A DNA stretch of 64,000 nucleotides. It comes from an uncultured bacterium. Lineage in GTDB: Bacteria; Patescibacteriota; Minisyncoccia; Phycocordibacterales; GWA1-40-21. Within the stretch, counting starts at the first letter, position 1, and each line of letters starts with the position of its first letter. The translations under genes were made by a program, and so were the position numbers. Under the pieces are notes generated by a model, which saw nothing but the letters and a program-made list of their open reading frames with translations, was not told where the DNA came from and searched no databases. Shown here in pieces: positions 1 through 64,000 of this stretch. The stretch spans positions 9,669 to 73,668 of the forward strand of contig CAWJAN010000001.1 of NCBI GenBank assembly GCA_963840885.1, in the 5' to 3' direction.

Positions 1-939
1 TCTGGAAGCCGAAACGAGGGTCGCCAAGCAGCGTCGTGATGACTCTCGGCGAGCGATGCACGGCGCGGTGCAGGCAGTCGCACGCCAGCTTGGAATCGCG
101 AGCGTGCAGGGCGTCGTGGGCTCGATTCAGGAGGGCGCGGCTCACGCGAAGGTTGGCAGGCGCAGGCGCAGTCGAGGTGCGTCGGCTCGATCCTTGAGGT
201 CAACGGCGAAGAGAAGCGCTCGAGGAATCGACTTGTCTCGTCGAGGTCGGCCAGACCGGTCTTGAAGCGATGCGTCTCGCTGGCGGTATGCCAGCGGACC
301 CGCACGGTTGGCCGTGCCAGCCACGCCACTGCCATCACCGCGGACGCGCAGCCAGAAGTCCCAGTCAACGACATAGCGAAAACGCGTCGAAGCCGCCGGC
401 TTCGTTGAACGCCTCCAGCCGCAGCGTCACCGCCGAACAGCGGAGCGGGTTGCCGTCGGCCATCGGCGCGATGCCCGGCCGAGGACCACGGTCGATCGGA
501 CCTAGGCCCCCCTGCTCGACCACCGTCGCGGCGACCGGTCCCCCGCGCTCGTCGATCACCACGGACGCGCTGGCGACGAGTCCGATGCCGACATCGGCCG
601 CAACGCCGCCGCATGGGCCGCCAGGTGCCCGGGCAGCATCACGTCGTCCTGGTGAAGATCGCGACGATCGGCGTGCGAGCCAGGGCCGCGCAACGGTTCC
701 AGTTTCCCGCCAGGCCGAGACGCTCGGAATTGACCTCGATGCGAGCACGGTCGCCGGCCGCGCGCGAACCACTCCGAGCGTATCGTCGTCTGATCGGTCG
801 TCCGAGACGATCAGCTCGAATCGACGCCGTTCTTGCGAGAGGATGCTTCGCGAGCGCTTCGCGCGAGATGACACGCACCGTTGGTAGTCGGGATGGCGAC
901 GGTAAGCGGGGCCAGGCAGGGGCGGCCACGCGGGTCTCG

Positions 940-1258
940 ACCTCAGTTCGCGCAACGGGCCTGGCTCGCCGATCGCCCGCAGCGTTTCCCACGTGAAGAT
1001 CCCCGACGAATGGCCGTCGTTCCAGGCAAGCTGGACCGCGTAGGTTCCGATGTTTTCCATGCCGACCAGCTTCAGGTCGGGGCGGATCGATTCGGGTCGA
1101 GCATCCGCTCGCCGGTCCATTCGTTGCGGCACGTCGCACACGGGCATTCGCTGCGGAGCACGTGATAGGGAAAGCGATCGACACGCGACATCCGGCCAGG
1201 TCACTTCGAGGATCTGGTCGGCTTGAAGGGCGCGGATGTTGGTGGGAGGATCGGACAT
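940..1258 (-). CDS. DUF971-like protein (gamma-butyrobetaine hydroxylase N-terminal-like), apparently frameshifted
   Basis: ORF 365..1258 N-terminal part reads ADQILEVTWPD ... VQLAWNDGHSSGIFTWETLR, resembling the duplicated W-DGH motif of DUF971; the frame changes inside. Confidence 0.3.
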
Positions 1259-1458
1259 GGCGGATGAATCCTATTTCGTGTGTACTCCCGTCCGACCTCA
1301 AGGTAAATTCTCGAGATCGGCGAGATCCTTGAGCCTGCCGGACCACGCTTGTTAACCTTTAGATCCTCAGAGGGAGATGAGAGACACCGGGACGTCGTCG
1401 ATGACATCGACGACCCGATTTGCGTAGGCAACGGCAAAGTCCAATCCGGAGATCGTCG

Positions 1459-1764
1459 TCAGAATCTCAATGGTAAGCGGCCGTCTACCCATGCGCGTGA
1501 TTTGATCGGGCAGGGGAGAAATTGTTCGGGCGTTATGCCGAGACCACCGAAACCGAACTCCTCCAGCGTCGCTATAACCCGTTTTGCATTCTCCTGGCCA
1601 ATCGCGATCCAGATGTCCATGTCATCCGTGGTGCGCGGATACCCGTGATAAGAGACGGCGTAACCGCCGATGAGCAGGTACTCAACGTGATGGTCGCTTA
1701 ATAACCTCAAAAACTCTTTCAAGTGCACTGTAAGGGGATCATAGCCATAAGCCACCTGACGCAT
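1459..1764 (-). CDS. minimal nucleotidyltransferase-fold protein
   Basis: 101 aa ORF with the GG-x10-DxD motif (LLIGGYAVSYHGYPRTTDDMDI) typical of MNT-type nucleotidyltransferases; it sits in a locally lower-GC stretch. Confidence 0.5.
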   Translation of the reverse strand: MRQVAYGYDPLTVHLKEFLRLLSDHHVEYLLIGGYAVSYHGYPRTTDDMDIWIAIGQENAKRVIATLEEFGFGGLGITPEQFLPCPIKSRAWVDGRLPLRF

Positions 1765-2577
1765 GTTATTCGAGGGCTTCCAATAGCACGGAATCGGGGA
1801 GTCTGCATTGCCCCAGTATTGCTTCTATCGATTGCGTCAGCTTTCATGAAGAGACACAACGGCAAAGGCGGTTTTGTCCAGGCGAAGGGTGTCCATCGGC
1901 GTCAGCATTTTTCCGGTCGCATCGGCTGTTGTATTTCGCTCTCCGGTCATGTGATCAAACCCCCAGGAGGGCGGAATGCACCTTGACACGCCATCGGATC
2001 ATAACACAACCCGCCGATTACGATTAAACGCGAGATGTCGAACCCGACCGTAACTTCTACGTCCGCACCCCAAGCATCAACGCGGTCCGGCGGGCCCTCG
2101 ACCGGGCTCCAGGCGGAGCGAAGGTCGTGGGCCGCCATGACCGCGAGACCATTCTCTGCACGCACACCATGGACGGGCATAGCCTCGCCCGCCACTGGAA
2201 AGTGATCGTGAGCCGCCTCGCCCAAGCCGGGCTGGCCGTTGTTCCGCGTCCGGAGCTTGCGAGACCGAAGACCGGCGAGTCCCGCACGAAGTCCATGAAG
2301 CGCTTCATTTCTTCTCCGCCGAGAGCTTCTTCAGAAGCTCGATGGCGTGGTTCAGCTCTTTGGTGGCCCTGGTTGCCCCACCGAGCTCCTCCAGGGCTTT
2401 CCGCAGCTTCTTGATCTCAGCGTCCAAATCGTCCAGCCGCTTCGAGAGCGCAGCGGTTGGATCCTTGGACTGCTGGTCCTTGGGTTTGTCTGCCAGGCCA
2501 GTCAGAGGGGCCGCGTCCCGGGACCCAGAAATTGCGCCGGGCTCTACGCGAGCGTGAACACGATCCGCGGCATCTCG

Positions 2578-3400
2578 ATGGACGGCAAGGTGCCGATCTT
2601 CTACATGATCGGTCTGCTGAGCCGCGAGAAGGACAAGGACCCGAAGGACTCGCGGCACTCCATGGTCCGCTTCGCCGAGCCGCTGCTCGACATCTTCGGC
2701 GTGCCGCACGCGCGGCTGGAAGGGCCGAACGACGTGCACCTGATCCCCGAGTACTACCGGCTGAGCCGCGAGCGCAAGGGCCCGGCCGCGGTGCTCGTCG
2801 GCCTGGAGACCGCGTGCATGGCCGATGAAGCCGGAAGAGATCCTGAACCTGATCACGGCCGCGCGCGGCACCGCCATCTGCGTGCCGACCATGACCACCG
2901 GGCCCGCACTGGCGGACGATCGCCCCCGACGATCTCTCGGTCGGGCTGCGTCGGCTTCATGGGCGGCGCCTCGTCGATGGGTCTCGGCCTCGCGCTGGCG
3001 CGCCCGACCGCCGCGTCATCGTGTTCGACGGCGACGGCTCGCTCCTCATGCAGCTCGGCTCGCTCGCCACCGTCGCGGGCGCCGCGCCGCGCAACCTCGT
3101 GCACTTTCTCTTCAAGAACGGCGTGTACCACACCTCGGGCGCGCAGGGGATTCCGGGCGGCCTGACGGTGGACTTCGTCGCGATGGCGAAGGGGGCGGGC
3201 TACCGGAGCACGTGCACGATCACGAGCCTCGACGAGTTCAAGCAGCGCCTGCCCGGCCTCCTCTCCGACGAGGGCCCGATCATGGCGCAGCTCATCACCG
3301 GCCTCGCGGGGAGCACGCCGATGAACTCGCCGCCCGGGACGCCCTTCCCCCAGCAGGTGGCGAACGTGCGCGCCAAGGTGACCGGCGGGCGCCTATCCGT
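2578..3400 (+). CDS. TPP-dependent decarboxylase (sulfopyruvate/phosphonopyruvate decarboxylase-like), disrupted by frameshifts
   Basis: Three + frames carry consecutive pieces: [34 protein letters not shown], then [15 protein letters not shown], then [30 protein letters not shown]. The last piece contains the TPP-binding GDGS motif. Confidence 0.45.
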
Positions 3401-3852
3401 AGACGATGCCGAGCGTTTCCGCCACCATGGCGGGGCGCGTGTTGCCCTCGACCTCCATGGTCATCTCGCTGGTGATGCGGAAGCCGTTGTCCTCCACCGG
3501 CTCGACCTTGACCAGCTTCTGGCGCAGCCGCACGCGCGCGCCCGCGGGCACCGGCGCGGTGAAGCGCACGCGGTTCGAGCCGTAGTTCAGGCCGCGGCGC
3601 CGCTTCTCGATCTTCATCAAGGTCGGGGCGAGCTGCGGGCAGCAGCGAGAGTGTCAGGTAGCCGTGGGCGATGGTCTTGCCGCCCGGCATCTCCTTCTTG
3701 GCCCGCTCGACGTCCACGTGGATCCACTGGTGGTCGCCGGTGGCGTCCGCGAACTTGTCGATCATCTCCTGGGTCACCGTGAGCCACTCGGACGGACCCA
3801 GCTCCTTGCCCACGTGCTGGAGCAAATCCTGCGGCTTCTCGACCTTGAGCAT
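3393..3852 (-). CDS. MaoC-like (R)-specific enoyl-CoA hydratase/dehydratase, hot-dog fold, one frameshift
   Basis: [34 protein letters not shown] in ORF 3295..3888; C-terminus continues in ORF 3393..3620 ([22 protein letters not shown]). Confidence 0.55.
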
Positions 3853-3923
3853 AGCGTTCCTCCCTCGGGTATGATCTGCGGGCGCCATTATCGCCCAGTC
3901 CCAGTCCCGGAGGAAAGCACGCG

Positions 3924-5040
3924 ATGAGTTACGACGCGCCCTTCGCCGGCCTCACGGTGGTGGACCTGAGCCAGGGGATCGCGGGGCCCTACTCGGGCAT
4001 GCTGCTCGCCCAGTACGGCGCCGACGTGATCAAGGTGGAGCCGCCGGAAGGTGACTGGGCGCGCGCGCTCGGCAAGCGCTACGGTGACATGACCGCGTTC
4101 TCCATCGCGGCCAACCTCGGCAAGCGCTCGATCGTGCTCGACCTCAAGACCGAGGAGGACCGGCAGATCCTCCGCCGGCTCGTGGCCACCGCGGACGTGT
4201 TCCTCGAGTCCTTCCGGCCGGGCGTGGCGGCGCGCCTCGGCGTTCGGCTACCCGGACGTCGAGGCGATCAACCCGCGCATCATCTATCTTTCGGTCTCCG
4301 GCTTCGGCCAGACCGGCCCTGACGCGGAGCGCCCGGCGGTGGACACCGTGTTCCAGGCTTTCACCGGCCTCATGTCGGTGAACCGCGGCCTCGACGGCAT
4401 CCCGCACCGCGTGCCGGTGATCGTGATGGACATGGCCACCGCGCTCAGCAACTTCCAGGCGATGGCGGTCGCGCTCTACGCCCGCCGCGACGAGCCGCGC
4501 GGCCGCTACATCGAGTCGAGCCTGCTGCGCGGCGGGGCGACGATCCAGGCGGTGTCGATGATCCAGCACCACCTGGAGGGCGGGAAGCCGCAGCCGGGCC
4601 TCACCCCGTCGGGCACCTTCAAGGCGAGCGACGGCTGGATCAACCTGACGATCCTGCGCGACGCGGAGCTTCCCGGTGCTCTGCGACGCGCTCGAGATCC
4701 CCGCGGCCAAGGGCGATCCGCGCTTCGCCACCAACGACTCGCGCTTCGCCAACGTGACCGCCCTCACACGCGCTGCTCGACCCCGCGTTCGCCCGGCGCA
4801 CCACCGCGGATCTCTCGGCGCGGCTTCGCGGCGCCGCCTCATGCACCAGCGGGTGAACACCTACCTCGAGTTCCTCGACGATCCGCACGTGAAGGCGATC
4901 GGCGCGGTGACCTGGATCGAGCAGCCGGGGCTCGGGCGGGTGCCGGTGCCCGCAGGTGCCGGGCCTGCCGCCGCTCCGCAGCGGGACGCCGCGGGCGGTG
5001 GCGCCGTCGCTCGACCAGCATCGCAAGGAGATCCTGGCCG
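3924..5040 (+). CDS. family III CoA-transferase (CaiB/BaiF-like), disrupted by frameshifts
   Basis: N-terminus [35 protein letters not shown] (3924..4322). Continuation [27 protein letters not shown] (4339..). C-terminus [31 protein letters not shown] (4676..5056). Confidence 0.6.
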
Positions 5041-5052
5041 AGCTGGGGCCGC

Positions 5053-5838
5053 ATGATCTCATACGATGCCGGCGCGGCCTCCTACGATCAGCTGTCAGGA
5101 CGATGGTCCCGGCTGTACATCCCGACTTTGCTCGCTCAGGCCGGCATCGCGGTTGGTCACCGGGTTCTCGACGTCGCGACGGGCACCGGGGAAGCGGCAA
5201 TTCTCGCTGCATCTCGCGTCGGCGCAGGCGGAAGGGTTGGGATTGACGTGTCGCGGCCGATGCTCGGCGTGGCCGCGGCGAAAATGGCCAAGCGGCCGAT
5301 AGCGTTACTACAGATGGATGCGCAGGCGCTAGCTTTCAAAGACGAGAGTTTCGACGCGGTGGTGTGCCAGCTCGGCCTCATGTTTCTGCCCGACGCGGTC
5401 AGAGCGCTCCGAGAGTGGACGCGCGTTCTTCGCTCGCGCGGCCATCTCGCGGTCTGCGTCTGGGCCACCCCCGACCGCGTACCTCTTTTCGGAATCCTGA
5501 TGGACGAACTCAGTCGCCACCTCCCTGACCAGCGTGACGTGCTTTATCAACCCTCCGCATTGGCCGATCCGGACATTCTCGAACGATTACTCGCGGGCGC
5601 GGGCCTGAAAGCCGTTCGTGTGACGCGGGAGACTCGCGTCCATCGGTTCACGTCGTTTGACGAATACTGGCAGCCGTTTGAGGCGGGAGGCGGACGCCAC
5701 GGGCAGCTGTACCTGAGACTTCCGGTTCCGGTGCGGCGGACAGTTCGAGATACCGTGCGCAAGCGCATGGAACCGTTCTTCGTGGACGGATGTTTAGAGA
5801 TGGAAGCGGATGTCTTCTTCGCTGCCGGCGAGCGATAG
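5053..5838 (+). CDS. class I SAM-dependent methyltransferase
   Basis: Intact frame with VLDVATGTGEAAILAASRVGAGGRVGIDVSRPML and FDAVVCQLGLMFLPD motifs; locally lower GC. Confidence 0.6.
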   Translation: MISYDAGAASYDQLSGRWSRLYIPTLLAQAGIAVGHRVLDVATGTGEAAILAASRVGAGGRVGIDVSRPMLGVAAAKMAKRPIALLQMDAQALAFKDESFDAVVCQLGLMFLPDAVRALREWTRVLRSRGHLAVCVWATPDRVPLFGILMDELSRHLPDQRDVLYQPSALADPDILERLLAGAGLKAVRVTRETRVHRFTSFDEYWQPFEAGGGRHGQLYLRLPVPVRRTVRDTVRKRMEPFFVDGCLEMEADVFFAAGER

Positions 5839-7180
5839 CGTCGGCTTCACCGCCCGCGGGTGCAGGACGTCGATCGCCCATCCCACGTCGAAGGGCTCTC
5901 CGGGCCGGGCAAGGCCCGCCGTCCGGGCGTTCAGGTGAAGGCCCTGCGCGTCGTGACACGTTCGCAGCGCCGCGACGGGATCAGCAGGCACCGCGGCGGG
6001 TGGCGGCACCTCGGGGAGCGGCCGACCATCAGGCCGGCGGAACTGGAGGGCCCCGTCCGGTCCCGGCGCGACCTGGTAGCCCTCCTCGTGGACTGCTCGA
6101 TGATGCCGTCGACAGAGCAGGAGGAGATTCGCCAATACGGTCGGTCCGCCCTGCGCCCAGTGGCGCACGTGATGCCCCTCGCCGACCCGCACATGGCAGC
6201 CCGGGAAGCGACAGGTCCGGTCCCGGTGCTGCAGCGCCCGCCGCAGCGCGGGCGGAATCGTCCGGGTGCGGGCTCCGATCTCGACCACGCGTCCGTCCTC
6301 GTCGTGTCGCATCACCACGCGGCTTGCGTCGCACGCCAGCCGCCGGGACGTTTCCGCGGAAACGTGGCTCCCGTCTTCCAGCACCGACTGGCCGGGTTGC
6401 GCCGGGTCCGCCAGCACCGCGGCGTCCACGTGGACCACCACCTGGTACCGCTCGCCGGGAGCGCCGGGATCGAGCTCGTGATGCAGCGCGGTCTCGGCCA
6501 GCAGCGCCAGCGCGTCCGCGTGCTGCTGCGCCCGGGTCGGCGGCGTCAGGGCGGGGTCAGCGGCCGGCCGGCTGCCCCCGGCGACGCGCGTCCGCTGGTA
6601 GAGGGTTTCGCGGGCGGCGTCGAGCGCTCGGAGCAGCAGGGCGCCCACGTCCGCCGTCAGCCGTCCGCGCAAGACGACCGTGCCGTCCTCGTCCTGGTAC
6701 ACATGCAGGGCGCGCGCCGCGTGCTGCCGCGAGGCCTCCTGGCTTCGGCCTGGCGGTCCACTCGCCGCCAGCCGCGCACGATGCGCTCCACGTGGCAGGC
6801 CGTGCCCGCGCGCCCGACCGCCAGCAGGCGTGCCTCCGTCTCCGGCGTCGCCACGCGGGTCAAGGCGCGCACCTTGGCGTAGGACAGCTCGCCACGAGCG
6901 AGGGCCTCGGCCAGGCGGGGCAGTGTCCCGAGGGCGCGCGCCACCCTGACTCGCTCGCGGGCGGCGCCCAGGTCGAGGCCCACGCGCCAGCTCAGCCAGT
7001 GGGCGCAGGAGCGGAAGCCGTGTTCCAGCCGCCGCGGGCGTCGAAGTCGCGGATCAGCGCGAGCAGGCGCGCGGTGGCGGCATCGAGGTGCGCGGACAGC
7101 TCGGCGATCTCGTCGCCGAGTCGCTCGAGCGCCGCCACGCGAGCCGGCGCGGGAACCAGGGTGGGCAATTGCATGGCCAT
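5794..7180 (-). CDS. DUF222-family HNH endonuclease, disrupted by frameshifts
   Basis: C-terminal HNH core RTCRFPGCHVRVGEGHHVRHWAQGGPTVLANLLLLCRRHHRAVHEEGY (5794..6702). DUF222 N-terminal pieces RGELSYAKVRALTRVATPETEARLL and LIRDFDARGGW lie in two further minus frames. Confidence 0.55.
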
Positions 7181-7458
7181 GACGAGTCCTCCTTCGACTG
7201 GAGCGACTCTGCACCCTGGCCTTCGACGCCTCTGGCGTTCACCAAGGCCGCGCGATCGCGTGGCGAGAAGTGATTTTTCATCCGGCATCGCCCGACCGTG
7301 AAGCAGGGTGTCCCTGCGGGACGCTGAGCGAACGTTTTGCCAAAGGTTGCCGCCGCGCGACGAGCCGCTCAGTGAACGCTGTCAAGTTGAAACGCGCGCG
7401 ACCGTCCACTATCGTCTCGGCGGAGGGATCTGGGATAGGATCCAAGCAGGAGACCACC

Positions 7459-9072
7459 ATGACAATGCAGATCTCGACCCGGCTCGTGCTGCTGGGCCTC
7501 GTACTCGCCACGCTCGCGCCGGCCACCGGCCGGGCGCAGGCTCCGGAGCGGTTCGGGACCGTCGACTTCCCGAACTCCTGCGCGCCGGCGGTGCAGGAGG
7601 CGTTGCAGCGCTCGGTCGCCATGCTGCACTCCTTCAACTACGGCCCGGGCGAGCGAGCCTTCCGGGACGTGCTCGCCCAGGACCCGTCGTGCGCGATCGC
7701 GACCTGGGGCTTCGCGTCCATCCTGATGTCCAACCCGCTCGCGGGCATCGGCGCCGCGCCAAGGACGCGCCGCGCGCGCAGGCCGCCATCGACGAGGGGC
7801 GCGCAGATCGGGCGCGAAGACCGCAGCGCGAGCGCGACTACATCGAGGCGGTCGCGGCGTACTACGAGGACTGCGCCGACCGCCCGCGAGCGCGAGCGCC
7901 AGCGCGCCGCGCGCCGAGGCCTACGAAAAGCTCGCCGCGCGCTACCCGAAGGACGACGAGGCGCAGATCTTCTACGCGCTGTATCTCGCCGGCACGCAGT
8001 CGCAGTCCGACCAGACCTACGCGGCCTACCTCAAGGCGGCGGCCATCCTCGAGAAGCAGTTCGCGAAGCATCCCGATCATCCCGGGCGTGGCGCACTACC
8101 TGATCCACAGCTACGACGCGCCGCCGATCGCGGCGAAGGGCGTGCCGGCCGCGCGCCGCTACGCGGGCATCGCGCCCGCCGCGCCGCACGCGCTGCACAT
8201 GCCGTCGCACATCTTCACGCGCGTGGGGCGCTGGAAGGAGTCGGCCGAGACCAACGCGCGTCCGCCGGCCGCGCGGAACCCTGGCCGCGAGCGGCGAGTC
8301 CGGGCGACGAGGGCCTGCACGCGATGGACTACATGATCTACGCCTACCTGCAGCTCGCGCGCGACGGCGAGGCGCGCGGCGCTGGTGGAAGCGGTGCAGG
8401 CGACCGGAAGCTGAACGTGGCCGCTTCGCCGGGCCCTACGCGCTGGCCGCCATGCCGGCGCGCTACGCGGTCGAGCGCGGCGAGTGGGCGGAGGCGGCGA
8501 CGCTGAGCCGACCCCCGGACCGCTGATCCGTTCGCCGAGGCCGATCCACGGTGGTTCGCGCGCGGGCTCGGCGCGGCGCGCAGCGGCGACGCGGCGCGCG
8601 CCCAGAAGGACCTGGAGCCGGATCGAGGCCTGCGCGACGCGCTACCGCGGCGAAGAACGAGTACTGGGCGCACCGAGGTCGAGGTGAGCGCCTCGCGGTC
8701 GCGGCCTGGATCGCGCACGCGCGAAGGCCGGACGACGGAGGCGCTCGCGCTGATGCGGGCCGCCGCGGACGCGGAGGACCGCAACGAGAAGCACATCGTG
8801 ACGCCCGGGCGCATCCTGCCCGCGCGCGAGCTGCTCGGGCGACATGCTGATCGAGCTGAGGCGCCCGGCGGAGGCCCTGAAGGAGTTCGAGGCCTCGCAG
8901 CGGCGCGAGCCCGACCGCTTCCGGGGCCCTACGGCGCCGCGCGCGCCGCGGTGCAGAGCGGCGACGGGCGAAGGCCCGGCACTACTACGTCAAGCTGGTC
9001 GACATGGCGGGCGCGGGCGACGCGCGGCCCGATCTCACCCAGGCCCGCGCGTTCCTGGCCGCGAATCCCTGA
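7459..9072 (+). CDS. secreted TPR-like repeat protein, disrupted by frameshifts
   Basis: Signal peptide MTMQISTRLVLLGLVLATLAPATGRAQA; helical repeat segments recur across three + frames up to a TGA near 9070. Confidence 0.35.
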
Positions 9073-9960
9073 GGCGCCGTCAGCGGAAGAGGTCGATCAG
9101 CTCCTGGAGCGCGACCATCTGGTTGCCCTTGGTGGAGGACGGCACCATGATCAGCGTCTTCACGCCCGCCGCGTACCAGGCCTCGACGCCGTCGCGGACC
9201 TCCGACGGCGCTGCCGTAGAGCGTGACCTGGGAGAGCCAGCGGTCGGACATGAGCGAGGGGATCTTGTCGTCCTGGCCCGCCGCGATGGCCTTGCGGATC
9301 GCCTGCATCTCGTCCTCGAAGCCGGCCTCGATCCAGTAGTTCTGGTAGTTCGGCAGCTTGACGTAGCCGGTCAGGGTGCGGCGGTTCACCGCGGCGGCGG
9401 CGGCGCGGTCGTCGTCGATGCAGGTCGGCACCATGTTGCCGATGAAGAAGTCGGACCCGCTGCGCGCGGCGGCGGGCAGGGCCTCGAGCGACGCGGGCAT
9501 GTGCGAGCGCGCCGCGTTGGCCCACACCGCGCCCTGGGCGATCTCGCCGGCCAGCGCGACCATCTTCTGGCGCAGCGTCGCCAGCACGATCGGCGGCAGC
9601 TCGCCCGCCAGCTTGGCGCCGGCCTGCGAGCTCGCTGCACGAAGCGGCGCATGTCCTCGAGCGGCTTGCCCGGCCTGATCGCCGAGCCGGTCGTGGGTGG
9701 GCCCGTGGCTGACGCCGACGCCGAAGCGGAAGCGGCCGCCCGACGAGCTCGTGGATCAGCGCCGCGGTCTGCGCGTAGTCGTAGGGGTGGCGCGTGTAGA
9801 TGTTGGCGATGCTGGTGCCGAACGGGATCTCCGTGGTGGCGAGCGCGAGCGCCTCGCAGAGGCCGAGCCCGTCGCCGAAGCTCGGGCAGTAGATGCCGGC
9901 GAAGCCCTCCTCCTCGAGGCGCTGGGCCATCTCGACGGTGGCCTTGCGCCGGCCGGGCAC
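9073..9960 (-). CDS. LLM-class flavin-dependent oxidoreductase (luciferase-like), disrupted by frameshifts
   Basis: N-terminal MAQRLEEEGFAGIYCPSFGDGLGLCEALALATTEIPFGTSIANIYTRHP. Middle YVKLPNYQNYWIEAGFEDE. C-terminus ends VALQELIDLFR at a stop at 9073. Confidence 0.5.
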
Positions 9961-10039
9961 CGCGGCGAGGCTGACCGCGGGCTTGCGCGTCACGCCCACG
10001 GCACCGCGCCCGCCCCAGCGGTTCGAGCGAGGTGGTCTC

Positions 10040-10622
10040 CGACGTCGGCCGCGCTTGCTCGGGCCGTACTTCACGGCCGGGTAGCCGAGCGGGATGCAGA
10101 AGTGGAAGGTCATCTCCTTGGGGATGTCGAACATCGCGTGGAAGCGGTCCATCACCGTCGGCGTGCAGCGTGGTGGGCAGCGAGCCGATGCCGAGGGCGT
10201 GCGCGGCCAGCATCAGGTTCTGGCAGGCGGGGATGACCGAGTTGGCCCCGCCGGCCGGCGCGGTGAGCGCGAAGACGACGCAGGGCACGTCCTTCATGTC
10301 CTCGGACAAGCCCCATCGCGGAGCGGTGGTTCTTGTCGGTCGAGCGGGATGTCCTCCGGCTTCGTCCAGCCGTGATCGTCCCAGCGCTTGGCCCACCACG
10401 CTTCCTGGTAGAGCGCGCCGAACTCGCGGATCTTCGCGCGGTCGGTGACGACCAGGAAGCGCCCCATCTGGTGGTTGCCGCCGTTCGGCGCCTTCACCGC
10501 CGCCTCGATCAGGAGGTGGAGGTCCTCGATCCGGGATCGGGTCAGTGCGGAGCTTCCGAGTCGACCGCTGGGTGAACATGGCTTCGCCGATCGGCATCTT
10601 CAGACGGTCGGTCTGCATGGGC
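10040..10622 (-). CDS. nitroreductase-family protein, disrupted by frameshifts
   Basis: Pieces in different minus frames: MFTQRSTRKLRTDPIPD, KAPNGGNHQMGRFLVVTDRAKIRE, VPCVVFALTAPAGGANSVIPACQNLMLAAHALGIGS, FDIPKEMTFHFCIPLGYPAV. Confidence 0.45.
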
Positions 10623-10641
10623 TCTCCTCCTGGGCCTCGGT

Positions 10642-11310
10642 TCAGCCGAGGACGCGCCCGAGCCAGCGGGCGACGTCGGCGATCTCCTCGGCGGAGACGG
10701 AATGGGGGATCGCGTACTGGTGCCACTCGATCGAGTAGCCGAGCGCGGCGACCTGCGCGCGCCCGTGCTCGGCCATGGCCAGCGGGATCATCGGGTCGTG
10801 GACGCCGTGGGCCCAGAAGATCGGCACGTCGCGATTCGCGGCCGCGGCCTCGGTGCCCAGCGTGTCGCCCAGCGTCAGATAGCACGAGAGCGCCATCACG
10901 CCGGCCAGGCGCTCCGCGTGGCGGAGGCCCACGTGCAGGGCCATCGCCCCGCCCTGGGAGAAGCCGGCCAGCACGAGACGGCCGGGCGCGATCCCGCGCT
11001 GGCGCTCCCGCTCCACCAGCGCCTCGATCTGGCGGGCCGACTGGCGCACGCCCGCCTCGTCCTCGCGCCGCACCCCCGCGAGGGCGCGGATGTCGTACCA
11101 CGCGCGCATGACGTGGCCCTGGTTGATGGTGACGGGCCGCAGCGGCGCGTGCGGGAACACGAAGCGAACCGGAAGGGAGGCCGGGAGCCGCAGCTCGGGC
11201 ACGATGGGCTCGAAGTCGTGGCCGTCCGCGCCCAGACCGTGCATCCAGATCACGGCCGCGGTGGGGTTCGGCGCGGTCTCGATCTCGATGGCGTCCAGGT
11301 GGTCGGGCAT
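10642..11310 (-). CDS. carboxylesterase / phospholipase (alpha-beta hydrolase, Abhydrolase_2 family)
   Basis: Intact 222 aa ORF with a GFSQGG nucleophile elbow and the typical esterase layout. Confidence 0.8.
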   Translation of the reverse strand: MPDHLDAIEIETAPNPTAAVIWMHGLGADGHDFEPIVPELRLPASLPVRFVFPHAPLRPVTINQGHVMRAWYDIRALAGVRREDEAGVRQSARQIEALVERERQRGIAPGRLVLAGFSQGGAMALHVGLRHAERLAGVMALSCYLTLGDTLGTEAAAANRDVPIFWAHGVHDPMIPLAMAEHGRAQVAALGYSIEWHQYAIPHSVSAEEIADVARWLGRVLG

Positions 11311-11399
11311 GTCGGGCGTCGGACGGCAGTATACGTCGGATCGGAGCGTCCGGCGTGATTGACACGCGATCGCCCCAGCCCCTATCGTCGGCCTCGTGA

Positions 11400-12545
11400 G
11401 CGGCGCGAGCGAGCGCCCGCCGGGCCGCGTGGCAGGCGCGTCTCGACTGGCTCGACGGGACGAAGGGGATCGCGATCCTGTGGATCGTGGGCTTTCACTT
11501 CTTCATCGCCTACGCGGCTGGCCGGCTGCCGTGGCCGCTCGACCCCGGCTACTTCGCCGCCTACGAGAAGTTGCTGGCGCCGGCGTCTCTCGGCGCGCGG
11601 GCGCTCTGTCTCGCGGCCGCGGGGCTGGCCGCGGTGGTCGACTTCGGCTTCCACGGGGTCGCGGTCTTCCTCGTCCTCTCGGGCTTCGGGCTCTCGTATT
11701 CGCTCGCCCGGAGCGGTCGCCCGGCGGTGGCCTGGCCGGGCTGGTACCGGAGCCGGCTGATTCGCCTGTTGCCGATGTACTGGGTCGCCCACCTGGTCTA
11801 CCTGGTGTCTCCGTTCCAGGCCCGGTTCGATCCCGTCGACTACCGCTTCGCGCTGAGCGTCCTCGGCGATCGCGTGGTGCCGATCGGCACGATGTTCTAC
11901 TACTTCAACCCCGCGCTCTGGTACTTCGGGCTACTGCTGCAGCTGTACCTCGTGTATCCGGTGCTCTTCCGGGCGCTCGAGCGCCTGGGCGTGGCCCGCT
12001 TCCTCGTCGTCGCGGCGGTCGTCACCTTCGGCGCCCGGTGGGCCCTGGTGCTGGCGGTGCCGGTGGACGGCAAGTGGGTGCAGGGCGGCTTCTTCGCGTG
12101 CCGGCTCTGGGAGTTCGCGGTGGGCATGGCCGCGGGGGCGCTCTGGCGGAGGGCGCCCGCGGCGATCGACGCACGCGGTCCTGTCGTGGCGGGGCTTCGT
12201 GGCCGGGGCCGGGCTCTACGCCCTCGGCGTCTACTCCTACGGCGCCCTGTGGTCCTATCTCTTCACCGACGCGCTCATCGGCACCGGTCTCACCGTGATC
12301 CTCGTCAACGTCGCGCGCGCGATGGGCCGCCTGCCGCGGGTGAGTACCGCGGTGATGGCGGTGGGGGCGTCCTCGTACGGGCTCTACCTCGTCCATCAGC
12401 CCTACGTGCACTACTTCGGCACGCGGATGCGATCGCTCGATCTCCCGCTGTTCGTGGTCGGTGCGGGCGGGATCGTCGTCGCGCTCGTGCTCGGAGCGAT
12501 GGCGCTCGAGCGGGGGGTGAATGCCCTGACGAGGCGGGTCCTCGG
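11400..12545 (+). CDS. acyltransferase family 3 membrane protein, at least one frameshift
   Basis: LDGTKGIAILWIVGFHFF start and multi-TM body (11487..12180); continues in another frame (12199..12545). Start codon not resolved. Confidence 0.55.
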
Positions 12546-12546
12546 C

Positions 12547-12632
12547 CGGGGTCAGGTCTTACATTCCGACATTTCCGGGAGGCGCTGAGTCGCGGGGCGC
12601 CCAGAAAATGTCGGAATGTAAGACCTGACCCC
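12547..12632. repeat. large near-perfect inverted repeat (about 29 bp arms, about 28 bp loop), AT-richer than its surroundings
   Basis: Left arm GGGGTCAGGTCTTACATTCCGACATTTCC and its reverse complement on the right arm differ by one T. Confidence 0.6.
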
Positions 12633-12740
12633 AGGCTGTCGGCGGGCATTCTGGTAATCCGCGAGAGCCGTTGACAAGGCGCGGCCCGCGTCGCAGAGTC
12701 TTGGCACCCGACAACCCCTCTCACTCTCGGAGGTGCAGGC

Positions 12741-14328
12741 ATGGCGCGTCGAGCATTCTCGCTGGGACTCCTTACCGCGGTCGCGATGGTCGCGCTGCTC
12801 ACGTTCGGAGCGCCGGCCGCCGACGCCCAGAAGAAGGGCGGCGTGCTCCGGGTCGGCAACCTCGGCGAGCCGCCCGACGCTCGACGCGCACTGGACCACC
12901 GCCAACATCACCGAGATCCTCGACCAACCACATCTACGAGGGGCTCTACACCCTCGACCGCGACAACAGGCCGATCCCGATGCTGGCCGAGGGCCTGCCC
13001 CCGGTCAGCCGGGACGGCCTCACGCTACACCATCAAGCTCCGGCAGGGCGTGACGTTCCACAACGGCAAGGAGATGACCTCCGAGGACGTGGTCGCCTCG
13101 CTGACGCGCTGGGGCAAGCAGTCGATCTACGGCAAGGCGCTCTTCGCCCAGGTCGCCGACCTCCGCGGGCGTGGACAAGTACACGGTCGAGCTGAAGCTC
13201 AAGGAGCCGTCGCCCATCGTGCTGATGGCGCTGGCGGTGCCCAACAACTTCGGCGCGATCTATCCCAAGGAGATCGCCGAGAAGTTCCCGCCCCAGGTGA
13301 AGATCACCGAGTACGTCGGGCACCGGTCCGCTTCCGGCTCGCGGAGTGGAAGCCCGACCAGTACATCCGGATGGTGCGCTTCGACGACTACAAGCCGCGC
13401 AGCGAGAAGCCCGAACGGCTACGGCGGCGGCAAGACCGCGTGGCTACGTCGACGAGATCCGCTGGATCCCGACGCCCGAGGTGGCCACCCGGGTGGCCGC
13501 AGCTGGAGACCGGGCGAGCTCGACTTCGCCGACGACCTGACGCTCGACTCCTACGACCGCCTGCGGCCGAGCCCGGTCGCGCGGCCCCTGGTCGCCAAGC
13601 CGTACTTCTGGCCCATGGCCGTCTTCAACAAGAAGGAAGGCCTGATGACGAACCAGAAGCTGCGCCAGGCCTGGCAGGCGGCCCTCGACATCGAGCCGAT
13701 CATGAAGAGCGTGGCCGGCGGCAAGCCGGAGTTCTACCGCCTCGACAGCAGCCTCGATCCCCGGCGAGATCGCCGGAGTGGCACACCAAGATCGCCGGGC
13801 CTGCCCGTGGAACGAGCACAACGCGGCCAAGGCCAAGCGCTGCTGCAGGAGGCCGGGCTACAAGGGCGAGCCGATCCGCTTCATGACCACCCAGGAGTAC
13901 AAGTGGATGTACGACTTCGCGCTGGTCACCAAGCAGCAGCTGGAGGACGCGGGCTTCGTCGATCGACCTCCAGGTGCTGGACTGGGCCACGCTGGTGAAG
14001 CGGCGCAACAACCCGAAGGAGTACGACGTCTTCACCACCGGCATCGGGCCCTTCTACGACCCGACGCCAGCCCTCTTCCTGAGCTGCTCCTGGCCGGGCT
14101 GGACGTGCGACGAGGACATCCAGAAGCTGCAGACCGGAGCTGGCCCAGGAGACCGATCCCAAGAAGCGGCAGGCGCTGTGGGAGCAGCAGACCAGGCTGT
14201 TCTACGAGAAGGTCCCGGTGATCCGGTACGGCGACCTCTTCGGCCTCCGCGCGGTCCGCAAGACCGTGAAGGGCTTCAACGAGCGGACGGAGCGGCCGCG
14301 CTTCTACAACGTGTGGCTGGAGAAATAA
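12741..14328 (+). CDS. ABC transporter substrate-binding protein, family 5 (peptide/nickel, DppA/OppA-like), disrupted by frameshifts
   Basis: Signal peptide MARRAFSLGLLTAVAMVALLTFGAPAADAQ. SBP_bac_5 segments recur in all three + frames up to a TAA near 14326. Confidence 0.6.
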
Positions 14329-14358
14329 CTCGACGCGCGGGCGGCCTGACCCGCCCGC

Positions 14359-15307
14359 ATGCTTTCGTATCTCGTCCGGCGCCTCCTCGCCGTCATCCCG
14401 GTGATGGCGGTGGTGGTGACGGTCGTGTTCCTGCTCATCCACCTGATCCCGGGCGATCCGGTGAGCGTGATGCTGGGGCCCGACGCGACCCCGAGCCAGA
14501 TCGACGCGACGCGCAAGGCGATCGGGCTCGACCGGCCGCTGCACGAGCAGCTCGCTGGGCTTCTACGCCCGGGTGCTGCGCGGCGACCTCGGCCAGTCCT
14601 ACTTCCTGGACCGGCCGGTGACCACCGCGATCCTGGGAGCGGGCCGAGCCCACTCTGGTGCTGATGGCGTGCGCCCTGCTCGTGGCGGTGGCGATCGGCG
14701 TGCCGTCCGGGGTGGTGGCGGCGGCCCACCGCGGCTCGATCTGGGATCGCGTGCTCATGATCGGCTCGCTGCTCGGCGTCTGCGTGCCCGGCTTCTGGCT
14801 GAGCCTCAACTTCATCTACCTCTTCGCGGTGCGTCTCGGGCTGGCTGCCCGCCGCGGGCTACGCCTCGCTCTTCACCGAGCCGGTGCGCCGCGCTGCGCT
14901 ACATGGTGCTGCCCGCGGTCTCGCTCGGCTTCAACCAGTCGGCGCTGATCGCGCGCATCAGCCGCTCCTGCATGCTGGAGGCCCTCCAGCAGGACTACGT
15001 GCGCACCGCGCGGGCCAAGGGGCTGCCCCAGCGCGCGGTCACCTACGTGCACGCCTTCCGCAACGCGCTGGTGCCGGTGGTGACCGTGATCGGGGTGACC
15101 ACCGCGGTGCTCATCGGCGGCGCGGTGGTCACCGAGATCGTCTTCAACATCCCCGGGCCTCGGGCGCCTCGTGATCTCGGCCATCCTGCGCCGCGACTAC
15201 CCGGTGGTGCAGGGGGTGGTGCTGGTGACGGCCGCGACCTACGTGCTGATCAACCTGGTGGTGGACCTGCTGTACGCCTTCATCGATCCGCGCATCCGCT
15301 ATGACTG
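14359..15307 (+). CDS. ABC transporter permease (DppB/OppB-like), frameshifted
   Basis: MLSYLVRRLLAVIPVMAVVVTVVFLLIHLIPGDPV N-terminus; the EAA-loop region and the C-terminal FIDPRIRYD lie in other frames. Confidence 0.6.
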
Positions 15308-16152
15308 AGCGCAGCCGAGCGGCAGCGCTGGATCGCGCCGGCTGGCCGGAACGGGGGCGTGGTGACCGGGGCCGCCCTCCTGCTCGTGCTGGTGGCGGCC
15401 GCGCTGTTCGCCGACGTGCTCTCCACCTACAACCCCACCCGGCTCGGTCCCGGCCAACCGGCTCAAGCCGCCGAGCGCGCAGCACTACCTCGGCACCGAC
15501 GAGTTCGGCCGCGACGTCTACAGCCTGGTGCTGCACGGCAGCCGGGTGTCGCTGCTGGTCGGGCTCACCACCATGCTGCTGCACCTCGGCGGGCGGCGTC
15601 GTCATCGGGCTCACCGCCGGCTACTCGCGGCGGCTCGACGTGCCGGTGATGCGGTGCATGGACGGCCTGATGGCCTTCCCGGCCATCCTGCTCGCGATCG
15701 CGCTGATGGCCGCGCGCGGGCCCGGGGTCTGGAACGTGATCCTGGCGCTCTCGGTCGTCTACATGCCGCGCACCGCGATGCTCATCCGCAGCACGGTGCT
15801 GAGCCTGCGCGAGCTCGACTACATCCAGGCCGCGCGCGCGCTGGGCCGGCGCGACGGCGCGATCGCGCTGCGCCACATCCTGCCGAACTGCGTGGGCCCG
15901 CTGCTCGTGCAGGGCAGCTTCGTGTTCGCCTACGCGATCCTGGCCGAGGCGATCCTGGGCTTCCTCGGCGTCGGCGTGCCGCCCTACGTGCCGTCGTGGG
16001 GCAACGTGATCGCGAGCGGCAAGAACGTCATCCGCGAGGCGTTCTGGGTGAGCCTCTTCCCCGGCTTGGCCTTGACGATCGCCGGGCTCAGCCTCAATCT
16101 GCTCGGCGACGGTCTGCGGGACGTGCTGGACCCGCGGCTCCGAGTGCGCTAG
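15301..16152 (+). CDS. ABC transporter permease (DppC/OppC-like)
   Basis: 283 aa ORF. The conserved DppC N-terminal segment lies in a neighbouring frame (15359..15649), implying an N-terminal frameshift. Confidence 0.6.
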   Translation: MTERSRAAALDRAGWPERGRGDRGRPPARAGGGRAVRRRALHLQPHPARSRPTGSSRRARSTTSAPTSSAATSTAWCCTAAGCRCWSGSPPCCCTSAGGVVIGLTAGYSRRLDVPVMRCMDGLMAFPAILLAIALMAARGPGVWNVILALSVVYMPRTAMLIRSTVLSLRELDYIQAARALGRRDGAIALRHILPNCVGPLLVQGSFVFAYAILAEAILGFLGVGVPPYVPSWGNVIASGKNVIREAFWVSLFPGLALTIAGLSLNLLGDGLRDVLDPRLRVR

Positions 16153-16658
16153 AAGAGGAGGGCCCGGGCGATTCCTTCACCTCGTGACCGAGCGCGGCGA
16201 GACGCCGCGCCAGGAGGCCGGATGATGAGAGCGATGGACTCGAGACAGCCGTCCCTGCTGGAGGGGCCCGCGCCCCGGCGCGCGCCACGGTCCCGGCCGA
16301 GCCGGGGGCTGCTCGCGCGGCTCGCCCCGCGGCGCGGTGGAGATCGTCCGCCACGCCAACGGCCCGGTGGAGGTGAAGGTGTCCGGGCTGATCGACAGCG
16401 CGGAGCGACGGATCCGCCAGTGGCAGGGCGTGGCGGCCATCCTCTTCATCCTCATGGTGGTGGGCGCCGCGCTCGCGGTGGTGGTGGTGGCGCTGCGCTG
16501 GGACTTCGAGCGGGGCCGCGCGGTGCGGGTGCTCCAGGCCGACCTCGAGATCGCCCGGGCGCGCGAGCGCTGCTGGGAAGCGCTGGCTCGCCCCCGGCGG
16601 GCGCGACGCGGGCGCGCTGCATCACGCCCCGCGCGTACGCGCGACGGGACCACCAGCC

Positions 16659-16893
16659 GATGGAGGCGTGCACGCCGACGACCGGGGTGGAGACGCTGCG
16701 CTGGCCGGCAGGAGAGCAAGATGCTCTTCCACCCGAGCCCGCGACCGCCCAACGCGGGCTGGTGCGCTACGAGCCGGGCTCGCATCATCCCTTCCACAAG
16801 CACGACTTCGCCCAGGTCTGGTACATCCTCGAGGGCGAGTTCCAGATCGGCGACCGCTGCACCCGGGGCGCTGCTCTCCCCCGACCCGCCTGA
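16659..16893 (+). CDS. small cupin-domain protein
   Basis: YEPGSHHPFHKHDFAQVWYILEGEFQIGD matches the cupin G(X)5HXH..E motif. Confidence 0.4.
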
Positions 16894-16981
16894 GCGTCGG
16901 CGCGTCCACGACGGGCGGCCCGCTGCCTTCAACATGAGGCCCGGGCCGCCACGTCGATCGCCGGCCCCCTCACCCTGCCCG

Positions 16982-16998
16982 TCTCCCCGTGGGGGAGA
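16982..16998. terminator. GC-rich palindrome between convergent genes (candidate bidirectional terminator)
   Basis: TCTCCCC-GTG-GGGGAGA between the cupin ORF end and the molybdopterin oxidoreductase stop at 17007. Confidence 0.35.
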
Positions 16999-17006
16999 GG
17001 GAGAGA

Positions 17007-19052
17007 TTAGAGGGCGGCGACCTCGACGCGGCAGTCGTTGTAGCAGGCGCCCCCGCAGATGTCCGCGTGGTGCCCCGGAGCCAGCGCCGAGACGGTCTGC
17101 CCGTTGTCGCTGGTCCGCATCCACGCGCCCTTCAGGCTGCACACCACGCCGGGCCGGATCGCGTCGGTGACCTGGAGCGGCAGGTGCACCTCGCCCAGCT
17201 CGTTCCACACCCGCACCACGCATGCCGTCGCGCAGGCCGCGGGCCTTGCGCGTCGTCCGGATGCATCTCGAGCGGCGGCGTCACGTCGCCCGGCTTGAGC
17301 CCGCCGAACGTGGAGGTGATGCGCTCGTCCGACGCGGGCGAGATGAGGACGAGCGGGAACGGCGTCTCGTAGGCGCGGAAGGTCGGCAGGCGCGCTGCCG
17401 TACTTCTGCTCGAGGTAGCCGGACGCCAGCTCGATCTTGCCGGACGGCGTCTTCGGGAAGACGTTGCTTGAAGAGGATGGCGGGCTCGCCGTTCGACCGT
17501 CATCGCGGTGGCGCGGTCGGTGGGCAGCCGGCTCGGCGCGCACGCCGCCCAGGCGCGGGTCCGCGCCGTCCACCGCGTCGTCGATGAGCTGCGGCGTCGC
17601 TGGCGGTGAAGGCGGGGTCGGTGAAGCCGAAGCGCGCGGCGAGCCGCCGGAAGATCTCGGTGTTGGGCAGCGACTCGCCCTGCGGCGGGATCACCGGCTC
17701 GGCGCGCTGCAGCCAGTGCTGGCCGTAGGCCGCGTAGATGTCGTCGTACTCGAAGTGGCTGCGAGGCGGGCAGCACCACGTCGGCGTAGGCGAGGCTGTC
17801 GGTCATCACCACGTCCGAGCCCACCGTGAAGAGATCCTCGCGCGCGAGCCCGCGCCGCATCCGGTTCTGGTCCGGGTGCACGACCAGCGGGTTGTGGTTG
17901 TAGATGAAGAGCGCCTTGATCGGCGGGGACAGGGTCGGATCGAGGAGGTGCTGGCCCATGTCCACGATGTTGAGCGTGCGGGTGCCCGGCGGCAGCAGGT
18001 CCGGCCGCTGCAGCTCGGCCGGCGTCTTGGGGAACACGAAGCCCGCGCCGTTGACGAGCCCGCCGCCCGGCACCCCGAACTTCCCGGCCAGCGCGGGCAG
18101 GGCGAAGATCGCGCGGATGCCGCTGCCGCCGTTCTGGTTGCGCTCGAGCCCGTTGCCCACGCTGATCGCGGCGGGCGAGAGCGTGTGGTACCACTCGGCG
18201 AGCTGCCGGATGTCGGCCTCGGGCACCCCGCAGATGCGCGAGGCGTCCGCCACCGAGTAGCGCGCGCGCGCCGGCCATGAACTCCTCGAAGCCCTCCACG
18301 TGGCGCTCGATGAAGGCGCGGTCGAGCGCGCCGCGCCGCTCGAGCTCCGCCGCGACGGCCCACGCCAGCACCACGTCGGTGCCGGGCTGGAGCGCGAGGT
18401 GCAGATCCGCCTGCTCGCGCGATCTTGATGCGCTTGGGGTCGACGACCACCACCTTGGCCCCGTCCCGCCGCGCCGCGTTGATGCAGCGGCGTGAGGTGC
18501 AGGTTCGACCAGGTGACGTTGTTGCCCCAGGCGATGATGAGCTTGCGAGTGCCGCACCTGCTCGGGCGCGATGCCCGGGCGCGGTCCCGAAGGTGCCGAG
18601 CCACGCCTGGGTGCGGATGCCGCCGCAGAGCGGCGAGCGATCGAGCAGCGAGGCGCCCAGCTTGTGGAAGAAGCGCAGGTCCATCGAGGCGTAGGCGAGC
18701 ATGCCGTGCGGCCCCGCGTAGTTGAGCGGCAGCGACGGCCTGCGGGCCGTGCGCGGCGATCACCGCGGTCACGCGGTCGTGGATGATGTCGAGCGCCTCG
18801 TCCCAGCGACGCGCGCGCGAACCGGCCCTCGCCCTTGGCCCCGACCCGCCGGAGCGGGGTGCGGAGCCGCCCGGGCCCGTGCACCCAGTCCGGGTACGAG
18901 CCGGCCACCTTGGTGCAGATGACGCCGGCGGTGTAGGGGTTGGCCCGGGAGCCGCGGATCTTCACGATCTTCGCGTCCTCCACGGTGACGGTCAGGCTGC
19001 AGGTGTCGGGGCAGTCCAGCGGACAGACGCTCGCGTGCTCGGTGGTCGCCAT
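17007..19052 (-). CDS. molybdopterin (bis-MGD) oxidoreductase, formate dehydrogenase/nitrate reductase superfamily, disrupted by frameshifts
   Basis: N-terminal 4Fe-4S motif CPLDCPDTCSL and GVICTKVAG. Molybdopterin domains lie in two further minus frames. C-terminus ends at the stop at 17007. Confidence 0.6.
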
Positions 19053-19171
19053 GGCCCCGTATCGTAAGGCAATCGGAGGCGTCTCCGCCACCCGGGTAAA
19101 CAGAGCGCGGCCCGCGCTCGTCTATTGCGGCAGAGGGGTGGCCGCCATGACCCCTCGTGAGGAGACCCAAC

Positions 19172-19560
19172 ATGAAAAAGCTGATCGCGCTGGTTCTGGC
19201 CGTCGCGGTCTTTGCTCCCACGCTGGCCTTCGCGGGCGCGTCGACGGACGCGGCCCTCGGGCTCGGCGCCTTCGCGGTGTTCAATCAGATCCTGGGCGGG
19301 GTCGGCATCTTCCACCGCGGCCCGGTGGTGGCGCCCGCGCCCGTGGTCGTCGCTCGGCCCGCGCCGGTCTACGTGCCCGCTCCGGTGGTGGCGCCACCCC
19401 GCGGGTGATCGCGCCGCGGGTGGTCGCTCGGCCCTACCCGGTCTACGTGCCCGCGCCGCGTCCCGTGGTGGTCCACGAGCGGCCGGTGTTCTGCCCGCCC
19501 GGCCACGCCCGGAAGGGCTGGTGCTATCCCGCGCCGGTGCGCCCGGCCTGGCGCTACTGA
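19172..19560 (+). CDS. small secreted Pro/Val-rich tandem-repeat protein (one frameshift)
   Basis: Signal peptide MKKLIALVLAVAVFAPTLAFA, then repeats VVARPAPVYVPAP; C-terminus PGHARKGWCYPAPVRPAWRY in a second frame. Confidence 0.45.
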
Positions 19561-19615
19561 TCGCGTCCGTCGCTCACGTCCGGCGCTGACCGGCCCGCTG
19601 ATCGGATGACTCCCG

Positions 19616-19646
19616 CCCTCTCCCCCCGAGACCCGGGGGGAGAGGG
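19616..19646 (+). terminator. GC-rich stem-loop (12 bp stem, 7 nt loop), candidate terminator
   Basis: CCCTCTCCCCCC-GAGACCC-GGGGGGAGAGGG immediately after the repeat-protein gene and before chrA. Confidence 0.45.
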
Positions 19647-19663
19647 TGCTACACTCCAGGGGC

Positions 19664-20830
19664 CATGTCGCTCGCGCGCTCGCTCGAGCTCGACGAGTGA
19701 GACGCGTCTCCCTCCTCCGGCTGATCGCGGTCTTCGCCTGGACCGGCCTCTCGAGCCTGGGCGGCGGCCGCAGCGCCTACTTCCACGACGCGCTGGTGCG
19801 GCGGCGCGGCTGGATCCGCCACGACGAGTTCGTCCAGGACTTCACGCTGAGCCAGGTGCTGCCCGGGCCCGAACTTCAGCAACCTCGCGGTCGTCCTCGG
19901 CTACCGGCTCGCCGGCTTCGCGGGCGGCGTGTGGGGGCTGCTCGCGATCGTGCTGCCGGGCGCGGTCATCCTCCTGGGCGCGAGCGCGCTCTACGCGCAG
20001 GGCGCCTTCGGGAGCGGCGCCAGTCTCCTGCATGCGCGGGCTGAGCGCGGCGGTGGTGGGGCTCGTGCTCGTGACGTCGCTCCGCATCATGCGCGGCTCG
20101 CTGCGGGGCGGACGTGCGGTCGTGATCGCGCTGATCACCTTCGTGGCGGTCGGCCCGCTGCGCCTGCCCACCGTCGGCGTGGTGCTGCTGATGACCGCGC
20201 TGAGCCTCGGGCTGCACTGGTCGGCGCCCGCGGCGCGGCCGGTCCTCGCCGGCTCCCCCGTCCACCCCGCCACCGGAGGGCGCGTGATGGCGGACCTCGC
20301 GCTGCTCACCTGGACGTTTCTCTGGCTGAGCTTCCTCTGCGTGGGCGGCGGTCTCGGGGTCATCCCGGAGATGGAGCGGCAGGCGGTGACCATCCACCAC
20401 TGGCTCACCGCCCGCGAGTTCGTCGACGGCTACACGCTGTCGCAGCTCACCCCGGGCCCCGGCATGCTGGTCGCGGTCTTCGTGGGCCACCGGGCCCACG
20501 GCCTGCTCGGCGCGGCGCTCGCGGGGCTCGCGATGTTCGTGCCCACCTCCGTCCTGGCCATCGTGATCTCGCACCACTGGCAGCAGTGGCGCGCCCGGCC
20601 GTGGGCGCGTCGCCGCCGAGCGGGCGCTCCTGCCGGTCGGGGTCGGGCTGATGGCGGGCGGGGTCTACACGCTCGCGCGCACCGCGATCCACGACGGCGC
20701 GACCGTCGCCCTCGCGGCGGCCACCGCGCTCGTGGTGGCCACGGATCGCGTGCCGCCGGTGGTGGCGGTGCTGGCCGCGGGCACGGCTCGGCTGGCTCCT
20801 CTCGCGATAGGCGCGCCGGCGACGCTTGAC
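19664..20830 (+). CDS. chrA: chromate ion transporter ChrA (two CHR halves), disrupted by frameshifts
   Basis: First half WTGLSSLGGGRSAYFHDALVRRRGWIRHDEFVQDFTLSQVLPGP; second half FLCVGGGLGVIPEMERQAVTIHHWLTAREFVDGYTLSQLTPGPGMLV; several frame changes. Confidence 0.55.
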
Positions 20831-20901
20831 ACGCGGCTTCGTCCCGACATAAGGTCGCACCGGCTCGTCGGCGGCTCCCGCGCCCCTCGACCCGAGGAGG
20901 A

Positions 20902-21795
20902 ATGCCGTGCTCGGCTCGCGCTCCCCCGTCTCCCACGGTGTCGTCGTCGCCGCTCGCGCTCCTCGTCGTCCTCGCGGTCTCCTCCGCGGTCTCGGTGACC
21001 GCGCAGCGGCTGGCCGACGGCCAGGCGCCGAAGTTCACGGTGGATCCGTTCTGGCCGAAGCCGCTGCCCAACCGCTGGCTGCTCGGCCAGGTGGCGGGCG
21101 TGGCGGTCGACCCGCTCGACCACGTGTGGATCGTGCAGCGGCCGCGCACCCTGACCGACGACGAGAAGGGCGCCACGCTCAACCCGCCGCGCAACGAGTG
21201 CTGCGTGCCCGCGCCGCCGGTGATGGAGTTCGACAGCGAGGGCAACCTGCTCCAGGCCTGGGGCGGGCCCGGGCCGGGCTACGACTGGCCGGCCAACGAG
21301 CACGGCATCTTCGTGGACCCGTCCGGCAACGTGTGGCTGGCCGGCAACGGGGAGAAGGACGACCAGATCCTCAAGTTCAGCCGCGACGGCCGGTTCCTGA
21401 TGCAGATCGGCAAGCCGGGCTCGAGCGGCGGCGACGCCGACACCGCGCAACCTCAATCGCCCCGCCGACGTGCGGGTGGACGCGGCGGCCAACGAGCTGT
21501 ACGTGGCGGACGGCTACGCCAACCACCGGGTCATCGTGTTCGACGCGACCACCGGCGCCTACAAGCGCCACTGGGGCGCCAACGGCCGGCCCCCGGGCGA
21601 CGCGAGCGTGAAGCAGTTCCGGAACCCGGTGCACTGCGTGCGCATCGCGACCGACGGGCTCGTCTACGTCTGCGACCGGATGAACAACCGGATCCAGGTC
21701 TTCAAGAAGGACGGCACCTTCGTGAGCGAGTTCGCCCTGGCGATCTCGACGACCGGCAACGGATCGGTGTGGGACCTCGACTTCTCCCGCGACCC
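20902..21795 (+). CDS. secreted NHL-repeat beta-propeller protein, 3' truncated at the composition junction
   Basis: Signal peptide plus repeated VVFDATTG / LVYVCDRMNNRIQVF motifs. The frame runs into low-GC sequence at about 21,795 with no natural stop. Confidence 0.5.
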
Positions 21796-22596
21796 ATATT
21801 TATCGTCCTTATCGGTATTGTAAAATTCCACCCAGCCGCATCTTGCTCCCGGCCAAGGAAATTCTTTTGAGATTCCGCGCATCGCAAGCCCTGGAACGCC
21901 GTCTATCACTTGTGCAAGCTTCCTGTGCTCAACGCCGCCGTAATAAAGATTGGAATATATCTCATCCGATATGACGAATAGGTCGAATTCCCTTGCAATA
22001 TCGACGATTTGTTTCATTATTTCTATCGGAAATACGGCGCCTGTGGGATTGTCCGGATTTACGATTAAGACGGCACATATTTCAGGATGAGCTTTTATTT
22101 TTTCACGCAAATCTTTAAGGTCCGGATACCAATGGTTTTCCGGATCAAGCTTATATGTCATATGCGGCGAGCCTGCATGGGCGGCTTCGGCTGAGGAGTG
22201 AGTGGAATATGCTGGATTCGGCCCTATTACGCGCGAGCCGGGATTGAGATAATTATAAATGGTGGCGATAGCATCGCCAAGGCCGTTGAAGAATAAGATA
22301 TCGTCCGGTTTTATCTGTGCTCCGCCTTCCAGGTTTCTTTCGTATGCTATGTATTCTCTCGTATCCAGAAGTCCTTTTGTAGGCGAATAGCCGAAGCAGG
22401 AATTATCTTTCAAAACAGTGTCGGAAACTATTTTCTTTATCCAGGCCGGCACTTCCTCGCCTTTTGCCACCGGATCGCCGATATTTTCCCAGACGATTTT
22501 AACGCCGGTCTTTTCTATCTTGTTTGCAACATCCACTATCTCGCGGATTTCATAAACGAGCTCATCAGCTCCTGGATGTACTATATTATTTCGCAT
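21796..22596 (-). CDS. class I/II (PLP-dependent) aminotransferase, 3' truncated at the composition junction
   Basis: MRNNIVHPGADEL..NPDNPTGAVF..GLAMRGISKEFPWPGARCGWVEF; only about 265 aa of an expected 390 precede the junction. Confidence 0.7.
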
Positions 22597-22634
22597 TCCA
22601 CAATTCTATACAAAAATATGAAAAATAAAAGGGT

Positions 22635-23180
22635 TTAAAGGCTTTTTATGAATTCTTCGAGATGCTCTCCTACAAGCGCGGCATCGGCGCTTTCTTTTAT
22701 GTCGGCAACAGATCTTATATTGCTTGCCTGGCAAATCCATCCTCCGAAAATTTTCCTGGCTTCTTCGAAAGTTTCTTTCTTCTGACCTCCGGTATTCAGG
22801 TCTCTCGTATTCCATACCACTTTCATGTCTCTCGGTATTTTCTTGAGTTCTTCAAGATTAAGCGGCTCTATAAAGACCTTATTCAAATGGACTTTAGGAA
22901 TTCTTCCAACAACAAGAACATAATCAGCCCCGGCTTCCAGGGCCCTTTCTATTTCAGAATCCTTTTTATGTATTCCTTTGGCAAGAATAGGCTTTCTTGT
23001 CATACTCCTTGCCATCGTTATTTTGTTTAGCGAGCCGCCCCAGCGCTTGTCCGTGTGGACAGAAATCATGTCGCCGTATTTGCTGGCTATTTCAAAAAGC
23101 TCGTCCCAAGTCTTTTCCGATTTGAATCCAAACGGCGATTCTGTCTTTACCTCTGCAATGAGCTGGAATTTTCTGCTCAT
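22635..23180 (-). CDS. TrpC-like (indole-3-glycerol-phosphate synthase family) TIM-barrel protein, short form
   Basis: LIAEVKTESPFGF resembles the IGPS IAEIKRASPSKG motif; GADYVLVVGRI. Confidence 0.4.
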   Translation of the reverse strand: MSRKFQLIAEVKTESPFGFKSEKTWDELFEIASKYGDMISVHTDKRWGGSLNKITMARSMTRKPILAKGIHKKDSEIERALEAGADYVLVVGRIPKVHLNKVFIEPLNLEELKKIPRDMKVVWNTRDLNTGGQKKETFEEARKIFGGWICQASNIRSVADIKESADAALVGEHLEEFIKSL

Positions 23181-24010
23181 TTTTTTATTTCAACAAGGCT
23201 TCCGCTTGTATATTTAAGGTATTTCGAGACTCCGAGAGACGGCGCAGTTGTCATCGGTTCGCCTGGATTTCTATCCGCATAATTTGCGATTATTTCCCCG
23301 TTTTTGATTTCCGTCTGCTGGGGCGCAATGCGGTCGCCGAGGAGCACGGCATTCGTTCCGCTATATCCGCCCGATGTTTTTATTGCGGCAACGATATAAA
23401 AGAATGTTCCGCTTCCGCCTGTATCTTGAGTGAGAATGAAAGCAGTATCATCCACGCCGTCGCCATTTATATCTCCGTATGCTTCATTGCCGAAATATTT
23501 TGTGGTGATTTTTGAAGCCGAGCCTGGAGCCGCTTCCGTTTCTGAGACTCCGCTTACAAGGGTTATCTGTTCGCCATTTATGGTATAAGTGCCATTTTTT
23601 GGACTATCCGATATATGCTGGAATTTTACCGCACAGTTCATATAATTTTTCTCAGCGCCGTTTTCAAGCACTAGCGCACTGTCGCCTTTGCTCCAGAAAA
23701 CAAAAGATTCATCTTCATTCGTATATCGCACGCCGTCTGCGGAAATTGTCTGGCGAAGAGTCATATTCCTTTCATCGCTTAATTTTATATTCGCTATTCC
23801 GCCAGGAGTTGGCGGCATACCCGGAGTAGTTGATGCCGCTTCGCCTTCATATAATTGTGCCGTTATGGTTTTTCCACCATCGCAGGAATAGATGAGCGAA
23901 TTCAAAAGACTTTCTTTTATAATTTTTTGCTGCTCTGATTTTAATACGAAAATAGCGGTAATTATGGCAATAATGATCGCAATAATTATTGATAACTTGT
24001 ATTTTCTCAT
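23177..24010 (-). CDS. membrane-anchored extracellular protein of unknown function
   Basis: N-terminal TM MRKYKLSIIIAIIIAIITAIFVL, then Gly/Thr-rich beta-type domains. Confidence 0.5.
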   Translation of the reverse strand: MRKYKLSIIIAIIIAIITAIFVLKSEQQKIIKESLLNSLIYSCDGGKTITAQLYEGEAASTTPGMPPTPGGIANIKLSDERNMTLRQTISADGVRYTNEDESFVFWSKGDSALVLENGAEKNYMNCAVKFQHISDSPKNGTYTINGEQITLVSGVSETEAAPGSASKITTKYFGNEAYGDINGDGVDDTAFILTQDTGGSGTFFYIVAAIKTSGGYSGTNAVLLGDRIAPQQTEIKNGEIIANYADRNPGEPMTTAPSLGVSKYLKYTSGSLVEIKK

Positions 24011-24504
24011 TTCTTTATTATATCTGAAATATCCCTGAGTATTTCTCCGGCATGGTTTACCGGATCGACATTGTCGTATGCTTTCAGGATGATTCCGTCC
24101 TTGCCTATTATGTATGAGATCCTTTTTGTCCCGGGGTTACCGAAAATTTCTTTTGAAGCCTCGTAGTCGTTTATAACTTTTCTGTCAGAGTCCGATAAAA
24201 GCGTAAATGGAAGATTGTATTTGTCGGCAAATTTCTTATGGCTTTCCACGCTGTCTTTGCTGATGCCGAAAACTTTCACGCACTGCTTTTGAAATCCGCT
24301 GTACATATCGCGTATAGTGCAGGCTTCTTTCGTGCATCCCGGAGTATCGTCTTTCGGATAAAAATAAACCAAAACAAGCTCGCCTTTGTGAGATGAAAGA
24401 GAATGTTCTTTCCCGTTCTGGTCTTTAAGTTTGAAATCCGGCGCTTTTGTTCCTACTTTTAACATGATTGTATTATACCAGAGATTACTTTTTTCTTTCC
24501 CCAC
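24007..24504 (-). CDS. bcp: peroxiredoxin (Bcp-type thiol peroxidase, AhpC/TSA family)
   Basis: LKVGTKAPDFKLKDQNGKEHSL..YFYPKDDTPGCTKEAC; probable true start is the internal Met at 24465. Confidence 0.8.
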   Translation of the reverse strand: MGKEKSNLWYNTIMLKVGTKAPDFKLKDQNGKEHSLSSHKGELVLVYFYPKDDTPGCTKEACTIRDMYSGFQKQCVKVFGISKDSVESHKKFADKYNLPFTLLSDSDRKVINDYEASKEIFGNPGTKRISYIIGKDGIILKAYDNVDPVNHAGEILRDISDIIKK

Positions 24505-25645
24505 TCTTTTTCGGCTTGTAGTATTTCTTTCCTTTCAGCTTCTCCGGCAGCAAATCTTCCTTAGGATAGCGTTCATATCCTTTTCCATAGTCCAGGTTTT
24601 TCATAAGCTTCGTCACGGGATTGCGTATCATAAGCGGTATGGGCAAGTTGCCGTATTTCTTGGCGTCCTCGAGCGCTTCCATATATGCTTCATAAGAAGC
24701 TTTTGTTTTTGGCGCTAGAGAAAGATAGACGACACCATGAGCGAGGTTGATTCCGCATTCTGGCAGGCCGATGGTTTCTACCGCTTTGAAGACTTCATTG
24801 GCAACGACTAGCGCCGTAGGCTGTGCCATTCCTATATCTTCAGAAGCGAAAATCACCATTCTTCTGGCGATGAATTTCGGATCTTCGCCGGATTCAATCA
24901 TCCTTGCAAGATAATACAGCGCCGCATCCGGCTGCGATGCGCGCATGCTTTTTATAAATGCCGAAATAGTATTGTAATGCTCATCGCTTTTCTTGTCGTA
25001 GCGCAGGAATTTAGACTGCAAGGTTTTTTTCAGGTTTTCAATAGTTATTTCCTTATACAAGCTCGCCGTATTTTCTATCATCGCTATCGCCTGCCTTGCA
25101 TCGCCATTTGCCATTTGCACAAGCCAGTCGCTCGCATCTTTTTTGAGCTTGTATCCTGTGCGTTTTATTATTTCCCTTATCTCATCGTCAGAAAGCTCTT
25201 CCATGACAAAAACCCTGGCGCGGGAAAGAAGCGCAGGAATGATTTCAAAGCTCGGGTTTTCTGTCGTGGCGCCGATGAGGACGAGCCTGCCGCTTTCTAC
25301 AAATGGCAAAAGAAAATCCTGCTGAGCCTTGTTGAAGCGGTGGATTTCATCTAAGAAAAGAACTGTCGGCCCGAGCAATCCTCCAGCGCGAGTATCCACG
25401 ATTCTCCTGATATCATCCTTCCCTGCGGAAACTGCAGAAAGCTCAAAATAGCTTGCGTCTATAGCTTTAGAATATATCCTTGCAAAAGTAGTCTTGCCGA
25501 TTCCCGGCGGTCCCCAAAGTATGAATGAAAAGACATGCTTTTTATCTATCGCTTCGCGAAGCGGCTTGCCTTCGCCCACAAGATGCTTCTGCCCGATGAA
25601 TTCATCAAGTTTCTGCGGCCTTATTTTATGCGCGAGTGGTTCCAT
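24485..25645 (-). CDS. rarA: replication-associated recombination protein A (AAA+ ATPase)
   Basis: [45 protein letters not shown]. Confidence 0.85.
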
Positions 25646-25736
25646 GAGTTAAGTATTACATTTTCATAAAAAATGAAAATATTGACAAAAAGCAGATAAA
25701 AAATGCCAGGAATTTCCTGGCGTCCAAAATAAATTC

Positions 25737-26195
25737 TTAAGAAGTCAAAAGATTGCCGCGTAGGGTTTTTGTGCTGAAATAAAGCGCTAGTACCGAGAGT
25801 ATGAAAAGAAGCACGTTTGCCAGGAAGAATAAGTCTGTGTAATCGCCTGCATAAGATGCTATAGTCTGATATCCGAAAACTACGGAAGCCGCTATTGAGA
25901 TGACAAAATCTATTATTATTATCACTGCCGATTTTGGATTGGTAAGCCCTGCGAAAATAGTGAATCCGACGACGGCGATAATGGAAAGGAGCGACTGCAA
26001 GAGCAATTGGTATTTGAAAAACGGCGTCGTCACTATCATTACGATAGCTATGAGCAGATAGATAAACCTGACTTCATCACCGTAATAGTGCCTTGAGGCC
26101 ACCTCCATATTATTCTTGTTTACGATATTTCTTATTTTATTTTCTGTTTCCGGCTTCATATTTTTAATTATACGATAAAAACCTATCAGATACAA
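25737..26195 (-). CDS. hypothetical integral membrane protein
   Basis: 152 aa, four predicted TM helices, no recognised domain. Confidence 0.45.
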   Translation of the reverse strand: MYLIGFYRIIKNMKPETENKIRNIVNKNNMEVASRHYYGDEVRFIYLLIAIVMIVTTPFFKYQLLLQSLLSIIAVVGFTIFAGLTNPKSAVIIIIDFVISIAASVVFGYQTIASYAGDYTDLFFLANVLLFILSVLALYFSTKTLRGNLLTS

Positions 26196-28229
26196 TTAAA
26201 CCGTTAAACTCAATTCTTGAGCGAAAAATGCAAGCATAAGAGCCTGACTTTCCACTATTTTTGTAATAGGTTTTCCTGAACCATGTCCAGCATCCATTTC
26301 AGTAAAAATTAATACCTTATTATTTTTATTTACCGATTGTAATATTGCTGTCATTTTTCGGGCATGAAGCGGATCAACTCTTGTATCTTTTTCCGCAGTA
26401 GTAAAAAGAAAATTCGGATATTCAATTCCTTGTTTTACATTATGATACGGGCTCCATTTTAAGATATTTTCTAATTCCTCTTTTATTTCCGGATTTCCAT
26501 ATTCGTGAATCCAGCGAATGGCAATTCCAAACTTTGGGAATCTCACCATGTCAGTCAATGGAACCCGGGAACAAACAGCTTTAAATAAATCTGGACGCTG
26601 AATAGCAACCACAGAGACAAGTAATCCGCCATTACTTCCGCCCAAGATGCCTAATTGGCCCGCATTTGTATATTTTTTAGATACCAAATATTCAGCAGCT
26701 GCAATAAAATCATCAAAAGAGTTTTGCTTATGTTTTTTCATTCCTCCTTTATGCCATGATTCTCCAAATTCATTGCCTCCGCGTATATTTGCAATCGCAA
26801 AAATACCTTCTCTTTCCATCCACGGTATCCAACTTCTTGTAAATACGGGCGTTTCATTATTACCAAATCCACCGTATCCATATAAAATGGTCGGATTTTT
26901 TCCATTAAGCACAACATTTTTCTTATGTATGATAAACACTGGTACTTTCGTTCCATCCTTTGACACGCACCATTCCTGTTTTACTTCATAATCATCGGGA
27001 TTTATGGGATTATCAGTTTTTCGGTTTATTGAATACTTTTTTGCCTTCGGATCGTAATAATAAAGAATTTTAGGAAATGTAAAAGAATCTACTCCATAAA
27101 AAAATTCCTCTTCTTCTCTATTTGTAGACATCCCGGCAAGACTCGAGTATTGCGGAAGCGGAATTTTTCCGGCTTCTTTGCCTTGATAATCAAATATAAC
27201 GACTTCGGAGCAAGCATTTACTAGATATTCAATAATAATTTGATTTTTTGTAACATGGTACGACTCGAGGGATACATTCCTTTCAGGAATAAACTCCTTC
27301 CAATCATCTATTGGTTTATAGAGATCATTAAATGTCGTCCAAAGAATTCTTCCGTTGTTTGCCTTATAGTTTGTATATAGGAGAACTTTATCGGCCAGAA
27401 AGGATATTGAAGATTTTGCTTTTACTCCTACAATAAAATCTTTTGTTTCTCTTGTTTTTGTATCATAAATATACAGGTCATTCTCAGTCCATGTCTGAGA
27501 AGCATAAATAGACAAATACCTTCCATCGATAGAAATAGTAAGACCAATCATGTCGTCTTTAGGCCTTCCTTCGCCAAAAATAAGTTCATCGGCATCTGGA
27601 TTATCTCCTAATTTATGAAAATAAACTTTGGAATGCAAATGCTCTTCATTTTTAGGCACCGTTCCTGGTCGTGGATTTCTCACATAAAAAAACCCGGAAT
27701 CATCAGGCAGCCATGTTATTGCCGCAAGCCTGCAATGAACAATCTCTTCCTTTAAATTTTCATTCGAATCGACATCCTTGATATATATTGTTGCCATTTC
27801 ATTACCGCCCTCTGAAATACCGTATGCAACGTATTTACCGCTACGGGATTTGTTCCAATAATCTATGGAAACCGTATTACCCTCTCTTTTGCCATTTGGA
27901 TCAAAAATTGTTACAGGAGAACCATTGAATCCATTTTTCATATAAAGAACAAATTGGTCTTGGTCCTGCTTACGTTCCATATAGAAATATCGTCCATTAG
28001 TAAAAGTCGGATTGGAAAAATTAGCCGCTTTAAAATTTTTAGTCAGTTCATTGGAGAATGTTTCGAAAACATTATTTTTTAGGACAGAATCAGTATATTC
28101 ATTTTCATTTTTTATCCAATTTTTGACTTCAGGATCATTTGCATTTTCAAGCCAGCGATATGGATCATATACCTTTATACCTTGTATTTCATCTACAATC
28201 TTTTCTTTTTTAATCTTAGAAAAATCCAT
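26196..28229 (-). CDS. prolyl oligopeptidase (S9A serine peptidase)
   Basis: VYDPYRWLEN N-terminal propeller motif; C-terminal GGSNGGLL catalytic Ser; 677 aa. Confidence 0.85.
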   Translation of the reverse strand: MDFSKIKKEKIVDEIQGIKVYDPYRWLENANDPEVKNWIKNENEYTDSVLKNNVFETFSNELTKNFKAANFSNPTFTNGRYFYMERKQDQDQFVLYMKNGFNGSPVTIFDPNGKREGNTVSIDYWNKSRSGKYVAYGISEGGNEMATIYIKDVDSNENLKEEIVHCRLAAITWLPDDSGFFYVRNPRPGTVPKNEEHLHSKVYFHKLGDNPDADELIFGEGRPKDDMIGLTISIDGRYLSIYASQTWTENDLYIYDTKTRETKDFIVGVKAKSSISFLADKVLLYTNYKANNGRILWTTFNDLYKPIDDWKEFIPERNVSLESYHVTKNQIIIEYLVNACSEVVIFDYQGKEAGKIPLPQYSSLAGMSTNREEEEFFYGVDSFTFPKILYYYDPKAKKYSINRKTDNPINPDDYEVKQEWCVSKDGTKVPVFIIHKKNVVLNGKNPTILYGYGGFGNNETPVFTRSWIPWMEREGIFAIANIRGGNEFGESWHKGGMKKHKQNSFDDFIAAAEYLVSKKYTNAGQLGILGGSNGGLLVSVVAIQRPDLFKAVCSRVPLTDMVRFPKFGIAIRWIHEYGNPEIKEELENILKWSPYHNVKQGIEYPNFLFTTAEKDTRVDPLHARKMTAILQSVNKNNKVLIFTEMDAGHGSGKPITKIVESQALMLAFFAQELSLTV

Positions 28230-28579
28230 TTTGAGTGATTTGTTTTATTTAAAAAAATGGGGGATCTTAAGTTTCCCCCATTTTTGCTGTGCCAATGGCC
28301 TGAGAGGCCTATTGGTCAGGTATTTCCGGATTGTTCCCTTGTTCGGTTGCGGCATCGTCATCGATGTCAGTATCCGGTTCATCTGGGCCGAGATAAGGCA
28401 TAAACGTTTACCCCCTTTCATAGAATGAACTGCATACCAATATATTAACAAGTATAATAGATTAATCAAAATAATGTATTTTATTGACTAACTCTATAAA
28501 TAATGTTATTACATTATCAGTTGAACATTAAATACTAAAGAGTTTGAAATGCTACTTACAATAAGTTCGGGAGGATAGA

Positions 28580-29146
28580 ATGACCTTATCAAAGAGGAAT
28601 GACTGGAAGAGGCGCCTTGTCTCTTTCAGAAATCATATGATTTTCATCTTTCAGCCGTTTTGCATCGCTCTTTTGATTACGGCTGCCTGGTACCAGTTTT
28701 ATCTGCGCGGATGGAATTTTTCATCGGACGATGAGCCTGTACTGATAGGAGCGATTATCGGTACCTTGGCAATAGCTTTTTCCATCACGGCTTCAACTGT
28801 TTTCGAGTCAACATGGAAAAAGTATCAGACTGTGGTGATATGCGTGCTGAAGGGAGACCGCAATACGTTTCTGTATTACAGGGATGAGCGTCTGCCCATC
28901 ATTATTCATATCCTGCTTCTGACCTTTACCACGATGATTATCATTATGGTCGGAGGAATCCATTACAAGCATCTTGTAAGCGGAATCGTGTCTGTATTTT
29001 CAATCTCATTCGTTCTTATCCTATACTTTATCGTTATCGTCGAGCTGCAAAACCCTGCGAAGGCTTTGTGGTTTGCTGAAAGGATTCCGAAGGAGTGGCT
29101 CGAAGTCGATATCGATAAGCATTTCAAACTTGATAGGAGGAAATAA
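28580..29146 (+). CDS. hypothetical membrane protein
   Basis: 188 aa, multiple TM helices. Confidence 0.45.
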   Translation: MTLSKRNDWKRRLVSFRNHMIFIFQPFCIALLITAAWYQFYLRGWNFSSDDEPVLIGAIIGTLAIAFSITASTVFESTWKKYQTVVICVLKGDRNTFLYYRDERLPIIIHILLLTFTTMIIIMVGGIHYKHLVSGIVSVFSISFVLILYFIVIVELQNPAKALWFAERIPKEWLEVDIDKHFKLDRRK

Positions 29147-29185
29147 ACAGCCTCAAAAAAAGCCCGGCGCATATCGCCCGGGCTT

Positions 29186-29722
29186 TTATTTTTTCTTTAT
29201 AACCCTTTTCTTATATTCGGAAAACATCATGATTGTTTTTGTGTCCTTAATTCTATCCATATAGCCAAGGCCGTTTAAATGATCTATCTCATGCTGGAAA
29301 ATTATTGCCCAAAAGCCGGATGCTTTTTCAACAACTTTCTTCCCGTTTTCATTATAATATTCAACGGTAATATCTTTTGCTCTAGGTACCATAGCCCTTA
29401 TCCCTCTTAAACTTAGGCATCCTTCCCAGCCATTAATTTTATTTTTTGAGTATTTCAGGATTTTTGGATTCACAACCACAATCGGACCTTTACGCTTTAA
29501 TTTCGGTCTGTTCACCGACGGGCGCATTTCCATTACAGCAAGGCTTAATGGCTGGCCAATCTGCGGAGCGGCCAAGCCGACGCCGTTATCGCGCCTCATC
29601 GTATAGAGCATATTTTTAATAAGCTTTTTGCCTTTAGCGGATTTAAGAAATTTTAGCGGAACTTTTTTAGCTTTGGAACGCAAAATCGGATTGCCGAATA
29701 GTGTACGAGGTAAAATTTTCAT
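29186..29722 (-). CDS. def: peptide deformylase (copy 1)
   Basis: Motifs GVGLAAPQIG, EGCLS, HEIDHLNG. Confidence 0.85.
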   Translation of the reverse strand: MKILPRTLFGNPILRSKAKKVPLKFLKSAKGKKLIKNMLYTMRRDNGVGLAAPQIGQPLSLAVMEMRPSVNRPKLKRKGPIVVVNPKILKYSKNKINGWEGCLSLRGIRAMVPRAKDITVEYYNENGKKVVEKASGFWAIIFQHEIDHLNGLGYMDRIKDTKTIMMFSEYKKRVIKKK

Positions 29723-29804
29723 GAGCTGATTATATCAGATTAAAATGTCAAAGAAAAAGCCCCGCGTGCTACGCCGCGGGGCTTGTATTTTTTAATGACT
29801 CTTA

Positions 29805-30209
29805 CTATAGAGTCAAAAGAATTGCTGAAGCGATAGCGCAAACGAAGCCGATTCCCTGTTTGAGAGTTAGGCCGTCAATATACGCTTTATACACGGCAGA
29901 GATGGCGATCTCCAAGACAAATGTGATAACAATCAAAAGTCCCACATTTGCCGCTGTCGATTTTGCAAGCATTCCATTAAAAAGCAGTGTTCCAACCCCT
30001 CCGAGAATGCTCGCAATCACCACGAACCACCAGTTCACGCCGGCTGTGTTTCCGATATTACCAATGGTAAATGGATACACAACCACAAGCATAATGCCGA
30101 TGAAGAAAAGCGACGACGCATTGCCGCCAAGGCCGCTTTTGTTCATGATAAGCGGCCAAATACCCCAACAGATGCCAGTCAAAACGGATTTCACTATCAG
30201 TTCTTGCAT
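29805..30209 (-). CDS. small EamA/DMT-like 4-TM membrane protein
   Basis: 134 aa, four TM helices. Confidence 0.45.
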   Translation of the reverse strand: MQELIVKSVLTGICWGIWPLIMNKSGLGGNASSLFFIGIMLVVVYPFTIGNIGNTAGVNWWFVVIASILGGVGTLLFNGMLAKSTAANVGLLIVITFVLEIAISAVYKAYIDGLTLKQGIGFVCAIASAILLTL

Positions 30210-30413
30210 GGACGCCTCGTTTCTAGCTAGGAATGACCAACCTGGAATTTAGATTACAATGAATAAGAGGAATGTCAATTTGATTTTTTATTTCTTTTAA
30301 AACAGATGCGATTTTTTCAGATATTTGCATATTATGTTTCATTCTACAGATATTTTTATATCTTTGTAAGATTAAATTTTTCGACGCGACTCGTGTGCTC
30401 GAACTACGCACGT

Positions 30414-30444
30414 GCTAGCTGGCAGTCTAGGACGATGTTGGAAC
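30414..30444. repeat. tRNA-Gln 3'-end-like repeat, copy R1
   Basis: GCTAGCTGGCAGTCTAGGACGATGTTGGAAC; immediately 3' of the minus-strand DUF305 gene. Confidence 0.6.
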
Positions 30445-30453
30445 AATCATCAC

Positions 30454-30900
30454 TCAATTTAAAGATTGAAGTTTGGTTTTCATCCAATCAATCTGTGATT
30501 GTTGGCTTGAAATTATATCTTTGCATAACTGTTGAATTTCAGTGTCTTGTAGGTTGGCTTTATTGCACATTAGTATCGCAGCACCATGATGAGATATCAT
30601 TGATTTTAGAAATTCTTTATCCGAGATACCAGTCTGGTTGCGTATGAAAATAAAAGACACAACAAGAAAAAAAATACTTATAATCATAGTAATAATTTTT
30701 GTTTTATTTTCGTACATTGATCCCATCACTGCTATTTCAATTAGTACCATAGCAGATGTCATGGCGAGTACCATGTAGACTTGATCCAGGTTTATGTAGA
30801 TATTACCAAAAGTATCAACCATCATGTACATAAGTACAAACATCACGCAGAATGAAAGTACAATCATTATGAAAAATTTAGATAATTTTATATGTTCCAT
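30454..30900 (-). CDS. DUF305-family membrane protein
   Basis: MISHHGAAILMC motif of DUF305 plus N-terminal TM helices. Confidence 0.55.
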   Translation of the reverse strand: MEHIKLSKFFIMIVLSFCVMFVLMYMMVDTFGNIYINLDQVYMVLAMTSAMVLIEIAVMGSMYENKTKIITMIISIFFLVVSFIFIRNQTGISDKEFLKSMISHHGAAILMCNKANLQDTEIQQLCKDIISSQQSQIDWMKTKLQSLN

Positions 30901-30933
30901 ACAACTAAATTATATCAGACTTAAAAAGTATTT

Positions 30934-30960
30934 GCTGGCCGTCTGGGACGATGTTGGAAC
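30934..30960. repeat. tRNA-Gln 3'-end-like repeat, copy R2
   Basis: GCTGGCCGTCTGGGACGATGTTGGAAC, 3' of the DUF2726 gene. Confidence 0.6.
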
Positions 30961-30964
30961 TAAA

Positions 30965-31468
30965 TTAAGACTTTAAATAAGGTAATATATTACTTACTGA
31001 TTCATAAAAATTATGACCAACCTTAATAGTTATTAACGGTAAGTCAGCTTCTTTAAATATCTGTTGTTTTTCTTTATCCATTGTTATTCTATCTAATCTG
31101 TTGTGAGAACTACCATTTAATTCAATTGCAACTATCGGTTTAAAATTTTGATCACAAATTACAAAATCTATATGTCTAGGTAATATTTTATTTCTTCTTT
31201 TATAGAAACCGGGACCATTAACAGCATCTATAACATCAGCTATACGCATATTAGGAAAAATATAATAATCTTGTGGTAGTTGTTTCCTTAATTCAAAAAA
31301 TAAAGCTGATTCAGTATGATTCATAATCTTGAATCTTTTCTTGTATCCGACGATAGATTTTTTGTCTATGACAGGAGCATGATGTCCTACAATTCTAATA
31401 TTTTCATAAAATTTTAGAATTAATATGACAACAAAAATTGCAATAATATACCAAATTAAGAAAATCAT
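30965..31468 (-). CDS. DUF2726-family protein (PD-(D/E)xK nuclease-like) with N-terminal TM
   Basis: IDFVICDQNFKPIVAIELNGSSH core typical of DUF2726. Confidence 0.55.
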   Translation of the reverse strand: MIFLIWYIIAIFVVILILKFYENIRIVGHHAPVIDKKSIVGYKKRFKIMNHTESALFFELRKQLPQDYYIFPNMRIADVIDAVNGPGFYKRRNKILPRHIDFVICDQNFKPIVAIELNGSSHNRLDRITMDKEKQQIFKEADLPLITIKVGHNFYESVSNILPYLKS

Positions 31469-31500
31469 ATTTAAAAGTATATCAAATTATAAATCTATTT

Positions 31501-31570
31501 GCTGGGGCTCGTGAGAGACGTTAGAACTGCGGTACTAGAATCCAATCACGATTACACTCTAAATATACCC
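31501..31570. repeat. tRNA-Gln 3'-end-like repeat, long form, copy R3
   Basis: GCTGGGGCTCGTGAGAGACGTTAGAACTGCGGTACTAGAATCCAATCACGATTACACTCTAAATATACC; near-identical to R4 and about 80% identical to R5 over the shared part. Confidence 0.7.
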
Positions 31571-31652
31571 GAGTTTTTTAAAAAAGAAAAATCGGACGAT
31601 ATAACCGATCTAAAATTCGTTGTATAAGGCTTTGCCACGATGAAAAAACTCG

Positions 31653-31982
31653 CTAGGAAACTTTGCTTTTAAGTTCTTTTATATAAGTTTTAAAAATCCA
31701 CTTTTCAAGGCGATTGTTTAAAAAATCATCATCAATACCATCAGCTGATATAGCTAATGCCCATTCTATTCCGAGTTTTTCATTCTTAAAAAATACAGCC
31801 TTACTCATCTTTTGGTCTTCTTTTTTAATTGGTTTACTATCTTTATCAAAAGTCATTTTAGATTCTTTTACATATACTTCCAAATCAGGGTCAATATCGT
31901 TAATAAGGGACTCGGCTTTCTCTTTTGTCTTCTCAAACCAATCTATTTCAGCAATATTTTCTTTTATGTTTAGTGTTTCCAT
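31653..31982 (-). CDS. hypothetical protein
   Basis: 109 aa acidic ORF, no recognised domain. Confidence 0.4.
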   Translation of the reverse strand: METLNIKENIAEIDWFEKTKEKAESLINDIDPDLEVYVKESKMTFDKDSKPIKKEDQKMSKAVFFKNEKLGIEWALAISADGIDDDFLNNRLEKWIFKTYIKELKSKVS

Positions 31983-32049
31983 ATTTTATATATTAACACA
32001 AATATATAATTTCTGACTTGACTTGAGCGTCGCAAGTGCTGGCTGGGGC

Positions 32050-32122
32050 TCGTGAGAGACGTTAGAACTGCGGTACTAAATTCCGATCAAGATTACACCC
32101 TAAATATACCTGAATTCCTAGG
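32050..32122. repeat. tRNA-Gln 3'-end-like repeat, long form, copy R4
   Basis: GCTGGCTGGGGCTCGTGAGAGACGTTAGAACTGCGGTACTAAATTCCGATCAAGATTACACCCTAAATATACC. Confidence 0.7.
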
Positions 32123-32257
32123 AGAGGAAAAGTCAGGTGATGACTATGTATCATCTCTTTTTCCGTTTTTACAACAAGGGTGAGAAATATGTTGTCCTAC
32201 AACTCGGTATTTTTTGTATGATTTAATAAACAGTGCCAAAAATGAAGTTTCCCATTT

Positions 32258-34120
32258 TTATTTAATTATGCTTTTAAAATATTTTTCGGTTTCCTTATCT
32301 ATAAAATAAACATAGCACCCTTTCATTCCGCGAGTCATAAGCGTGCGATAGGTATTTTTTATAATTTTATCCGATTTCTCAGAGGCAAACTTTGGATTAT
32401 TCTTAAAATCTGCTTTATATCCCTTTAATGAGGCATCTGTCTTAGCGCGTTTACTCGGATCAGTAATAACTTTTCCGTCTCTGACAACAAAATCCGGACC
32501 AACTATCACACCTATATAGTCAACCTCAAGACCCTGACAGGTATGTATGCAACCGACTTCATTTACTGATTTTGGTGAGATAATCCAAACGTTTCCATCT
32601 TCTGATAGGTTCCATTTCATTTCAAAGTCATATTCTGGAATGACAATATCTTTGAGTGATTTATTCTTCTTACTTATCCAGTTCCAACAGTAACCTGCGA
32701 CAAGGCGAGCCTTATTATTTATTTCGTTTTTATTGAAAATTAAATCTCTGAGTTCATTAGGTGAATCAACAATTTTAAAATCATAGTTAATACCTTCAAG
32801 TGTTTTGTTTGCCGTTTCTTTTATTTGTAATGAATTATCAAGCCATGAAAGATAACCATCTGATCCATTACATCTAAATTGCGATTCTAATTTTAAAAGA
32901 TGAGTTTTTGCGCCAATTTTTATTGCCCACTTTTCTATTTCTTCTTTTTTCCCTATATCGTGCCATGTGACTTTTTGATCTTCATCAATAAAAAATACCG
33001 AACATTTTGAAGCCTCTATTATTTCTTTAATCTGATTTTCTCCAAGATTTTTAAACATACCAGACTTTTCATTTAATCTATGAGCTTCATCAACAAGAAG
33101 ACAATCAAAAGTGTCCATATTACAGCTAATATAAGAGCCGGAACCGGTAAACATATTTGAAATTTGTGTTTTTTTAAGCGTTCCAGTTAGTTTACTCTCG
33201 AAAACTGCCCTCGGTGCAGCATTCTTTGTTACATATTGAGTATTCAAACCAAGCTTTGTTATTGCTACAAGCAAGTTAACGGCGACAACTGATTTACCTG
33301 TTCCTGGACCTCCATCAACCATGAGAACATTTTTATTATCACAAGTGGATTTTTTAGTTAGAGCTAAAGCAGTTTCATAAACAATTTTTTGGTCATCAAT
33401 CATGATAAATTCTTGATTGCCTTTTATCATTGATGCCATACTATCTGCAAGATTTTTTGATGGACGTATATCTCCATTATCAATTCTATATAATGTATTC
33501 TTTTTCTCTCCATGTTTAATAAACTTCGTAATAAAATCTTGAAGTTTTTTTTTGTCTCCTTTACAGAAAGCTGGAGCCTTTCCTAGGTAATCATTATAAA
33601 AGGAATCCAGAATTACAGCATTATCTAAGTAATTATGTAGGTAAGCACATGGTTCAAGTCCAATATTCTCTTCGTAGACAACAGCATTAAAACCATAAAG
33701 TAATGTTGAATATGACCATGCTTGATACGATGGATGTAATTCCTCGCTTGGACCACTTGCAAAGTGAGTAATAACCATTGCATCCTTATCTGTTTTTTGA
33801 ATATCAGTCCACTGTTTGAGTTCAATAATGACTACTTTTTCCTTACCATTTTCATCTTCCCCTGTAATAACAAAATCGATTCTGTTTTTGGTTCTAGGTA
33901 TTGAGTATTCGATAGCAACACCAGAATCATTCGGTATTTTGTCTGACTGCATCACTTTATACATTGCATCACCCAAAGAGTTCTTCCATGAGTTATATTC
34001 ACTACTTCCTACCTTAATATCAATATTGAGTTTTTCCTTTACTTTAGATTTTACGATGTCCTCAATCCCATTGGAAGCATCATTCAAAAATCCAAGCTTG
34101 GTGGATTGATAGACTATCAT
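32258..34120 (-). CDS. DUF2075-family protein: N-terminal PD-(D/E)xK nuclease-like domain fused to a Schlafen/SF1-like P-loop ATPase
   Basis: N-terminal IDFVITGEDENGKEKVVIIELKQW (D..ELK). Walker A VDGGPGTGKSVVAVNL. Walker B LLVDEAHRL. Start overlaps the MazG stop by 4 nt. Confidence 0.7.
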   Translation of the reverse strand: MIVYQSTKLGFLNDASNGIEDIVKSKVKEKLNIDIKVGSSEYNSWKNSLGDAMYKVMQSDKIPNDSGVAIEYSIPRTKNRIDFVITGEDENGKEKVVIIELKQWTDIQKTDKDAMVITHFASGPSEELHPSYQAWSYSTLLYGFNAVVYEENIGLEPCAYLHNYLDNAVILDSFYNDYLGKAPAFCKGDKKKLQDFITKFIKHGEKKNTLYRIDNGDIRPSKNLADSMASMIKGNQEFIMIDDQKIVYETALALTKKSTCDNKNVLMVDGGPGTGKSVVAVNLLVAITKLGLNTQYVTKNAAPRAVFESKLTGTLKKTQISNMFTGSGSYISCNMDTFDCLLVDEAHRLNEKSGMFKNLGENQIKEIIEASKCSVFFIDEDQKVTWHDIGKKEEIEKWAIKIGAKTHLLKLESQFRCNGSDGYLSWLDNSLQIKETANKTLEGINYDFKIVDSPNELRDLIFNKNEINNKARLVAGYCWNWISKKNKSLKDIVIPEYDFEMKWNLSEDGNVWIISPKSVNEVGCIHTCQGLEVDYIGVIVGPDFVVRDGKVITDPSKRAKTDASLKGYKADFKNNPKFASEKSDKIIKNTYRTLMTRGMKGCYVYFIDKETEKYFKSIIK

Positions 34121-34122
34121 TT

Positions 34123-34470
34123 TTACAATTGGTTATATTTTTTGTGATTACCTTTAGCTTTTTCAACTGAATATTTTTGTTCATTCTTTTCCATCTTATC
34201 ATCTAAAGATTTTACAAGATCAATATCTAAATCCTTACTCATGAGAAGTATCCAGTATAAAGTATCAGCTAATTCATCAGCGATATCAGTCTTATTGGTT
34301 TTTATATATTCTTCTATCTCCTTAGTATTTTTCCATTGGAAATGTTCCATCACCTCAGTAGCTTCAAGTACAAGTGAAATTGCTAAATCTTTAGGGTTAT
34401 GAAATTGTTTCCAATCTCGTGCATCTCTAAAATCTAATATTCTTTTTGAGAGTCTTTCAATATCTGACAT
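34123..34470 (-). CDS. MazG-like all-alpha nucleoside triphosphate pyrophosphohydrolase
   Basis: 115 aa with EExxE-type metal-binding motifs (LEATEVMEHF, ADELADTLYWIL). Confidence 0.6.
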   Translation of the reverse strand: MSDIERLSKRILDFRDARDWKQFHNPKDLAISLVLEATEVMEHFQWKNTKEIEEYIKTNKTDIADELADTLYWILLMSKDLDIDLVKSLDDKMEKNEQKYSVEKAKGNHKKYNQL

Positions 34471-34479
34471 TATTTTATT

Positions 34480-34950
34480 TTAAATTTTATTTTTTAATAT
34501 AAAGTTTTTTAACCATTCAGCATCTTCATTCATAATAAGTAATGAACCAGACGGTCTATTTTCTGAATTTCCATTATTTATTCGTATTTGGCCAGGAGAC
34601 GCCGTCCATATATTTATTCTACTCACTCCAAAAATCATAGCAATAATACCCTTTTTTATAATTATATTTTGGATACTACTAAAAGGAATGGATTTTGATT
34701 TTTTAATTAAAATCCCTGAATTTATTGTTAGTGTTTTTTCAGACACAATAAAATTAATACACGCATAATCTAAAAGTAACCAAATGGCAACCAAAATCAT
34801 AAATCTACCAAGAGAATTAAAAGTATCTGGCATATCGCTAACAAGACCACCAATAAATAAGGTAATTATAAAGAGTATTATAAAAAGCCAAGTTATTCCA
34901 TATAATCTTGCTGACCAAGGTAATTTTATTTTTTGATTAAGTGTAATCAT
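34480..34950 (-). CDS. membrane protein with bacterial PH domain (bPH_2, YdbS/YdbT-like)
   Basis: Two N-terminal TM helices then a PH-like region; ends 10 nt upstream of the MazG gene. Confidence 0.5.
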   Translation of the reverse strand: MITLNQKIKLPWSARLYGITWLFIILFIITLFIGGLVSDMPDTFNSLGRFMILVAIWLLLDYACINFIVSEKTLTINSGILIKKSKSIPFSSIQNIIIKKGIIAMIFGVSRINIWTASPGQIRINNGNSENRPSGSLLIMNEDAEWLKNFILKNKI

Positions 34951-35159
34951 TTGGTTTTTAATCAGATTAATTTTAATTATACTATAAAATAAATATTTAT
35001 CGTACTCAGGAACAATCTTAAAATGTTACTTAGTATGTTTTGGTCATTTGTTGTCTCTTGTGAGTCACTGCATATAAATTAAAATAGCTTTAAGAAGACC
35101 CATATAACACGAATGTCATAAAGCTATTAACGTAAACGGTATCTAGTCTGAAAATCCAA

Positions 35160-35210
35160 GGTTAGAACCGCAGTACTGGAATCTAACCATGATTACACTC
35201 TAGATATGCC
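35160..35210. repeat. tRNA-Gln 3'-end-like repeat, copy R5 (3' portion of the long form)
   Basis: GGTTAGAACCGCAGTACTGGAATCTAACCATGATTACACTCTAGATATGCC. Confidence 0.6.
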
Positions 35211-35252
35211 TAAGTTTATGAAAGAGATGCAATAATCTGATAGTGAAGAAAA

Positions 35253-35918
35253 TTATTTTTTTCTTGGGCTATAAAGTTTTTCTTCCGCAAGTTTAAGTGT
35301 TTCTTCACCTAATCTCTTGAGACTTTCAGGTAAGTTTTTCAAAACTTTATGAAGATCATCCAGATAATAATTTGGCATACCACTTTTTTTAACATACTCT
35401 CTTATTTCTGGAAGTGTTTCTTCAGCACCAAAACCTGCTTTTATATCCATTTCTAATTTTTCGATCATTCTTGAAATTTCTCCAACTTGTCCCTTATCTC
35501 TAAATTTTTCAATCTCGAAGTCTATAATTGTTCGTTTAATATCAAAAATTTCATTTTCAAATTTAGTCTGAATAGACTTAATTTGAATAGCAATAGAATC
35601 AGAACTTTTCTTTATTTGATTTTGAAAAGAATTTTTTGCATCAACCAATTCTTTTTCAAGAATACCTAACTTAGAATTTTTTACTTCTTTTCTTATTCTA
35701 AAAATAATTACTGTAATGATAATGAGACAAATTAATATAAACAATTCAAAAGGATACTTACAAACTAAAATGAATAATCTAGATAACTTATCAAACAAGT
35801 ATGAATATATTTGCCACTTTAATAAATAGTCAATTAAAGTCATCAAAGCAACCAGTGAAGTTATTATTGTAATAATCTTTCCTATTAGGGTTTTTGTCCA
35901 AAAATATATTTTTTGCAT
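35253..35918 (-). CDS. hypothetical membrane-anchored coiled-coil protein
   Basis: N-terminal TM helices then a long coiled-coil segment. Confidence 0.4.
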   Translation of the reverse strand: MQKIYFWTKTLIGKIITIITSLVALMTLIDYLLKWQIYSYLFDKLSRLFILVCKYPFELFILICLIIITVIIFRIRKEVKNSKLGILEKELVDAKNSFQNQIKKSSDSIAIQIKSIQTKFENEIFDIKRTIIDFEIEKFRDKGQVGEISRMIEKLEMDIKAGFGAEETLPEIREYVKKSGMPNYYLDDLHKVLKNLPESLKRLGEETLKLAEEKLYSPRKK

Positions 35919-35968
35919 TTTTTAAAAATTAATAATAAATCAAAGCAAGCTGAACTACACTTCTGTTA

Positions 35969-36120
35969 GCTGGGACTTATAACGGACGTTAGAACTATGA
36001 TGCTTAAATCTGAACCTGAAAATCTTTCGTTAGAACCAACCGATAATGTAGGATTGAAGCCACAAAATAGTAATTTTGAAACTCTAAATCCTACTTTGCT
36101 GGCCGACTCGAGTTAGAACC
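35969..36120. repeat. cluster of three partial tRNA-Gln 3'-end-like repeats (R6a-c)
   Basis: GCTGGGACTTATAACGGACGTTAGAAC (35969-35995); CGTTAGAACC (36028-36037); GCTGGCCGACTCGAGTTAGAACC (36098-36120). R6c is 17/23 identical to the tRNA-Gln 3' end. Confidence 0.6.
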
Positions 36121-36405
36121 ACCACTGGTCAAGCACCCCAATGTCATTCTTAGCTTTTTAAGTGTATCAGAACGACGCGACTCGAGCGACTTAAAAAGTG
36201 ACAAAAGTGACAATTTTATCGCTTGTAATATTCACTACCTCTTGCGAGACTTTCAAACGTTTCTTACAACACCATAATAAAGTTAGAGAAACTAGATAGA
36301 CCTGCAAATCCAACCGTAGAAACACTCACGCTTCTTGCGAAGGCACTGGAAACCTCTATCCCAGCATTGCTCTCTCATGAGGGATAGCTGACTTTCCTGA
36401 TTATT

Positions 36406-37368
36406 TTACTTGCCCCGCAGTAGAGTTAGGAAGAACGTCAAGATACCTGAAGCGAAAAAGGCAAAAGCGAAATTGTATTGGATTATGGTAACAATCAGGG
36501 ACAGCAACCAAAGAGCTACAGACACAACGACGAATAGCCAAACCCACTGAAGAACGAAAGCACTGAATTTGATACCGAAAGAAACTTTATTCTTTACTTC
36601 CTTCTTCGTAGATGCGGGTTTTTTGTTTAGAAATACCTCAATATGTTCTAGGATTTCTTTACTTGATCTAAATTCACCATTAGAAATACCAACATACTCT
36701 TTTGATTTCTCATCAAACAATTTCTCTTGGATTTTGTTTACATGTTCTATGGCTTTTTTGCTTTCTTCATCTGACATAGCGTCTTGTTTTGATTTTGGAT
36801 ACCAAATTTCTCGTCCTGTTGCATATTCATCAGTAATTTTTAATCCGGTAGTATCTGATGCGAGGATTTTCTCAATTTTAAGTGTTGCAGTCTTTATTTT
36901 TTCTGCGAACTGTCTCAGATGACGGCGATAATCATCCGGAGAAATTATTTCAGGGTGTTTAGAAAGTATATACATAGATACAGGCAACCAGCCCTCGTGC
37001 CATTCAACTTCTTTTTTAAGACCATCGATAAACCCTTTGGTCATCGAGCTCATAGAAGCCACTTCATTTCTGTCAGTAAGAATATCGGTCTCCAAAACAA
37101 CACCATCTTTCACACAGTATCGTTCTGGTGGCTCATCTACTCGTTCAGTTAGTCGAGTTTCCACTTTCACTGGATCAGTTTTAATGCGATATTCAAATTT
37201 TTCGGTACGGTAGTAGACATCATCCTTCAAACGCATTCTTGATTGATAAGTTTTTGAATCCGGAAACACATCAATTGTAAAATCTGCGTATTCGTCGTCA
37301 AGTGAAAGTGTATTATCGCCGTCTTCTTCAAAGATTTCTATTTTCATATTAAAAATATAATACCACAA
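36406..37368 (-). CDS. hypothetical protein with C-terminal TM helices
   Basis: 320 aa; soluble N-terminal region, two C-terminal TM helices; immediately downstream of the HEPN-motif gene. Confidence 0.45.
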   Translation of the reverse strand: MWYYIFNMKIEIFEEDGDNTLSLDDEYADFTIDVFPDSKTYQSRMRLKDDVYYRTEKFEYRIKTDPVKVETRLTERVDEPPERYCVKDGVVLETDILTDRNEVASMSSMTKGFIDGLKKEVEWHEGWLPVSMYILSKHPEIISPDDYRRHLRQFAEKIKTATLKIEKILASDTTGLKITDEYATGREIWYPKSKQDAMSDEESKKAIEHVNKIQEKLFDEKSKEYVGISNGEFRSSKEILEHIEVFLNKKPASTKKEVKNKVSFGIKFSAFVLQWVWLFVVVSVALWLLSLIVTIIQYNFAFAFFASGILTFFLTLLRGK

Positions 37369-37374
37369 AACTAG

Positions 37375-38142
37375 TTAAATTTCTGCTCCGTAAGCTTGGT
37401 CACAAATACCAACAACAAAATTAAAAAACTTCTGTGATAATTCCAAGAGTTTAGTATTTATCGGAGAATTTTTATTACGTGGATCATCTTGTACCATAAT
37501 CGCATAATTTAAATCTATCACTACTTTATCATTGATGTTATTCGGAGCTTCTACAATTTTAACCACACCTTCATGTTCAATAACATTTCTGTAATCAAAA
37601 AGAAGTTTGTATATGGTATCGTTATTTGAATTTTCAATTATACTTTTAAGTTCGGTGTTTTTCTTTTCAAGATCTTTAAGCTTTTTACAAAGTTCCCCCC
37701 AATCTGGTCTTTTAATTCCAAGACTATATATTTCATTTATCTCATTTGCCAACCAATCAAGAGAACTCATAAGAGAGATTGTTAGAGTATAAAAATATTC
37801 GTGTATTCTAATAGTTTCAATTGTAAATATCTCACCGGTATTTCCAGTTGATGGATCTGGATATAATGTAGAAGTTGGAACTCCCGATAGACCTATTGTG
37901 GTTATTGGTAATGTATATTGTCCAGTTTTTCTTGCCACACTAAGTTGTTGCTCTTTTAAATTAGAAAGTGCATCTTGAGCAAAGAGTAAACGCATAGTTA
38001 AAACATTTATTCCATATTTTTTAAGTGGGTTGTTGCCTATATTTTCAAGTTTGTTCCACAAAAACTCTTGGTTATTAAAAAATGGTGCTAGATCTGCCAA
38101 ACCACGATTATCTCTATAAGTGTTGAAGAAATATCCTTTCAT
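37375..38142 (-). CDS. hypothetical protein with a HEPN-like Rx4H motif (Abi-like)
   Basis: 255 aa; C-terminal YRNVIEHEG fits the HEPN Rx4-6H signature; no other domain recognised. Confidence 0.4.
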   Translation of the reverse strand: MKGYFFNTYRDNRGLADLAPFFNNQEFLWNKLENIGNNPLKKYGINVLTMRLLFAQDALSNLKEQQLSVARKTGQYTLPITTIGLSGVPTSTLYPDPSTGNTGEIFTIETIRIHEYFYTLTISLMSSLDWLANEINEIYSLGIKRPDWGELCKKLKDLEKKNTELKSIIENSNNDTIYKLLFDYRNVIEHEGVVKIVEAPNNINDKVVIDLNYAIMVQDDPRNKNSPINTKLLELSQKFFNFVVGICDQAYGAEI

Positions 38143-38298
38143 ATTTAATGTCTAACATAAAAACCTCTTATTCACAATTAATCTGCCATTGGATAGCAGA
38201 AGTTCGAATCCCACCTCCTATTATTTTATGGTGTGGTGTAATATGTCAAATATTCAGACTTGAGGGTCTATTTTAATACTTGTATTTAAATACAACTT

Positions 38299-38321
38299 GC
38301 TGTGCGGCTCGAGTTAGAACC
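38299..38321. repeat. tRNA-Gln 3'-end-like repeat, copy R7
   Basis: GCTGTGCGGCTCGAGTTAGAACC; 20/23 identical to R6c. Confidence 0.6.
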
Positions 38322-38394
38322 TTGCTCGGACAAGCCCCACAAGGTGATTTTGAATGATTTGAGTATATGAAATCAACGTGACTAGAGGTACTAG

Positions 38395-38601
38395 TTAAGC
38401 CTTACGCCAATGATCTCGTTTACCAATCTTTGTTATTCGAACACGCTCAATAAGAAGTTCTTGTGGGTCGAGCTTTTGCGCTTTCTCGATCGCCTTTTCT
38501 TGTGTAGTAGCAGTTGCAATAGGTTTTTTTACCTTAGGCGCCTTTACTCCATAATTACCATTTGGTAATCGTTCTACAAATAATTTTTTAGGTTTGTTCA
38601 T
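38395..38601 (-). CDS. DUF2188-family small protein
   Basis: VERLPNGNYGVKAP..TTQEKAIEKAQKL..ERVRITKIGKRDHW matches the DUF2188 pattern. Confidence 0.5.
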   Translation of the reverse strand: MNKPKKLFVERLPNGNYGVKAPKVKKPIATATTQEKAIEKAQKLDPQELLIERVRITKIGKRDHWRKA

Positions 38602-38615
38602 CTTTTACATTCTAT

Positions 38616-38638
38616 CACAAAAGTGACAAAAGTGACAG
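38616..38638 (-). promoter_or_regulatory. direct repeat GTGACAAAAGTGACA in the 5' region of the DUF2188 gene (operator-like)
   Basis: CACAAAAGTGACAAAAGTGACAG lies 15-37 nt upstream of the start codon; a second copy is at 36194-36213. Confidence 0.35.
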
Positions 38639-38641
38639 TTT

Positions 38642-39784
38642 TTAATCCTCTATATTTATATCTGGAATGTACCCGTAATTATGTAGAGCATTTAGTATTA
38701 CTGAGTACAAAGCTTCTTGAGGTACTTGGAAAAGTGGAAATAGTGGTAGCGCTTGAAGTGTTTCTGCATTACCAGCGTCTTTATCAGTTTGATAATGAAA
38801 CGAGAAATTAGTAAAATATACTGCATTATATGTTGATGGGTTTTCTGGTGTATTTGGTTCTTGTTTTTTTGCCGTATTTAAAATATCTTTTATCCATGTT
38901 TTTTGCTTAAAATCCTCAAAGTCTTCTTGCGGTGCATTTACATCAATAAAAATTATAAAGGGCATTTTCCCGCACTCGGTTTTCTTTAAAGCTTGATTAA
39001 ACAGACGTTGAATATCTCCCTTACGATTTTTTAAATTATCTACTTTACCTGGAGTATGCAGAACTCCAGCTCGATGTCTACTTTTTGCCTCAACAGCTAT
39101 TTCAGTACCTGTTTCCGTATGAATTGCAATAAACTCAGAATGTTTTTCTGTATTATCATCTATCCATTTTATGGTGAATCCTAATCTTGCAATTATTGCG
39201 GCTACCATAATTTCATATCTTGCACCTTGATATTGACGTGGTATACGTAAACGTTTAATAAGCGAATCAGGGAGGTTTGAACAATTTCTTAGGGTCGCTA
39301 TATCAAATGCAAGTGTCAACATAGATTTAACCCAACCATTTGGCGGGTATGCAAATATCCCATCCTTTGATGGTTCAACTATTTTTATTAGTTCTTTTTT
39401 CCACTGATCAGCATGAGAAAAACATTTAAAGATATGGTGCCTGTCATCTTCTGATAATAATTTCTGTTTTGAAAACCAATCAGACCCAAGTGTATCCCTA
39501 AGGGCGATCTGGACAAAATCATGGAAAGTTTGATTCAGTTCTGGACTTGAATATAGTTGATTGCCCAAGGCCCAGATTTTTTTATCCTTAAATATTATGG
39601 GTGTTACATAATTCATATAGATACCTCTACTTTGTAATTCCTCCTTTTTCTCTTTAGTTTTTTTGAAAAAATCCAATGCTTCTTGGGGAATTTTGTCTTG
39701 ATCCATATGACATTTTTTATATTTTTTCCCACTATTACATGGGCAGTGATCATTTCTGCCTATCTTCATACTATTTATAAACAC
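38642..39784 (-). CDS. SEC-C metal-binding motif protein with a possible PD-(D/E)xK-like core
   Basis: N-terminal NDHCPCNSGKKYKKCH SEC-C motif; internal EFIAIHTETGTEIAVEAKSR segment. Confidence 0.55.
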   Translation of the reverse strand: MFINSMKIGRNDHCPCNSGKKYKKCHMDQDKIPQEALDFFKKTKEKKEELQSRGIYMNYVTPIIFKDKKIWALGNQLYSSPELNQTFHDFVQIALRDTLGSDWFSKQKLLSEDDRHHIFKCFSHADQWKKELIKIVEPSKDGIFAYPPNGWVKSMLTLAFDIATLRNCSNLPDSLIKRLRIPRQYQGARYEIMVAAIIARLGFTIKWIDDNTEKHSEFIAIHTETGTEIAVEAKSRHRAGVLHTPGKVDNLKNRKGDIQRLFNQALKKTECGKMPFIIFIDVNAPQEDFEDFKQKTWIKDILNTAKKQEPNTPENPSTYNAVYFTNFSFHYQTDKDAGNAETLQALPLFPLFQVPQEALYSVILNALHNYGYIPDINIED

Positions 39785-40124
39785 ATAGATTCATAATGAT
39801 AGGATTTACGACTAAATATATTTCCCAAATAAATAAACAAACAAAAACAAGAAACATTGTTGAGATCACCACCTCTTCTTTTTTCTCATTTTTCCCTTCA
39901 AGTTTCGATTGATATTTTTTTAGTTCTTTATATAAAATATTAAAAAAATTGAATATGATATAGAGTATACCAATAGTTACCAAACTCTTAAGTGCTGTGA
40001 TGCCAGAGATATCCTTAATTGGTAGTGCACAATATGTTTGTGATAGGAATATTACCAAAGATAAACCAGCGGCAACCTCGAATAAAGATTTCATAACCGA
40101 AAATATCAGGAGCATTACTAGCAT
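39771..40124 (-). CDS. small hypothetical membrane protein
   Basis: 117 aa, three TM helices; overlaps the SEC-C gene start by 14 nt and the alternative ORF 40015..40281. Confidence 0.35.
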   Translation of the reverse strand: MLVMLLIFSVMKSLFEVAAGLSLVIFLSQTYCALPIKDISGITALKSLVTIGILYIIFNFFNILYKELKKYQSKLEGKNEKKEEVVISTMFLVFVCLFIWEIYLVVNPIIMNLCVYK

Positions 40125-40319
40125 TATGTTTGATCCCCATTTGGGTTTCTAACCAGTGACCATCTTTACCATCATGGCTCTGGTTTGAGCCTGAAGTATC
40201 CGAGCTTTTACCTCTGACATTTTTATTAAAGAGATCAACAATTTTCTTGATGATCTGCTGACGACTAAGATTTACTGACATGAATAAATACTAGCAAAAA
40301 TAAGAGAATATTGCGACCC

Positions 40320-40823
40320 CTACTTTATATTATCAAGAACAATTTTAGCTTCTGCCAATAGTGATTTTGTAACACTTAAATTCCAAGCTCTCATCGTGGA
40401 GTGCCATCTTTTGAATTTAAGAAATTGTTCCCAAGTTAATTCAATAATTCTTTTAGGTTTATAGTCTTTAAAGATTTGAACAATAATGACATATTCAAAC
40501 TTTTTGTCTGGAATAATATAATCGTCTTTTTCGCCAACACCGTAAAAAACGCCAGTGGTACTACTCGGTTCAGAAATTGTCTTAATACTGTATCTTTCTC
40601 CTTTTCTACTTAAAGCATCTACATTCTGAGTACCTTCGGGAGCAGCTTGAAGATTAGGCATTCCACTTATTGAATTATAAGTTTCAACAGCCAAAAATTC
40701 CCCTCGTTCACCAACGATGTTATTTGTTCTAACTAGGTTACGTTTTTTTAATTCTTGCTGAATATCAGCATATCCTAGCCAAAGCTCTTCATTGTTTAAT
40801 TCATCAGTATTTACTTTTTTCAT
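40320..40823 (-). CDS. hypothetical protein (possible nuclease-like fold)
   Basis: 167 aa; GERGEFLAVETY segment; first gene next to tRNA-Gln; ORF 40015..40281 might be a frameshifted continuation. Confidence 0.4.
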   Translation of the reverse strand: MKKVNTDELNNEELWLGYADIQQELKKRNLVRTNNIVGERGEFLAVETYNSISGMPNLQAAPEGTQNVDALSRKGERYSIKTISEPSSTTGVFYGVGEKDDYIIPDKKFEYVIIVQIFKDYKPKRIIELTWEQFLKFKRWHSTMRAWNLSVTKSLLAEAKIVLDNIK

Positions 40824-40850
40824 AGCTATCTTTGAGCTAGCTCAAACTTG

Positions 40851-40921
40851 CTGGGGGACTTGGATTCGAACCAAGATAACAGCCTTCAAAGGGCCGTGTC
40901 CTACCATTAGACGATCCCCCA
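40851..40921 (-). tRNA. tRNA-Gln (anticodon UUG)
   Basis: Reverse complement folds as a cloverleaf: 7-bp acceptor UGGGGGA/UCCCCCA with U1:A72, T-arm CTTGG-TTCGAAT-CCAAG, anticodon loop CTTTGAA. Confidence 0.75.
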
Positions 40922-40929
40922 ATACTTTG

Positions 40930-40960
40930 GGTTTCGTGTCCTGCCATTAGCCTGCCCCCT
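40930..40960 (-). other. truncated tRNA 5'-half fragment (pseudo-tRNA) immediately upstream of tRNA-Gln
   Basis: Reverse complement GGGGGCAGGCTAATGGCAGGACACGAAACCC parallels the first ~31 nt of the intact tRNA. Confidence 0.5.
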
Positions 40961-41027
40961 AGTGCGGGCAAGCGGCCAGGGACATCACCCAATATAAAAA
41001 CAGCTTAAGAATACTTGAAAAACCTGG

Positions 41028-41417
41028 TTAATTCAAGCCGAAATCAATTAGTTTTGATTTGATATCCGCCAGCTCATTATATGCCGCTGCTTCCCCGCTC
41101 TCCATTTCGGAAATGGCATCATCTATCCTTTTTCTGACGTCATAAAATTTTTCTTTATAATCCAATTTGTTTTTATCGGTTTCCTCCAAATCCCTCATCT
41201 CGGTCAATTCTTTCAATTCATCTTTTGTAATATCAGCTTTATTCAACAGCTCCACAAGCTCATCTTTACTGTAGTTTATGCGGACACCCGGATGTATTCT
41301 TATCAATGCTTCCGTGACAGCTTTTGAGCCACCATAGGACATCAAATCTCCGGATGTTGTCCCTTCCTTTTTGTTTTCTTTGGTTTCCGCGCCTTTAAAC
41401 ATTTCAAATATTCCCAT
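41028..41417 (-). CDS. hypothetical protein
   Basis: 129 aa acidic, coiled-coil-prone ORF. Confidence 0.4.
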   Translation of the reverse strand: MGIFEMFKGAETKENKKEGTTSGDLMSYGGSKAVTEALIRIHPGVRINYSKDELVELLNKADITKDELKELTEMRDLEETDKNKLDYKEKFYDVRKRIDDAISEMESGEAAAYNELADIKSKLIDFGLN

Positions 41418-41545
41418 ATTGATTAAAAGTTAATTGTTAAGCTGATTGCTAACCTGATTATTATACCAGATTATACCAGCCAGGCGCCATCTTCTTAAGA
41501 TTTTATATTAAGTTTAGCAATCTTCCCTCACCATCTTTCCCATAG

Positions 41546-41567
41546 GACACATTCGTGCGAATGTGTC
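41546..41567. promoter_or_regulatory. perfect 22-bp palindrome in a divergent intergenic region (operator candidate)
   Basis: GACACATTCG-TG-CGAATGTGTC between the minus gene 41028..41417 and the plus gene 41720..42847. Confidence 0.4.
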
Positions 41568-41719
41568 ATATATTATCCAAATCTTATTTTTACATAATCT
41601 TGTTTTTTATATAATCTGCATAAGCTATGAGTTTGACAAAACCGGCGCTTATTGTAGCTTTAGAGCAGATTTTGTAAGGTAAAAAACCAATTTGAAAATT
41701 CAGATCGAAGGAGGTTTAA

Positions 41720-42847
41720 ATGAAACTTGTTCTAAGCGACGAGAAGCTAGGAAGCGCAGTTATACCGGTGCAGTGGTGCTTGACGCAGGAAGAAGTGGAA
41801 AGGATCAAGGGCGAAAAAAACGTTCATGTTCTTTTCGTTATTGTGAACAACAAAGTCGAAGTGAAGCATGAGCTCGTTCCGGTGATGCAGATGATGACAT
41901 ATCTTGAGTTCACTCGCCCCGGCAAAAACACGGTTTTCGCTATGCTTGTCTGGAACGAAAAGATGAAAGATCTCAAGAGGTCATATCTTGCGAGGCAAAG
42001 CAATTCAAGATACGAATTCGAATATTATAGCCCAGGAAAGGATGAAATTAAGCTGTGGTATTTAGCTCACGGCTTTGACGACAGCCTTACCAGGGCCGCA
42101 GTGGACGTTTCCGCGGAATTTTTTGCCAAGGATCCATCGGAGCTTGAAAAATGGTGGGTAAATCTTTGGTACGAAACGAAATCGTACGACCAGTGCCAGT
42201 TCCGCAAGCGCCGGATGATTGCATACACGATACAGCCGCCGGCTGTCATCTTGTGGCTCATCTTCACGACGTTCTTGCGCCTTATACTTGCTTTAATCTG
42301 GACATTCATCCTGACTAAAGCCAGAGTTAGGTATGAAGCGATTATCCATCCGTTCAAAAATGATATCGGCGATGTCTACGGGCTCGCCGAGAACAGCAGG
42401 AACTTCTATACGGAAGATAAAAACGGCAAGAAGAAGCCTGCATTCTGGCTTCTGTTCCATCCCGTTCCGATTTTCTTCGGATGGCTTGTCATCTTCCTTA
42501 TGAATATATTCCTTTTGGAGCATTCATTCCTCTGGTGGATGTGCGTCCTAGGAAGCCCTGTTCTTGTTTTCAGTATTGCCGCTGTGGCGCTTCTCGTCTA
42601 TCAGATTTTCATCAAAAGCGGAGAGGGTATCAAAACCCAATTCCAAAATTTTGAGAAAAACTGGAGGATGACGAGGAAGGAACAGCAAGAATTCATGTTG
42701 GAAAGGAATGCCAAAGAGCTCCAGCTGCTTGCATGCAAGAAATTGCCTGTCGCAGCCAGGCTCGAGGCCTTGCCGAGAGAGCGCCAGACGTTTTACCTCA
42801 GGTTCCTCGATTTGAAAGCGAAGGTTTGCAAGCCTTTTGCAAGATAA
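41720..42847 (+). CDS. hypothetical polytopic membrane protein
   Basis: 375 aa; soluble N-terminal region then TM helices; AGGAGG ribosome-binding site upstream. Confidence 0.5.
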   Translation: MKLVLSDEKLGSAVIPVQWCLTQEEVERIKGEKNVHVLFVIVNNKVEVKHELVPVMQMMTYLEFTRPGKNTVFAMLVWNEKMKDLKRSYLARQSNSRYEFEYYSPGKDEIKLWYLAHGFDDSLTRAAVDVSAEFFAKDPSELEKWWVNLWYETKSYDQCQFRKRRMIAYTIQPPAVILWLIFTTFLRLILALIWTFILTKARVRYEAIIHPFKNDIGDVYGLAENSRNFYTEDKNGKKKPAFWLLFHPVPIFFGWLVIFLMNIFLLEHSFLWWMCVLGSPVLVFSIAAVALLVYQIFIKSGEGIKTQFQNFEKNWRMTRKEQQEFMLERNAKELQLLACKKLPVAARLEALPRERQTFYLRFLDLKAKVCKPFAR

Positions 42848-42913
42848 AAGGTTTTTATACAAGGTCCCGCACAGTGTGGGACCTTTTTTATTTGTTATAA
42901 TATTCACCATATC

Positions 42914-43810
42914 ATGCTTGAAATTCCGAATTTAAAAGAGAATATTCTCCTTGCGCCTTATACGACATACAAGATCGGTGGGCCGGCGGATTATTTTGTC
43001 ATTGTGAAAAACAAAGAAGACTTGGCTAATGCGATAACAGAAGCCAGAAAAAACAAAATCCCCTTCTTTTTCCTAGGCACAGGGGCAAATATACTTGTCG
43101 GCGACAAAGGCATACGCGGGCTTGTCATAAAAAATGAGTCAGAAGATATAAAAATAGATAATGATGCCGTGATTGCCGGAAGCGGAGCGACAATAGCTGA
43201 AATCATAAAAAAAACTTCCGATGCCGGTCTTTCCGGCTTCGAGCATTTTGCCGGAATACCGAGCACTGTCGGTGGCGCGCTTTGGCAGAACCTGCATTTT
43301 CTTTCTCCGGACAGAACGAAGACGATTTATATCGATTCAATATTCGAATCCGCCGAGCTTTTGGACGAATCAAATAAAATAATTACAGGCGATAAGGATT
43401 TTTTTGAATTCGGCTATGATACGAGTATCCTTCATAAAAGAAATCTTATCGTGCTTGAAGCGAAATTCCGCCTTGAGAAAAAAGATGCGGCGATTATAAA
43501 AAATCAGGCGGAAGAAAACCTTAAGTGGAGAGAAGAAAGGCAGCCTGCGATAGAAAAATTCCCTTCCTGCGGCTCTGTTTTCAAAAAGATAGAAGGCGTT
43601 GGCGCCGGGCGGCTCATTGAAAAGGCTGGGCTTAAAGGATATAAAATCGGTGGAGCGCAAGTTTCGGAAAAGCACGCAAACTTTATAGTGAATATCGGCA
43701 ATGCAAAAGCCGCTGATGTTTTGGCGATAATAAAACTCATTCAAGAAAAAGTCCTTGAAGAAAGCGGCTATAAACTTGAAACTGAAATAAAGCTCGTTGG
43801 AGAATTTTAG
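42914..43810 (+). CDS. murB: UDP-N-acetylenolpyruvoylglucosamine reductase
   Basis: LAPYTTYKIGGPADYFV FAD-binding N-terminus; GSVFKK C-terminal motif. Confidence 0.85.
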   Translation: MLEIPNLKENILLAPYTTYKIGGPADYFVIVKNKEDLANAITEARKNKIPFFFLGTGANILVGDKGIRGLVIKNESEDIKIDNDAVIAGSGATIAEIIKKTSDAGLSGFEHFAGIPSTVGGALWQNLHFLSPDRTKTIYIDSIFESAELLDESNKIITGDKDFFEFGYDTSILHKRNLIVLEAKFRLEKKDAAIIKNQAEENLKWREERQPAIEKFPSCGSVFKKIEGVGAGRLIEKAGLKGYKIGGAQVSEKHANFIVNIGNAKAADVLAIIKLIQEKVLEESGYKLETEIKLVGEF

Positions 43811-44844
43811 ACGCTTATTATCAGTTTTGAAAGCACCAGCTCTAGCGGCAGCTCAGGAATATAGGCGTTTTTCGCCATATCGTAATACGAGAGCACAGTG
43901 AGCAGTGTTTCTGAATTTATCTTGGAATCTTTTTTAACAGACAATGATTTGAGGAAAGAAAAATCGGTATCGGTAAACTCATCGGCAAGCGTTTCTGCTG
44001 AGCTTTTGAGATTCCTCAGGAGCAATACGGCGCGCATCTTATGAAGAATCATTTTATAATATAAAAGCATGTCTATATCGGCTTCCGCAGATTTTTTCAC
44101 CGCATCGAGACCGAGCTCTATATTGCTTTCATCAATCGCTCTTATATAGTCGTTTACAAGCTCTGATTTTGGCGCGCCTGTCACAAGCTCCACTTCCCTA
44201 GCAGAGATTTTATCGTCTTTTGAAGCGCTCATGACTTTCTGTAAAATGCTTTGCGCGTCGCGGAAAGAACCTTCGGAAATCATGGCTATGAGATCGGCGC
44301 TTGAAGCTTCGAGGGTGAATTTTTCCTTTTTGGCTATCGCCATTATAACTTCTTTCAGCACTTTATGGCTAGGTTTCCTGAATGAAAAAGTCTGGCAGCG
44401 CGAGATGATGGTCTCGGGAATTTTTTCCAGCTCAGTCGTAGCCAGGATAAAAATGACATGCTTCGGCGGCTCTTCGAGAGTTTTCAAAAGAGCATTCCAG
44501 GCGCCTTTCGAAAGCATATGGGCTTCATCGAGGATATAAACCTTGTATTTTGATTCGAAAGGAAGAGAGCTTACGGACTCGTTGAGTTCGCGGATATTAT
44601 CAACACCGGTATTCGAAGCCGCATCGATTTCGGTGATATCATTTTGCGTCGTGCCGATTTCTTTTGCGAAAATCCTGGCGACGCTTGTCTTCCCTGTTCC
44701 GCGCGAGCCTGAAAATATATAAGCATGGGCTATATTGCTAAGCTTGATGGATGATTCAAGGACTTTGACTATCTGCTCCTGGCCGAAAACTTCTTTGAAA
44801 TTTTTCGGGCGGTATTTCCTGTATAAAGCTGTTTCTTCTGGCAT
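43807..44844 (-). CDS. dnaX: DNA polymerase III subunit gamma/tau, short form (AAA+ clamp loader)
   Basis: LYRKYRPKNFKEVFGQEQIV..FSGSRGTGKTSVARIFAKEI. Confidence 0.85.
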   Translation of the reverse strand: MPEETALYRKYRPKNFKEVFGQEQIVKVLESSIKLSNIAHAYIFSGSRGTGKTSVARIFAKEIGTTQNDITEIDAASNTGVDNIRELNESVSSLPFESKYKVYILDEAHMLSKGAWNALLKTLEEPPKHVIFILATTELEKIPETIISRCQTFSFRKPSHKVLKEVIMAIAKKEKFTLEASSADLIAMISEGSFRDAQSILQKVMSASKDDKISAREVELVTGAPKSELVNDYIRAIDESNIELGLDAVKKSAEADIDMLLYYKMILHKMRAVLLLRNLKSSAETLADEFTDTDFSFLKSLSVKKDSKINSETLLTVLSYYDMAKNAYIPELPLELVLSKLIISV

Positions 44845-44867
44845 ACAAAAGATTATACCAGAAATTT

Positions 44868-44907
44868 TTTAAAAAAATAAAAACCCATTCCTTTCCGGAA
44901 TGGGTTT
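44868..44907 (-). terminator. rho-independent terminator (minus strand) 24 nt upstream of the dnaX start
   Basis: Minus strand reads AAACCCATTCCGGAAAGGAATGGGTTT then TTTATTTTTTT. Confidence 0.6.
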
Positions 44908-45205
44908 GTTGGAGCACCGGCCGAAAGTCCTCGATCGGGCGGAGAGACCGCCTTATCAGGTGAACAATAGCCGGTATAAACCGAGCGGTGTTTTGGGTAC
45001 CGTTGTCGGTTCATTGAATTCTGAAGAAAGAACTGCTTGCTTTTTAATATTAGCGATTTTTATCTTTTTTGTCAAAAGAAAAACCGGCCGAGTGCTGAGA
45101 GGTTTGGAATTTACCCAAACAAGCTCAATGAGCACTGGCCGGTTATAATCCGATTGCCGCACGCCGCAGTGGGCACGGATCTGGATATCAAAGAAGAACT
45201 TAAGC
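44908..45205 (-). ncRNA. candidate structured ncRNA of unknown class between a minus-strand promoter and the terminator preceding dnaX
   Basis: No ORF over 80 aa in roughly 1 kb. Promoter-like TTGACT-17-TAGTAT at 45241-45213. Long imperfect hairpin CCGGCCAGTGCTCATTGAGCTTGTTTGGG..CCCAAACCTCTCAGCACTCGGCCGG. Terminator at 44868-44907. Confidence 0.3.
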
Positions 45206-45212
45206 TTTTAAT

Positions 45213-45241
45213 ATACTATCACATGACTATTAATTAGTCAA
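45213..45241 (-). promoter_or_regulatory. sigma70-like promoter on the minus strand
   Basis: -35 TTGACT, 17-bp spacer, -10 TAGTAT. Confidence 0.35.
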
Positions 45242-45245
45242 TATA

Positions 45246-45277
45246 TGTAAATCTGGATAAAAAAAGCCCCTCATCCA
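45246..45277 (-). terminator. rho-independent terminator (minus strand)
   Basis: Minus strand reads GCCCCCATCCATGTGGATGAGGGGC followed by TTTTTTT. Confidence 0.55.
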
Positions 45278-45946
45278 CATGGATGGGGGCTTGCCGTCTC
45301 GCATCACTGGGGTGCGATGGCATTTATGCACGCCTGACTTAAGCACGCTGAGCATTGTCCCTTAGCGGGGGCTCTGGTTTTGCAGCTCTAGGCCGCTAGT
45401 GCAAGTCTGACGTACAGGTATGACGAAGTGATTGTATTTTTCCTAGCCCGATGGCCTCGAAACTATCTGAGCGTTCTTCCCTTTCAGAAAGATCTCTTTC
45501 GGGTGGCTGAGCCTGTTATGACTCCTTTTCTTGGTCTTTTGGATTGAACTTCTTTGTTTTTATCTGAAGTTTTTTCTTCTTCGTTGTCGTGTTCCAAAGG
45601 AATTTTGTTTTTCCCTTTCGTTAAATTATTCCTTTGGAAGAGCGTTAAACGGTAGGACCTCTGATATTCAAGGAATCAATCCTTTCTTTTTATCAGGTGC
45701 GACCCGGAGATTTTGTATTTGCCAAATCAATGGCAATCTCTGGCCGCTCGGCCGCGGATGATCACGTCGTCATGGTGTGAAAGAACATCTGATTCGGAGC
45801 CCTTATCATGAGCGATCCTCCTCAATAAAATTCAGGCAACTTCGCCTGTTCTAGAAGTCTATCATACTATTAATTTTTGTCAAGTCATTATGATATGCAA
45901 CAAAAAAGCCGTTTCTTGCAGGAAACGGCGCATGGTCTGGCAATAT

Positions 45947-46330
45947 TTATTTAATTGTAGCGGTGCAGGTAACAGTGCCCTTGCCGCTTTCGCTCGCCAA
46001 TGAAGAATTGTCATCTTCTGAAAAATCAATTCTTACGGTTGTGAAGGCATTCACACCGCTCATATAGGAGATCGTTAAAGAAACGATGTCTCCCGGAGCA
46101 AGATACTGGTTACTCAGAGAAATCGGCAGAATTCCCTGATTAAGCTGGCTGCCGTTTCCGGATATGTCGATATGCTGGCCGTTACGTCTGTACGAGATCG
46201 TCACGGCAGCACCATCTGAACCAGAAACAGCCCATCCGAATGCGGGATACGGCTTTGTCGGGCTCGAACACGAACCTAGCAATGCCATTGAAACAAGAGA
46301 CAAGCAAACCGCAAACAGAAATTTTTTCAT
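45947..46330 (-). CDS. lipoprotein of unknown function
   Basis: Lipobox signal peptide MKKFLFAVCLSLVSMALLGSCSS. Confidence 0.5.
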   Translation of the reverse strand: MKKFLFAVCLSLVSMALLGSCSSPTKPYPAFGWAVSGSDGAAVTISYRRNGQHIDISGNGSQLNQGILPISLSNQYLAPGDIVSLTISYMSGVNAFTTVRIDFSEDDNSSLASESGKGTVTCTATIK

Positions 46331-46458
46331 ATAAAGCCTCCTTCAACTTCCTCTGCAAAATGCACCGGTTTTCTTGTCAAGGAAACCAATGCCACATCTA
46401 AAAATATTTTACTGCGTCAAATTATATTGTCAATGACATTCTATGCCGGCGGAATATC

Positions 46459-47445
46459 TTATTTAACAGAGTCTTTTAGGAGCTTTATCGCTTCTTTTAC
46501 CGTTTGCGTTTCCATCATCTTTATCCTGAGTTCTTTTGCGCCTTCAAACTCCCCCACATATGCTTTGAAATGCTTTTTCATGACGGCAAAATTCCTGTGC
46601 CCTTCCATATATTTTTCAAAAAGTTTCAGATGCTCTATAAGCGCTTTGAGCTTTTCTTCCCTTGCCGGCGGAGATTTTTTCTTTGAATCGAAAAACCAAG
46701 GATTGCCGAAGATGCCGCGGCCAATCATTATTCCGTCAAAGCCGCTCTCCCGCGCTTTTTCCCTGCCATCTTCCAGATTTTGTATATCTCCGTTTGCGAT
46801 AAGAACCACGTCTTTATTGAACTCCCGACAGACTTTAACTATATCTTTTGCGAGTTCCCAATGAGCCGGCACCACGGACATTTCCTTCCTCGTCCTCAAA
46901 TGTATGGAAAGAGCCGAAATGCCTTCCTTGAGAAGTTCCGGAAGCCATTTGTCGTATTCTATCTTATGAAAGCCTATTCTTGTTTTTACTGATATAGGAA
47001 GATTTGGCGCGCCTTCTTTCGCGGCTCGGATAATTTCCCTGGCCAACTTAGGATTTGTTATGAGCTTAACTCCGGCATTCTGCTTTATTACCGTCCTGTC
47101 AGGGCATCCCATATTTATATCTATCCCGTCAAAGCCGAGATTGGATATGTATTTGCAGGCGATTTTTATATTTTCAGGAGTCGAGCTGAATATCTGGGCG
47201 ATAATCGGCTTTTCCTTTTTTGAAAACTCAAGCATGAACGAAAGCCTCTTTCTTCCTTCTTTGGAAGCAAGACCGTCGGCAGAAATGAATTCAGTCCAAA
47301 AGACATCGGGCCCGCCTCCAGGTTTTCCATGCCTCGAATATTTGGCGATATTCTGCCTGAAAGCTGTATCGGTGACATCTGCCATCGGAGCCAAGCAGAA
47401 AAACGGCTTCTTTTCGTCTTTGATTTTTTGCCAGAAATTTTTCAC
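46459..47445 (-). CDS. dus: tRNA-dihydrouridine synthase
   Basis: FCLAPMADVTDTAFR..GFDGIDINMGCPDRTVIKQNAG..SVKTRIG. Confidence 0.8.
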   Translation of the reverse strand: MKNFWQKIKDEKKPFFCLAPMADVTDTAFRQNIAKYSRHGKPGGGPDVFWTEFISADGLASKEGRKRLSFMLEFSKKEKPIIAQIFSSTPENIKIACKYISNLGFDGIDINMGCPDRTVIKQNAGVKLITNPKLAREIIRAAKEGAPNLPISVKTRIGFHKIEYDKWLPELLKEGISALSIHLRTRKEMSVVPAHWELAKDIVKVCREFNKDVVLIANGDIQNLEDGREKARESGFDGIMIGRGIFGNPWFFDSKKKSPPAREEKLKALIEHLKLFEKYMEGHRNFAVMKKHFKAYVGEFEGAKELRIKMMETQTVKEAIKLLKDSVK

Positions 47446-47533
47446 CTAAGAAATATAGCATTTTAAGCGTATTTGACAAATTTAATACCACCAGCTAAAA
47501 TATTTCAGGATTTTCCAACTCAGGAGGCTTCAA

Positions 47534-47728
47534 ATGGCACACGAAATCGAAGAGCTGAAAACTATTGTAATAAAGAAGACCTCAGAGATGAGCTATGAGG
47601 CTTATCTCCGGACCGACACTGAAAAGAAGGATATTGCTATCGGCAGGTCGTCTGCCGAGGCGCTGGGCAAGTATATCCAGACGTATCATGATAAGTTCAA
47701 GCTCATCGGCATATTTGAAACAAGCTAA
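47534..47728 (+). CDS. small hypothetical protein
   Basis: 64 aa, ribosome-binding site AGGAGG upstream. Confidence 0.4.
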   Translation: MAHEIEELKTIVIKKTSEMSYEAYLRTDTEKKDIAIGRSSAEALGKYIQTYHDKFKLIGIFETS

Positions 47729-47813
47729 GGCCGATCATTTTTCACAAAAGCCGCTTCGCAAAAGGCGGCTTTTTTTATTTTATTTTAAATGCTATTGTTT
47801 TTACTAATAAATA

Positions 47814-48371
47814 ATGACGAACAAAAAGATAAAAGAATCCCCCGTGCCAATAGTCCAAAAGGACAATAAAGTTTTGAGGCAGGTTTCCGCTGAAATCCCG
47901 AAAGACAAGATAAAAAGCGCAGAAATCAAAAAAATAATTTCCGATATGGAGGCCGCCATGGATTCCCAGGTGGATGCTGTAGCCATAGCGGCCATACAGA
48001 TAGGCCGACCAGTCCGCCTTTTTATCATTTCAAAAAGGGCTTTCAATCTTACCGGCAAGGCAAAAGACAAAGATGATATGGTTTTTATAAACCCTAAAAT
48101 AATCAAGCAATCCAAAAAGAAGCAGCTTCTCGAAGAAGGATGCCTTTCCGTCCGATATGTTTATGGCGAAGTTCCGCGCGCTGAAAAAACAACAATAGAG
48201 GCGTTTGACGAAAGCGGCAAGAAATTCACCCGCGGCTTTTCCGGCCTCTTATCTCAGATAGTCCAGCACGAGACAGACCACCTAAACGGCGGGCTTTTCA
48301 CCGATAAAGCGAAGCACACCATTGAAATTTCCAGGGATGAATATGAAAAAAGCATTTCGGAAACAAAGTAG
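47814..48371 (+). CDS. def: peptide deformylase (copy 2)
   Basis: Motifs IGRPVRLFII (G-x-G-hAAxQ region), EEGCLSV, HETDHLNG. Confidence 0.8.
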   Translation: MTNKKIKESPVPIVQKDNKVLRQVSAEIPKDKIKSAEIKKIISDMEAAMDSQVDAVAIAAIQIGRPVRLFIISKRAFNLTGKAKDKDDMVFINPKIIKQSKKKQLLEEGCLSVRYVYGEVPRAEKTTIEAFDESGKKFTRGFSGLLSQIVQHETDHLNGGLFTDKAKHTIEISRDEYEKSISETK

Positions 48372-48428
48372 ACAAAACCAGTATTTTCTTGTAATGTAAA
48401 TATCGGTTAAAAAACAAGGAGGCCGGAT

Positions 48429-48656
48429 ATGAAAATTGAATTCGACCTCGCCATTCAGATATGGGGTCCTTTCGAAAAAACATCGATGAAATTCTCCGAA
48501 TTGGAATTTCCTGAGGCGATATGTTATTTATCGGTCCAGGAATTGCCGTCGCAGGAAAAAAAAGTTATATTTGATATCCAGAAGCATGAGGGAGAAAAAT
48601 CCCTAAGCGAGCTCGCCAAGATTGTGTCTGATAAAGGCATAAGCTTGGTGGCCTGA
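48429..48656 (+). CDS. small hypothetical protein
   Basis: 75 aa with ribosome-binding site. Confidence 0.35.
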   Translation: MKIEFDLAIQIWGPFEKTSMKFSELEFPEAICYLSVQELPSQEKKVIFDIQKHEGEKSLSELAKIVSDKGISLVA

Positions 48657-48779
48657 TGATTAAGGATATCCTAGTAATCCCCGCCTAAGATTTGCGCGGG
48701 GATTTTTTATTTGACAAACCGGTGATTTAACAATAATCTTCATAAAAGAAGTCTAAGTCTTGAAAAAAGGAGGCTAAAG

Positions 48780-49118
48780 ATGATAACGAGAACGAATCGT
48801 GTGGCTATAGCGATCGAGATCCTTAAAAAAGATCTTGAGAAGCAGGTCAAATCAGGCGGTCCGGAATACCTGCGGGTGAGAGAATGGAGCAGAAGCAAAG
48901 ATTGGGTGAAGATATTTTCCAATCAAAAAAAATTCCAGTTTAAACCGGAAAATGTCATTGTTTCCCTGGAACGCGCGATTCCGGCTTCAATCCTCTCATC
49001 CTTGAAAAGAAACAGGGCTCTCAATGCGCAAAACGGAATCACCCTGACACACAGTGATTTTGTCAGGCTGGAAACCGTTTCGAAAATGAAGAGCGCCAAG
49101 GAGGCTAAGGTTGGTTGA
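48780..49118 (+). CDS. hypothetical protein
   Basis: 112 aa, ribosome-binding site AGGAGG. Confidence 0.4.
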   Translation: MITRTNRVAIAIEILKKDLEKQVKSGGPEYLRVREWSRSKDWVKIFSNQKKFQFKPENVIVSLERAIPASILSSLKRNRALNAQNGITLTHSDFVRLETVSKMKSAKEAKVG

Positions 49119-49497
49119 AATCACCGTAGTCGGCTATAAGAAATCGTTCAGCAAGATGTTTGAAGCGGCGTTTGCCGAGATGAATCGGAATGCCGTTTCG
49201 GGCAAAAAGCTTGATCTGGAAATACATTTTTACAGCCACCCGATAAATAACCAGGAACTCAGCAATGGCCGCAATAAATATTTCCTTATTTCAAGTGTAT
49301 CGCTAACGGATTTCATAAAAATTTTCAGGCTTTTCGGCGAATTTTCGCGGATGTCCGATTGGGAATTTTTTCTGAACTGTCCGGAAGCGAGATATTCTGC
49401 CGAAGTCCGGTATGCGGAAGAGAAATACTCCGGAAAATCGGTAATTTTCCAGAATCTCAGCATAAGCAGCAAAGCTAAGAATAGTAGCGCCGAATGA
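49111..49497 (+). CDS. hypothetical protein
   Basis: 128 aa; start overlaps the upstream ORF stop. Confidence 0.4.
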   Translation: MVEITVVGYKKSFSKMFEAAFAEMNRNAVSGKKLDLEIHFYSHPINNQELSNGRNKYFLISSVSLTDFIKIFRLFGEFSRMSDWEFFLNCPEARYSAEVRYAEEKYSGKSVIFQNLSISSKAKNSSAE

Positions 49498-49552
49498 AAA
49501 ATTAATAATTCGGCGCTATTTTTATTTGTGAAAATATAATATAATTTTTTTA

Positions 49553-50413
49553 ATGATTAACAGCGGCGTAAAAATAGCATTTTTCGGAACATCGGAGTTC
49601 TCGGTCTTCTTTCTAGAAAAGCTCAAAAAGCTAGGCATATTGCCTGATATAGTGGTCACTTCGCCGGACAAGCCGCAAGGCAGGAAGATGATAATGACTC
49701 CGACTCCGGCTAAAATTTGGGCGGAAAATAATTCTATAGAATATGCGGAGCCAGAAAAGCTGAAGGATGAAAAGTTTTTAGAAAAAATAAGGGATTACAA
49801 TCTTTTCATTGTCGCTTCTTATGGAAAGATAATTCCAAAGACGCTTGTAGATATGCCTGAATATAAAATACTGAACATTCATCCTTCTCTTCTGCCAAAA
49901 TACCGCGGCCCTTCCCCACTTCAGGAACAGATATTGAATGATGAAAAGGATATGGGAGTTTCTATAATGCTTATTGATGAGCAAGTCGATCATGGGGCTA
50001 TCGTAGCTCAGGAAAAAATAGAAATCCCAGGCTGGCCGGTCGGTTTCCGAAAGCTCTCAGAAATTTTAGCTGAAGAAAGCGCAAAAATAATGGCAAGAAT
50101 ATTGCCTGAATGGATAAAGGGAAAAATAAAATCAAATGAGCAAAATGACAGTGAAGCCACTTTTACCAAGAAAGTGGAAAAAACCGACGGGCTCATAGAC
50201 TTATCTGGAAATCCTTACAAAAACTATCTGAAGATCCTGGCTTATGAAGAATGGCCTCAGGCTTATTTCGAAATTATCAAAGATGGCCAGAATAAGAAGG
50301 TAATAATAAAAAAAGCCGAATTTAAGGATGAAGAGCTTAAGATTCTCCGCGTTCTGCCGGAAGGCAAGAAAGAGATGGGTTACGAGGCGTTTTTGAGAGG
50401 CTTAAGAACTTAA
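49553..50413 (+). CDS. fmt: methionyl-tRNA formyltransferase
   Basis: KIAFFGTSEF..NIHPSLLPKYRGPSPLQEQIL..GVSIMLIDEQVDHG. Confidence 0.85.
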   Translation: MINSGVKIAFFGTSEFSVFFLEKLKKLGILPDIVVTSPDKPQGRKMIMTPTPAKIWAENNSIEYAEPEKLKDEKFLEKIRDYNLFIVASYGKIIPKTLVDMPEYKILNIHPSLLPKYRGPSPLQEQILNDEKDMGVSIMLIDEQVDHGAIVAQEKIEIPGWPVGFRKLSEILAEESAKIMARILPEWIKGKIKSNEQNDSEATFTKKVEKTDGLIDLSGNPYKNYLKILAYEEWPQAYFEIIKDGQNKKVIIKKAEFKDEELKILRVLPEGKKEMGYEAFLRGLRT

Positions 50414-50422
50414 GAAACTGAG

Positions 50423-50791
50423 TTATTCGTAAAATCTTTTTATCATCGCTTTTATCTGGGCTCCGCCTCTTTTCAATAATCCTTTTTTCCTTTTCTCGAA
50501 TCTTTTGAGCTCGGTTGCCATTTCATCGACAGCCAAATCTATAGCTGCGTATAAATCATCTTTTTCCACTTCGGCACGCAATGATTTTCCACCGATATGT
50601 ACCGTAAGTTCGGCGACAAAATAATCGCCTTTCTTATGATGCTGGCTTGTCTTACCGATTTCTACATAGCATATGGTTTCTTGCATATTGTCCGGATTGA
50701 TGAACTTGTCGAGATGCTGAATTTTCTTTTCCACATAATCCGCTATTGCCGGGGTAAGGAATATTTCTTTCGTCTTTATATTGTGTTTCAT
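50423..50791 (-). CDS. hpf: ribosome hibernation promoting factor (RaiA/HPF family)
   Basis: 122 aa; N-terminus MKHNIKTKEIFLTPAIADYVEKKIQHLDKFI is typical of HPF/YfiA. Confidence 0.7.
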   Translation of the reverse strand: MKHNIKTKEIFLTPAIADYVEKKIQHLDKFINPDNMQETICYVEIGKTSQHHKKGDYFVAELTVHIGGKSLRAEVEKDDLYAAIDLAVDEMATELKRFEKRKKGLLKRGGAQIKAMIKRFYE

Positions 50792-50792
50792 T

Positions 50793-51050
50793 TTATTTTT
50801 CTAAGCTGATAATTTTATTCGGCGAATGATGCCCTTTGATGATCTTTATCTTATTATAACCTTTAAAATGCTTCCTTAAAAGCTCGATGACCTTCTTATT
50901 CGCAAGTCCTTGTTCAGCCGGCTCCTTTATATGCATGTCGAAAGAATCGCCGGATTTCTTGTGCAACCATTCTCTTTTTTCTTCCGTATAAACTTTGATT
51001 TTAACGAACATATGGACTATTATATTTGAAATATGAAAAAAATACGACAA
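50793..51050 (-). CDS. DUF167/YggU-family protein
   Basis: FVKIKVYTEEKREWLHKKSGDSFDMHIKEPAEQGLANKKVIELLRKHF matches the DUF167 pattern; probable true start is the internal Met at 51011. Confidence 0.55.
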   Translation of the reverse strand: MSYFFHISNIIVHMFVKIKVYTEEKREWLHKKSGDSFDMHIKEPAEQGLANKKVIELLRKHFKGYNKIKIIKGHHSPNKIISLEK

Positions 51051-51566
51051 CTCACACGCTTAGATATTATTTTCGGAGCTTCTTTTCTTTTTTGGCTCAT
51101 ATCGGTAACTTATCCGTTCATTGACCCTGATTTCATAATGAATGGCTCCTGTATGAAATATTTAGGCTGCATAGACGGCTTTTTCGGCTTTGACGCTGTT
51201 CAGCATTTTCTGTTTGGTATAGCGCTTCTTTTTACTATTTTCTGGCTTTGCAAAAGATATCCTGAATATTCAATACTGCCTGAAGATAAGAACAAGAGAT
51301 GGAAGACCGCGCTTACATTAATCGCTTACGTCGTTTTCATAAGCGTTCTTTGGGAATTTTTGGAATGCGCACATGATTATTACAATGTTTCGCTCCTTCA
51401 TCAAGATTTTTTCAATTATACTTTGCATATAGACATCAATTATCTGGATCAGCCCACAAACCTCGATACCATGGGAGATCTTTTCTTTTCGGCAGTTGGA
51501 ACTATCGTAGCATTGTTTATTTATTTGGTTTCCAAACCGGAAAAGGAAATAAAAATTAAAAAATAA
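51033..51566 (+). CDS. hypothetical membrane protein
   Basis: 177 aa with four TM helices. Confidence 0.45.
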   Translation: MKKIRQLTRLDIIFGASFLFWLISVTYPFIDPDFIMNGSCMKYLGCIDGFFGFDAVQHFLFGIALLFTIFWLCKRYPEYSILPEDKNKRWKTALTLIAYVVFISVLWEFLECAHDYYNVSLLHQDFFNYTLHIDINYLDQPTNLDTMGDLFFSAVGTIVALFIYLVSKPEKEIKIKK

Positions 51567-51567
51567 A

Positions 51568-52053
51568 TCAGATTCTTTTATAAAGGCCGATAAGCTCTCC
51601 TTCAGCAATTATGTGTCCGTCCATGGCTTTTTCTATATTGGCTTTTGGCGAACCTGAAGGCAAATCGAGCATCTTATCTAAAGCATAAATCTTGAAAAAA
51701 TACCTATGCTCTCTGTCCGGTGGGCAAGGGCCTTTATAATCTGTTCCTCCTCTTGTGTTTGCGCCGGAAACTCCTTCAGGACTTTCGCCTTCTTTTATAA
51801 CTGCAGTATCAGGCGGAATATTGAACATTATCCAATGATCCCATACGTCTATGTTGTATGTTTTTTTCGCCGTTTCCGGTATATCAGGATCATCCATTAT
51901 CAAAACCAGGCTTTTTGTTTCCGCCGGAACACTTTCTATCAGGAGTTCCGGATTTATATTTTCCCCGTCGCAGGTAAATTTTGAATGAATTGATTTTCCA
52001 TTTTCAAATGACGGGCTTCTGAGCGTTATATGTGCAGTACCATCTTTTTCCAT
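51568..52053 (-). CDS. YbhB/YbcL-family PEBP (Raf kinase inhibitor-like) protein
   Basis: YKGPCPPDREHRYFFKIYALD signature. Confidence 0.8.
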   Translation of the reverse strand: MEKDGTAHITLRSPSFENGKSIHSKFTCDGENINPELLIESVPAETKSLVLIMDDPDIPETAKKTYNIDVWDHWIMFNIPPDTAVIKEGESPEGVSGANTRGGTDYKGPCPPDREHRYFFKIYALDKMLDLPSGSPKANIEKAMDGHIIAEGELIGLYKRI

Positions 52054-52142
52054 GATTTATTCATTATACCAAAAACCGAGACAAACGCTTCACTTTTTAT
52101 AAATCTTTTGCTAATATTCTTCTGTTCATTAATTTGAACATT

Positions 52143-52216
52143 ATTCCGCGGTAGCTCAGCTGGTAGAGCGGTCCCCTGTTAAGGGATTGGTCGTAGGTTC
52201 GAATCCTACCCGCGGA
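52143..52216 (+). tRNA. tRNA-Asn (anticodon GUU)
   Basis: UCCGCGGUAGCUCAGCUGGUAGAGCGGUCCCCUGUUAAGGGAUUGGUCGUAGGUUCGAAUCCUACCCGCGGAGCA; 7-bp acceptor stem, anticodon loop CUGUUAA. Confidence 0.8.
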
Positions 52217-52218
52217 GC

Positions 52219-52247
52219 AAAATTAAACCCCTTCATGGGGTTTTTAT
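52219..52247 (+). terminator. rho-independent terminator after tRNA-Asn
   Basis: AAACCCCTTCATGGGGTTTTTATTTT. Confidence 0.6.
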
Positions 52248-52371
52248 TTTGCTCCGCGAGCAAGCAGTTTTATCTGCTTGCGTGGTAGGATTCGAAGACC
52301 TTGAGTATATTTATGAGAATGTAATCATCCGAATAAATACGAAAGGTATACAGATTCTGTAAGAATCGAAA

Positions 52372-52392
52372 CTCCTACCCGCGGAGCAGTTG
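52372..52392 (+). repeat. direct repeat of the tRNA-Asn 3' end (att-like scar)
   Basis: TCGAAACTCCTACCCGCGGAGCA matches the tRNA 3' end TCGAATCCTACCCGCGGAGCA about 170 bp upstream; an inverted partial copy GGTAGGATTCGAA lies at 52285-52297. Confidence 0.55.
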
Positions 52393-52454
52393 ACTAATAA
52401 CTTTATTGTAGTAATTTTTATAGCGAAAGAACCTTATAAGAAAGGAGAAATGGT

Positions 52455-52652
52455 ATGTCCAGTAAAAGACACTTGCGCAGACGCTCTTGCGTGTCTAAGC
52501 AACGACACAAAGACCGGACGTCTGCCCTTACTCATATCAGAAGTTTGATGAAAGTGAGCAGACAGCATTATCATGCATATCCTTGCAAATTTTGTAACGG
52601 ATGGCATGTTGGTCGCCCTTTTTTAAAACAGCTGATAGGAAGTTTTAAATAA
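52455..52652 (+). CDS. small basic Cys/His-containing hypothetical protein
   Basis: 65 aa with ribosome-binding site AGGAGA; C..C..H..C pattern. Confidence 0.35.
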   Translation: MSSKRHLRRRSCVSKQRHKDRTSALTHIRSLMKVSRQHYHAYPCKFCNGWHVGRPFLKQLIGSFK

Positions 52653-52674
52653 ACCGGAAAGGCGGTGATGAGAA

Positions 52675-52917
52675 ATGATGCTGAAAAAATCAGTATTTTT
52701 TGGAACAATCTCGGGAATAGCCGGGGCTATCCAAATGGATAATTTGAAACCGGTAGCGGAACGGAAAGGCATGCAAAAAATTGCACATGAAGCCGGTCTC
52801 TTCATAAATCCAGGAGATCCTATTGCTAAAGCAATATCTTGGGCAAAGGGTTCCGATGCTCTTCACGTTATATCTATGGCAGAAGCGGCCTGGGAACATT
52901 ACCAAACTATGACGTAA
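52675..52917 (+). CDS. small hypothetical protein
   Basis: 80 aa ORF. Confidence 0.3.
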   Translation: MMLKKSVFFGTISGIAGAIQMDNLKPVAERKGMQKIAHEAGLFINPGDPIAKAISWAKGSDALHVISMAEAAWEHYQTMT

Positions 52918-53262
52918 GTTCCATTTGCCTAGCTTAGCTTAGCTTAAGCCCCCTCATTTTATTTGATGGGGGCTTTTTTATAAAAATGTAAACCTTTAAA
53001 TAAGAAAAGTTTAAGTAAAATTTAACCGCACTATGTTATAATTTACTTATGCAAAAAATAGCTACACGTGTGTTTATATGTTCATCAATCGCTTTTGGGG
53101 TTATAGGAATTTTACTCGTTTGGATCGGAGGACCTGATGGAAATAACCCTTCACTGCTGAACCAAACGCTGCATGAACTTCTACTTACGACTGTTTGTAT
53201 AATACTGCCTTCATTTGCACTTAGTATCGCTGCTAAATATCTGAAACCGTAAATTAAATTTA

Positions 53263-53514
53263 CTAACGATGCGGACAGCCGGCCCAGCAGCAAGGCCTGC
53301 GTTCCCCTTTAGAAAACTTATCAAGCATTATCTTCATCCTGCGGTCTCTCGTTTCGATTTTTTTAGCGGATTCAACCCAGCATATCCATTCATTGCGAGC
53401 GAGCGGCGTAATATCATTCCAAATTTCCAGACTCTTAGGTAAAGAAATCAGTAGTTTCCTCATATATGGCGGAATATTATGAACAACGCCGTTTGCCAGT
53501 GTCTTTTTTGTCAT
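53263..53514 (-). CDS. YdeI/OmdA-domain protein
   Basis: ITPLARNEWICWVESAKKIETRDRRMKIMLDKFSKGER matches the OmdA pattern. Confidence 0.55.
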   Translation of the reverse strand: MTKKTLANGVVHNIPPYMRKLLISLPKSLEIWNDITPLARNEWICWVESAKKIETRDRRMKIMLDKFSKGERRPCCWAGCPHR

Positions 53515-53597
53515 TTAATTATTTTTATCAAATTGTTCAGTTTATCTCCAATAATGATATAATACCCTTATTATAAATTATAAAAAATAAATAACAT

Positions 53598-54044
53598 ATG
53601 ACGATTATTTTACTAGGTATTCTTGGCGCCGTTATCAGCGCTGTAATAGGAACATTTTGGTATTCGATGAAAACCCCTATGGGGAAACTTCATTTGGAAT
53701 CGACAGGCTTTTATAAACTCACAAAAGACGAACAGGATAAAAAGATACAAGAAATGAAGCCTAAGATGTGGAAATATTACTTGTCACAGATGTTTCTTTC
53801 CTTTCTGACTTCCGGCTTTATCGCCTTCATTATGATAGAACAAAAGCCTTTAGGAATCGGCTCTGCTCCTATCTACGGTGAGGTTGTGGCGATCTGGCTT
53901 TGTTTCGTGATCCCTAATATCGGACAAAATCTGCTTTGGGGAAATTGCGATTTAAAATTGAGATGGAAGAAATTCTTCTCTGATTCGTTTTCAAATCTTC
54001 TGACACTTTTGGTAATCGTCCTTGTCTTTAGTTTTATAGTATAA
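53598..54044 (+). CDS. DUF1761-like membrane protein
   Basis: 148 aa with TM helices and a GTFWYS segment. Confidence 0.4.
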   Translation: MTIILLGILGAVISAVIGTFWYSMKTPMGKLHLESTGFYKLTKDEQDKKIQEMKPKMWKYYLSQMFLSFLTSGFIAFIMIEQKPLGIGSAPIYGEVVAIWLCFVIPNIGQNLLWGNCDLKLRWKKFFSDSFSNLLTLLVIVLVFSFIV

Positions 54045-54154
54045 ACTCCATATTTAATTTTTGGGTATAATATTGACAAAACAGTTAAACTGTTGATAAT
54101 TATATATTGAAGCGGTTCTTGCCGAATTAAATAAGACGAAGAAAAGGAACGAAT

Positions 54155-54502
54155 ATGAAAAAATTTCTTTTGATCGATGACAACCAGGCCTTTGTGGATC
54201 TCATCAAAAAAGCTTTTCTGAAGGATGGAAATGTCATGGCTTCTATGTGCCTTACGGTGAACGAAGCTTTGGAAGAGATTTCCAAACACTCACCGGACAT
54301 CATCTTTCTGGACCATAATCTGGAACAAGGAGGAGAAGGTCTTAAAATAGCCGACAAGGTTATGTCGACAAATAAAGAAGTTAAGATATATTCCACCACG
54401 AGCGATTTCAGTTCCGATCTTTTATCGGAATATGAGAAAAGAGGGATTGAACATGTCGTTAAGGATTTCGTAACGATTCGTTCGATTGTTTATGGAGATT
54501 AA
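54155..54502 (+). CDS. stand-alone response-regulator receiver (CheY-like) domain protein
   Basis: LLIDDNQAFVDL..PDIIFLDHNL receiver acidic pocket and phospho-acceptor Asp. Confidence 0.65.
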   Translation: MKKFLLIDDNQAFVDLIKKAFLKDGNVMASMCLTVNEALEEISKHSPDIIFLDHNLEQGGEGLKIADKVMSTNKEVKIYSTTSDFSSDLLSEYEKRGIEHVVKDFVTIRSIVYGD

Positions 54503-54517
54503 TAACTTCAATTCGTT

Positions 54518-54552
54518 TGCCTTATGAATCCCCCGGCGATTATTTGCCGGGG
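54518..54552 (+). terminator. rho-independent terminator
   Basis: CCCCCGGCGATTATTTGCCGGGGG followed by TTTTTTTT. Confidence 0.6.
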
Positions 54553-54571
54553 GATTTTTTTTATATTCTTT

Positions 54572-54916
54572 TTATTGGAACTTTTTAATAAAATACCCCA
54601 GGGTATTTCCAAACATATAAAATATAAAGGAGGAAAGAAGTATTATAAGCGCAGTATCATTCGGATCAACCGGCGTAAGATGCTGATTGAGGAAACCCAG
54701 CAATGAAGTAACAGGATAAAAAAATCCGATATCCACGGGCAGTAAAATTTTAGGTAAAAAATCTGGCAGAGTATCTTTTGTAGTAAATCCTACACAATAA
54801 TTTGAAGTCGTATGGTAGGTGCATTTAATATCGAGCGGAACTATAAAAAAATATAGCAGGAAATAAACCAGAAAAACTATACCATACAGCCAGCCTTTTC
54901 TAAAAAAATCAATCAT
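54572..54916 (-). CDS. small hypothetical membrane protein
   Basis: 114 aa, three TM helices. Confidence 0.35.
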   Translation of the reverse strand: MIDFFRKGWLYGIVFLVYFLLYFFIVPLDIKCTYHTTSNYCVGFTTKDTLPDFLPKILLPVDIGFFYPVTSLLGFLNQHLTPVDPNDTALIILLSSFIFYMFGNTLGYFIKKFQ

Positions 54917-55023
54917 AATTGCAGATATTATACAATTTATGCATATTTATAGCCATACATGATATATGTGACAAATTTTGTAATTGATTTGACCTAGCTT
55001 TTAATATTAATTATCATAGTGTC

Positions 55024-56136
55024 ATGTCTTTATTTAAAGAAAAAATACGAAAGGTCCTCAAAGAAGTCGATATCGAGATAAATGGCAAAAGGCCTTGGGA
55101 TATACAGGTTCATGATGAACGGCTTTATACGAGTGTCGTTTTGCGCGGATCAATCGGCCTAGGCGAAGCATATATGGACGGCTGGTGGGATGCCGAAAAG
55201 CTCGATGAATTTTTCCTCAGGATACTCCGCTCGAATATACAGCTTGAACAGAAAGCTCCGGGACAGGATATTTTTCATTTCCTTTCGAACCTCTTCAACA
55301 GGCAGACCGTGGAAAAATCTTTCGAAGTAGGAGAACGCCATTACGACATAGGCAATGATTTATATAAGGTCATGCTTGATAAGCGCATGACCTATACCTG
55401 CGGCTATTGGGAAGGAGCTAAGAATCTGGATGAGGCCCAGGAAAAGAAACTCGACCTCGTATGCAGGAAGCTTGGCCTGAAGCCTGGCCAAAAAATCCTA
55501 GACATAGGCTGCGGCTGGGGCAGTTTTGCAAAATTTGCCGCCGAGAAATACGGAGTCCATGTGACAGGCATTACCGTATCAAAAGAACAAGTGGCGCTAG
55601 GAAAAGAAATGTGCAAAGGCCTGCCCGTAGAGATTATCTTTTCAGATTATAGGAATATAGAAGGAAAATTCGATCACATAGTATCGCTCGGAATGTTCGA
55701 GCACGTTGGCCATAAAAATTACAAGACATTCATGAAAGTAGTGCATGAACACCTGAAAGATGATGGATTATTCCTGCTCCATACCATAGGAGGAAATTTC
55801 TCGGGTATCGATATTGATCCATGGTTCGATAAGTATATTTTTCCGAACGGTATTTTGCCAGAAATACAGCATATGGCCAATTCCATTAAACACCTTTTTG
55901 TCATGGAAGACTGGCATAATTTCGGCGCCTACTACGACCTGACTCTCATGGCCTGGTTTTCTAATTTCGAAAAAGCCTGGCCTGAGCTGTCAAAAAAATA
56001 CAGCAAGCGTTTCTTCCGGATGTGGAAATATTATCTTTTGTCTCTTGCAGGTGGTTTTCGTGCTCGTAATACACAGCTTTGGCAGATAGTTTTTTCTAAA
56101 AAAGGAATTATAGGCGGATATAAGTCAATAAGATAG
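55024..56136 (+). CDS. cfa: cyclopropane-fatty-acyl-phospholipid synthase
   Basis: ILDIGCGWGSFAKFAAEKYGVHVTGITVSKEQ SAM-binding motif in a full-length CFA-synthase layout. Confidence 0.85.
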   Translation: MSLFKEKIRKVLKEVDIEINGKRPWDIQVHDERLYTSVVLRGSIGLGEAYMDGWWDAEKLDEFFLRILRSNIQLEQKAPGQDIFHFLSNLFNRQTVEKSFEVGERHYDIGNDLYKVMLDKRMTYTCGYWEGAKNLDEAQEKKLDLVCRKLGLKPGQKILDIGCGWGSFAKFAAEKYGVHVTGITVSKEQVALGKEMCKGLPVEIIFSDYRNIEGKFDHIVSLGMFEHVGHKNYKTFMKVVHEHLKDDGLFLLHTIGGNFSGIDIDPWFDKYIFPNGILPEIQHMANSIKHLFVMEDWHNFGAYYDLTLMAWFSNFEKAWPELSKKYSKRFFRMWKYYLLSLAGGFRARNTQLWQIVFSKKGIIGGYKSIR

Positions 56137-56202
56137 CTGGCATCCTCAGGCTGATTTGTGATAAAATAATGATAATTAATAATTTAAATATAGTAAAAAA
56201 TT

Positions 56203-56484
56203 ATGCTTTCAAAAATACCTGTGGATTTTGACAAAGTTAACATAGAAGATAAGGATAAGGAAATATTAAGGCTTGGAATAATAGCTGAGCTAGATGCCAT
56301 AAATCTTTATGAGCAATTGGCCGCTACCACCAAAAATGAAAACCTTAAAAGGGTTATCCAGGACATAGCAAAGGAGGAAAAAACCCATATGGGCGAGTTT
56401 CAGGCGCTTTTGCTTAAGCTGGATAAGGATCAAGTCAGTGAACTTGAAGCTGGTAAAAAGGAAGTCGAAGAAAAAATAGGCTAA
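56203..56484 (+). CDS. small ferritin-like (rubrerythrin-like) domain protein
   Basis: IAELDAINLYEQLA and IAKEEKTHMGEFQALL E-x-x-H ferritin-like half-motifs. Confidence 0.45.
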   Translation: MLSKIPVDFDKVNIEDKDKEILRLGIIAELDAINLYEQLAATTKNENLKRVIQDIAKEEKTHMGEFQALLLKLDKDQVSELEAGKKEVEEKIG

Positions 56485-57155
56485 TCCTCGAATAATACTT
56501 TTTCTTTCCTGTTTTTCATCAGAAGATAAATAAAGAATACGAAGCTTACTGCCGCTGCAAAGAAACACCAGACTGAAACGAAGTCTACTATGAAATAAAT
56601 GTGTGCAAATATTGCGAGTACTGCAAACAAAACACCGAACCATTTGAAGGATTCGAAGCTCGAAGTGAAAAGCGGACCGAATACGGCGATCATATAGAGG
56701 GTGGTCAATGCTCCTCCATATGAATAATTAAAATTATAATTTATACATAAATTGATCTTTTGTATGGATAAAGATGAAGCTAGTGGCGCTCCTAGAGAAT
56801 ACAGCGCCACTGCAGCCCCTAAAAATATGAACCACCGCAATATATCCCTTCTTTTTTTATCTATCATGTATACAAAAAACGGAACATATATGGGCCAAAG
56901 TATGAAGGCAAAAAAGAGATACGCGTAGCCGGCAAATATTGAAGTTGAGCCGGAATTCAAGTATAGCCACTGAATTCCTTCAATCCCCTGCTGAACACCG
57001 AAAAGAAGCGGCACGGCGGCAAGGAATTTATCTTCTTTCTTGGCTACGGCAAAAGATGCTCCGCTAAGCAATATCAATCCTCCGCTCGACACAAAACTTG
57101 CAGGTGCAGAAAAACACATGGGCATATTATAACAGGTATTTGTTTTTTTATTCAA
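56481..57155 (-). CDS. hypothetical polytopic membrane protein
   Basis: 224 aa, six or more TM helices. Confidence 0.45.
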   Translation of the reverse strand: MNKKTNTCYNMPMCFSAPASFVSSGGLILLSGASFAVAKKEDKFLAAVPLLFGVQQGIEGIQWLYLNSGSTSIFAGYAYLFFAFILWPIYVPFFVYMIDKKRRDILRWFIFLGAAVALYSLGAPLASSLSIQKINLCINYNFNYSYGGALTTLYMIAVFGPLFTSSFESFKWFGVLFAVLAIFAHIYFIVDFVSVWCFFAAAVSFVFFIYLLMKNRKEKVLFED

Positions 57156-57181
57156 TCAAGCAGTGATATAATAAAAAACCC

Positions 57182-57829
57182 ATGAGACCAAAATTTGCTG
57201 GACTTTTCATACTGATAATAATTCTTTCCTGTTTTGCCACAGGAATAATCATTTATCCTAATTTGCCAGTCATAATGATTTCACATTGGAATGCCGCTGG
57301 AAATGCAAATGCGTTCATAGGAAAATTTTGGGGCGTATTCCTTATCCCGGCATTAATGCTTGTGCTTTCTGGCTTATGGCTTATTCTGCCTATAATAGAT
57401 CCGCTAGTTCCCGGTTATAAGGATTTCAAATATTCTTACGATTTCTTATTTTTTATTTTGATTTCTTTCTTCGCTTATGCATATTCGCTTATGCTTGGAG
57501 CAAACCTCGGCTGGCAAATAAATATGATCAAAGACATCACTCCGGCGGTGGCTGCGCTCTTTTTTACCATAGGTGCTTTGCTTCCTAAAATAAAGCGCAA
57601 TTGGTTTGTAGGAATACGCACTCCATGGACAATATCAAGCGATATGGTTTGGGAGAAAACAAACTCGCTTGGAAGCATTCTGTTTGAAATTTCCGCAATT
57701 ATCAGCCTTATGGGAACATTCATAAACGGAAAGGCATATATATGGCTTGTAATCGCGCCCATGCTTATTTCAGCGCTTGTTTGTGTAATCTATTCATATA
57801 TTATTTTCCACCGCATAGGCAATAGATAG
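57182..57829 (+). CDS. SdpI/YhfL-family membrane protein
   Basis: RNWFVGIRTPWTISSDMVWEKTN signature of the SdpI/YhfL family plus TM helices. Confidence 0.6.
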   Translation: MRPKFAGLFILIIILSCFATGIIIYPNLPVIMISHWNAAGNANAFIGKFWGVFLIPALMLVLSGLWLILPIIDPLVPGYKDFKYSYDFLFFILISFFAYAYSLMLGANLGWQINMIKDITPAVAALFFTIGALLPKIKRNWFVGIRTPWTISSDMVWEKTNSLGSILFEISAIISLMGTFINGKAYIWLVIAPMLISALVCVIYSYIIFHRIGNR

Positions 57830-57905
57830 TTGACAATGTATATCTATTAGTGGTAAAATGTTAACGAATCGTACAATACGTAAGAAATAAGAAAGGAGTC
57901 CGGCA

Positions 57906-58151
57906 ATGAAATGCTATGAAGCAAATTGTAACGGCGAAGTAAATGCCGATCTCCAAGTTGAAATCGGCAACGGCAAAAAAAGCATAGTAAATGTATGCAG
58001 TAAATGCGGAAGGCTGTACAGGATGAATAATAATCCTGTGTTCAGCAGTAAAGGAAACAAAGCGTTTTACATTAATGGCCGCTTCGCAGTTATTGACAAA
58101 AATACGGGAGAAAAAGTTCATATTGATTCTTCCGAAAACAATGCCGACTAG
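57906..58151 (+). CDS. small Cys-containing hypothetical protein
   Basis: 81 aa with ribosome-binding site GGAG; C..C...C..C pattern. Confidence 0.35.
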   Translation: MKCYEANCNGEVNADLQVEIGNGKKSIVNVCSKCGRLYRMNNNPVFSSKGNKAFYINGRFAVIDKNTGEKVHIDSSENNAD

Positions 58152-58235
58152 GCCCGTCATCATGCACGATGACGGGTTCTTTATTTTTAAATAGATGCTA
58201 TAATGATACGGCTTTATCAATCATAAAATATAAAT

Positions 58236-58364
58236 ATGGCAAAAAGAGGAACGTCATTGAAGATAAAAAGGGCATATTCCAAATACTCTCACAAGACGAA
58301 GAAAAGATTGGCCGCCAAGAAAGTGATGCTGGCCAAGAAAATGGCTAAGAAGAAAAAATGGTAA
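58236..58364 (+). CDS. unannotated 42-aa highly basic small protein
   Basis: MAKRGTSLKIKRAYSKYSHKTKKRLAAKKVMLAKKMAKKKKW; not in the ORF track because it is under 60 aa; a strong terminator follows directly. Confidence 0.3.
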   Translation: MAKRGTSLKIKRAYSKYSHKTKKRLAAKKVMLAKKMAKKKKW

Positions 58365-58369
58365 TATAA

Positions 58370-58397
58370 AAACCCGCAAAACGCGGGTTTTTTGTTT
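58370..58397 (+). terminator. rho-independent terminator
   Basis: AAAACCCGCAAAACGCGGGTTTTTTGTTT. Confidence 0.6.
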
Positions 58398-58423
58398 AAA
58401 ATAAAAATGATATAATTGCCATT

Positions 58424-58801
58424 ATGAAAAATGATGCTGATAAAAAGTTTTCCGTAAAAAGAAGGATTGGGAGCTTCTCTCATGCGGGAAGAGGTGTATG
58501 CATACATTTCAAGGAAACGCATAACTCATGGATAGAAGGCCTTATATTCCTATGCGTAGTTTATCTTGGCTGGTATTCCAATATTACAGAAACGGAATGG
58601 CTGTTCATAATACTTGCAAGCAGCATGGTTTTTGTATCTGAAGCTTTTAATACCGCAATAGAAATGCATATGGACCTTACCTCGCCTGAATTCAATCCGT
58701 GCGCCAAAGATACGAAAGACATAGCGGCTGGCGCCGTTTTGATTTCTGCAATAGCAGCTTTGATAGTCGGGCTTATAATATTTGTCCCTAAGATATTCTA
58801 G
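58424..58801 (+). CDS. dgkA: diacylglycerol/undecaprenol kinase family protein
   Basis: EAFNTAIEMHMDLTSPEFNP..AKDTKDIAAGAVLISAI matches the prokaryotic DAGK family. Confidence 0.7.
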   Translation: MKNDADKKFSVKRRIGSFSHAGRGVCIHFKETHNSWIEGLIFLCVVYLGWYSNITETEWLFIILASSMVFVSEAFNTAIEMHMDLTSPEFNPCAKDTKDIAAGAVLISAIAALIVGLIIFVPKIF

Positions 58802-59388
58802 GCGGATATATCTTTGTTCTGTTTTTTGAAACGAAAATAGAAAATGGCAATCAGAGCCGATATCAGTATAAACATGATTACAGATATTATCTTGAGATTG
58901 CTGTCTATCAGGTTATATGCTGAACCAGCATAATATCCAAGAAGCAAGAAAAGTAAAACTTTCGGAATTCCGGCTATTGTGTTGTACACGATAAACGGCA
59001 AAAGCGGCATTTCAGCTGCACCCGCTGCAATGAGTACGGCAAATCCCATTGAATGGGTCAATTTGCCTATAACGAGCGTGCGGCCGCTGTATTTTCCGTA
59101 TAATTTTTCAATCTGTTCTATTTTTTCTTTTGAATAGTTAAAAAAACGATGTTTGCCTTTTATAATGCCACGTTTGCCCAACCAGCCTATGTAATAATAG
59201 CCGAGATCACCAAACAGATCTCCGAAAAAAGTTATGGCGTAGACTAGATACGGGTTAAAAATGCCTTGCGCCGCCAAAAAACCGCCAATTACAGTGGCAA
59301 TCGGGCCTTCAAGAAATGATACGATAAACAGAAATAAATATCCGTAGTGAACAGTAAGCGCAAGAATGGCATCTAAAGTAAGGTGCAT
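58798..59388 (-). CDS. DedA-family membrane protein
   Basis: GYLFLFIVSFLEGPIATVIGGFLA DedA motif. Confidence 0.7.
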   Translation of the reverse strand: MHLTLDAILALTVHYGYLFLFIVSFLEGPIATVIGGFLAAQGIFNPYLVYAITFFGDLFGDLGYYYIGWLGKRGIIKGKHRFFNYSKEKIEQIEKLYGKYSGRTLVIGKLTHSMGFAVLIAAGAAEMPLLPFIVYNTIAGIPKVLLFLLLGYYAGSAYNLIDSNLKIISVIMFILISALIAIFYFRFKKQNKDISA

Positions 59389-59446
59389 ATTTTTGTGTAG
59401 TCAAAGACAGTAAATATGATATCATCAAAAATTATAATAGTAAAAG

Positions 59447-60862
59447 ATGAACATAAAAAAACACGCCGTTTCATGCATAATCCCGGCTTATAACGAAGAA
59501 AAAAATATCGGCAATGTTCTTAAAGCTGTAGAAAACCATCCGCTTATAGACGAGGTGGTCGTAATTGACGACTGCTCAAATGATAAAACCGCCGGCATAG
59601 CATCTTCTTTTGCTTCAGTGCGACTGATAAGGCATGAGAAAAATTCGGGCAAAAGCAAAGCCGTGCTAACCGGCATTAAAAATACTAAAGGAGATATTCT
59701 TCTTTTAATAGATGCTGATCTGACCGGACTTACCAAAGAATATATAAGCGAGCTTATAGACCCAGTTCTTAATGAAAAAGCGTATATGGCCATGAGCTTG
59801 AGAAAATTCAAGCCGTTATTTGATTATATTTATGAAAAAATCATAGGCTTTGATCCCCTCTCCGGAGAAAGAATATTCAGGAGGAATCTGGTGGATAATC
59901 ATCTTGATGAAATCGCAGCCATTCCGAATTTCGGATTGGAGGTTTTTTTGAACAAACTTGCAGTAAAAAATAAAATTAAACTTAAAATAGTGGTTTGGCC
60001 GGATGTCGCTACTCCTACAAAATCTGCTAAACACGGCAAATCAGGTTTTTGGGAAGACCTAAAAATGCATGCTGACATACTGAAAACGATTTCCATTTAC
60101 GGATATTTCAAACAGATATACGAGATGAGAAAACTTATAGTTAAAAAAGATTTTTCAGTATCTCTTATAATCCCGGCTTATAACGAAGAAAAATACATAG
60201 GAGACTGCCTGGAACACGCCATCAAGAGCTCAAACGGTTTTTTTCATGAAATACTTGTTGTAGATAATGCGAGTACCGATAAAACTGCAGAAGTCGCATC
60301 TGAATTTCCAGGCGTAAGAGTCATACGGGAAGATAAAAAAGGAATTACTAAAGCAAGGCAGCGTGGATACATGGAATCGACCGGAGACATACTCGCCTAC
60401 AACGATGCCGATACCAGGATGCCATCAAGCTGGTGCAATACACTTTTGAATGAATTTCAGAATGAAAAAATCGTAGCGCTTAGCGGAAAATATGTTTACT
60501 ACAATGTATCCTGGATTAAAAAGCTTTCCATATGGATGTACTGGTATTTTCTGGGAATACCGACATACTGGATAACCGGATACATGATAATCGGCGGAAA
60601 CTTCGCCATAAGGAGAAAAACCCTTGAAAAAATGGGCGGTTTCGATACTACCATAGATTTCTACGGCGAAGATACCGATATTGCAAGACGCGCGAGCAAA
60701 TTCGGAAAAGTTAAATTTAAATCAAGTTTTTCAATGGAAACGTCACCAAGAAGGCTTAATAAACAGGGCACCATTGGAACGGCTTACGTTTATGTGCTAA
60801 ACTTTCTTCACGAAATAATAATGCATAAGCCTGCCACAAAAAAATACGAGGATTACAGGTAA
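59447..60862 (+). CDS. tandem family-2 glycosyltransferase (two GT2 domains in one polypeptide)
   Basis: Two GT-A starts: SCIIPAYNEEKNIGNVL..VVVIDDCSNDKT and VSLIIPAYNEEKYIGDCL..ILVVDNASTDKT. Confidence 0.75.
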   Translation: MNIKKHAVSCIIPAYNEEKNIGNVLKAVENHPLIDEVVVIDDCSNDKTAGIASSFASVRLIRHEKNSGKSKAVLTGIKNTKGDILLLIDADLTGLTKEYISELIDPVLNEKAYMAMSLRKFKPLFDYIYEKIIGFDPLSGERIFRRNLVDNHLDEIAAIPNFGLEVFLNKLAVKNKIKLKIVVWPDVATPTKSAKHGKSGFWEDLKMHADILKTISIYGYFKQIYEMRKLIVKKDFSVSLIIPAYNEEKYIGDCLEHAIKSSNGFFHEILVVDNASTDKTAEVASEFPGVRVIREDKKGITKARQRGYMESTGDILAYNDADTRMPSSWCNTLLNEFQNEKIVALSGKYVYYNVSWIKKLSIWMYWYFLGIPTYWITGYMIIGGNFAIRRKTLEKMGGFDTTIDFYGEDTDIARRASKFGKVKFKSSFSMETSPRRLNKQGTIGTAYVYVLNFLHEIIMHKPATKKYEDYR

Positions 60863-60866
60863 AATT

Positions 60867-61505
60867 ATGAGAAAAATAGTAGAAAGATACAAAAATGCTT
60901 ACAACAAAGAATTCGTGATATCCATCGCTATTAGCTTTTTTATTCTTATAGTAAGCTTAATCATAAACTATTATGCCGGAGCATACGCCACTAAAAGCGC
61001 CAGCAATTCAGTTACAGATATCATACTTTCTAATATACCTGTTTATAATGTTGACGACCTTTTTGTATACGGGCCAATTGTTTTCTGGCTATTCGTATCA
61101 GTAATACTTTTGATTAAGCCGAAAGCTATTCCATTCACCTTAAAAAGCATAGCTTTATTCATCATAATACGCTCAATATCGATTTCCCTTACGCATATTG
61201 CGCCGTTTCCTACAGAAGTTCCTATAGACAGCAATATAATAAAAGATTTTACCTCCGGCGGAGATCTTTTCTTTTCCGCACATACCGGCCTTCCTTTCTT
61301 AATGTCCCTTATTTTCTGGAAAGATATCAAGCTGAGAGTAATATTCTTGTTAAGCTCGGTTGCTTTCGGAGTAATAGTCCTTATGGGCCATCTTCACTAT
61401 TCCATAGATGTATTTTCAGCATTCTTCATAACCTATACAATATTCCACATAGGAGAACTTCTATTCAAAAAAGATTTCGAACTCTTCTTGCAGGAAAAAA
61501 TATAA
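60867..61505 (+). CDS. PAP2-superfamily-like membrane protein
   Basis: FSAHTG (PSGH-like) and GHLHYSID (SRx5Hx3D-like) motifs within TM helices. Confidence 0.45.
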   Translation: MRKIVERYKNAYNKEFVISIAISFFILIVSLIINYYAGAYATKSASNSVTDIILSNIPVYNVDDLFVYGPIVFWLFVSVILLIKPKAIPFTLKSIALFIIIRSISISLTHIAPFPTEVPIDSNIIKDFTSGGDLFFSAHTGLPFLMSLIFWKDIKLRVIFLLSSVAFGVIVLMGHLHYSIDVFSAFFITYTIFHIGELLFKKDFELFLQEKI

Positions 61506-61540
61506 AAACACCCGGGGATCCCCTGGTGTTTTTATATTTT

Positions 61541-62011
61541 TTAGTTTACTATTATTGTCCCTGTAGTGGTGGAATTATAGTAATCGTGATATCCGAATAC
61601 GCCTACCGCTGTAAATTTGAAGCTGTATTTTTGACCGGGCAAAAGATCATTACTTGTAGGCCCGAGGTTATCGGCGATAATCTTGTGTATTTTATTGTCG
61701 TCATTTATCCATGTAACGACTGACCCGGATTTTATATTCAAGGCTTTTGGACTGAAAGAAAGGCTGTAAATATTTATCGTATTGCTTGATGCGCTCGAAG
61801 TGACTACGCTAGGCTTTGTTGCGCTTGAGGATGTCGTTTTTGGCGAAGTAGAAACCGTATTGGATGTTTCTGCGGTAGATGAACTTTCCACATTGTTCGC
61901 CACGCCATTATTTCCGGAAGACTGGCTTAGCATAAATATTAATATAATAACTATAAGGAGAACCGCACCCAAAAGAATCTGATTTTTTGTCGTATTTGTT
62001 AAAGTTTTCAT
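61541..62011 (-). CDS. secreted protein with Ser/Thr-rich linker and C-terminal cupredoxin-like beta domain (no copper ligand set)
   Basis: Signal/TM MKTLTNTTKNQILLGAVLLIVIILIFML, S/T-rich low-complexity region, then SGSVVTWINDDNKIHKI..FKFTAVGVFGYHDYY. Confidence 0.4.
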   Translation of the reverse strand: MKTLTNTTKNQILLGAVLLIVIILIFMLSQSSGNNGVANNVESSSTAETSNTVSTSPKTTSSSATKPSVVTSSASSNTINIYSLSFSPKALNIKSGSVVTWINDDNKIHKIIADNLGPTSNDLLPGQKYSFKFTAVGVFGYHDYYNSTTTGTIIVN

Positions 62012-62237
62012 TTATCTTTATTTATTAAATTATTAATGAATAACAGTTATATGGGTATATTATAACATTGCTGCTTTTTTATGCCTGTTCATAACAAAAA
62101 ATGATTAAGTAAAAAATATGTAAAAAAATACGCCCAGTTACGTCTTAATATGCAGATGATCTTTCCGGCTATTATTTATTGACAAATTACATAATATATA
62201 ATATAATTAGATACGTAGGTTCTTAAGGAGGCCGCAA

Positions 62238-62582
62238 ATGAGCAACGAAAAAAGTTCTGCGATGACCGTGGCAAAAATGGAGGAGGTGTTCCAGAAATCT
62301 TCCCCAGGTGATCCTCAAAGGAAAACCATAATTCATATGATTCACAAGAAGCATATGAATGCCATGACGCTTGCTGAAAACGTGAAAGAGCAGTTCCGTA
62401 TCATTGGACAGCTCATTGAAACGCTTTCAGGTCTGATTCCTTACTCCCCTGATGGAACAGAGGAGAGGAAAATTATCACGGAAATGAATGATTTCCTTGA
62501 TACTGAGATTTTTAGGCTTCGCGGCAAACTGATGGAGCTTCGTAAGAAGAACCCTCAGAACAAAAATGTCGCTTACCTTTAA
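62238..62582 (+). CDS. hypothetical protein
   Basis: 114 aa with ribosome-binding site AGGAGG; helical. Confidence 0.4.
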   Translation: MSNEKSSAMTVAKMEEVFQKSSPGDPQRKTIIHMIHKKHMNAMTLAENVKEQFRIIGQLIETLSGLIPYSPDGTEERKIITEMNDFLDTEIFRLRGKLMELRKKNPQNKNVAYL

Positions 62583-62676
62583 ACCGACGCCAAAGCCCCG
62601 TGCAACAATGCATGCGGGGCTTTTTTATTTCAAAATAATATTCCTCGTAAATATATTTTATGCTAGACTAATCGAG

Positions 62677-63627
62677 ATGAAAAAAATCGTAGTAATAGGC
62701 GGTGGTTCTGGAATATTCAATGTCCTGAAAGGCCTTAAAAATTATCCAGTGGAAATAACCTCGATAGTGACGGCTTTTGACAATGGCGGAAGTACAGGAA
62801 TACTTAAGGATGAATTCGGCACTCTTCCTCAAGGCGATATAAGAAGATCTCTTGTTGCCCTTGCTCCAGACTCTGGAAATTCCACGCTCAGGGATCTTTT
62901 GAGCTATAGATTCCCAAAGGAAAGTTCTCTAAAAGGACATTCTTTCGGAAATCTTTTTCTGCAAGCTCTTATCGGTATTTCAGGAAACGAAGTTGGGGCA
63001 ATAAAAATGGCTGAAGATATTTTAAATATAAAACATAGGATACTTCCAGTCTCCACCGATAATGCGACTCTTTGCGCTAAACTTTCAAATGGAAAAATCA
63101 TAAAAGGAGAAACGGATATAGATGTGCCGAAACATGACGGATCCATAAGAATAAAAAAAATATATCTTGAACCTGAAGCCAATATTTACTCGGAAGCGCA
63201 TAAGGCCATAATGGAAGCAAATCTGATAGTTATGGGCCCAGGAGACCTGTATACTTCAATATTGCCGAATGTGCTTGTAAGAGGATTTGCAAATGCCATA
63301 AGGAAAAGCAGGGCCAAAAAAGCCTATATACTGAACCTAATGACGAAATGGGGTGAAACCAATGATTTTAAGGCATCGGATTTTGCGAAAACTCTTCTTT
63401 CTTACCTCGGAATGAAAAAACTGGACTATATACTTGTCAATAATTTTCCTATTAAGCCGGCCCTGATAAAAAAATATAAGAATGAAAGATCTTTTCCCAT
63501 AAATACGGATTCCGGCAATTTGAAAAAATATGCCAAAAAAATAATATCTGGGGATATGGCTATTCAGGCGGAAATAATAAGGCATGATCCTAAAAAGATT
63601 TCCAGGGCTATAATGAAGCTCGTATAG
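62677..63627 (+). CDS. YvcK/gluconeogenesis-factor family protein (CofD-like)
   Basis: MKKIVVIGGGSGIFNVLKGLK..VTAFDNGGSTG..GDIRRSLVAL; the ORF-track start at 62566 is an upstream in-frame extension. Confidence 0.8.
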   Translation: MKKIVVIGGGSGIFNVLKGLKNYPVEITSIVTAFDNGGSTGILKDEFGTLPQGDIRRSLVALAPDSGNSTLRDLLSYRFPKESSLKGHSFGNLFLQALIGISGNEVGAIKMAEDILNIKHRILPVSTDNATLCAKLSNGKIIKGETDIDVPKHDGSIRIKKIYLEPEANIYSEAHKAIMEANLIVMGPGDLYTSILPNVLVRGFANAIRKSRAKKAYILNLMTKWGETNDFKASDFAKTLLSYLGMKKLDYILVNNFPIKPALIKKYKNERSFPINTDSGNLKKYAKKIISGDMAIQAEIIRHDPKKISRAIMKLV

Positions 63628-63629
63628 AT

Positions 63630-64000
63630 ATGGCAAGAAATATATTTAAAAAAACTTGGAAAACGGTTAAGGATATAAGATTTTGGACGGCTATAATATT
63701 GATTTATATACTGGCTGTGCTTTTTATGGCTTTTTACGGAAATACGGGCATAAATATAAAAACTTTCCAGATAAAAAATATACAGGGCATACTGGATGAA
63801 ATAACTTCCCCTCAAATTCTTGCGCTCGATAAAGAGGATTATGATGCAAAAATGCTGGATCTTGCCAATATAAAAACAAAAGCCGATGCACAACTATGGC
63901 CAGCCGGCGCAAGCAAAATGGCAAGCACGACATATCCTCTTGATGGCGCAATACTTCCATTTCACAGGATTATCGCATATTACGGAAATTTCCTTTCCAC
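63630..64000 (+). CDS. hypothetical membrane-anchored protein, 3' partial (runs off the window)
   Basis: ATG at 63630, N-terminal TM FWTAIILIYILAVLFMAF, open to the window end. Confidence 0.4.
   Translation, partial: MARNIFKKTWKTVKDIRFWTAIILIYILAVLFMAFYGNTGINIKTFQIKNIQGILDEITSPQILALDKEDYDAKMLDLANIKTKADAQLWPAGASKMASTTYPLDGAILPFHRIIAYYGNFLS

Follow-up and report, generated by a model that had tools for sequence, protein, structure and literature searches.

A frame-disrupted Methylomirabilota segment on a deposited metagenome contig as a probable assembly and consensus artefact

Gene content of the high-GC segment and its boundary

The window (the whole stretch of 64,000 nucleotides that was analysed) opens with a segment of lower GC (56–68%; positions 1–2534), where recognisable features are limited to a DUF971/GBBH-like_N domain (about 976–1234, minus strand) and a nucleotidyltransferase-like ORF of 101 aa (1459–1764, minus strand). 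Ten ORFs of this segment yielded nothing against Pfam, no blastn match was obtained between it and the reference contig L001 (ENA ERZ25039463 contig_47165) or 80 Methylomirabilota loci, and a scan of JGI metagenomes with the ORF at 1459–1764 returned only relatives of at most 81% identity over the length of that ORF. The segment ends at a breakpoint that truncates a gene for a TPP-dependent decarboxylase.

From there to position 21795, the window consists of Methylomirabilota/Rokubacteria DNA; the reference sequences include L001 and two short-read MAGs (L047 and L002). The initial annotation had reported that nearly all genes of the high-GC part are frameshifted, and indeed 16 of the 18 recognisable genes in 2535–21795 can be followed only by passing through two or three frames. 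The decarboxylase (TPP_enzyme_C; 2535–3390, plus strand) lacks the N-terminal 86 of its orthologue's 370 aa and carries seven frameshifting indels. It is followed by a MaoC dehydratase (3399–3852, minus; two frameshifts), a family III CoA-transferase (3924–5063, plus; five frameshifts, with mismatches distributed 13/5/49 over the codon positions) and a methyltransferase of 262 aa (5053–5838, plus), which is intact, 92% identical to its L001 orthologue and marked by a 1+2 nt in-frame deletion. The DUF222 gene (5797–7180, minus), split in L001 too, keeps an intact C-terminal part of 302 aa and has four frameshifts N-terminally. Damage is heaviest in the next gene (7459–9069, plus), which has 41 frameshifting indels and whose orthologue encodes 529 aa that match nothing in Pfam. 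Downstream lie a luciferase-like monooxygenase (LLM; 9083–9999, minus) spread over three frames by seven frameshifts, a nitroreductase (10007–10618, minus), also with seven frameshifts, an intact Abhydrolase_2 esterase (10642–11310, minus) whose protein is 100% identical to that of L001, and an Acyltransferase_3 gene (11397–12585, plus) with single-base insertions at 11433 and 12173, the rest being about 99.9% identical to L001. Two long ORFs of this region, already suspected of being artefacts, proved to be so: that at 5790–7301 (plus) is antisense to the DUF222 gene, and that at 9386–11365 (minus) runs in a different frame from the esterase.

A palindromic repeat element of about 90 bp, followed by a breakpoint at about 12637–12653, occupies positions 12541–12653, and a 6.2-kb cassette of L001, L047 and L002 is absent from the window at this breakpoint (about 12640). 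Beyond it come an SBP_bac_5 solute-binding protein (SBP; 12741–14325, plus) with 25 frameshifting indels, a DppB-like permease (14359–15305, plus) led by five single-base insertions through frames 1, 2, 3, 1, 2 and 3, and a DppC-like permease (OppC_N and BPD_transp_1; 15250–16149, plus). Three genes had been taken as intact; the methyltransferase and the esterase are, whereas the third, a permease read at 15301–16152, is not, since this ORF holds only orthologue residues 111–299 in frame and OppC_N lies in other frames. The orthologue of a 180-aa protein (16153–16591, plus) contains one insertion, at 16321, and the molybdopterin oxidoreductase (Fe4S4, Molybdopterin and Molydop_binding; 17010–19076, minus) contains 15 single-base insertions and no deletion. 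The orthologue of a 164-aa protein (19078–19557, plus) occupies two frames, the chromate transporter (ChrA; 19602–20782, plus) has about four frameshifts, and the NHL-repeat protein (20892–21795, plus) has two insertions.

At 21795/21796, this 70% GC Methylomirabilota DNA meets low-GC DNA in a blunt junction, where GC drops from 0.66–0.75 to 0.43. The taxonomic affiliation switches at the same point, from Methylomirabilota on the left to proteins closest to unrelated MAGs on the right. Two convergent genes are cut mid-ORF by the join. The NHL gene breaks off at about residue 321 of 398, and a class I/II aminotransferase belonging to the low-GC genome (21796–22596, minus) at about residue 267 of a total near 433; from the aminotransferase, the called ORF of 310 aa at 21664–22596 reads through into the high-GC DNA. 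Alignments of four references (L047, L002, L050 and L005) all stop exactly at 21795, and the rest of the NHL gene is present beyond the breakpoint in L047, L002 and L050. Neither adapter nor mobile-element gene, integrase or transposase was found at the junction, and the search there for repeats or a target duplication returned chance-level matches only. The join, which sits inside a housekeeping aminotransferase and is the one end of the block that falls within the window, does not display the integration hallmarks of a horizontally acquired island. On the low-GC side, the tested genes are uninterrupted and the tested ORFs align with Pfam profiles along their full length; three proteins are exact matches to Logan contigs of run ERR12036782, an independent assembly, with about 20 neighbouring genes equal in length. 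The blunt join and the breakpoints at 2535 and about 12640 had been missed initially.

Extent and spectrum of the frame disruption

Coding segments were called by GC3-based Viterbi segmentation in 2535–21795 and in six related reference loci. The block resolved into 57 segments of median 205 bp, and in 42 cases (2.18 per kb) neighbouring segments on one strand differ in frame; in the reference loci, the segment medians are 629–793 bp and such switches occur at 0.36–0.75 per kb. Ungapped tblastn searches, with intact L047 orthologues as queries, indicated that the disrupted pieces belong, in collinear order, to single genes; gapped tblastn is misleading in this high-GC DNA, where alignments cross wrong frames without stop codons. 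The molybdopterin oxidoreductase falls into 17 such pieces, cycling through frames −2, −3 and −1, the SBP into 12, DppB into six, DppC into four, ChrA into four or five and the NHL gene into three, and the fragments, once stitched, reproduce the domain order of the Pfam architectures. The orthologues are uninterrupted on L001, L047 and L002. Full-length calls were obtained in L001 for the SBP (521 aa), DppB, nitroreductase, LLM, CoA-transferase, MaoC and TPP genes, and the molybdopterin oxidoreductase is uninterrupted in L047 (677 aa), to which the fragments of the window are 93–100% identical; a homologue search with one fragment of this gene returned short fragments only and no usable reference.

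Against each of four references, the window shows one gap opening per 107–122 bp, compared with one per 274–4238 bp between pairs of references at equal divergence. The high-GC segment holds about one spurious small indel per 110–190 bp, overwhelmingly single G/C insertions, and nearly every gene is broken by them. Relative to L001, 106 of the 110 in-gene indels are not multiples of three and insertions outnumber deletions (84 versus 30). Of 97 single-base insertions, 87 add a G or C. Indel spacing is over-dispersed (CV 1.49). A link to homopolymers, which the initial annotation had invoked, is not supported. The inserted base lengthens a same-base run in only 24 of the 87 G/C insertions (43 expected, p=3.5e-5), and in a comparison with L001, 44 of the 64 single-base insertions lie where the run length is 1 (34.7 expected). 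The actual bias is towards G or C inserted between G's and ahead of GGGC, an inserted C being followed by GGGC in 11 cases versus 1.5 expected (p=3.5e-7).

The substitutions number 155, 135 and 364 at the first, second and third codon positions, respectively, a third-position excess; 310 of 664 are exchanges between C and G, and no AT drift is visible (183 W>S versus 143 S>W). Once indels are removed, the proteins are 80–100% identical to those of L001, with one premature stop in approximately 4,100 codons. In some genes (SBP, TPP and the 529-aa gene), mismatches are more even over the codon positions, divergence being mixed there with possible substitution errors. Both the purifying selection recorded in the substitutions and the orthologues intact elsewhere indicate, at the level of sequence, that the genes beneath the indels come from a natural strain and are functional.

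Origin of the frameshifts and of the join

The frameshifts are real in the sequence, and their cause is almost certainly consensus error, neither gene decay nor new biology. Of the two components of the initial proposal of homopolymer or indel sequencing error, it is the indel error that stands, as the best explanation by far. Very probably, the window reproduces unaltered one part of a 247,900-bp contig deposited from a metagenome, and this contig is itself chimeric, with a Methylomirabilota segment bearing spurious indels misjoined to a low-GC genome; our verdict is an assembly and consensus artefact, not a real biological feature. Indeed, a protein retrieved by homologue search (P0131) is identical to the junction-spanning ORF along its entire 310 aa, and exact copies of five frameshift-specific ORFs are recorded for that same contig, so that the defects belong to the deposit and were not added later.

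In this scenario, a Methylomirabilota (Rokubacteria) population would have contributed at least 21.8 kb, wrongly attached to the well-covered genome of a low-GC bacterium unrelated to it, a chimeric read or a ligation chimera possibly lying behind the join. Very low or mixed-strain read support for the high-GC segment during long-read consensus would then have led to the indel errors. Contig naming and related MAGs of such a project suggest that the source assembly is of the nanopore-only metaFlye-plus-Medaka type. A nanopore-only soil MAG workflow consisting of metaFlye and one Medaka round has been described, with error signs reported in low-coverage MAGs (PMC12313526). The blunt join to error-free low-GC DNA, together with the breakpoints at 2535 and about 12640, points away from an assembly left unpolished throughout and towards a chimeric segment with low support.

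The fragmentation of protein predictions by indel errors in long-read-only assemblies is a problem reportedly raised by Watson and Warr in 2019. The block resembles such cases in that 1-bp indels account for almost all breaks in its genes while orthologues are intact elsewhere, that indel correction restores full-length proteins and that spurious ORFs reach protein databases. It departs from them in having G/C insertions beside G's instead of homopolymer-length errors, and in affecting only one segment of a contig whose remainder is clean. Nanopore consensus errors are usually deletion- and homopolymer-biased, and insertion-dominated errors outside homopolymers are unexpected there, a point against the main reading. 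As for the join, the switch from 70% to 43% GC at single-base resolution, the truncation of two unrelated genes and the extension of donor-lineage references beyond the breakpoint are shared with inter-genome chimeric contigs, although here no shared repeat explains a graph error.

A possible, but rather doubtful, variant replaces low depth by the collapse of mixed strains. At least two Methylomirabilota strains 5–10% apart would have been merged, with indels arising where they differ and mosaic identity reflecting strain switching; this would still be an artefact and differs from the main reading in the error mechanism only. Consistent with it, identity to the references is patchy along the block, and indel density follows divergence from L001, from two indels and two mismatches in 10800–12600 to approximately 25 indels and 146 mismatches in 12900–14400; moreover, a closely related strain with stretches of 100% identity (L001) exists in public data. 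However, the intervals 3000–3300, 5400–5700 and 9300–9600 display 22–28 mismatches each and zero indels relative to L001, and the one-directional +1 bias towards G/C is no obvious product of strain mixing.

Very unlikely, in our view, is a real and very recent inter-phylum integration of Methylomirabilota DNA into the low-GC chromosome, the frameshifts resulting from rapid pseudogenisation or from context-specific basecalling errors. The junction does exist in the deposited contig and, a long-read assembler having made the join, at least one spanning read may be presumed. Nevertheless, both genes are cut mid-ORF with neither integrase, transposase, repeat nor target duplication, and the error rate would differ more than 100-fold between the halves of a supposed single molecule. 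Two frameshifts fall where identity to a free-living relative is 99.9%, and L001 and L050, two 70% GC Methylomirabilota contigs named in the same style as the source contig, read through normally. The lesions themselves point the same way, as more than 100 frameshifts stand against a single nonsense codon, with an insertion bias, substitutions concentrated at third positions and no AT drift. On these grounds natural pseudogene decay was also rejected, in line with the initial opinion that gene-by-gene decay was the less likely cause. Pseudogene-rich genomes and decaying islands (Mycobacterium leprae, recent symbionts) likewise contain many consecutive frameshifted genes, but the block differs from them in its near-absence of nonsense codons, its insertion bias, its purifying selection without compositional drift and its lesions even where it is 99.9% identical to an intact relative. 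Also very unlikely is a physically real junction (very recent integration into, or in vivo ligation onto, the low-GC chromosome) combined with G/C insertions ahead of GGGC-type contexts that would be systematic basecalling errors owing to a DNA modification specific to the segment.

Deliberate degradation, that is, random indels put into a natural sequence, had been raised initially and would fit a very high frameshift frequency limited to one block, but it is scarcely credible: the junction ORF and the five frameshift-specific ORFs already stand as exact entries on one public contig, which effectively rules out both synthetic degradation and a concatenation of separate contigs, and the insertions, 90% G/C and dependent on the GGGC context, are non-random. 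Programmed recoding, in which ribosomal frameshifting or transcriptional slippage would restore the frames, has nothing more than the frame shifts themselves in its favour and can practically be set aside, in view of 2–41 shifts per gene at non-conserved sites versus the one conserved slippery site per gene that would be expected, orthologues unshifted in four references and no slippery motif common to the sites.

Consequences for the deposited record

Any MAG that includes the public 247.9-kb contig would, like the contig itself, carry foreign DNA full of errors, at least 21.8 kb of it. Read uncritically, such DNA would suggest massive pseudogenisation and a transfer of genes between phyla. 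Protein collections already contain spurious ORFs, among them the 659-aa and 503-aa out-of-frame and antisense ORFs, called and deposited as proteins despite being artefacts, and the 310-aa aminotransferase read-through. The value of the finding is practical, in terms of database hygiene, and not biological; the insertion-biased, non-homopolymer error signature linked to GGGC may aid the polishing and screening of long-read metagenome assemblies.

Reading frames of the high-GC block

GC content ranges from 66 to 75% across most of positions 1-21795 and then from 28 to 46% to the end of the window. A Viterbi model that uses the GC content of each codon position resolved the high-GC block into short coding stretches; the frame changes within a strand at intervals of 100-600 bp, and the translations of the stretches are stop-free and protein-like. 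Across 2535-21795 the model delimits 57 coding segments with a median length of 205 bp, and adjacent segments on one strand switch frame 2.18 times per kb. Six related reference loci, analysed in the same way as a control, have median lengths of 629-793 bp and 0.36-0.75 such switches per kb. Once stitched, the fragments fit the expected Pfam architectures with domain order kept (Fe4S4, Molybdopterin, Molydop_binding; OppC_N, BPD_transp_1; two Chromate_transp halves; NHL repeats). The frame-splitting of high-GC genes described in the initial annotation is therefore correct, and lies far above background.

Ungapped tblastn with intact orthologues from L047 (a reference locus in a MEGAHIT MAG) as queries recovered every window gene tested as collinear pieces in cycling frames: approximately 17 pieces for the Mo-oxidoreductase (mostly 93-100% identical; frames -2, -3, -1), 12 for SBP, six for DppB (frames 1, 2, 3, 1, 2, 3), four for DppC, four to five for ChrA and three for NHL. 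Among 18 recognisable genes of 2535-21795, only the esterase (10642-11310) and the methyltransferase (5053-5838) are undamaged; the permease ORF 15301-16152, listed with them as intact, is not, because the DppC gene to which it belongs falls into collinear pieces in cycling frames.

Intact relatives and the nature of the lesions

The esterase, 10642-11310(-), has an exact protein match on ENA ERZ25039463 contig_47165 (304 kb; hereafter L001), where SBP_bac_5 (521 aa), DppB, the nitroreductase, LLM, CoA-transferase, MaoC and the TPP enzyme (370 aa) are called at full length. Identity to L001 is 93.9% over window 2535-12653 and 91.4% over 12637-15065. Scanning the stitched Mo-oxidoreductase against species-representative genomes returned 80 loci, almost all from Candidatus Methylomirabilota/Rokubacteria MAGs, with L047 the top match (95.3% over 16959-21795), followed by L002 and L050. 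Five contigs (L002, L004, L005, L007 and L009) share 80-93% DNA identity with the Methylomirabilota locus, yet a MAG catalogue assigns them to unrelated taxa (Verrucomicrobiia, Dormiibacterota, the archaeon Nitrosotalea, Acidoferrum and Limnocylindria), which suggests mis-binning in their MAGs.

Two further observations concern fragmentation elsewhere. In L001, a contig that is otherwise clean, the DUF222 gene (window 5797-7180; L001 14095-15479) is likewise interrupted and appears as a pair of overlapping ORFs of 173 and 302 aa; either a true pseudogene or an error common to both sequences could account for this. Of the database homologues of the Mo-oxidoreductase (approx. 680 aa), many are fragments of 100-290 aa encoded by long ENA contigs of 75 kb to 1.5 Mb, a hint that the genes of these high-GC soil bacteria are commonly broken up by similar frameshifts when metagenomes are assembled from long reads.

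Against L001, the window carries 114 indels (84 insertions and 30 deletions; 86 of 1 bp), and 106 of the 110 inside genes are frameshifting. Against L047, nearly all lesions in coding regions are single-base insertions (15 insertions and no deletions in the Mo-oxidoreductase), deletions being clustered in divergent or intergenic stretches. As a control for natural divergence, reference-versus-reference pairs at 4.5-8.9% mismatch show one gap opening per 274-4238 bp; the window, set against four references in turn, has one per 107-122 bp. The inserted base is G or C in 87 of 97 single-base insertions. The homopolymer association initially suspected is not supported, since runs are avoided: 44 of 64 single-base insertions relative to L001 lie in runs of length 1 (34.7 expected), and across the 87 G/C insertions the inserted base lengthens a same-base run in only 24 cases (43 expected; p=3.5e-5). 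Insertions are rather enriched between G's, with 11 cases of an inserted C followed by GGGC (1.5 expected; p=3.5e-7). Such an insertion-biased, non-homopolymer signature is not what would be expected of nanopore consensus. Spacing is over-dispersed (CV 1.49), and local divergence from L001 is tracked by indel density; the 1.8 kb around the esterase are approximately 99.9% identical to L001, yet the acyltransferase gene there is frameshifted by two insertions.

The substitutions look natural and selected: mismatches to L001 at codon positions 1/2/3 number 155/135/364, and once the indels are taken out, the products of the 13 genes are 80-100% identical to their L001 counterparts, one premature stop remaining in all. 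C<->G changes make up 310 of 664 mismatches, as synonymous change in GC3-saturated genes would give, and no drift toward AT was found (W>S 183 versus S>W 143). Codon-position profiles are flatter in the heavily damaged SBP, TPP and 529-aa genes, where part of the mismatches may be errors too.

Junction and further breakpoints

At 21795/21796 the sequence passes from ...GACTTCTCCCGCGACCC to ATATTTATCG... The L047, L002 and L050 alignments reach 21795, and those loci go on with the remaining NHL gene (DLDFSRDP/AQSYLYVADGENN...), in place of which the window enters the antisense of an aminotransferase. The latter covers Pfam positions 16-231 of 361 and, its homologues being 433-435 aa long, is thus cut at about residue 267; both genes break off within their reading frames. 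The flanks of the join showed neither genes of mobile elements nor repeats beyond chance-level matches.

At 2535, the TPP gene is truncated by 86 codons at its 5' end. At approximately 12640, a 6.2-kb cassette (glyoxalase, SDR, NMT1-type ABC transporter, MR_MLE) present in L001, L047 and L002 is absent; the two flanking L001 alignments overlap by 17 bp, and a palindromic element of about 90 bp (12541-12653) directly adjoins the site, in one copy in the window versus two in L001 (3635-3729 and 8660-8772, in both orientations). Segment 1-2534 (GC 56-68%, below the rest of the block) matched none of the fetched Methylomirabilota loci. Recognised in it were a DUF971 domain and a short ORF resembling a nucleotidyltransferase, relatives of which occur across many metagenomes with identities of up to 81% along most of its length. 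The segment could be an insertion peculiar to the strain or a further chimeric fragment.

Beyond the join, the low-GC part has long, densely packed ORFs and two tRNAs. The S9 peptidase, MliC-domain protein and SLFN-like helicase match Logan contigs of run ERR12036782 exactly, approximately 20 surrounding genes have equal lengths there, and other low-GC ORFs align with Pfam profiles over the full length; this part is free of the damage seen in the high-GC block. Separately, a 27-38% GC island (31000-41000) adjoining tRNA-Gln (40850-40921) looks like a defence island, with an SLFN-type helicase (32258-34120; weak PDC-S41/Nhi/AbiO matches), a strong match to a type II methyl-directed restriction enzyme (40320-40823; E=2.5e-58), genes of the MazG-like and bPH_2 kinds and a SEC-C protein. 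Two peptide deformylase genes, 29186-29722(-) and 47814-48371(+), lie within 20 kb.

Origin of the defects and the public record

One molecule at one sequencing depth should have one consensus quality; the indel rate differs more than 100-fold between the two halves of the contig. Together with the blunt join cutting two genes, the additional breakpoints in the damaged half, the marks of selection on its genes and the intact relatives, this makes a chimeric contig the best explanation. A Methylomirabilota part with very low or mixed-strain read support would have been joined to a low-GC genome, and uncorrected consensus insertions would consequently remain in it. The contig_N-type names and closely related MAGs from the Microflora Danica long-read project fit a nanopore-only workflow (metaFlye and one round of Medaka; PMC12313526), that project being a candidate source of the window.

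That a transferred island has decayed naturally is a very unlikely reading. The initial interpretation is supported in part: its preference for indel sequencing error over gene decay is upheld, and the chimeric join had been missed. Deliberate degradation, also proposed then, is excluded by what is already deposited: a single 247,900-bp contig, present in both NCBI and ENA, encodes eight low-GC proteins. Its predicted protein P0131 equals ORF 21664-22596(-) over 310/310 aa, high-GC read-through included, and it has exact entries for five ORFs from the block that are artefactual or specific to the frameshifts (19606-20829, 12741-13886, 11487-12674, 9386-11365 and 5790-7301). The window was therefore unaltered after deposition. 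Programmed frameshifting is likewise excluded.

ORFs 9386-11365(-) and 5790-7301(+), already called artefacts in the initial annotation, are indeed out-of-frame or antisense products of the damaged block; they stand on record as P0256 and P0257, beside the read-through P0131, so that spurious sequences from the block are now in protein collections. What breaks the high-GC genes is almost certainly an artefact. Its biological interest is low, and it is of some use to database hygiene and to the understanding of consensus error modes.

What the first reader, a model, noticed from the sequence alone, without database searches (positions are those of the whole stretch)
21780..21810. Abrupt GC switch with genes truncated on both sides: probable chimeric join, not horizontal transfer
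GC content drops from about 70% to about 35% within a few bases near 21,795. The NHL-repeat gene on the left has no stop. The aminotransferase on the right (minus strand) lacks roughly its C-terminal third; its apparent 3' end is read through into high-GC sequence by chance. Codon usage, start/RBS signals and gene density also differ completely. A natural insertion would not cut both flanking genes at the same nucleotide.
Basis: seen in the sequence. Interest (0 to 1): 0.6.

Follow-up and report, generated by a model that had tools for sequence, protein, structure and literature searches.

The report
Chimeric contig joining two unrelated bacteria
At base 21,795 the sequence jumps from a high-GC soil bacterium (Methylomirabilota) to a low-GC Patescibacteria genome, cutting a gene on each side, which is best explained as an assembly mis-join in a public 248-kb contig, not as biology.

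Summary

- **Breakpoint.** The maximum-likelihood GC change point is base 21,795, with 70.4% GC to the left and 38.0% to the right.
- **Left side.** Six independent Methylomirabilota-type contigs align at 90-97.6% nucleotide identity and in the same gene order up to exactly 21,795. All of them continue with the rest of a 373-aa NHL-repeat gene and a MurB-like gene. The window copy stops at residue 296.
- **Right side.** This is Patescibacteria (Paceibacterota). Its aminotransferase keeps 267 of about 434 residues, and homology starts at 21,795/21,796.
- **No sign of insertion.** There is no repeat, tRNA or mobile element at the join. The missing gene halves are not in the window.
- **New evidence.** The left part carries 58 single-base insertions in 9.2 kb against 6 single-base deletions, which break every gene. 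Once the insertions are removed there are no stop codons and dN/dS is mostly 0.1-0.2. These are therefore consensus errors, not gene decay.
- **Contrast.** The right part is clean and is reproduced by an independent assembly.
- **Public record.** The join sits in a deposited 247,900-bp contig. Its fused 310-aa ORF is already in protein databases.

Read mapping could not be done. Verdict: artefact, low interest.

The parts
1..21795 (.). High-GC (70.4%) segment from a Methylomirabilota-type genome, present as a low-accuracy consensus with many 1-nt insertions
   Evidence: Window 12637-21795 matches L001 and L086-L090 in gene order at 90-97.6% nt identity. The best NHL hit is named Methylomirabilota. 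There are 58 one-base insertions relative to L088. The GC3 phase changes every few hundred bases across 2.4-21.8 kb. Tetranucleotide usage is homogeneous within the segment and unrelated to the right side.
20902..21795 (+). NHL-repeat beta-propeller gene, truncated at residue 296 of 373, with a 1-nt insertion frameshift at 21445
   Evidence: Pfam NHL and DUF5128 match. Homologues are 373 aa. The alignment ends at FSRDP. The insertion was mapped.
21795..21796 (.). Breakpoint: a blunt join with no spacer, adaptor or shared repeat
   Evidence: ML change point. Alignments from both sides abut at 21795. The three-way view shows relatives continuing GGCCCAGAGC... where the window has ATATTTATCG.... 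No repeats were found at the join.
21796..22596 (-). Class I/II aminotransferase, N-terminal 267 of about 434 residues only
   Evidence: Pfam PF00155 covers profile positions 16-231 of 361. Homologues are 433-435 aa. The alignment breaks after K266/Y267. Relatives L002-L005 carry the full gene followed by a His_Phos_1 gene.
21664..22596 (-). Artefactual 310-aa fused ORF: the aminotransferase N-terminus plus 43 codons of antisense NHL sequence
   Evidence: ORF list. It is identical to public protein P0001, which sits on a 247,900-bp contig from NCBI/ENA.
21796..64000 (.). Low-GC (38%) Patescibacteria (Paceibacterota) genome segment with intact, compact genes
   Evidence: MgsA best hits at 76-81% are Paceibacteria, Patescibacteria and Nomurabacteria MAGs. 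DnaX (345 aa, full length) has named hits to Candidatus Paceibacterota. ORFs tile 86% of the segment. Pfam matches are full length.
22462..31531 (.). Stretch reproduced by an independent assembly (Logan, run ERR12036782, 9,069-bp contig)
   Evidence: All gene boundaries map with the constant offset 31531-x. The 181-aa and 677-aa products are exact matches (with window ORFs). That contig ends 667 bp before the join, so it neither supports nor refutes it.

Best explanation
The window comes from a chimeric (mis-joined) contig in a public metagenome assembly.

**The join.** A fragment of at least 21.8 kb from a Methylomirabilota genome is joined end to end at base 21795/21796 to a Paceibacterota (Patescibacteria) genome. 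The break falls inside a gene on each side.

**Most likely mechanism (inferred, not shown).** This looks like a long-read assembly in which one or a few chimeric reads, or an assembler graph error, attached a poorly covered foreign sequence to a well-covered Patescibacteria contig. That would explain why the high-GC part is an unpolished, insertion-ridden consensus while the low-GC part is clean.

**What is shown.** The breakpoint, the two taxonomic origins, the truncation of both genes at one nucleotide, the error-profile discontinuity, and the presence of the join in a deposited 247.9-kb contig.

**What is inferred.** That the join does not exist in any cell, and the exact technical cause.
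For: 1. The GC change point is at 21795, with 70.4% against 38.0% GC. Tetranucleotide usage and GC3 flip at the same place.
2. Six independent contigs (NCBI MAG GCA_035708385.1 and five JGI metagenome contigs) align to the window at 90-97.6% nt identity and in the same gene order. All alignments stop exactly at 21795. Each contig continues with the rest of the NHL gene, then MurB-like, MR_MLE and DUF1499 genes.
3. Aminotransferase relatives align from 21795 onwards and are all 433-435 aa.
4. The missing C-terminal parts of both genes, and the genes that follow them in relatives, are absent from the window.
5. There is no direct or inverted repeat, tRNA, integrase or transposase at the join. 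The flanking genes are ordinary housekeeping genes, and those on the left side keep the gene order seen in relatives.
6. Across 12637-21795 the window has 58 one-base insertions against 6 one-base deletions relative to L088, about one per 158 bp. In 16973-21795 the count is 27 insertions to 0 deletions. The same excess of insertions appears against L001, L086 and L087. With the insertions removed, 2,356 codons contain no stop, proteins are 84-97.5% identical to L001 (seven of nine genes at least 93%), and dN/dS is 0.10-0.21 in six of nine genes and at most 0.46. These are consensus errors, not decay.
7. The right side shows no such damage. The aminotransferase, MgsA, DnaX, MurB, CofD and other products match relatives or Pfam profiles at full length, and 9 kb are reproduced exactly by an independent assembly.
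8. Products from both sides, and the fused ORF itself, are recorded on one 247,900-bp NCBI/ENA contig. The join is therefore in the deposited record and was not created when the window was cut.
9. Inter-phylum chimeric contigs, recognisable by sudden GC and taxonomy shifts, are a documented product of long-read metagenome assemblers (bioRxiv 10.1101/2025.04.22.649783).
Against: - No reads could be mapped, so the absence of spanning reads and a coverage step are not shown.
- The difference in error rate could in principle depend on GC content or sequence motif rather than coverage. There is a mild GCGC enrichment at insertion sites, 13 observed against 4.7 expected.
- The sequencing platform and assembler are unknown.
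- The left end of the high-GC block lies outside the window, so an island bounded on both sides cannot be formally excluded.
- No independent contig of the same Patescibacteria strain shows how the aminotransferase really continues. The closest complete homologue is 84% identical, and the Logan contig stops 667 bp short of the join.
Confidence: 0.93

Rival explanations
1. The join is an artefact made after assembly: two unrelated contigs were concatenated or scaffolded without an N spacer, for example during binning, curation or submission. It would not be a chimeric read or an assembler graph error.
For: The join is perfectly blunt, with no overlap, adaptor or filler sequence, and the window contains no N. 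A contig end inside a gene is normal for both partners. The independent Logan contig of the right-hand organism also ends inside this aminotransferase.
Against: Scaffolders normally insert Ns. A long Patescibacteria contig joined to an insertion-ridden sequence fits a read-level chimera at the end of a long-read contig at least as well. The two cannot be separated without the reads or the assembly graph.
Confidence: 0.04
2. The join is real. A Patescibacteria cell recently integrated at least 21.8 kb of Methylomirabilota DNA by illegitimate recombination, disrupting its aminotransferase gene.
For: The two sequences are contiguous in a deposited 247.9-kb contig. Patescibacteria live attached to other bacteria, so uptake of foreign DNA is conceivable (own knowledge, not tested).
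Against: The foreign block is completely unameliorated, with GC3 of 0.97. It is up to 97.6% nt identical to, and in the same gene order as, independent Methylomirabilota-type contigs. It ends in the middle of a gene, with no repeat, tRNA or mobile-element hallmark. The other half of the aminotransferase is not in the window. Consensus quality changes at the join, which is not expected for one molecule at one depth. The junction 36-mer is absent from 185,579 species-representative genomes and from the JGI metagenome contigs.
Confidence: 0.02
3. The frameshifts on the left are real. The high-GC block would then be a decaying, pseudogenised acquired region rather than badly sequenced DNA.
For: Every gene between 12.6 and 21.8 kb is broken, including 15 frameshifts in the 2-kb molybdopterin oxidoreductase gene.
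Against: The changes are almost all +1 insertions, 58 against 6 one-base deletions and 27 to 0 in the best-aligned 4.8 kb. That is the opposite of the deletion bias of bacterial pseudogenes (established knowledge, Mira, Ochman and Moran 2001, cited from memory). After the insertions are removed there are no stop codons in 2,356 codons, and dN/dS is 0.10-0.21 in six of nine genes.
Confidence: 0.01

Closest known systems
Inter-phylum chimeric contigs from long-read metagenome assemblers (Trigodet et al., bioRxiv 10.1101/2025.04.22.649783; read)
   Same: A sudden shift in GC content and gene-level taxonomy at one point inside a long contig that joins organisms of different phyla. Indel errors that corrupt ORFs are described in the same assemblies.
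   Different: That paper diagnoses chimeras by 100% read clipping and coverage steps, and neither could be examined here. The platform and assembler of this contig are unknown.
Chimeric or contaminated metagenome-assembled genomes, as detected by tools such as GUNC or CheckM (own knowledge, not tested here)
   Same: Genes of two unrelated lineages appear in one genome record, and mislabelled or fused proteins spread into databases. P0001 and P0244 are already in the protein collection.
   Different: Those tools mostly flag whole contigs binned wrongly. Here the mixture lies inside a single contig, with a base-resolved breakpoint.
Genomic island or horizontally transferred region
   Same: A block of atypical GC content and codon usage next to native genes.
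   Different: There is no tRNA or attachment-repeat boundary and no integrase or transposase. Both boundary genes are cut with their other halves missing. The block consists of housekeeping genes in the same order as, and near-identical to, another phylum's chromosome, and sequence quality changes at the boundary.

Membership tests
Chimeric (mis-joined) assembly contig | Abrupt change of base and oligonucleotide composition at a single point | tested here: met
   The ML change point is 21795, with 70.4% against 38.0% GC. GC-normalised tetranucleotide correlation flips at the join.
Chimeric (mis-joined) assembly contig | Gene-level taxonomy switches between unrelated lineages at that point | tested here: met
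   The left side is Methylomirabilota. The right side is Patescibacteria/Paceibacterota.
Chimeric (mis-joined) assembly contig | Each side continues differently in independent assemblies of the same or closely related organisms | tested here: met
   For the left side, six contigs at 90-97.6% nt identity run through the breakpoint into the rest of the NHL gene and a MurB-like gene. For the right side this is shown only with relatives 81-84% identical at the protein level. No same-strain contig crosses the point.
Chimeric (mis-joined) assembly contig | Read clipping at the breakpoint, no spanning reads, and a step in coverage | not testable with these tools
   No reads were available. The only indirect proxy is the change in consensus error rate at the join (against 5, 53).
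Genomic island / horizontal transfer insertion | Boundary at a tRNA gene or flanked by direct repeats (attachment or target-site duplication) | tested here: not met
   The only tRNAs are at 40850 and 52145. There are no meaningful repeats around 20800-22800.
Genomic island / horizontal transfer insertion | Mobility genes (integrase, transposase, conjugation) at or near the boundary | tested here: not met
   The genes next to the join are ABC transporter, Mo-oxidoreductase, chromate transporter and NHL genes on the left, and aminotransferase, IGPS-like, MliC, peroxiredoxin and MgsA genes on the right. The first 12 kb of the window were not annotated in detail.
Genomic island / horizontal transfer insertion | The interrupted target gene resumes on the far side of the insert | tested here: inconclusive
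   The aminotransferase C-terminus is not found anywhere in the 64-kb window. However, the far end of the high-GC block lies outside the window.
Pseudogenised (decaying) region | Deletion-biased indels, premature stop codons, and relaxed selection (dN/dS near 1) | tested here: not met
   There are 58 one-base insertions against 6 one-base deletions. No stops occur in 2,356 codons, and dN/dS is 0.10-0.21 in six of nine genes and at most 0.46.

The most novel reading that the evidence does not exclude
The junction is real: a Paceibacterota (CPR) cell carries at least 21.8 kb of freshly acquired, unameliorated chromosomal DNA from a Methylomirabilota bacterium, perhaps its host, inserted by illegitimate recombination into an aminotransferase gene. 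The frameshifts would then be GC-dependent sequencing errors. This would be a direct snapshot of large-scale DNA capture between phyla by an episymbiont.
Probability: 0.02. Interest if true: 0.8.

Novelty: not a real feature. Interest (0 to 1): 0.08.

Why it matters
It matters for data hygiene, not for biology.

- **Chimeric public record.** A 247.9-kb public contig is chimeric between two phyla.
- **Polluted protein databases.** Its fused 310-aa "aminotransferase" (P0001) and its frameshifted high-GC ORFs (for example P0244) are already in protein databases.
- **Risk of false conclusions.** Anyone using this contig for Patescibacteria metabolism, horizontal-transfer inference or binning statistics would be misled. 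Molybdopterin oxidoreductase, chromate transporter and peptide ABC transporter genes would wrongly be assigned to a CPR genome.
- **Fix.** The contig should be split at 21795/21796 and the high-GC part removed or flagged.
- **A read-free diagnostic.** A discontinuity in consensus error rate, here 1-nt insertions measured against close relatives, can point to a chimeric join when reads are unavailable.

Tried and rejected
- **Exact search for the junction.** The 36-mer spanning the join was searched in GTDB species-representative genomes and in JGI metagenome contigs. Neither gave a hit, so there is no independent support. The source record itself is not in those sets.
- **Degenerate search for the same strain.** A back-translated pattern for the last 12 aminotransferase residues before the join gave no hit in JGI metagenomes. 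No same-strain contig was found that would show the true continuation.
- **Source contig look-up.** A look-up by the fused protein P0001 returned nothing on record. Cluster look-ups gave the contig length and the NCBI/ENA sources, but no accession or organism name.
- **Gene order around MgsA.** In 80 related genomes the aminotransferase and IGPS-like genes are not near MgsA. These relatives therefore do not show what should follow the aminotransferase. L002-L005, at 84% identity, show a His_Phos_1 gene downstream.
- **Other junctions in the window.**
  - The GC dip at 1.2-2.0 kb is gradual and holds a small nucleotidyltransferase-like ORF, so it is not a second join.
  - The 31.5-40.8 kb low-GC block is a plausible native island next to a tRNA.
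- **Error-site motif.** Only a mild GCGC enrichment was found at insertion sites. It is not enough to name a sequencing platform or a methylation motif.
- **Literature search.** A search for the run accession ERR12036782 gave no paper.

Full report

Yes. A 1-kb GC profile shows 66-75% GC up to about 21.8 kb and 27-46% afterwards. A two-segment likelihood scan places the change point at base 21795, both for the whole window and for 19-25 kb. GC is 70.4% on the left and 38.0% on the right. The sequence reads ...GACTTCTCCCGCGACCC|ATATTTATCGTCCTTATCGG....

The first 4 kb on the right are 43-44% GC rather than 35%, which is a small correction to the finding. GC3 is 0.97-0.98 in the NHL gene and 0.45-0.50 in the genes just to the right. 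Tetranucleotide usage normalised for base composition was compared with reference segments. The 4 kb left of the join correlate with the left reference (r = 0.66) and not with the right one (0.17). The 4 kb right of the join do the reverse (0.24 against 0.80).

**2. Both genes are cut at the same nucleotide.**

The left gene (20902-21795, + strand) is an NHL-repeat beta-propeller (Pfam NHL and DUF5128).
- Its homologues are almost all 360-373 aa.
- The alignment is continuous up to ...WDLDFSRDP, which is residue 296 of 373. Homologues then go on AQSYLYVADGENNH... for 77 more residues, while the window reads YLSSLSVL and stops.

The right gene (22596->21796, - strand) is a class I/II aminotransferase. 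It matches Pfam profile positions 16-231 of 361.
- All 119 listed non-self homologues but one are 432-438 aa.
- Homology holds through ...FYNTDKDDKY (residue 267) and then breaks.
- About 167 residues (38%) are therefore missing.
- The ORF runs on by chance through 43 codons of antisense NHL sequence to a stop at 21664-21666.

blastn alignments from relatives of the left side end at window base 21795, and those from relatives of the right side start at 21795. A three-way view shows the Methylomirabilota contigs continuing GGCCCAGAGCTACCTC... where the window switches to the antisense aminotransferase. No base at the join is left unaccounted for, so there is no adaptor, spacer or shared repeat.

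**3. What each half is.**

*Left.* The best NHL hit, at 94% identity, is named Methylomirabilota bacterium, and other cluster members carry the same name. Contig DASSSN010000303.1 of MAG GCA_035708385.1 (L001) and five JGI metagenome contigs (L086-L090) share this gene order:
- peptide ABC transporter genes;
- a 676-aa molybdopterin oxidoreductase;
- a small ORF;
- two chromate-transporter genes;
- the NHL gene.

In every one of them the NHL gene is complete. It is followed by a MurB-like gene and then MR_MLE, DUF1499, NIPSNAP and FMN_dh genes. These contigs align to window 12637-21795 at 90-97.6% nucleotide identity.

*Right.* MgsA (386 aa) has its best matches, at 76-81%, in Paceibacteria, Patescibacteria and Nomurabacteria MAGs. 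The short DnaX (345 aa) matches 342-345-aa proteins, and three of the four organism-named hits are Candidatus Paceibacterota. The segment is compact: ORFs tile 86% of it, and it holds two tRNAs. It carries MurB, Dus, peptide deformylase, formyltransferase, CofD and glycosyltransferase genes.

**4. Is the join in the source record?**

Yes. The 310-aa read-through ORF is identical to public protein P0001, recorded from NCBI and ENA on one 247,900-bp contig. The frameshifted chromate-transporter ORF from the left (P0244) and six ORFs from the right sit on a contig of that same length. The join is therefore not an effect of how the window was cut. It was also not made by concatenating separate contigs when the window was built.

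**5. A second, independent line of evidence: consensus quality changes at the join.**

The GC3 phase on the left switches every few hundred bases.

Aligned to L088, window 12637-21795 has 58 one-base insertions and 6 one-base deletions, about one insertion per 158 bp. In the best-aligned 4.8 kb (16973-21795) the count is 27 insertions to 0 deletions, and it is the same against L086 and L087. Against L001 there are 42 insertions to 5 deletions outside one poorly aligned stretch, and 15 of the insertions lie in the 2-kb molybdopterin oxidoreductase gene.
- The inserted base is G or C in 35 of 42 cases.
- It usually does not extend a homopolymer (9 of 42 do).
- GCGC is only mildly enriched at the sites, 13 observed against 4.7 expected.

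The window was then projected onto the reading frames of L001, which ignores the insertions:
- 2,356 codons contain no stop;
- the proteins are 84-97.5% identical to L001, with seven of nine genes at least 93%;
- dN/dS is 0.10-0.21 in six of nine genes, with a maximum of 0.46.

These genes have evolved under purifying selection. An excess of insertions is also the opposite of the deletion bias seen in real bacterial pseudogenes (established knowledge). The frameshifts are therefore consensus errors.

The right part shows no such damage:
- The aminotransferase fragment aligns without a frameshift and keeps the invariant residues.
- MgsA, DnaX, MurB, CofD, CMAS and the helicase domain of a Schlafen-like protein match relatives or Pfam profiles essentially end to end.
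- A 9,069-bp contig from the independent Logan assembly of run ERR12036782 matches window 22462-31531, with every gene boundary at the constant offset 31531-x.
- That contig's 181-aa and 677-aa products are exact matches (window ORFs).

A clean, reproducible sequence abutting an unpolished one suggests two populations of very different read depth. That is what a mis-join predicts.

**6. Tests of the natural alternative.**

- No repeats of note lie within 1 kb of the join.
- No tRNA lies nearer than 19 kb.
- The adjacent genes are housekeeping genes, not mobility genes.
- The missing C-terminal parts of both genes, and their expected downstream neighbours, are not found anywhere in the window by tblastn or blastn.
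- The junction 36-mer is absent from 185,579 species-representative genomes and from the JGI metagenome contigs.

A real insertion cannot be formally excluded, because the far end of the high-GC block lies outside the window and no reads were available. It would, however, need all of the following at once:
- illegitimate recombination in the middle of a gene;
- no amelioration of the foreign DNA at all;
- a GC-dependent error rate that happens to change at the same base.

**7. Mechanism and comparison with known cases.**

Chimeric contigs that join different phyla are documented for metaFlye, metaMDBG and hifiasm-meta. The same paper reports unsupported indels that corrupt ORFs. It notes that such chimeras can be recognised by sudden shifts in GC content, coverage and gene-level taxonomy (bioRxiv 10.1101/2025.04.22.649783).

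The blunt join with no shared k-mer argues against a short-read de Bruijn graph mis-join. The insertion-ridden left part argues for long-read data at low depth.

The exact cause cannot be determined from the sequence. It could be a chimeric read, an assembler graph error, or concatenation after assembly. The first two are my inference.

**8. Verdict.**

This is an assembly artefact of a known kind, so biological interest is low. The practical value is that the contig should be split at 21795/21796, and that fused and frameshifted products from it are already in protein databases.

I put the probability that the join is an artefact of any kind at about 0.97, and of the specific assembly-level chimera at 0.93. 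The remaining possibility, real capture of DNA from another phylum by a CPR bacterium, I put at about 0.02.

Noticed in passing
window 12637-21795 (probably all of 1-21795): The high-GC part carries about one single-base insertion per 158 bp relative to close relatives, 58 insertions against 6 deletions, mostly G or C. Every gene is frameshifted, including 15 frameshifts in the molybdopterin oxidoreductase at about 17.1-19.1 kb. The broken ORFs, such as the 407-aa P0244, are in public protein databases.
   Followed up: yes
window 31500-40850: A block of 27-34% GC has tetranucleotide usage unlike the rest of the Patescibacteria segment (r = 0.1-0.35). It ends beside tRNA-Gln (40850-40921). It encodes a Schlafen-like helicase (32258-34120), a MazG-like protein, a bPH_2 protein, a weak HEPN-like protein, a SEC-C-motif protein and several ORFs with no family. 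This looks like a native genomic or defence island. The independent Logan contig ends exactly at its edge (31531), which suggests strain variation there.
   Followed up: partly
window 1200-2000: A gradual GC dip to 50-56% inside the high-GC part holds a small ORF (1459-1764, - strand) with a borderline nucleotidyltransferase match (PF10706, E = 4e-4). It is not a second junction.
   Followed up: partly
window 22635-23180 (- strand): A 181-aa protein matches only profile positions 46-141 of 254 of indole-3-glycerol-phosphate synthase (E = 1.5e-10). It is a short IGPS-like protein of unclear role, sitting next to the aminotransferase. Its exact sequence is also present in the Logan assembly.
   Followed up: no
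L091 (GCA_035644175.1, contig DASQPB010000120.1, 17,319 bp): A 71.7% GC contig carries sulfite reductase, siroheme synthase and an NHL homologue (P0238, 68% identical to the window's). It belongs to a public MAG labelled 'Patescibacteria group bacterium'. The label or the binning looks doubtful, so this may be another case of high-GC soil-bacterium sequence filed under Patescibacteria.
   Followed up: partly
L026, L035, L039, L047, L064 (genome-contig hits): MgsA proteins 75-77% identical to the Patescibacteria one occur in MAGs labelled Pyrinomonadaceae/Acidobacteriota, on loci of 47-56% GC. MgsA alone is therefore a weak taxonomic marker, and the DnaX search was used as a second check.
   Followed up: partly

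Follow-up and report, generated by a model that had tools for sequence, protein, structure and literature searches.

A 10.6-kb defence-gene island at the tRNA-Gln of an ultra-small bacterium: a probable composite array of elements inserted by serine recombinases

Results and discussion

The island, its cargo and the adjoining tRNA-Gln

The window, a contiguous stretch of 64,000 nucleotides from the genome of an ultra-small bacterium of the Patescibacteria/CPR, contains an island of 10.6 kb that lies next to a tRNA-Gln gene and combines defence genes with nine repeats resembling recombination sites. The intact tRNA-Gln(ttg) gene (40850..40921, minus strand; Rfam score 62 bits) is presumably the target of integration and the attB/attL side of the island; from the start of its T-loop, GTTCGAAT, to the end of CAGC is 22 nt. 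As claimed in an earlier sequence-only reading of this DNA, the credible ORFs between 30454 and 40823 are all on the minus strand, which is that of the tRNA. The GC content of the island (27-34%) is lower than that of its flanks (~40-44%), and we count this in favour of a composite array.

At the end distal to the tRNA, the cargo, all coded on the minus strand, begins with a membrane protein bearing a partial DUF305 domain (30454..30900), a DUF2726 protein (30965..31468) and a 109-residue hypothetical protein (31653..31982), which is the sole gene between repeats R4 and R3. These are followed by a segment coding for a bPH_2 membrane protein, a MazG-like protein and a DUF2075/SLFN-type helicase (32258..34950), the latter two constituting a widely found two-gene module, and by a 221-residue hypothetical protein (35253..35918). 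Further along are a weakly matching HEPN_Cthe2314-like protein with a 320-residue membrane-anchored hypothetical protein (36406..38142), and a tRNA-proximal segment (38395..40823) with a type II methyl-directed restriction enzyme, an N-terminal fragment of a LlaMI-type restriction enzyme, a small membrane ORF, a SEC-C protein and a DUF2188 protein.

A degenerate 5' half of a tRNA-Gln, evident in the sequence and extending to the anticodon loop (40925..40961, minus strand), adjoins the intact gene. It is situated 46 nt past a conserved TTTTTCAAGTATTCT block, and the real tRNA of the relative L108 begins 43 nt past the same block. The presence of this truncated half had been noted correctly and taken as a sign of repeated recombination. 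Recombination at the extreme 3' end does not predict a 5' half; we counted this pseudo-tRNA against the composite array.

The same relative provides a comparison with a locus that lacks the island, as had been suggested on the first reading. Its tRNA-Gln is identical to that of the island at 72/72 positions and its def gene is 82% identical; a core gene lies 36 nt downstream of the tRNA, with none of the island genes, although the synteny near the tRNA is rearranged, making this an imperfect "empty site". We count the absence of the island at an identical tRNA-Gln in favour of serial integration.

Architecture of the repeats

The pattern GTTCYAAC-N5-20-CCAGC has seven matches against 0.04 expected, which fall on six distinct sites (30418, 30934, 31501, 32042, 35969 and 36098; R4 is matched twice), exclusively on the minus strand and within the island. 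All the repeats are intergenic and on the strand of the tRNA, bearing out the proposal that real repeats lie 3' of the gene groups. Their non-random distribution, confined to one strand and to intergenic positions, was counted for the composite array. Five of them (R1-R4 and R6a) include a 27-nt site composed of an element right-end arm, made up of GTTCYAAC and a further 14 nt, followed by CCAGC(A), the tail of tRNA-Gln. R1 (30418..30444) and R2 (30934..30960) consist of this site, starting respectively 4 nt past the stop codon of the DUF305-like gene and 5 nt past that of the DUF2726 gene. R3 (31501..31570) and R4 (32042..32110) combine it with a left arm, a, and have y-type and x-type tails, respectively; R6a (35969..35995) has the form GTTCTAAC-N14-CCAGC with an x-type tail.

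The remaining copies depart from this plan. R5 (35141..35211) joins the 45-nt left arm of R3 and R4 and the GTTCTAAC core (35161-35168) to another right arm (CTTGGATTTTCAG), and R6b (36008..36036) has the core (36029-36036) followed by the GAAAGATTTTCAGG arm that it has in common with R5. Although both have the core, R5 and R6b are without the CCAGC tail, which we counted against the composite array. R6c (36098..36145; GTTCTAAC-N9-CCAGCAAAG) and R7 (38299..38345; GTTCTAAC-N10-CAGCAAGTT), the latter with a left arm like that of R6c and, as the tail of its stretch 38299-38320, CACAGC, show the 22-nt spacing of the tRNA. This union of an element-type motif with tRNA-type spacing was likewise counted against it. 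All nine copies are on the minus strand; a tRNA-like 3' fragment, GTTCGAATCCCACCTCC, lies on the opposite strand (38182..38218, plus).

Comparison of the copies reveals a mosaic. Over 100 nt, R3 and R4 have 82% identity, the first reading having described a near-identical unit of about 70 bp for R3, R4 and R5; R5 shares only their left 45 nt, with a left-arm score of 25 (99.9th percentile of the null, 16) and a right-arm score of 2. Conversely, the right arm of R3, but not its left arm, is common to R6c and R7. The homology between copies ends exactly at the GTTCTAAC core, as expected of recombination junctions, and this too was counted for the composite array.

The likeness of the repeats to the tRNA had been read as that of att sites resembling the acceptor and T-arm. 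The 17/23 identity of R6c to the tRNA is as reported, and when 42 kb were scanned without bias for the 3' 31 nt of the tRNA, R6c and R7 alone stood out individually (R7 as the third-best match other than the tRNA itself), whereas R1-R5 did not; a profile built from the repeats gives the tRNA end no better than E=7. The further view that the GTTCYAAC core of R1-R4 and R6a is a degenerate copy of the T-loop has to be abandoned, as it corresponds to an element arm positioned 5 bp further from CCAGC than the T-loop. Most of the repeats are an element arm joined to the last ~6 nt of tRNA-Gln, and not decayed copies of the tRNA.

Related elements and the geometry of the sites

The closest homologues of the island DUF2726 protein (P0242 and P0248) are coded on two other patescibacterial contigs, L118 and L119, the L118 gene being 76% identical to that of the island in amino acids and 77% in nucleotides. 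Both reside in elements of ~6 kb that code for a protein with Resolvase, Recombinase and Zn_ribbon domains, which aligns with phage serine integrases across 95% of its length, and for a Phage_CRI protein (Rep). The elements are inserted at the 3' end of a tRNA, namely tRNA-Gln in L118, where the recombinase gene overlaps the tRNA 3' end, and tRNA-Gly in L119. At its far end, the L118 element reads GTTCCAACTTCATACCACAAGGCCAGCAAAG, with the form GTTCCAAC-N14-CCAGCAA; L119 has the same 22-nt arm at that end, but its tail, ACCCGCAC, is that of tRNA-Gly. When 42 kb were scanned for the L118 31-mer, R2 (25/31) and R1 (21/31) came out on top against a background of at most 19, a level that R3 (19/31) equals. 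We count these elements, with their DUF2726 homologues, large serine recombinase (LSR) and matching far end, in favour of the composite array; that only two were found, with DUF2726 as the only cargo in common with the island, was counted against it.

Measured from GTTCnAAy to the end of CAGC, the element arms give 27 nt and the tRNAs 22 nt, both for the window and L118 and, by counting on the sequences, for L119. Large serine integrases recognize a 7-9 bp zinc-ribbon-domain (ZD) motif in the half-sites of attP and attB, which lies 5 bp nearer the centre in attB (PMC3783163). The match between the two shifts was counted for the composite array, and by this geometry the 5-bp displacement of GTTCnAAy appears to be the published signature that distinguishes attP from attB. 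The likeness to the model for the A118/LI integrase of Listeria (Rutherford et al. 2013, PMC3783163) lies in this shift between site types; unlike in that model, the motif is assigned here from sequence geometry alone and the right-hand half-sites are barely symmetric. Dyad symmetry in the reconstructed L118 attP is weak (12/32), which we counted against the composite array. On either side of the centre, at a distance of 16-23 nt, a GTTC-like motif is present in R1, R4 and R6a, as in attP (GTTCGAGC in the right flank of R1), with a statistically weak dyad signal.

Origin of the array

We consider it probable that the island is a composite array formed by repeated LSR-mediated integration at the very 3' terminus of tRNA-Gln. 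Successive insertions there would have brought in small integrative elements, or what remained of them, with GTTCnAAy serving as the motif recognized by the recombinase zinc-ribbon domain, its attB version being supplied by the T-loop and its attP version by a mimic in the element. Each later integration would displace older units away from the tRNA, and the recombinase and replication modules would subsequently be lost, while defence-type cargo would be kept, each unit closed by its own site. The sites would thus be recombination junctions of the attR or attP type, and neither RNA elements nor integron attC. The early suggestion of serial integration leaving integrase-less att scars is essentially supported by the homologous element end at the tRNA-Gln of another genome and by the relative without the island. 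Integration into attL is, to our knowledge, not a property of canonical LSRs; tandem build-up would therefore require relaxed behaviour as in the SCC and ssrA islands, and we counted this against the composite array. Moreover, neither a serine recombinase nor a Rep, whole or as a remnant, is present in the island or across the 42 kb of this genome within the window, and this absence of pseudogene traces argues against the composite array because the random decay of nine elements should leave some.

The same absence of recombinase and Rep debris favours a rather unlikely alternative, namely that single-gene cassettes, each a gene with one attP-like site and never encoding a recombinase, were captured and released at tRNA-Gln in trans by an LSR encoded elsewhere, e.g., in an L118-type element, as in an SCC-like or integron-like gene-capture platform. 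It would account for three consecutive intact single-gene modules (516, 567 and 541 bp) between near-identical sites (R1/R2, 93%; R3/R4, 100% over core and arm), for the attP-like motifs on both sides of R1, R4 and R6a, and for the variation of the gene beside the P arm (ClpP in L118 versus HNH in L119) while the remainder of the element is common to both. However, the same module was not found elsewhere in a second genome, these sites do not accompany the MazG-helicase pair as it spreads, the dyad signal has little statistical strength, and we know of no LSR that recombines a pair of attR- or attP-like sites lying in direct repeat.

Local segmental duplication, by which replication slippage or unequal homologous recombination copied a gene-end sequence with only a secondary resemblance to the element and tRNA, is improbable: the nearest copies are indeed the most alike (R1/R2, R3/R4, and R6a, R6b and R6c inside 150 nt), but the intervening genes are mutually unrelated, the core is an exact homology boundary, and in an independent genome a recombinase element at tRNA-Gln ends in the same 27-nt architecture. 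We give still less credence to tRNA-like 3' processing signals, terminators or mRNA regulatory sites: the repeats are on the gene strand, two lie just past stop codons, and R7 folds into a minihelix like the acceptor/T-arm (z = -2.0), but there are no Rfam matches even at E ≤ 10, the folds differ (z-scores -2.7 to +1.6) without conserved structure, terminator-like T tracts are absent after the repeats, and the two arms of the repeats form a mosaic. The other early suggestion, an integron-like array of an IntI-type tyrosine integrase acting on folded attC-like sites from a tRNA 3' end, has in its favour a one-way array of small cassettes with a repeat after each, but is already close to refuted, since the recombinase search proposed with it returned none of the tyrosine type in 42 kb of this genome, the proposed folding of the repeats gave nothing better than shuffled controls and no common hairpin, the core GTTAGAAC departs from the GTTRRRY consensus, and the recombinase of the related elements is of the serine type.

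Comparison with known systems

The composite array is a tidy real case of a known process, the stacking of mobile elements at one tRNA, and not a new gene-cassette system. The initial claim that it lacked precedent was too strong: recombinase-less tandem units at the 3' ends of tRNA, tmRNA or rlmH genes are well described (PMC3146451, PMC3900703, PMC5704250), and we count these in favour of the composite array. With integrons, the island shares a one-way array of small, mostly single-gene units with a recombination-site-like repeat after each; unlike them, it is without IntI, attI and the attC hairpin, and its relatives use a serine recombinase. In streptococcal CIME/ICE accretion at tRNA or fda genes, an element integrates and decays to an integrase-less one bounded by attL and attR, and the next integrates beside it (PMC5704250). 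The model of integration, decay and renewed integration is alike, but those systems mostly use tyrosine integrases and long identity segments copied from the tRNA, whereas here the repeated part of the tRNA amounts to only ~6 nt, the remainder of each repeat being element arm.

The composite array resembles both the Dehalococcoides ssrA islands and the staphylococcal SCC composite islands. In the latter, the 3' end of a single conserved gene receives cassettes through the action of Ccr serine recombinases; the stacked elements and remnants are marked by as many as 6-8 repeats of the integration site, recombinase genes are missing from some units, and the cargo includes restriction-modification and resistance genes (PMC3900703). 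Stacked site repeats, recombinase-less units and restriction-type cargo are thus shared with SCC and psi-SCC, although the target there is the protein-coding rlmH/orfX, SCC units span tens of kb, and trans-excision of psi-SCC by Ccr is proven experimentally, whereas the present island is known from sequence. [quoted passage not shown] 2011, PMC3146451). They differ in their target (tmRNA, as against tRNA-Gln in a patescibacterial host) and size (roughly 10-30 kb, as against units of 0.5-3 kb, none of which retains a recombinase), and it is the autonomous relatives of the present elements that carry a Phage_CRI rolling-circle Rep; the two systems have in common tandem low-GC units that follow a small RNA gene, an element motif and recombinase-less units.

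Composition and context of the tRNA-Gln island

The window joins two unrelated sequences, with a GC content of ~70% up to ~21.7 kb and of 36-44% thereafter; where the two meet (1-21700/21700-64000), an aminotransferase ORF (21664-22596) is truncated. The closest relatives of the MurB and peptide deformylase (def) proteins encoded in the second part are labelled Saccharibacteria, Paceibacterota or Patescibacteria, which assigns that part to a Patescibacteria/CPR genome. Within this 42-kb part, the island downstream of tRNA-Gln(ttg) (40850-40921, minus strand) has a GC content of 27-34% as against 40-44% in its flanks. As the sequence-only reading had claimed, all credible ORFs from 30454 to 40823 lie on the minus strand, like tRNA-Gln, and its gene annotations were likewise recovered: a partial DUF305, DUF2726, a DUF2075/SLFN helicase with a MazG-like protein, bPH_2, a weak HEPN, DUF2188 and SEC-C. 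A type II methyl-directed restriction enzyme adjoins tRNA-Gln (PADLOC, 2.5e-58) and is followed by the N-terminal ~48 residues of a LlaMI-type restriction enzyme. This fragment, beside the intact methyl-directed enzyme (40015-40281 and 40320-40823), suggests that a restriction-modification system has decayed immediately next to the tRNA, on its downstream side.

A relative free of the island is L108, in which the def product is 82% identical and tRNA-Gln is identical at 72/72 positions; there, the tRNA is followed after 36 nt by a core aminotransferase gene, and none of the island genes occurs in the 20 kb covered. The L108 neighborhood is, however, rearranged, making the comparison imperfect; hence, it supports, but does not prove, that the island was an addition. 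Among GTDB genomes, the best matches in a MurB-guided search for orthologous loci were only 65-68% identical and not syntenic, and in JGI metagenomes a 375-aa neighbor used as guide gave matches of at most 38% identity, with no tRNA-Gln synteny.

The genes for the MazG-like protein and the DUF2075/SLFN helicase (32258-34470) show 76-87% protein identity to hundreds of Patescibacteria homologs and are thus more conserved than peptide deformylase (<=82%). The DNA identity (79%) between the window and L111, an unrelated Patescibacteria contig, is confined to 34443-32268, which is exactly these two genes. This suggests a two-gene defense-type module that has recently spread horizontally. Most of its relatives display an extra C-terminal S24 (LexA-like) peptidase domain, which is absent here. 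As the three other contexts of the module (L111, L116 and L117) have no R-type repeats and no tRNA, it spreads by other routes.

Two further motifs were observed between the island genes. The direct-repeat motif AAAAGTGACAAAAGTGACA (minus strand TGTCACTTTTGTCACTTTT) occurs twice with 96% identity, at 38619-38642 and 36194-36217. The DUF2188 gene and a -10-like TGTGATAGAAT lie immediately downstream of one copy, and the other is orphaned within a 487-nt spacer without genes; the motif looks like an operator, the second copy of which has lost its gene. A GC-rich motif (CTCGAGTCGCGTCG/CGAGTCGAG/GCGTCGAAAA) sits right behind gene ends both in the island (~30375-30400, ~36170-36190) and in L111 (3368-3400, 4152-4175). 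A promoter and terminator scan gave counts no different from those in shuffled sequence.

The repeats are recombination junction-like mosaics

The short repeats noticed in the sequence-only reading proved to be non-random, intergenic and restricted to a single strand within the island. The pattern GTTCYAAC-N5-20-CCAGC has seven matches, as against 0.04 expected from shuffles, all of them on the minus strand, inside the island and within 10.5 kb downstream of tRNA-Gln. Once R7, with its CACAGC tail, and the tail-less R5 and R6b are added, there are nine sites in total (R1-R5, R6a-R6c and R7, with R1 the farthest from the tRNA). All nine are intergenic, and R1 and R2 start 4-5 nt past a stop codon. 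The tail, CCAGC(AA), is the terminus of tRNA-Gln. By the spacing between the G of GTTC and the final base of CAGC, the copies form two classes: R1, R2, R3, R4 and R6a with 27 nt, and R6c and R7 with 22 nt, as in tRNA-Gln itself.

The copies share homology in a mosaic pattern that is interrupted at the 8-nt core. R3, R4 and R5 have a common 45-nt left arm (scores 19-33; 99.9th percentile of the null 16), with the right arm of R5 unrelated to those of R3 and R4 (score 2). Right arms are related between R3, on the one hand, and R6c and R7, on the other (scores 11-12; 99.9th percentile of the null 10), with unrelated left arms. The tails beyond CCAGC are of two types, one shared by R1, R4 and R6a, and the other by R2, R3, R6c, R7 and the tRNA. 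A short unit with abrupt ends of homology to its left and right has the appearance of a recombination junction. The sole other assembly of the same population found, Logan ERR12036782, has identical genes on contigs of 9069 and 8830 nt, the ends of which fall at R3, at R4 and within the T-loop of tRNA-Gln; the breaks at R3 and R4 imply that the length and similarity of the repeats suffice to disrupt assembly from short reads.

Related serine recombinase elements at tRNA 3' ends

The closest homologs of the DUF2726 protein of the island (76% and 70% identity) are encoded in two groundwater contigs, L118 and L119, inside ~6-kb elements that also code for a large serine recombinase (LSR) and a Phage_CRI Rep. 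The recombinases combine Resolvase, Recombinase and Zn ribbon domains, align over 95% of their length to phage serine integrases, and match the TP901-1 integrase in the catalytic domain. At one end of the L118 element, tRNA-Gln(ctg) and the recombinase gene overlap at the 3' end of the tRNA, and the opposite end of the element is GTTCCAACTTCATACCACAAGGCCAGCAAAG. Its sister in L119, with 70-81% nucleotide identity to it, is situated at tRNA-Gly(ccc) and ends in the same TTGTTCCAACTTCATACCACAA arm, here joined to ACCCGCAC, the terminus of tRNA-Gly. The core common to the two element-chromosome junctions, attL and attR, is CCAGCA in L118 and ACCCGCAC in L119, and these ends define the repeat unit as an element arm plus the last 6-8 nt of the target tRNA.

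The repeats of the island share this architecture. When the 42 kb were scanned with a 31-mer from L118 (84,000 positions), R2 (25/31) and R1 (21/31) ranked first over a background maximum of 18-19, with R3 (19/31) tying the top background match, and in an ungapped alignment of R1-R4 and R6a with the L118 and L119 ends GTTC-AAC-TC stays in register. GTTC begins 27 nt before the end of CAGC in L118 attR, as in R1-R4 and R6a, versus 22 nt in both tRNA-Gln genes; in L119, measured to the end of CGCAC, the spacing is 27 nt in attR and 22 nt in tRNA-Gly. Thus, GTTCnAAy lies at 27 nt in element arms and at 22 nt in tRNAs in three independent cases: the window, L118 and L119. The architecture of the unit, its homology to the end of a recombinase-encoding element and this 5-bp rule can be read directly from the sequences.

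At attR in L118 (11771-11833), the displaced native flank is perfectly complementary to the copy of the tRNA 3' end (CCAGCAAAGCA...TGCTTTGCTGG), and in L119 (12010-12047) the two likewise form a perfect hairpin (ACCCGCACAAAAAA...TTTTTTGTGCGGGT); these hairpins are probably the original tRNA terminators. One more degenerate tRNA-Gln 3' fragment at ~11940-11975 of L118 indicates that scars accumulate there too.

L154, with a more distant DUF2726 homolog, has no element and no motif. In IMG/VR, relatives of the L118/L119 recombinase were limited to one distant match, a degenerate 27-mer found 18 single matches, which is the chance expectation, and neither the R6c/R7 pattern nor the L118 arm had any match. 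All 33 matches of the R1/R2 arm 20-mer come from a single conserved coding region in high-GC phages and were rejected as coincidence. The tRNA-Gln 3' 23-mer retrieved phage tRNA clusters and one high-GC contig, L112, with ~100-nt direct repeats at 1-160 and 7940-8120 flanking ~8 kb; these contain a tRNA-Gln 3' half, and genes for a VapE-type primase and a small terminase are adjacent. L112 is a satellite-like tandem at a tRNA-Gln, unrelated to the island.

A proposed mechanism: mimicry of the tRNA T-loop

Large serine integrases recognize a 7-9-bp zinc-ribbon-domain motif at positions 16-24 of the half-sites of attP, the site of the element, and the same motif is 5 bp nearer the center in the half-sites of attB, the chromosomal target (Rutherford et al., PMC3783163). 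We infer that the recombinase would read the universal T-loop of the tRNA as the attB motif, with the element carrying a mimic of the T-loop 5 bp further out as the attP motif, and that crossover would take place inside CCAGCA. R1 shows dyad symmetry at 14/32 positions, with GTTCCAAC against GCTCGAAC in register, and the attP reconstructed for L118 (P arm, CCAGCA and P' arm) at 12/32, which is near chance; R1, R4 and R6a have a GTTC-like motif 16-23 nt right of the center, the dyad signal being statistically weak. As the T-loop motif is universal, one recombinase family could retarget between tRNAs, as the Gln and Gly insertions show; if the T-loop reading is right, it would explain this hopping.

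Serial integrations at the tRNA would stack units, so that each internal junction would have an element arm to its left and, to its right, either the left end of the next unit (attP-like) or the old chromosomal flank (attR). The sequence-only reading had likewise proposed serial integration, which is essentially supported by the element-arm/tRNA-tail architecture shared with L118 and L119, with the correction that the repeats cannot be independent decayed copies of the T-arm. Its claim that integrases are lacking stands: Pfam searches of the island and of the larger ORFs in the remaining 32 kb of this genome detected no tyrosine or serine recombinase, and tblastn with the L118/L119 recombinase and Rep (E <= 1) recovered no trace of either in the 42 kb, the island included, despite the nine sites. 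A cognate recombinase is present only at the related loci L118 and L119; the units of the island would have lost their recombinase modules. Four sites do not fit this scheme: R6c and R7 combine an element-type core with tRNA-type spacing, and R5 and R6b have no tail.

The lack of any recombinase remnant, together with three successive modules of 516-567 bp, each an intact single gene, with nearly identical sites, keeps alive a different reading, namely that recombinase-less cassettes are moved in trans. In its strongest form, which we regard as unlikely, the array would be a working gene-capture platform rather than a graveyard, in which single defense genes, each with one attP-like site bearing a T-loop-mimicking arm, are inserted at and released from tRNA-Gln by an LSR supplied in trans from sibling elements. 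Were it true, it would represent a serine-recombinase counterpart of the integron in ultra-small CPR genomes.

The sequence-only reading had taken all the repeats for degenerate copies of the tRNA 3' end. When the last 31 nt of tRNA-Gln were scanned against both strands of the 42 kb, R6c and R7 indeed stood out and R1-R5 did not; an opposite-strand fragment at 38182-38218 was also among the best matches after the tRNAs. The latter (plus strand, GTTCGAATCCCACCTCC) is a tRNA-like 3' fragment in opposite orientation, located between R7 and the HEPN-like gene. A profile of the repeats scored the tRNA end at a non-significant E=7, whereupon the reading of all repeats as decayed tRNA copies was dropped. 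Moreover, core position 5 is T or C and position 8 is C in 9/9 copies, where the tRNA has G and T; hence the copies are closer to one another than to the tRNA, and an origin as independent decayed T-arm copies is ruled out. A degenerate 5' half of tRNA-Gln is present at 40925-40961, directly upstream of the intact gene, where the tRNA begins in L108. It had been regarded as fitting repeated recombination, but recombination at the extreme 3' end does not predict a 5' pseudo-half; its position hints that an earlier event either introduced the present copy of the tRNA or displaced it. When this pseudo-half was joined to R7 or R6c, ARAGORN called no tRNA, and joining it to the true 3' half as a control gave no call either.

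The other proposal of the sequence-only reading, an integron-like cassette array, fails on both integrase type and site structure. The scanned ORFs of 21.6-64 kb include no Phage_integrase-type protein (IntI), and, by direct inspection, GTTAGAAC and GTTGGAAC misfit the GTTRRRY box. Single-strand DNA folds of the nine sites (z from -2.7 to +1.6) gave unrelated structures without a common hairpin, attC-like and bulged or otherwise, and for R3/R4/R5 alifold gave a simple consensus hairpin, weakly supported by covariation. Without an IntI tyrosine recombinase, attC-type folds or GTTRRRY boxes, membership among the integrons was rejected. A tRNA-like RNA element was also rejected, as the repeats matched no RNA family in Rfam, tRNA-like or other (gathering threshold and E <= 10), a tRNA covariance search of 30200-41100 (E <= 10) found the real tRNA-Gln only, and no cloverleaf or minihelix is conserved.

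Significance and relationship to known systems

Mobile elements and defense islands of the Patescibacteria/CPR are poorly described, and the island together with L118 and L119 defines a family of ~6-kb serine-recombinase/rolling-circle-Rep elements that insert at tRNA 3' ends. If the T-loop reading is right, the 27- versus 22-nt spacing offers a simple rule by which to detect these elements, and the scars they leave, in metagenomic data. The unusually small recombinase-less units also raise the question of whether single-gene defense cassettes are shuffled in reduced genomes.

The island is a real and well-defined feature in a member of a little-studied phylum. Its mechanism belongs to a known type, to which T-loop mimicry by a serine recombinase would be a neat and testable addition. 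Like tandem or composite islands at the 3' ends of tRNA, tmRNA or rlmH genes, it has direct repeats of the target end in target orientation, all downstream of the target, and consists of unrelated modules of foreign composition that are absent at the L108 target, the neighborhood there being rearranged. The closest match is the ssrA-GI of Dehalococcoides (PMC3146451). There, low-GC islands stand in tandem, a repeat of the 3' end delimits every one of them, and a conserved motif of the element lies immediately upstream of the repeats; the serine recombinase gene overlaps attL, and some units have no integration module. The composite SCC islands of staphylococci (PMC3900703), in which integration-site repeats number up to eight and psi-SCC units lack ccr, follow the same logic, for which the accretion of CIMEs in streptococci (PMC5704250) provides the general model.

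Follow-up and report, generated by a model that had tools for sequence, protein, structure and literature searches.

The genes for a MazG-like pyrophosphohydrolase and a DUF2075 nuclease-helicase form a widespread, unstudied gene pair, which by analogy with characterised proteins most likely functions as a DNA-targeting defence module resembling Nhi. The pair lies in a window of 64,000 nt, the whole stretch of DNA that was analysed, from an uncultured Patescibacteriota bacterium (GCA_963840885.1, contig CAWJAN010000001.1, positions 9,669-73,668 of the forward strand). There it is preceded by a gene for a bPH membrane protein. The bPH gene is a local addition outside the conserved module, joined to the pair in this genome or lineage alone. 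The literature was searched for DUF2075 together with MazG and for MazG-like proteins together with anti-phage helicases; the pair is not described there, and in the library covered DUF2075 and MazG are not named in the same paper.

The three minus-strand open reading frames are tightly packed and lie exactly where an initial annotation had placed them (Table 1), with slightly different spacing. Between the bPH stop and the MazG start lie 9 nt (aataaaata), not 10 as had been read. The 4-nt ATGA overlap reported for the next junction is absent in the window; after the MazG stop TAA come two further nucleotides, "aa", and only then the ATG of the large gene, leaving a 2-nt gap. A 4-nt overlap of the MazG and DUF2075 genes does exist in 16 orthologous loci elsewhere. 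A perfect TATAAT hexamer ahead of the bPH gene appears to be the sole plausible promoter element of the block. TGnTATAAT is the usual promoter-like motif of this genome, standing just upstream of many genes, and no comparable motif was found before the MazG and DUF2075 starts. A promoter consensus scan of the block region performed no better than on shuffled sequence and is uninformative in this AT-rich DNA. The same limit applies to the consensus scan of 31900-35400, in which no terminator-like sites were found.

Table 1. Positions of genes, domains, motifs and repeats in the window
Feature	Coordinates	Strand	Details
Downstream boundary repeat	32037..32141	.	families D1 and D2; motif scan, tRNA alignment
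DUF2075 nuclease-helicase gene	32258..34120	-	620 aa
Predicted helicase/ATPase domain	32297..33334	-	PF09848 alignment
DEAH	33080..33091	-	in helicase/ATPase domain
Walker A GGPGTGKS	33290..33313	-	in helicase/ATPase domain
Predicted nuclease domain	33416..34120	-	about residues 1-235; candidates E71, D82, E100-L-K102
MazG-like gene	34123..34470	-	115 aa
Metal-binding motifs E36-x-x-E39 ... E66-x-x-D69	34264..34365	-	in MazG-like gene
bPH membrane protein gene	34480..34950	-	156 aa; first gene of block
bPH_2 match	34585..34764	-	residues 63-122; Pfam PF03703, E 1.2e-11
TATAAT hexamer, perfect (putative promoter element)	34976..34981	-	read from sequence; 25 nt upstream of bPH start
Upstream boundary repeat	35142..35241	.	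family D1, 62% identical to reference copy; degenerate
tRNA-Gln(UUG)	40850..40921	-	ARAGORN, Rfam RF00005; heads cassette array, not in operon

The large protein is predicted to carry a PD-(D/E)xK nuclease at its N-terminus and an SF1B-type DUF2075 helicase at its C-terminus. The earlier assignment to DUF2075 holds: PF09848 (DUF2075/SLFN-g3_helicase) aligns to residues 263-608 over its whole length, positions 1-354 of 354, with an E-value of 3e-105 and 352.7 bits against a cutoff of 24. The motifs that had been quoted for it, IDFVITGEDENGKEKVVIIELK, GPGTGKS and LLVDEAHRL, are all present. Searches with the N-terminal domain against Pfam and PDB sequences gave nothing useful. The predicted model of the N-terminal 250 residues has a restriction-endonuclease fold of the PD-(D/E)xK type, with restriction enzymes and Can2/Card1-type nucleases as its best matches, and the candidate residues E71, D82 and E100-x-K102 are invariant among relatives. 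Fold and residues agree with the PD-(D/E)xK nuclease that had been proposed. Foldseek matched the helicase part, which is modelled with only moderate confidence, to RecD (2.2e-6) and RecD2 (7.4e-6). G270, G273, G275, K276, S277, D344, E345, H347 and R348 are invariant in all 77 relatives.

The family is large and strongly conserved. More than 8000 homologues were found, the best 120 at 76-87% identity, and the nuclease domain alone accounts for 1545 representative clusters at 50% identity. Identity is 76-87% among Patescibacteria and 51-69% across phyla. In 26 of the 77 relatives the protein is extended at its C-terminus by an S24 domain of LexA/UmuD type, in which GDSM, Lys and Cys-Gly features are present. 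The window copy is a short form: it stops at residue 620, the point from which the long forms run on, and a Pfam search found no PF00717 (Peptidase_S24) in it.

The 115-residue protein would be an all-alpha NTP pyrophosphohydrolase of the DCTPP1/RS21-C6 type, to judge by its sequence. The MazG-like call of the initial annotation was borne out by a match to Pfam PF12643 (E 2.2e-16, 60.3 bits against a cutoff of 27). PDB sequence matches, to the archaeal pyrophosphatase 4qgp (3e-19) and to mouse RS21-C6 and human DCTPP1 (6e-16), reflect homology across all 115 residues. The ExxE...ExxD ligands, FQW(K) and the W20 and H24 positions of DCTPP1/RS21-C6 are kept here. Among 64 orthologues, E36, E39, E66, D69, W20, H24 and W46 are kept in 62-64, and the four metal ligands E36, E39, E66 and D69 alone in 63-64. 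By this likeness dCTP or a modified dCTP may be the substrate. DCTPP1/RS21-C6 and 4qgp are stand-alone house-cleaning proteins, whereas here the gene is in an operon with the nuclease-helicase.

Related loci came from Patescibacteria, Omnitrophota, Proteobacteria, Bacteroidota and Bacillota, and 71 of them had enough upstream sequence. In 55 of these 71 the gene immediately upstream, on the same strand, is MazG-like; in 4 more such a gene lies elsewhere in the locus. The remaining 12, mostly from Bacillaceae, have no MazG within 8 kb, so the nuclease-helicase is able to act on its own. The reciprocal association was complete in the sample taken: all four MazG relatives, at seven places, were immediately followed by a DUF2075 gene. 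The catalytic residues for all three predicted enzymatic activities are invariant across phyla. The flanks vary: 120 different Pfam families were counted in the 122 immediate neighbours, and no conserved third gene was found on either side. Recognisable defence genes make up about one-tenth of these neighbours, which include the restriction/modification and defence components ResIII (5), PDC-S41 (4), C5 methylase (3), DUF3427 type IV enzymes (2), Fic (2) and DndB (1).

The initial annotation had read the three genes as one candidate defence module, and all three stand together in a second, independent assembly, from this strain or one nearly identical to it. The bPH_2 call itself stands (45.2 bits against a cutoff of 22), and the 156-aa protein has two N-terminal hydrophobic helices ahead of the domain, as in YdbS/YdbT-like proteins. 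Only 31 homologues were found, and those with names come from Patescibacteria. The trio as such did not recur. By phmmer and family HMM the bPH gene was absent from all 80 pair loci; it was also absent upstream of MazG in the seven places sampled from the MazG side. Conversely, DUF2075 was missing from all 53 bPH loci and MazG was present in only one. Elsewhere the bPH genes usually have flanking gaps of 40-300 nt and variable neighbours and look monocistronic, and the protein matched no PADLOC model. A true three-part system, with the bPH protein as a sensor or effector that works alongside the MazG-like enzyme and the nuclease-helicase, is thus largely refuted by co-occurrence, and we rate it as very improbable. 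It would explain the 9-nt gap without a terminator between bPH and MazG and the position of the single plausible promoter upstream of bPH. It also has a parallel in one related genome (L081): there a MazG-like gene of the subfamily seen here precedes an N6_Mtase/Eco57I/Type_ISP_C gene encoding 1037 aa, and 8 nt after the latter comes a bPH gene 65% identical to that of the window. The bPH gene probably merely shares the promoter of the pair. Since it is not part of the conserved unit, that unit is a two-gene module of a MazG-like enzyme and a nuclease/SF1B helicase.

The repeats on either side of the block, described earlier as att-like, are real and belong to one family, with further copies at 31496-31600 and 35964-36013. 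The upstream copy holds the hairpin GGTTAGA-N15-TCTAACC. The downstream copy, read on the minus strand (...GTTCTAACGTCTCTCACGAGCCCCAGCCAGCA), resembles the tRNA-Gln sequence from the T-loop to the 3' end. Between 30.4 and 40.9 kb the minus strand holds eight copies of the core motif GTTC[TC]AAC..CAGC, including within tRNA-Gln itself; the plus strand has none. The repeats separate about ten small, co-oriented, unrelated genes, and the block is one cassette in this variable repeat-bounded array next to tRNA-Gln. The repeat motif did not recur in the 80 related loci. It is unlikely that the repeats are displaced true 3' ends of tRNA-Gln: their acceptor parts (e.g. CCGCACA) would not pair with the tRNA 5' end.

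An array of co-oriented, unrelated genes set between repeats is also the arrangement of integron cassettes and CALIN arrays. An integron reading of the flanking repeats was rejected. The attC layout R''(RYYYAAC)...R'(GTTRRRY) is missing from them, their own form being the GGTTAGA-loop-TCTAACC hairpin or the tRNA-3'-like sequence. Neither IntI nor any tyrosine recombinase (Phage_integrase) was found among the 38 window ORFs scanned. In addition, unlike integrons, the array abuts a tRNA gene and its repeats mimic the 3' part of that tRNA.

Mobility is seen elsewhere in the family. The pair is carried on plasmids of Marivirga, Hymenobacter, Halomonas, Methanosphaera and Halalkalicoccus, archaeal ones included, and on a 22-kb plasmid-like element with Rep3, ParA, TraG-like and resolvase genes that is filed as a phage. 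A phage origin of this record was rejected: it has plasmid genes, and of the 16 other genes annotated on it the 10 largest gave no match to structural proteins. No close relatives were found among IMG/VR viral contigs. The pair is patchily distributed, and nearly identical proteins turn up in phyla that are unrelated, which points to horizontal transfer. Carriage on plasmids of five genera and on the 22-kb element, the repeat-bounded cassette of the window and a relaxase-like gene near the pair in L142 are also what would be expected if the pair served its carrier (plasmid or cassette competition, DNA exclusion, addiction) and not the phage defence of the host. This we judge improbable. Most of the 80 loci are on chromosomal contigs with no obvious mobility genes adjoining the pair, and no partner of toxin/antitoxin type is recognisable. 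Such a function would also overlap heavily with defence, as degrading foreign DNA serves both.

The closest characterised architecture is that of Nhi (SERP2475) of Staphylococcus epidermidis, a single protein with a nuclease and DUF2075 that was experimentally shown to be anti-phage (Bari et al.) and for which a role in detecting and degrading the replication intermediates of phages has been proposed. The anti-phage "Nhi-like" protein of Millman et al. 2022 likewise joins a nuclease and DUF2075 in one protein. The window protein has the same plan, a predicted N-terminal PD-(D/E)xK nuclease and C-terminal SF1B helicase overlapping DUF2075/PF09848 on one polypeptide. It differs in its nuclease domain, which has no match to that of Nhi in the PADLOC model. 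The Nhi model PDLC02372 matches only residues 255-419 (E 1.6e-11), covering profile positions 198-332 of 470, the stretch from Walker A to Walker B. Furthermore, Nhi is encoded by a single gene, whereas the window family stands nearly always behind a MazG-like gene and often has an S24 domain.

The PADLOC comparison suggested earlier gave partial, weak matches for the large protein (PDC-S41 7e-15, Nhi 1.6e-11, AbiO 4e-10) and none for the MazG-like or bPH proteins. The DUF2075 helicase domain is common to PDC-S41, AbiO and the window protein. The PDC-S41 match is partial (52 bits, residues 382-605), whereas true members, encoded by genes that adjoin the window family in 4 of 122 flanking positions, reach 2e-289; the window protein belongs to a different family from PDC-S41 and AbiO. 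Nuclease and DUF2075 proteins are bacterial relatives of human Schlafen helicases. Compared with the Group III Schlafens (SLFN11, SLFN5, SLFN13), the window protein has a D...ExK restriction-endonuclease signature in its N-terminal domain and no detectable sequence similarity outside the helicase. Nuclease-helicase defence complexes such as Hachiman (HamAB), and the type ISP restriction enzymes (LlaBIII), differ from the window module in helicase superfamily and in organisation, and the module has neither a methyltransferase nor a specificity domain.

That the block is an Nhi-like DNA-targeting immunity operon, a mobile two-gene module with the bPH gene as one unrelated passenger, is the explanation towards which sequence and analogy tilt the balance. 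The MazG-like gene would be translationally close-coupled to the gene for the single-polypeptide nuclease/SF1B helicase. The helicase would load and translocate on foreign or aberrant DNA (replication intermediates, ssDNA, free ends), and the fused nuclease would degrade the DNA so engaged. The pyrophosphohydrolase may hydrolyse dCTP or a non-canonical (e.g. 5-modified) dCTP, starving the replication of phages with modified cytosine; alternatively, it may bar modified nucleotides released by degradation from the host pool. In the long forms the Cys-Gly site and Ser/Lys dyad of the S24 domain suggest a switch that operates by self-cleavage under RecA* stimulation, and the window copy would be unregulated at that level.

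Several lines of evidence count for immunity: the domain identities, the invariant catalytic residues, the upstream MazG-like gene and its reciprocal association, the variable flanks with restriction and other defence genes, the plasmid carriage and the place in a cassette array. To these are added the precedent of Nhi, the literature prediction, made without validation, of MazG NTP pyrophosphohydrolase domains as defence domains, and published reports of DUF2075 NTPases adjoining modification-dependent restriction enzymes. Against it count the partial and weak PADLOC matches of the large protein, the 12 loci with no MazG within 8 kb and the share of defence genes, only about one in ten immediate neighbours. 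For an immunity gene the conservation is uncommonly strong and would fit a housekeeping or repair enzyme equally, and the S24 fusion connects the family with the response to DNA damage no less readily than with the sensing of phage.

A DNA-damage response or nucleotide-pool sanitation module, and not immunity, is the rival with which these last points agree, and we regard it as rather unlikely. The nuclease-helicase would then act on replication intermediates that are damaged or stalled, non-canonical dNTPs would be cleared by the DCTPP1-like enzyme, and the S24 forms would come under SOS control through RecA*. Eukaryotic DCTPP1 is a house-cleaning enzyme. The invariance of the catalytic residues with very high cross-phylum conservation, the LexA/UmuD-type S24 domain and the retention of the family in small Patescibacteria genomes argue in the same direction, as does an IMS/Y-family polymerase gene a few genes downstream of the pair in three loci (L138, L140, L141). 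However, no synteny with repair genes is conserved among the related loci, where neighbours are almost all variable. The presence of the pair on plasmids and in a cassette array, its patchy, apparently horizontal spread and the role of Nhi as an immunity enzyme also speak against repair.

A bolder form of the immunity reading, put forward tentatively and on the whole doubtful, is that the two genes make up an antiviral system of their own, very widespread in bacteria and archaea but so far unrecognised. The DCTPP1-type enzyme would destroy the modified dCTP of cytosine-modifying phages, or another non-canonical dNTP, the Nhi-like nuclease-helicase would degrade the stalled or unmodified phage DNA that results, and RecA*-triggered S24 self-cleavage would arm the long forms. 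If this were true, the SOS signal would directly switch on a bacterial immune effector.

A large, strongly conserved branch of nuclease and DUF2075 proteins almost always travels with a partner resembling dCTP pyrophosphatase. If the pair acts in immunity, a single compact module would connect the editing of nucleotide pools with DNA degradation and with the RecA damage signal, with cultivable orthologues at hand in Paenibacillus, Bacillus and Hymenobacter. If it acts in repair, it would be an undescribed module retained even by the tiny genomes of Patescibacteria. On either reading, the third gene that gives the locus its three-part look is not part of the system.

The window carries the three minus-strand ORFs of the initial annotation at the coordinates claimed there, and its domain calls were upheld. 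The first product has a bPH_2 domain (Pfam E 1e-11), the second a MazG-like domain (PF12643, E 2e-16) and the third, across residues 263-608, a DUF2075 domain (PF09848, E 3e-105; current name SLFN-g3_helicase). The MazG-like protein has full-length homology to the all-alpha dCTP pyrophosphatases RS21-C6/DCTPP1 and the archaeal pyrophosphatase 4qgp. Its metal ligands E36xxE39 and E66xxD69, plus W20, H24 and W46, are retained in 62-64 of 64 orthologues. The helicase half of the DUF2075 protein, of which the model is only moderately confident, resembles RecD (Foldseek 2e-6) and RecD2 (7e-6). The Walker A and DEAH motifs of this protein are invariant among relatives.

The genes are tightly packed as described, but reading the strand directly gave a spacer of 9 nt, not 10, between the bPH and MazG-like genes. 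The 4-nt ATGA overlap assigned to the MazG-like and DUF2075 genes is absent; the junction is TAA-aa-ATG, a 2-nt spacer. A 4-nt overlap is the commonest form of this junction among orthologous loci (16 cases). Since no terminator-like hairpin lies within the block and a perfect TATAAT is located 25 nt 5' of the bPH gene, we infer a single transcription unit. A generic promoter scan of the region did no better than on shuffled sequence, and no Shine-Dalgarno sequence is visible before any of the three genes. An independent 8.8-kb Logan contig has the identical gene order.

Coordinates of features in the window and in related loci (L-numbers)
Feature	Position	Strand	Remark
bPH gene	34480..34950	-	156 aa
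MazG-like gene	34123..34470	-	115 aa
DUF2075 gene	32258..34120	-	620 aa
Block-flanking repeats	35142-35241, 32037-32141		one family
tRNA-Gln	40850..40921	-	head of array; array directly 3'
Partial 5' tRNA-Gln-like duplicate	~40925-41000		
24-nt element	36194-36217, 38619-38642		intergenic, in array
Extended -10 motif examples	29729-29739, 30909-30919, 41460-41470, 44852-44862		low-GC part
Peptide deformylase genes	29186-29722, 47814-48371		
Palindromic-repeat arrays	L010:11700-13200, L011:11700-13700, L013:11540-11910, L046:12900-14170		other Patescibacteria pair loci

Scanning one genome per species yielded 80 loci with full-length DUF2075 relatives (51-87% identity), spanning Patescibacteria, Omnitrophota, Alpha- and Gammaproteobacteria, Bacteroidota, Bacillota and others. 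Upstream genes were counted in the 71 whose DUF2075 gene is full-length and preceded by 400 nt or more of sequence. A MazG-like gene lies immediately upstream on the same strand in 55, elsewhere in the locus in 4, and is missing from 12, mostly Bacillaceae. Reciprocally, the four close MazG-like relatives sampled on longer contigs (seven places) all directly precede a DUF2075 gene. The bPH gene was found by phmmer and family HMM in 0 of the 80 loci. Its family is small (31 homologues), with variable neighbours and gaps of 40-300 nt elsewhere; among 53 bPH loci examined DUF2075 adjoins none and a MazG-like gene is near in one, L081. The genes beside the pair are also unconserved, with 120 Pfam families over 122 immediate neighbours. 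What is conserved is thus the pair of MazG-like and nuclease-helicase genes, to which bPH has been added locally. The three-gene system proposed initially recurs in none of these loci and, as such, is not real.

L081:1465-5465, on a related metagenome scaffold, has the order NYN, MazG-like, a 1037-aa N6_Mtase/Eco57I/Type_ISP_C restriction-modification enzyme and bPH. Its MazG-like protein belongs to the window's subfamily (family HMM, E 1e-45); its bPH protein is 65% identical to that of the window. This order indicates that the MazG-like subfamily can partner another DNA-targeting enzyme.

Homologues of the DUF2075 protein number over 8000; identity is 76-87% for the best 120, whose sources, where named, are Patescibacteria. 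The nuclease domain alone forms 1545 clusters at 50% identity and is always N-terminal, in proteins of ~620-800 residues. An extra C-terminal Peptidase_S24 domain is present in 26 of 77 relatives, including most of the closest ones, with a GDSM serine, a lysine and a Cys-Gly site resembling UmuD. The window protein is a short form lacking this domain. Relatives are plasmid-borne in Marivirga, Hymenobacter and Halomonas, and in the archaea Methanosphaera and Halalkalicoccus. The pair is also found on the 22-kb PP438423.1 (L134/L137), filed as the complete genome of 'Microcystis phage Mwe-JY31'. Because this record encodes Rep3 initiator, ParA-like, TraG/TrwB-like and resolvase proteins (as well as DUF932 and SMC/AAA_21 proteins), and Pfam matched no phage structural family among the 10 largest of the 16 other genes annotated on it, it looks plasmid-like rather than a phage. 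Immediate neighbours of the family include ResIII, C5 methylases, DUF3427 type IV enzymes, PDC-S41, Fic and DndB; such restriction and defence genes make up only about a tenth, a qualitative defence-island signal. PDC-S41-type DUF2075 genes adjoin the family at 4 of 122 flanking positions. A plasmid of Hymenobacter canadensis (L136:4001-7987) carries two distinct DUF2075 genes next to each other, beside genes for a DNA methyltransferase and a DUF4747 protein; a MazG-like gene is absent there.

The att-like repeats said to flank the block are present, and the block is one unit of a repeat-separated array. The stretch between 29.8 and 40.8 kb, 3' of a tRNA-Gln gene, contains about ten small genes, unrelated to one another and all in one orientation; products include DUF2726, SEC-C, DUF6998, EamA-like and DUF305 proteins, and a weak HEPN match falls under the Pfam cutoff. 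The repeat core, GTTC[TC]AAC-N-CCAGC(A) on the minus strand (8 copies vs 0 on the plus strand), is similar to the tRNA-Gln T-loop to 3' end. The array could be an integron-like cassette system using a tRNA-like site. The repeats lack the layout of integron attC sites, and the window yielded no recombinase or integrase. The repeat motif does not recur in related loci, which implies a different route of movement for the pair outside the window. A partial tRNA-Gln-like duplicate is also present. Two intergenic regions of the array share, in near-identical form, the 24-nt element AAAAGTGACAAAAGTGACA(A/G)TTTT, in which GTGACA forms a tandem core and which might serve as an operator. In other Patescibacteria pair loci, the small genes downstream of the pair are interspersed with palindromic repeats of their own (such as AACATTCTCAAGAATGTGAGAATGT and TTAACATCCTTACAAACTGGAGTTTGTTGGTATG), spaced 200-900 nt apart. 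Such genomes may often contain cassette arrays bounded by repeats.

The G+C content of the window stays at ~70% as far as ~21.65 kb and has dropped to 40-45% by ~21.95 kb. This junction appears to bring together two unrelated sequences, whether by concatenation of contigs, contamination during binning or a chimera. The low-GC part belongs to a Patescibacteria-type genome, judged by the named sources of its closest homologues. An extended -10 motif (TCTGATATAAT / TGnTATAAT) has 40 matches in it with up to 2 mismatches, vs 19 expected. In the upstream regions read, it lies ~10 nt 5' of the start codon, a spacing that points to transcripts with a short leader or none. One of two peptide deformylase genes is at the distal array edge; the other is upstream of a formyltransferase gene, ~1.2 kb apart.

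Functional statements on the pair are drawn here from homology and gene context. DCTPP1 prefers 5-modified dCTP. The DCTPP1-like partner, present in most loci, suggests that the pair would hydrolyse dCTP or modified dCTP. Such a role fits the L081 MazG-like gene preceding a restriction-modification enzyme, and also the DUF2075 NTPases that adjoin modification-dependent restriction enzymes. The large protein has the architecture of Nhi and 'Nhi-like' enzymes, although sequence likeness to the PADLOC Nhi, AbiO and PDC-S41 models is confined to parts of the helicase. Nhi, a nuclease+DUF2075 enzyme, blocks phage DNA accumulation and was proposed to degrade phage replication intermediates. By analogy, the most likely action of the large protein is to translocate along foreign or aberrant DNA and degrade it. 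Unlike Nhi, the window family has a MazG partner and, in long forms, the S24 fusion. In these forms the S24 domain suggests control through RecA*-stimulated self-cleavage, which is established for LexA and UmuD. The S24 link and the unusually high conservation also favour the main rival, a role in DNA damage or pool sanitation. A defence role of MazG domains has been predicted in the literature but not validated, and in the library searched no paper names DUF2075 along with MazG. The pair is an attractive candidate for experiment.
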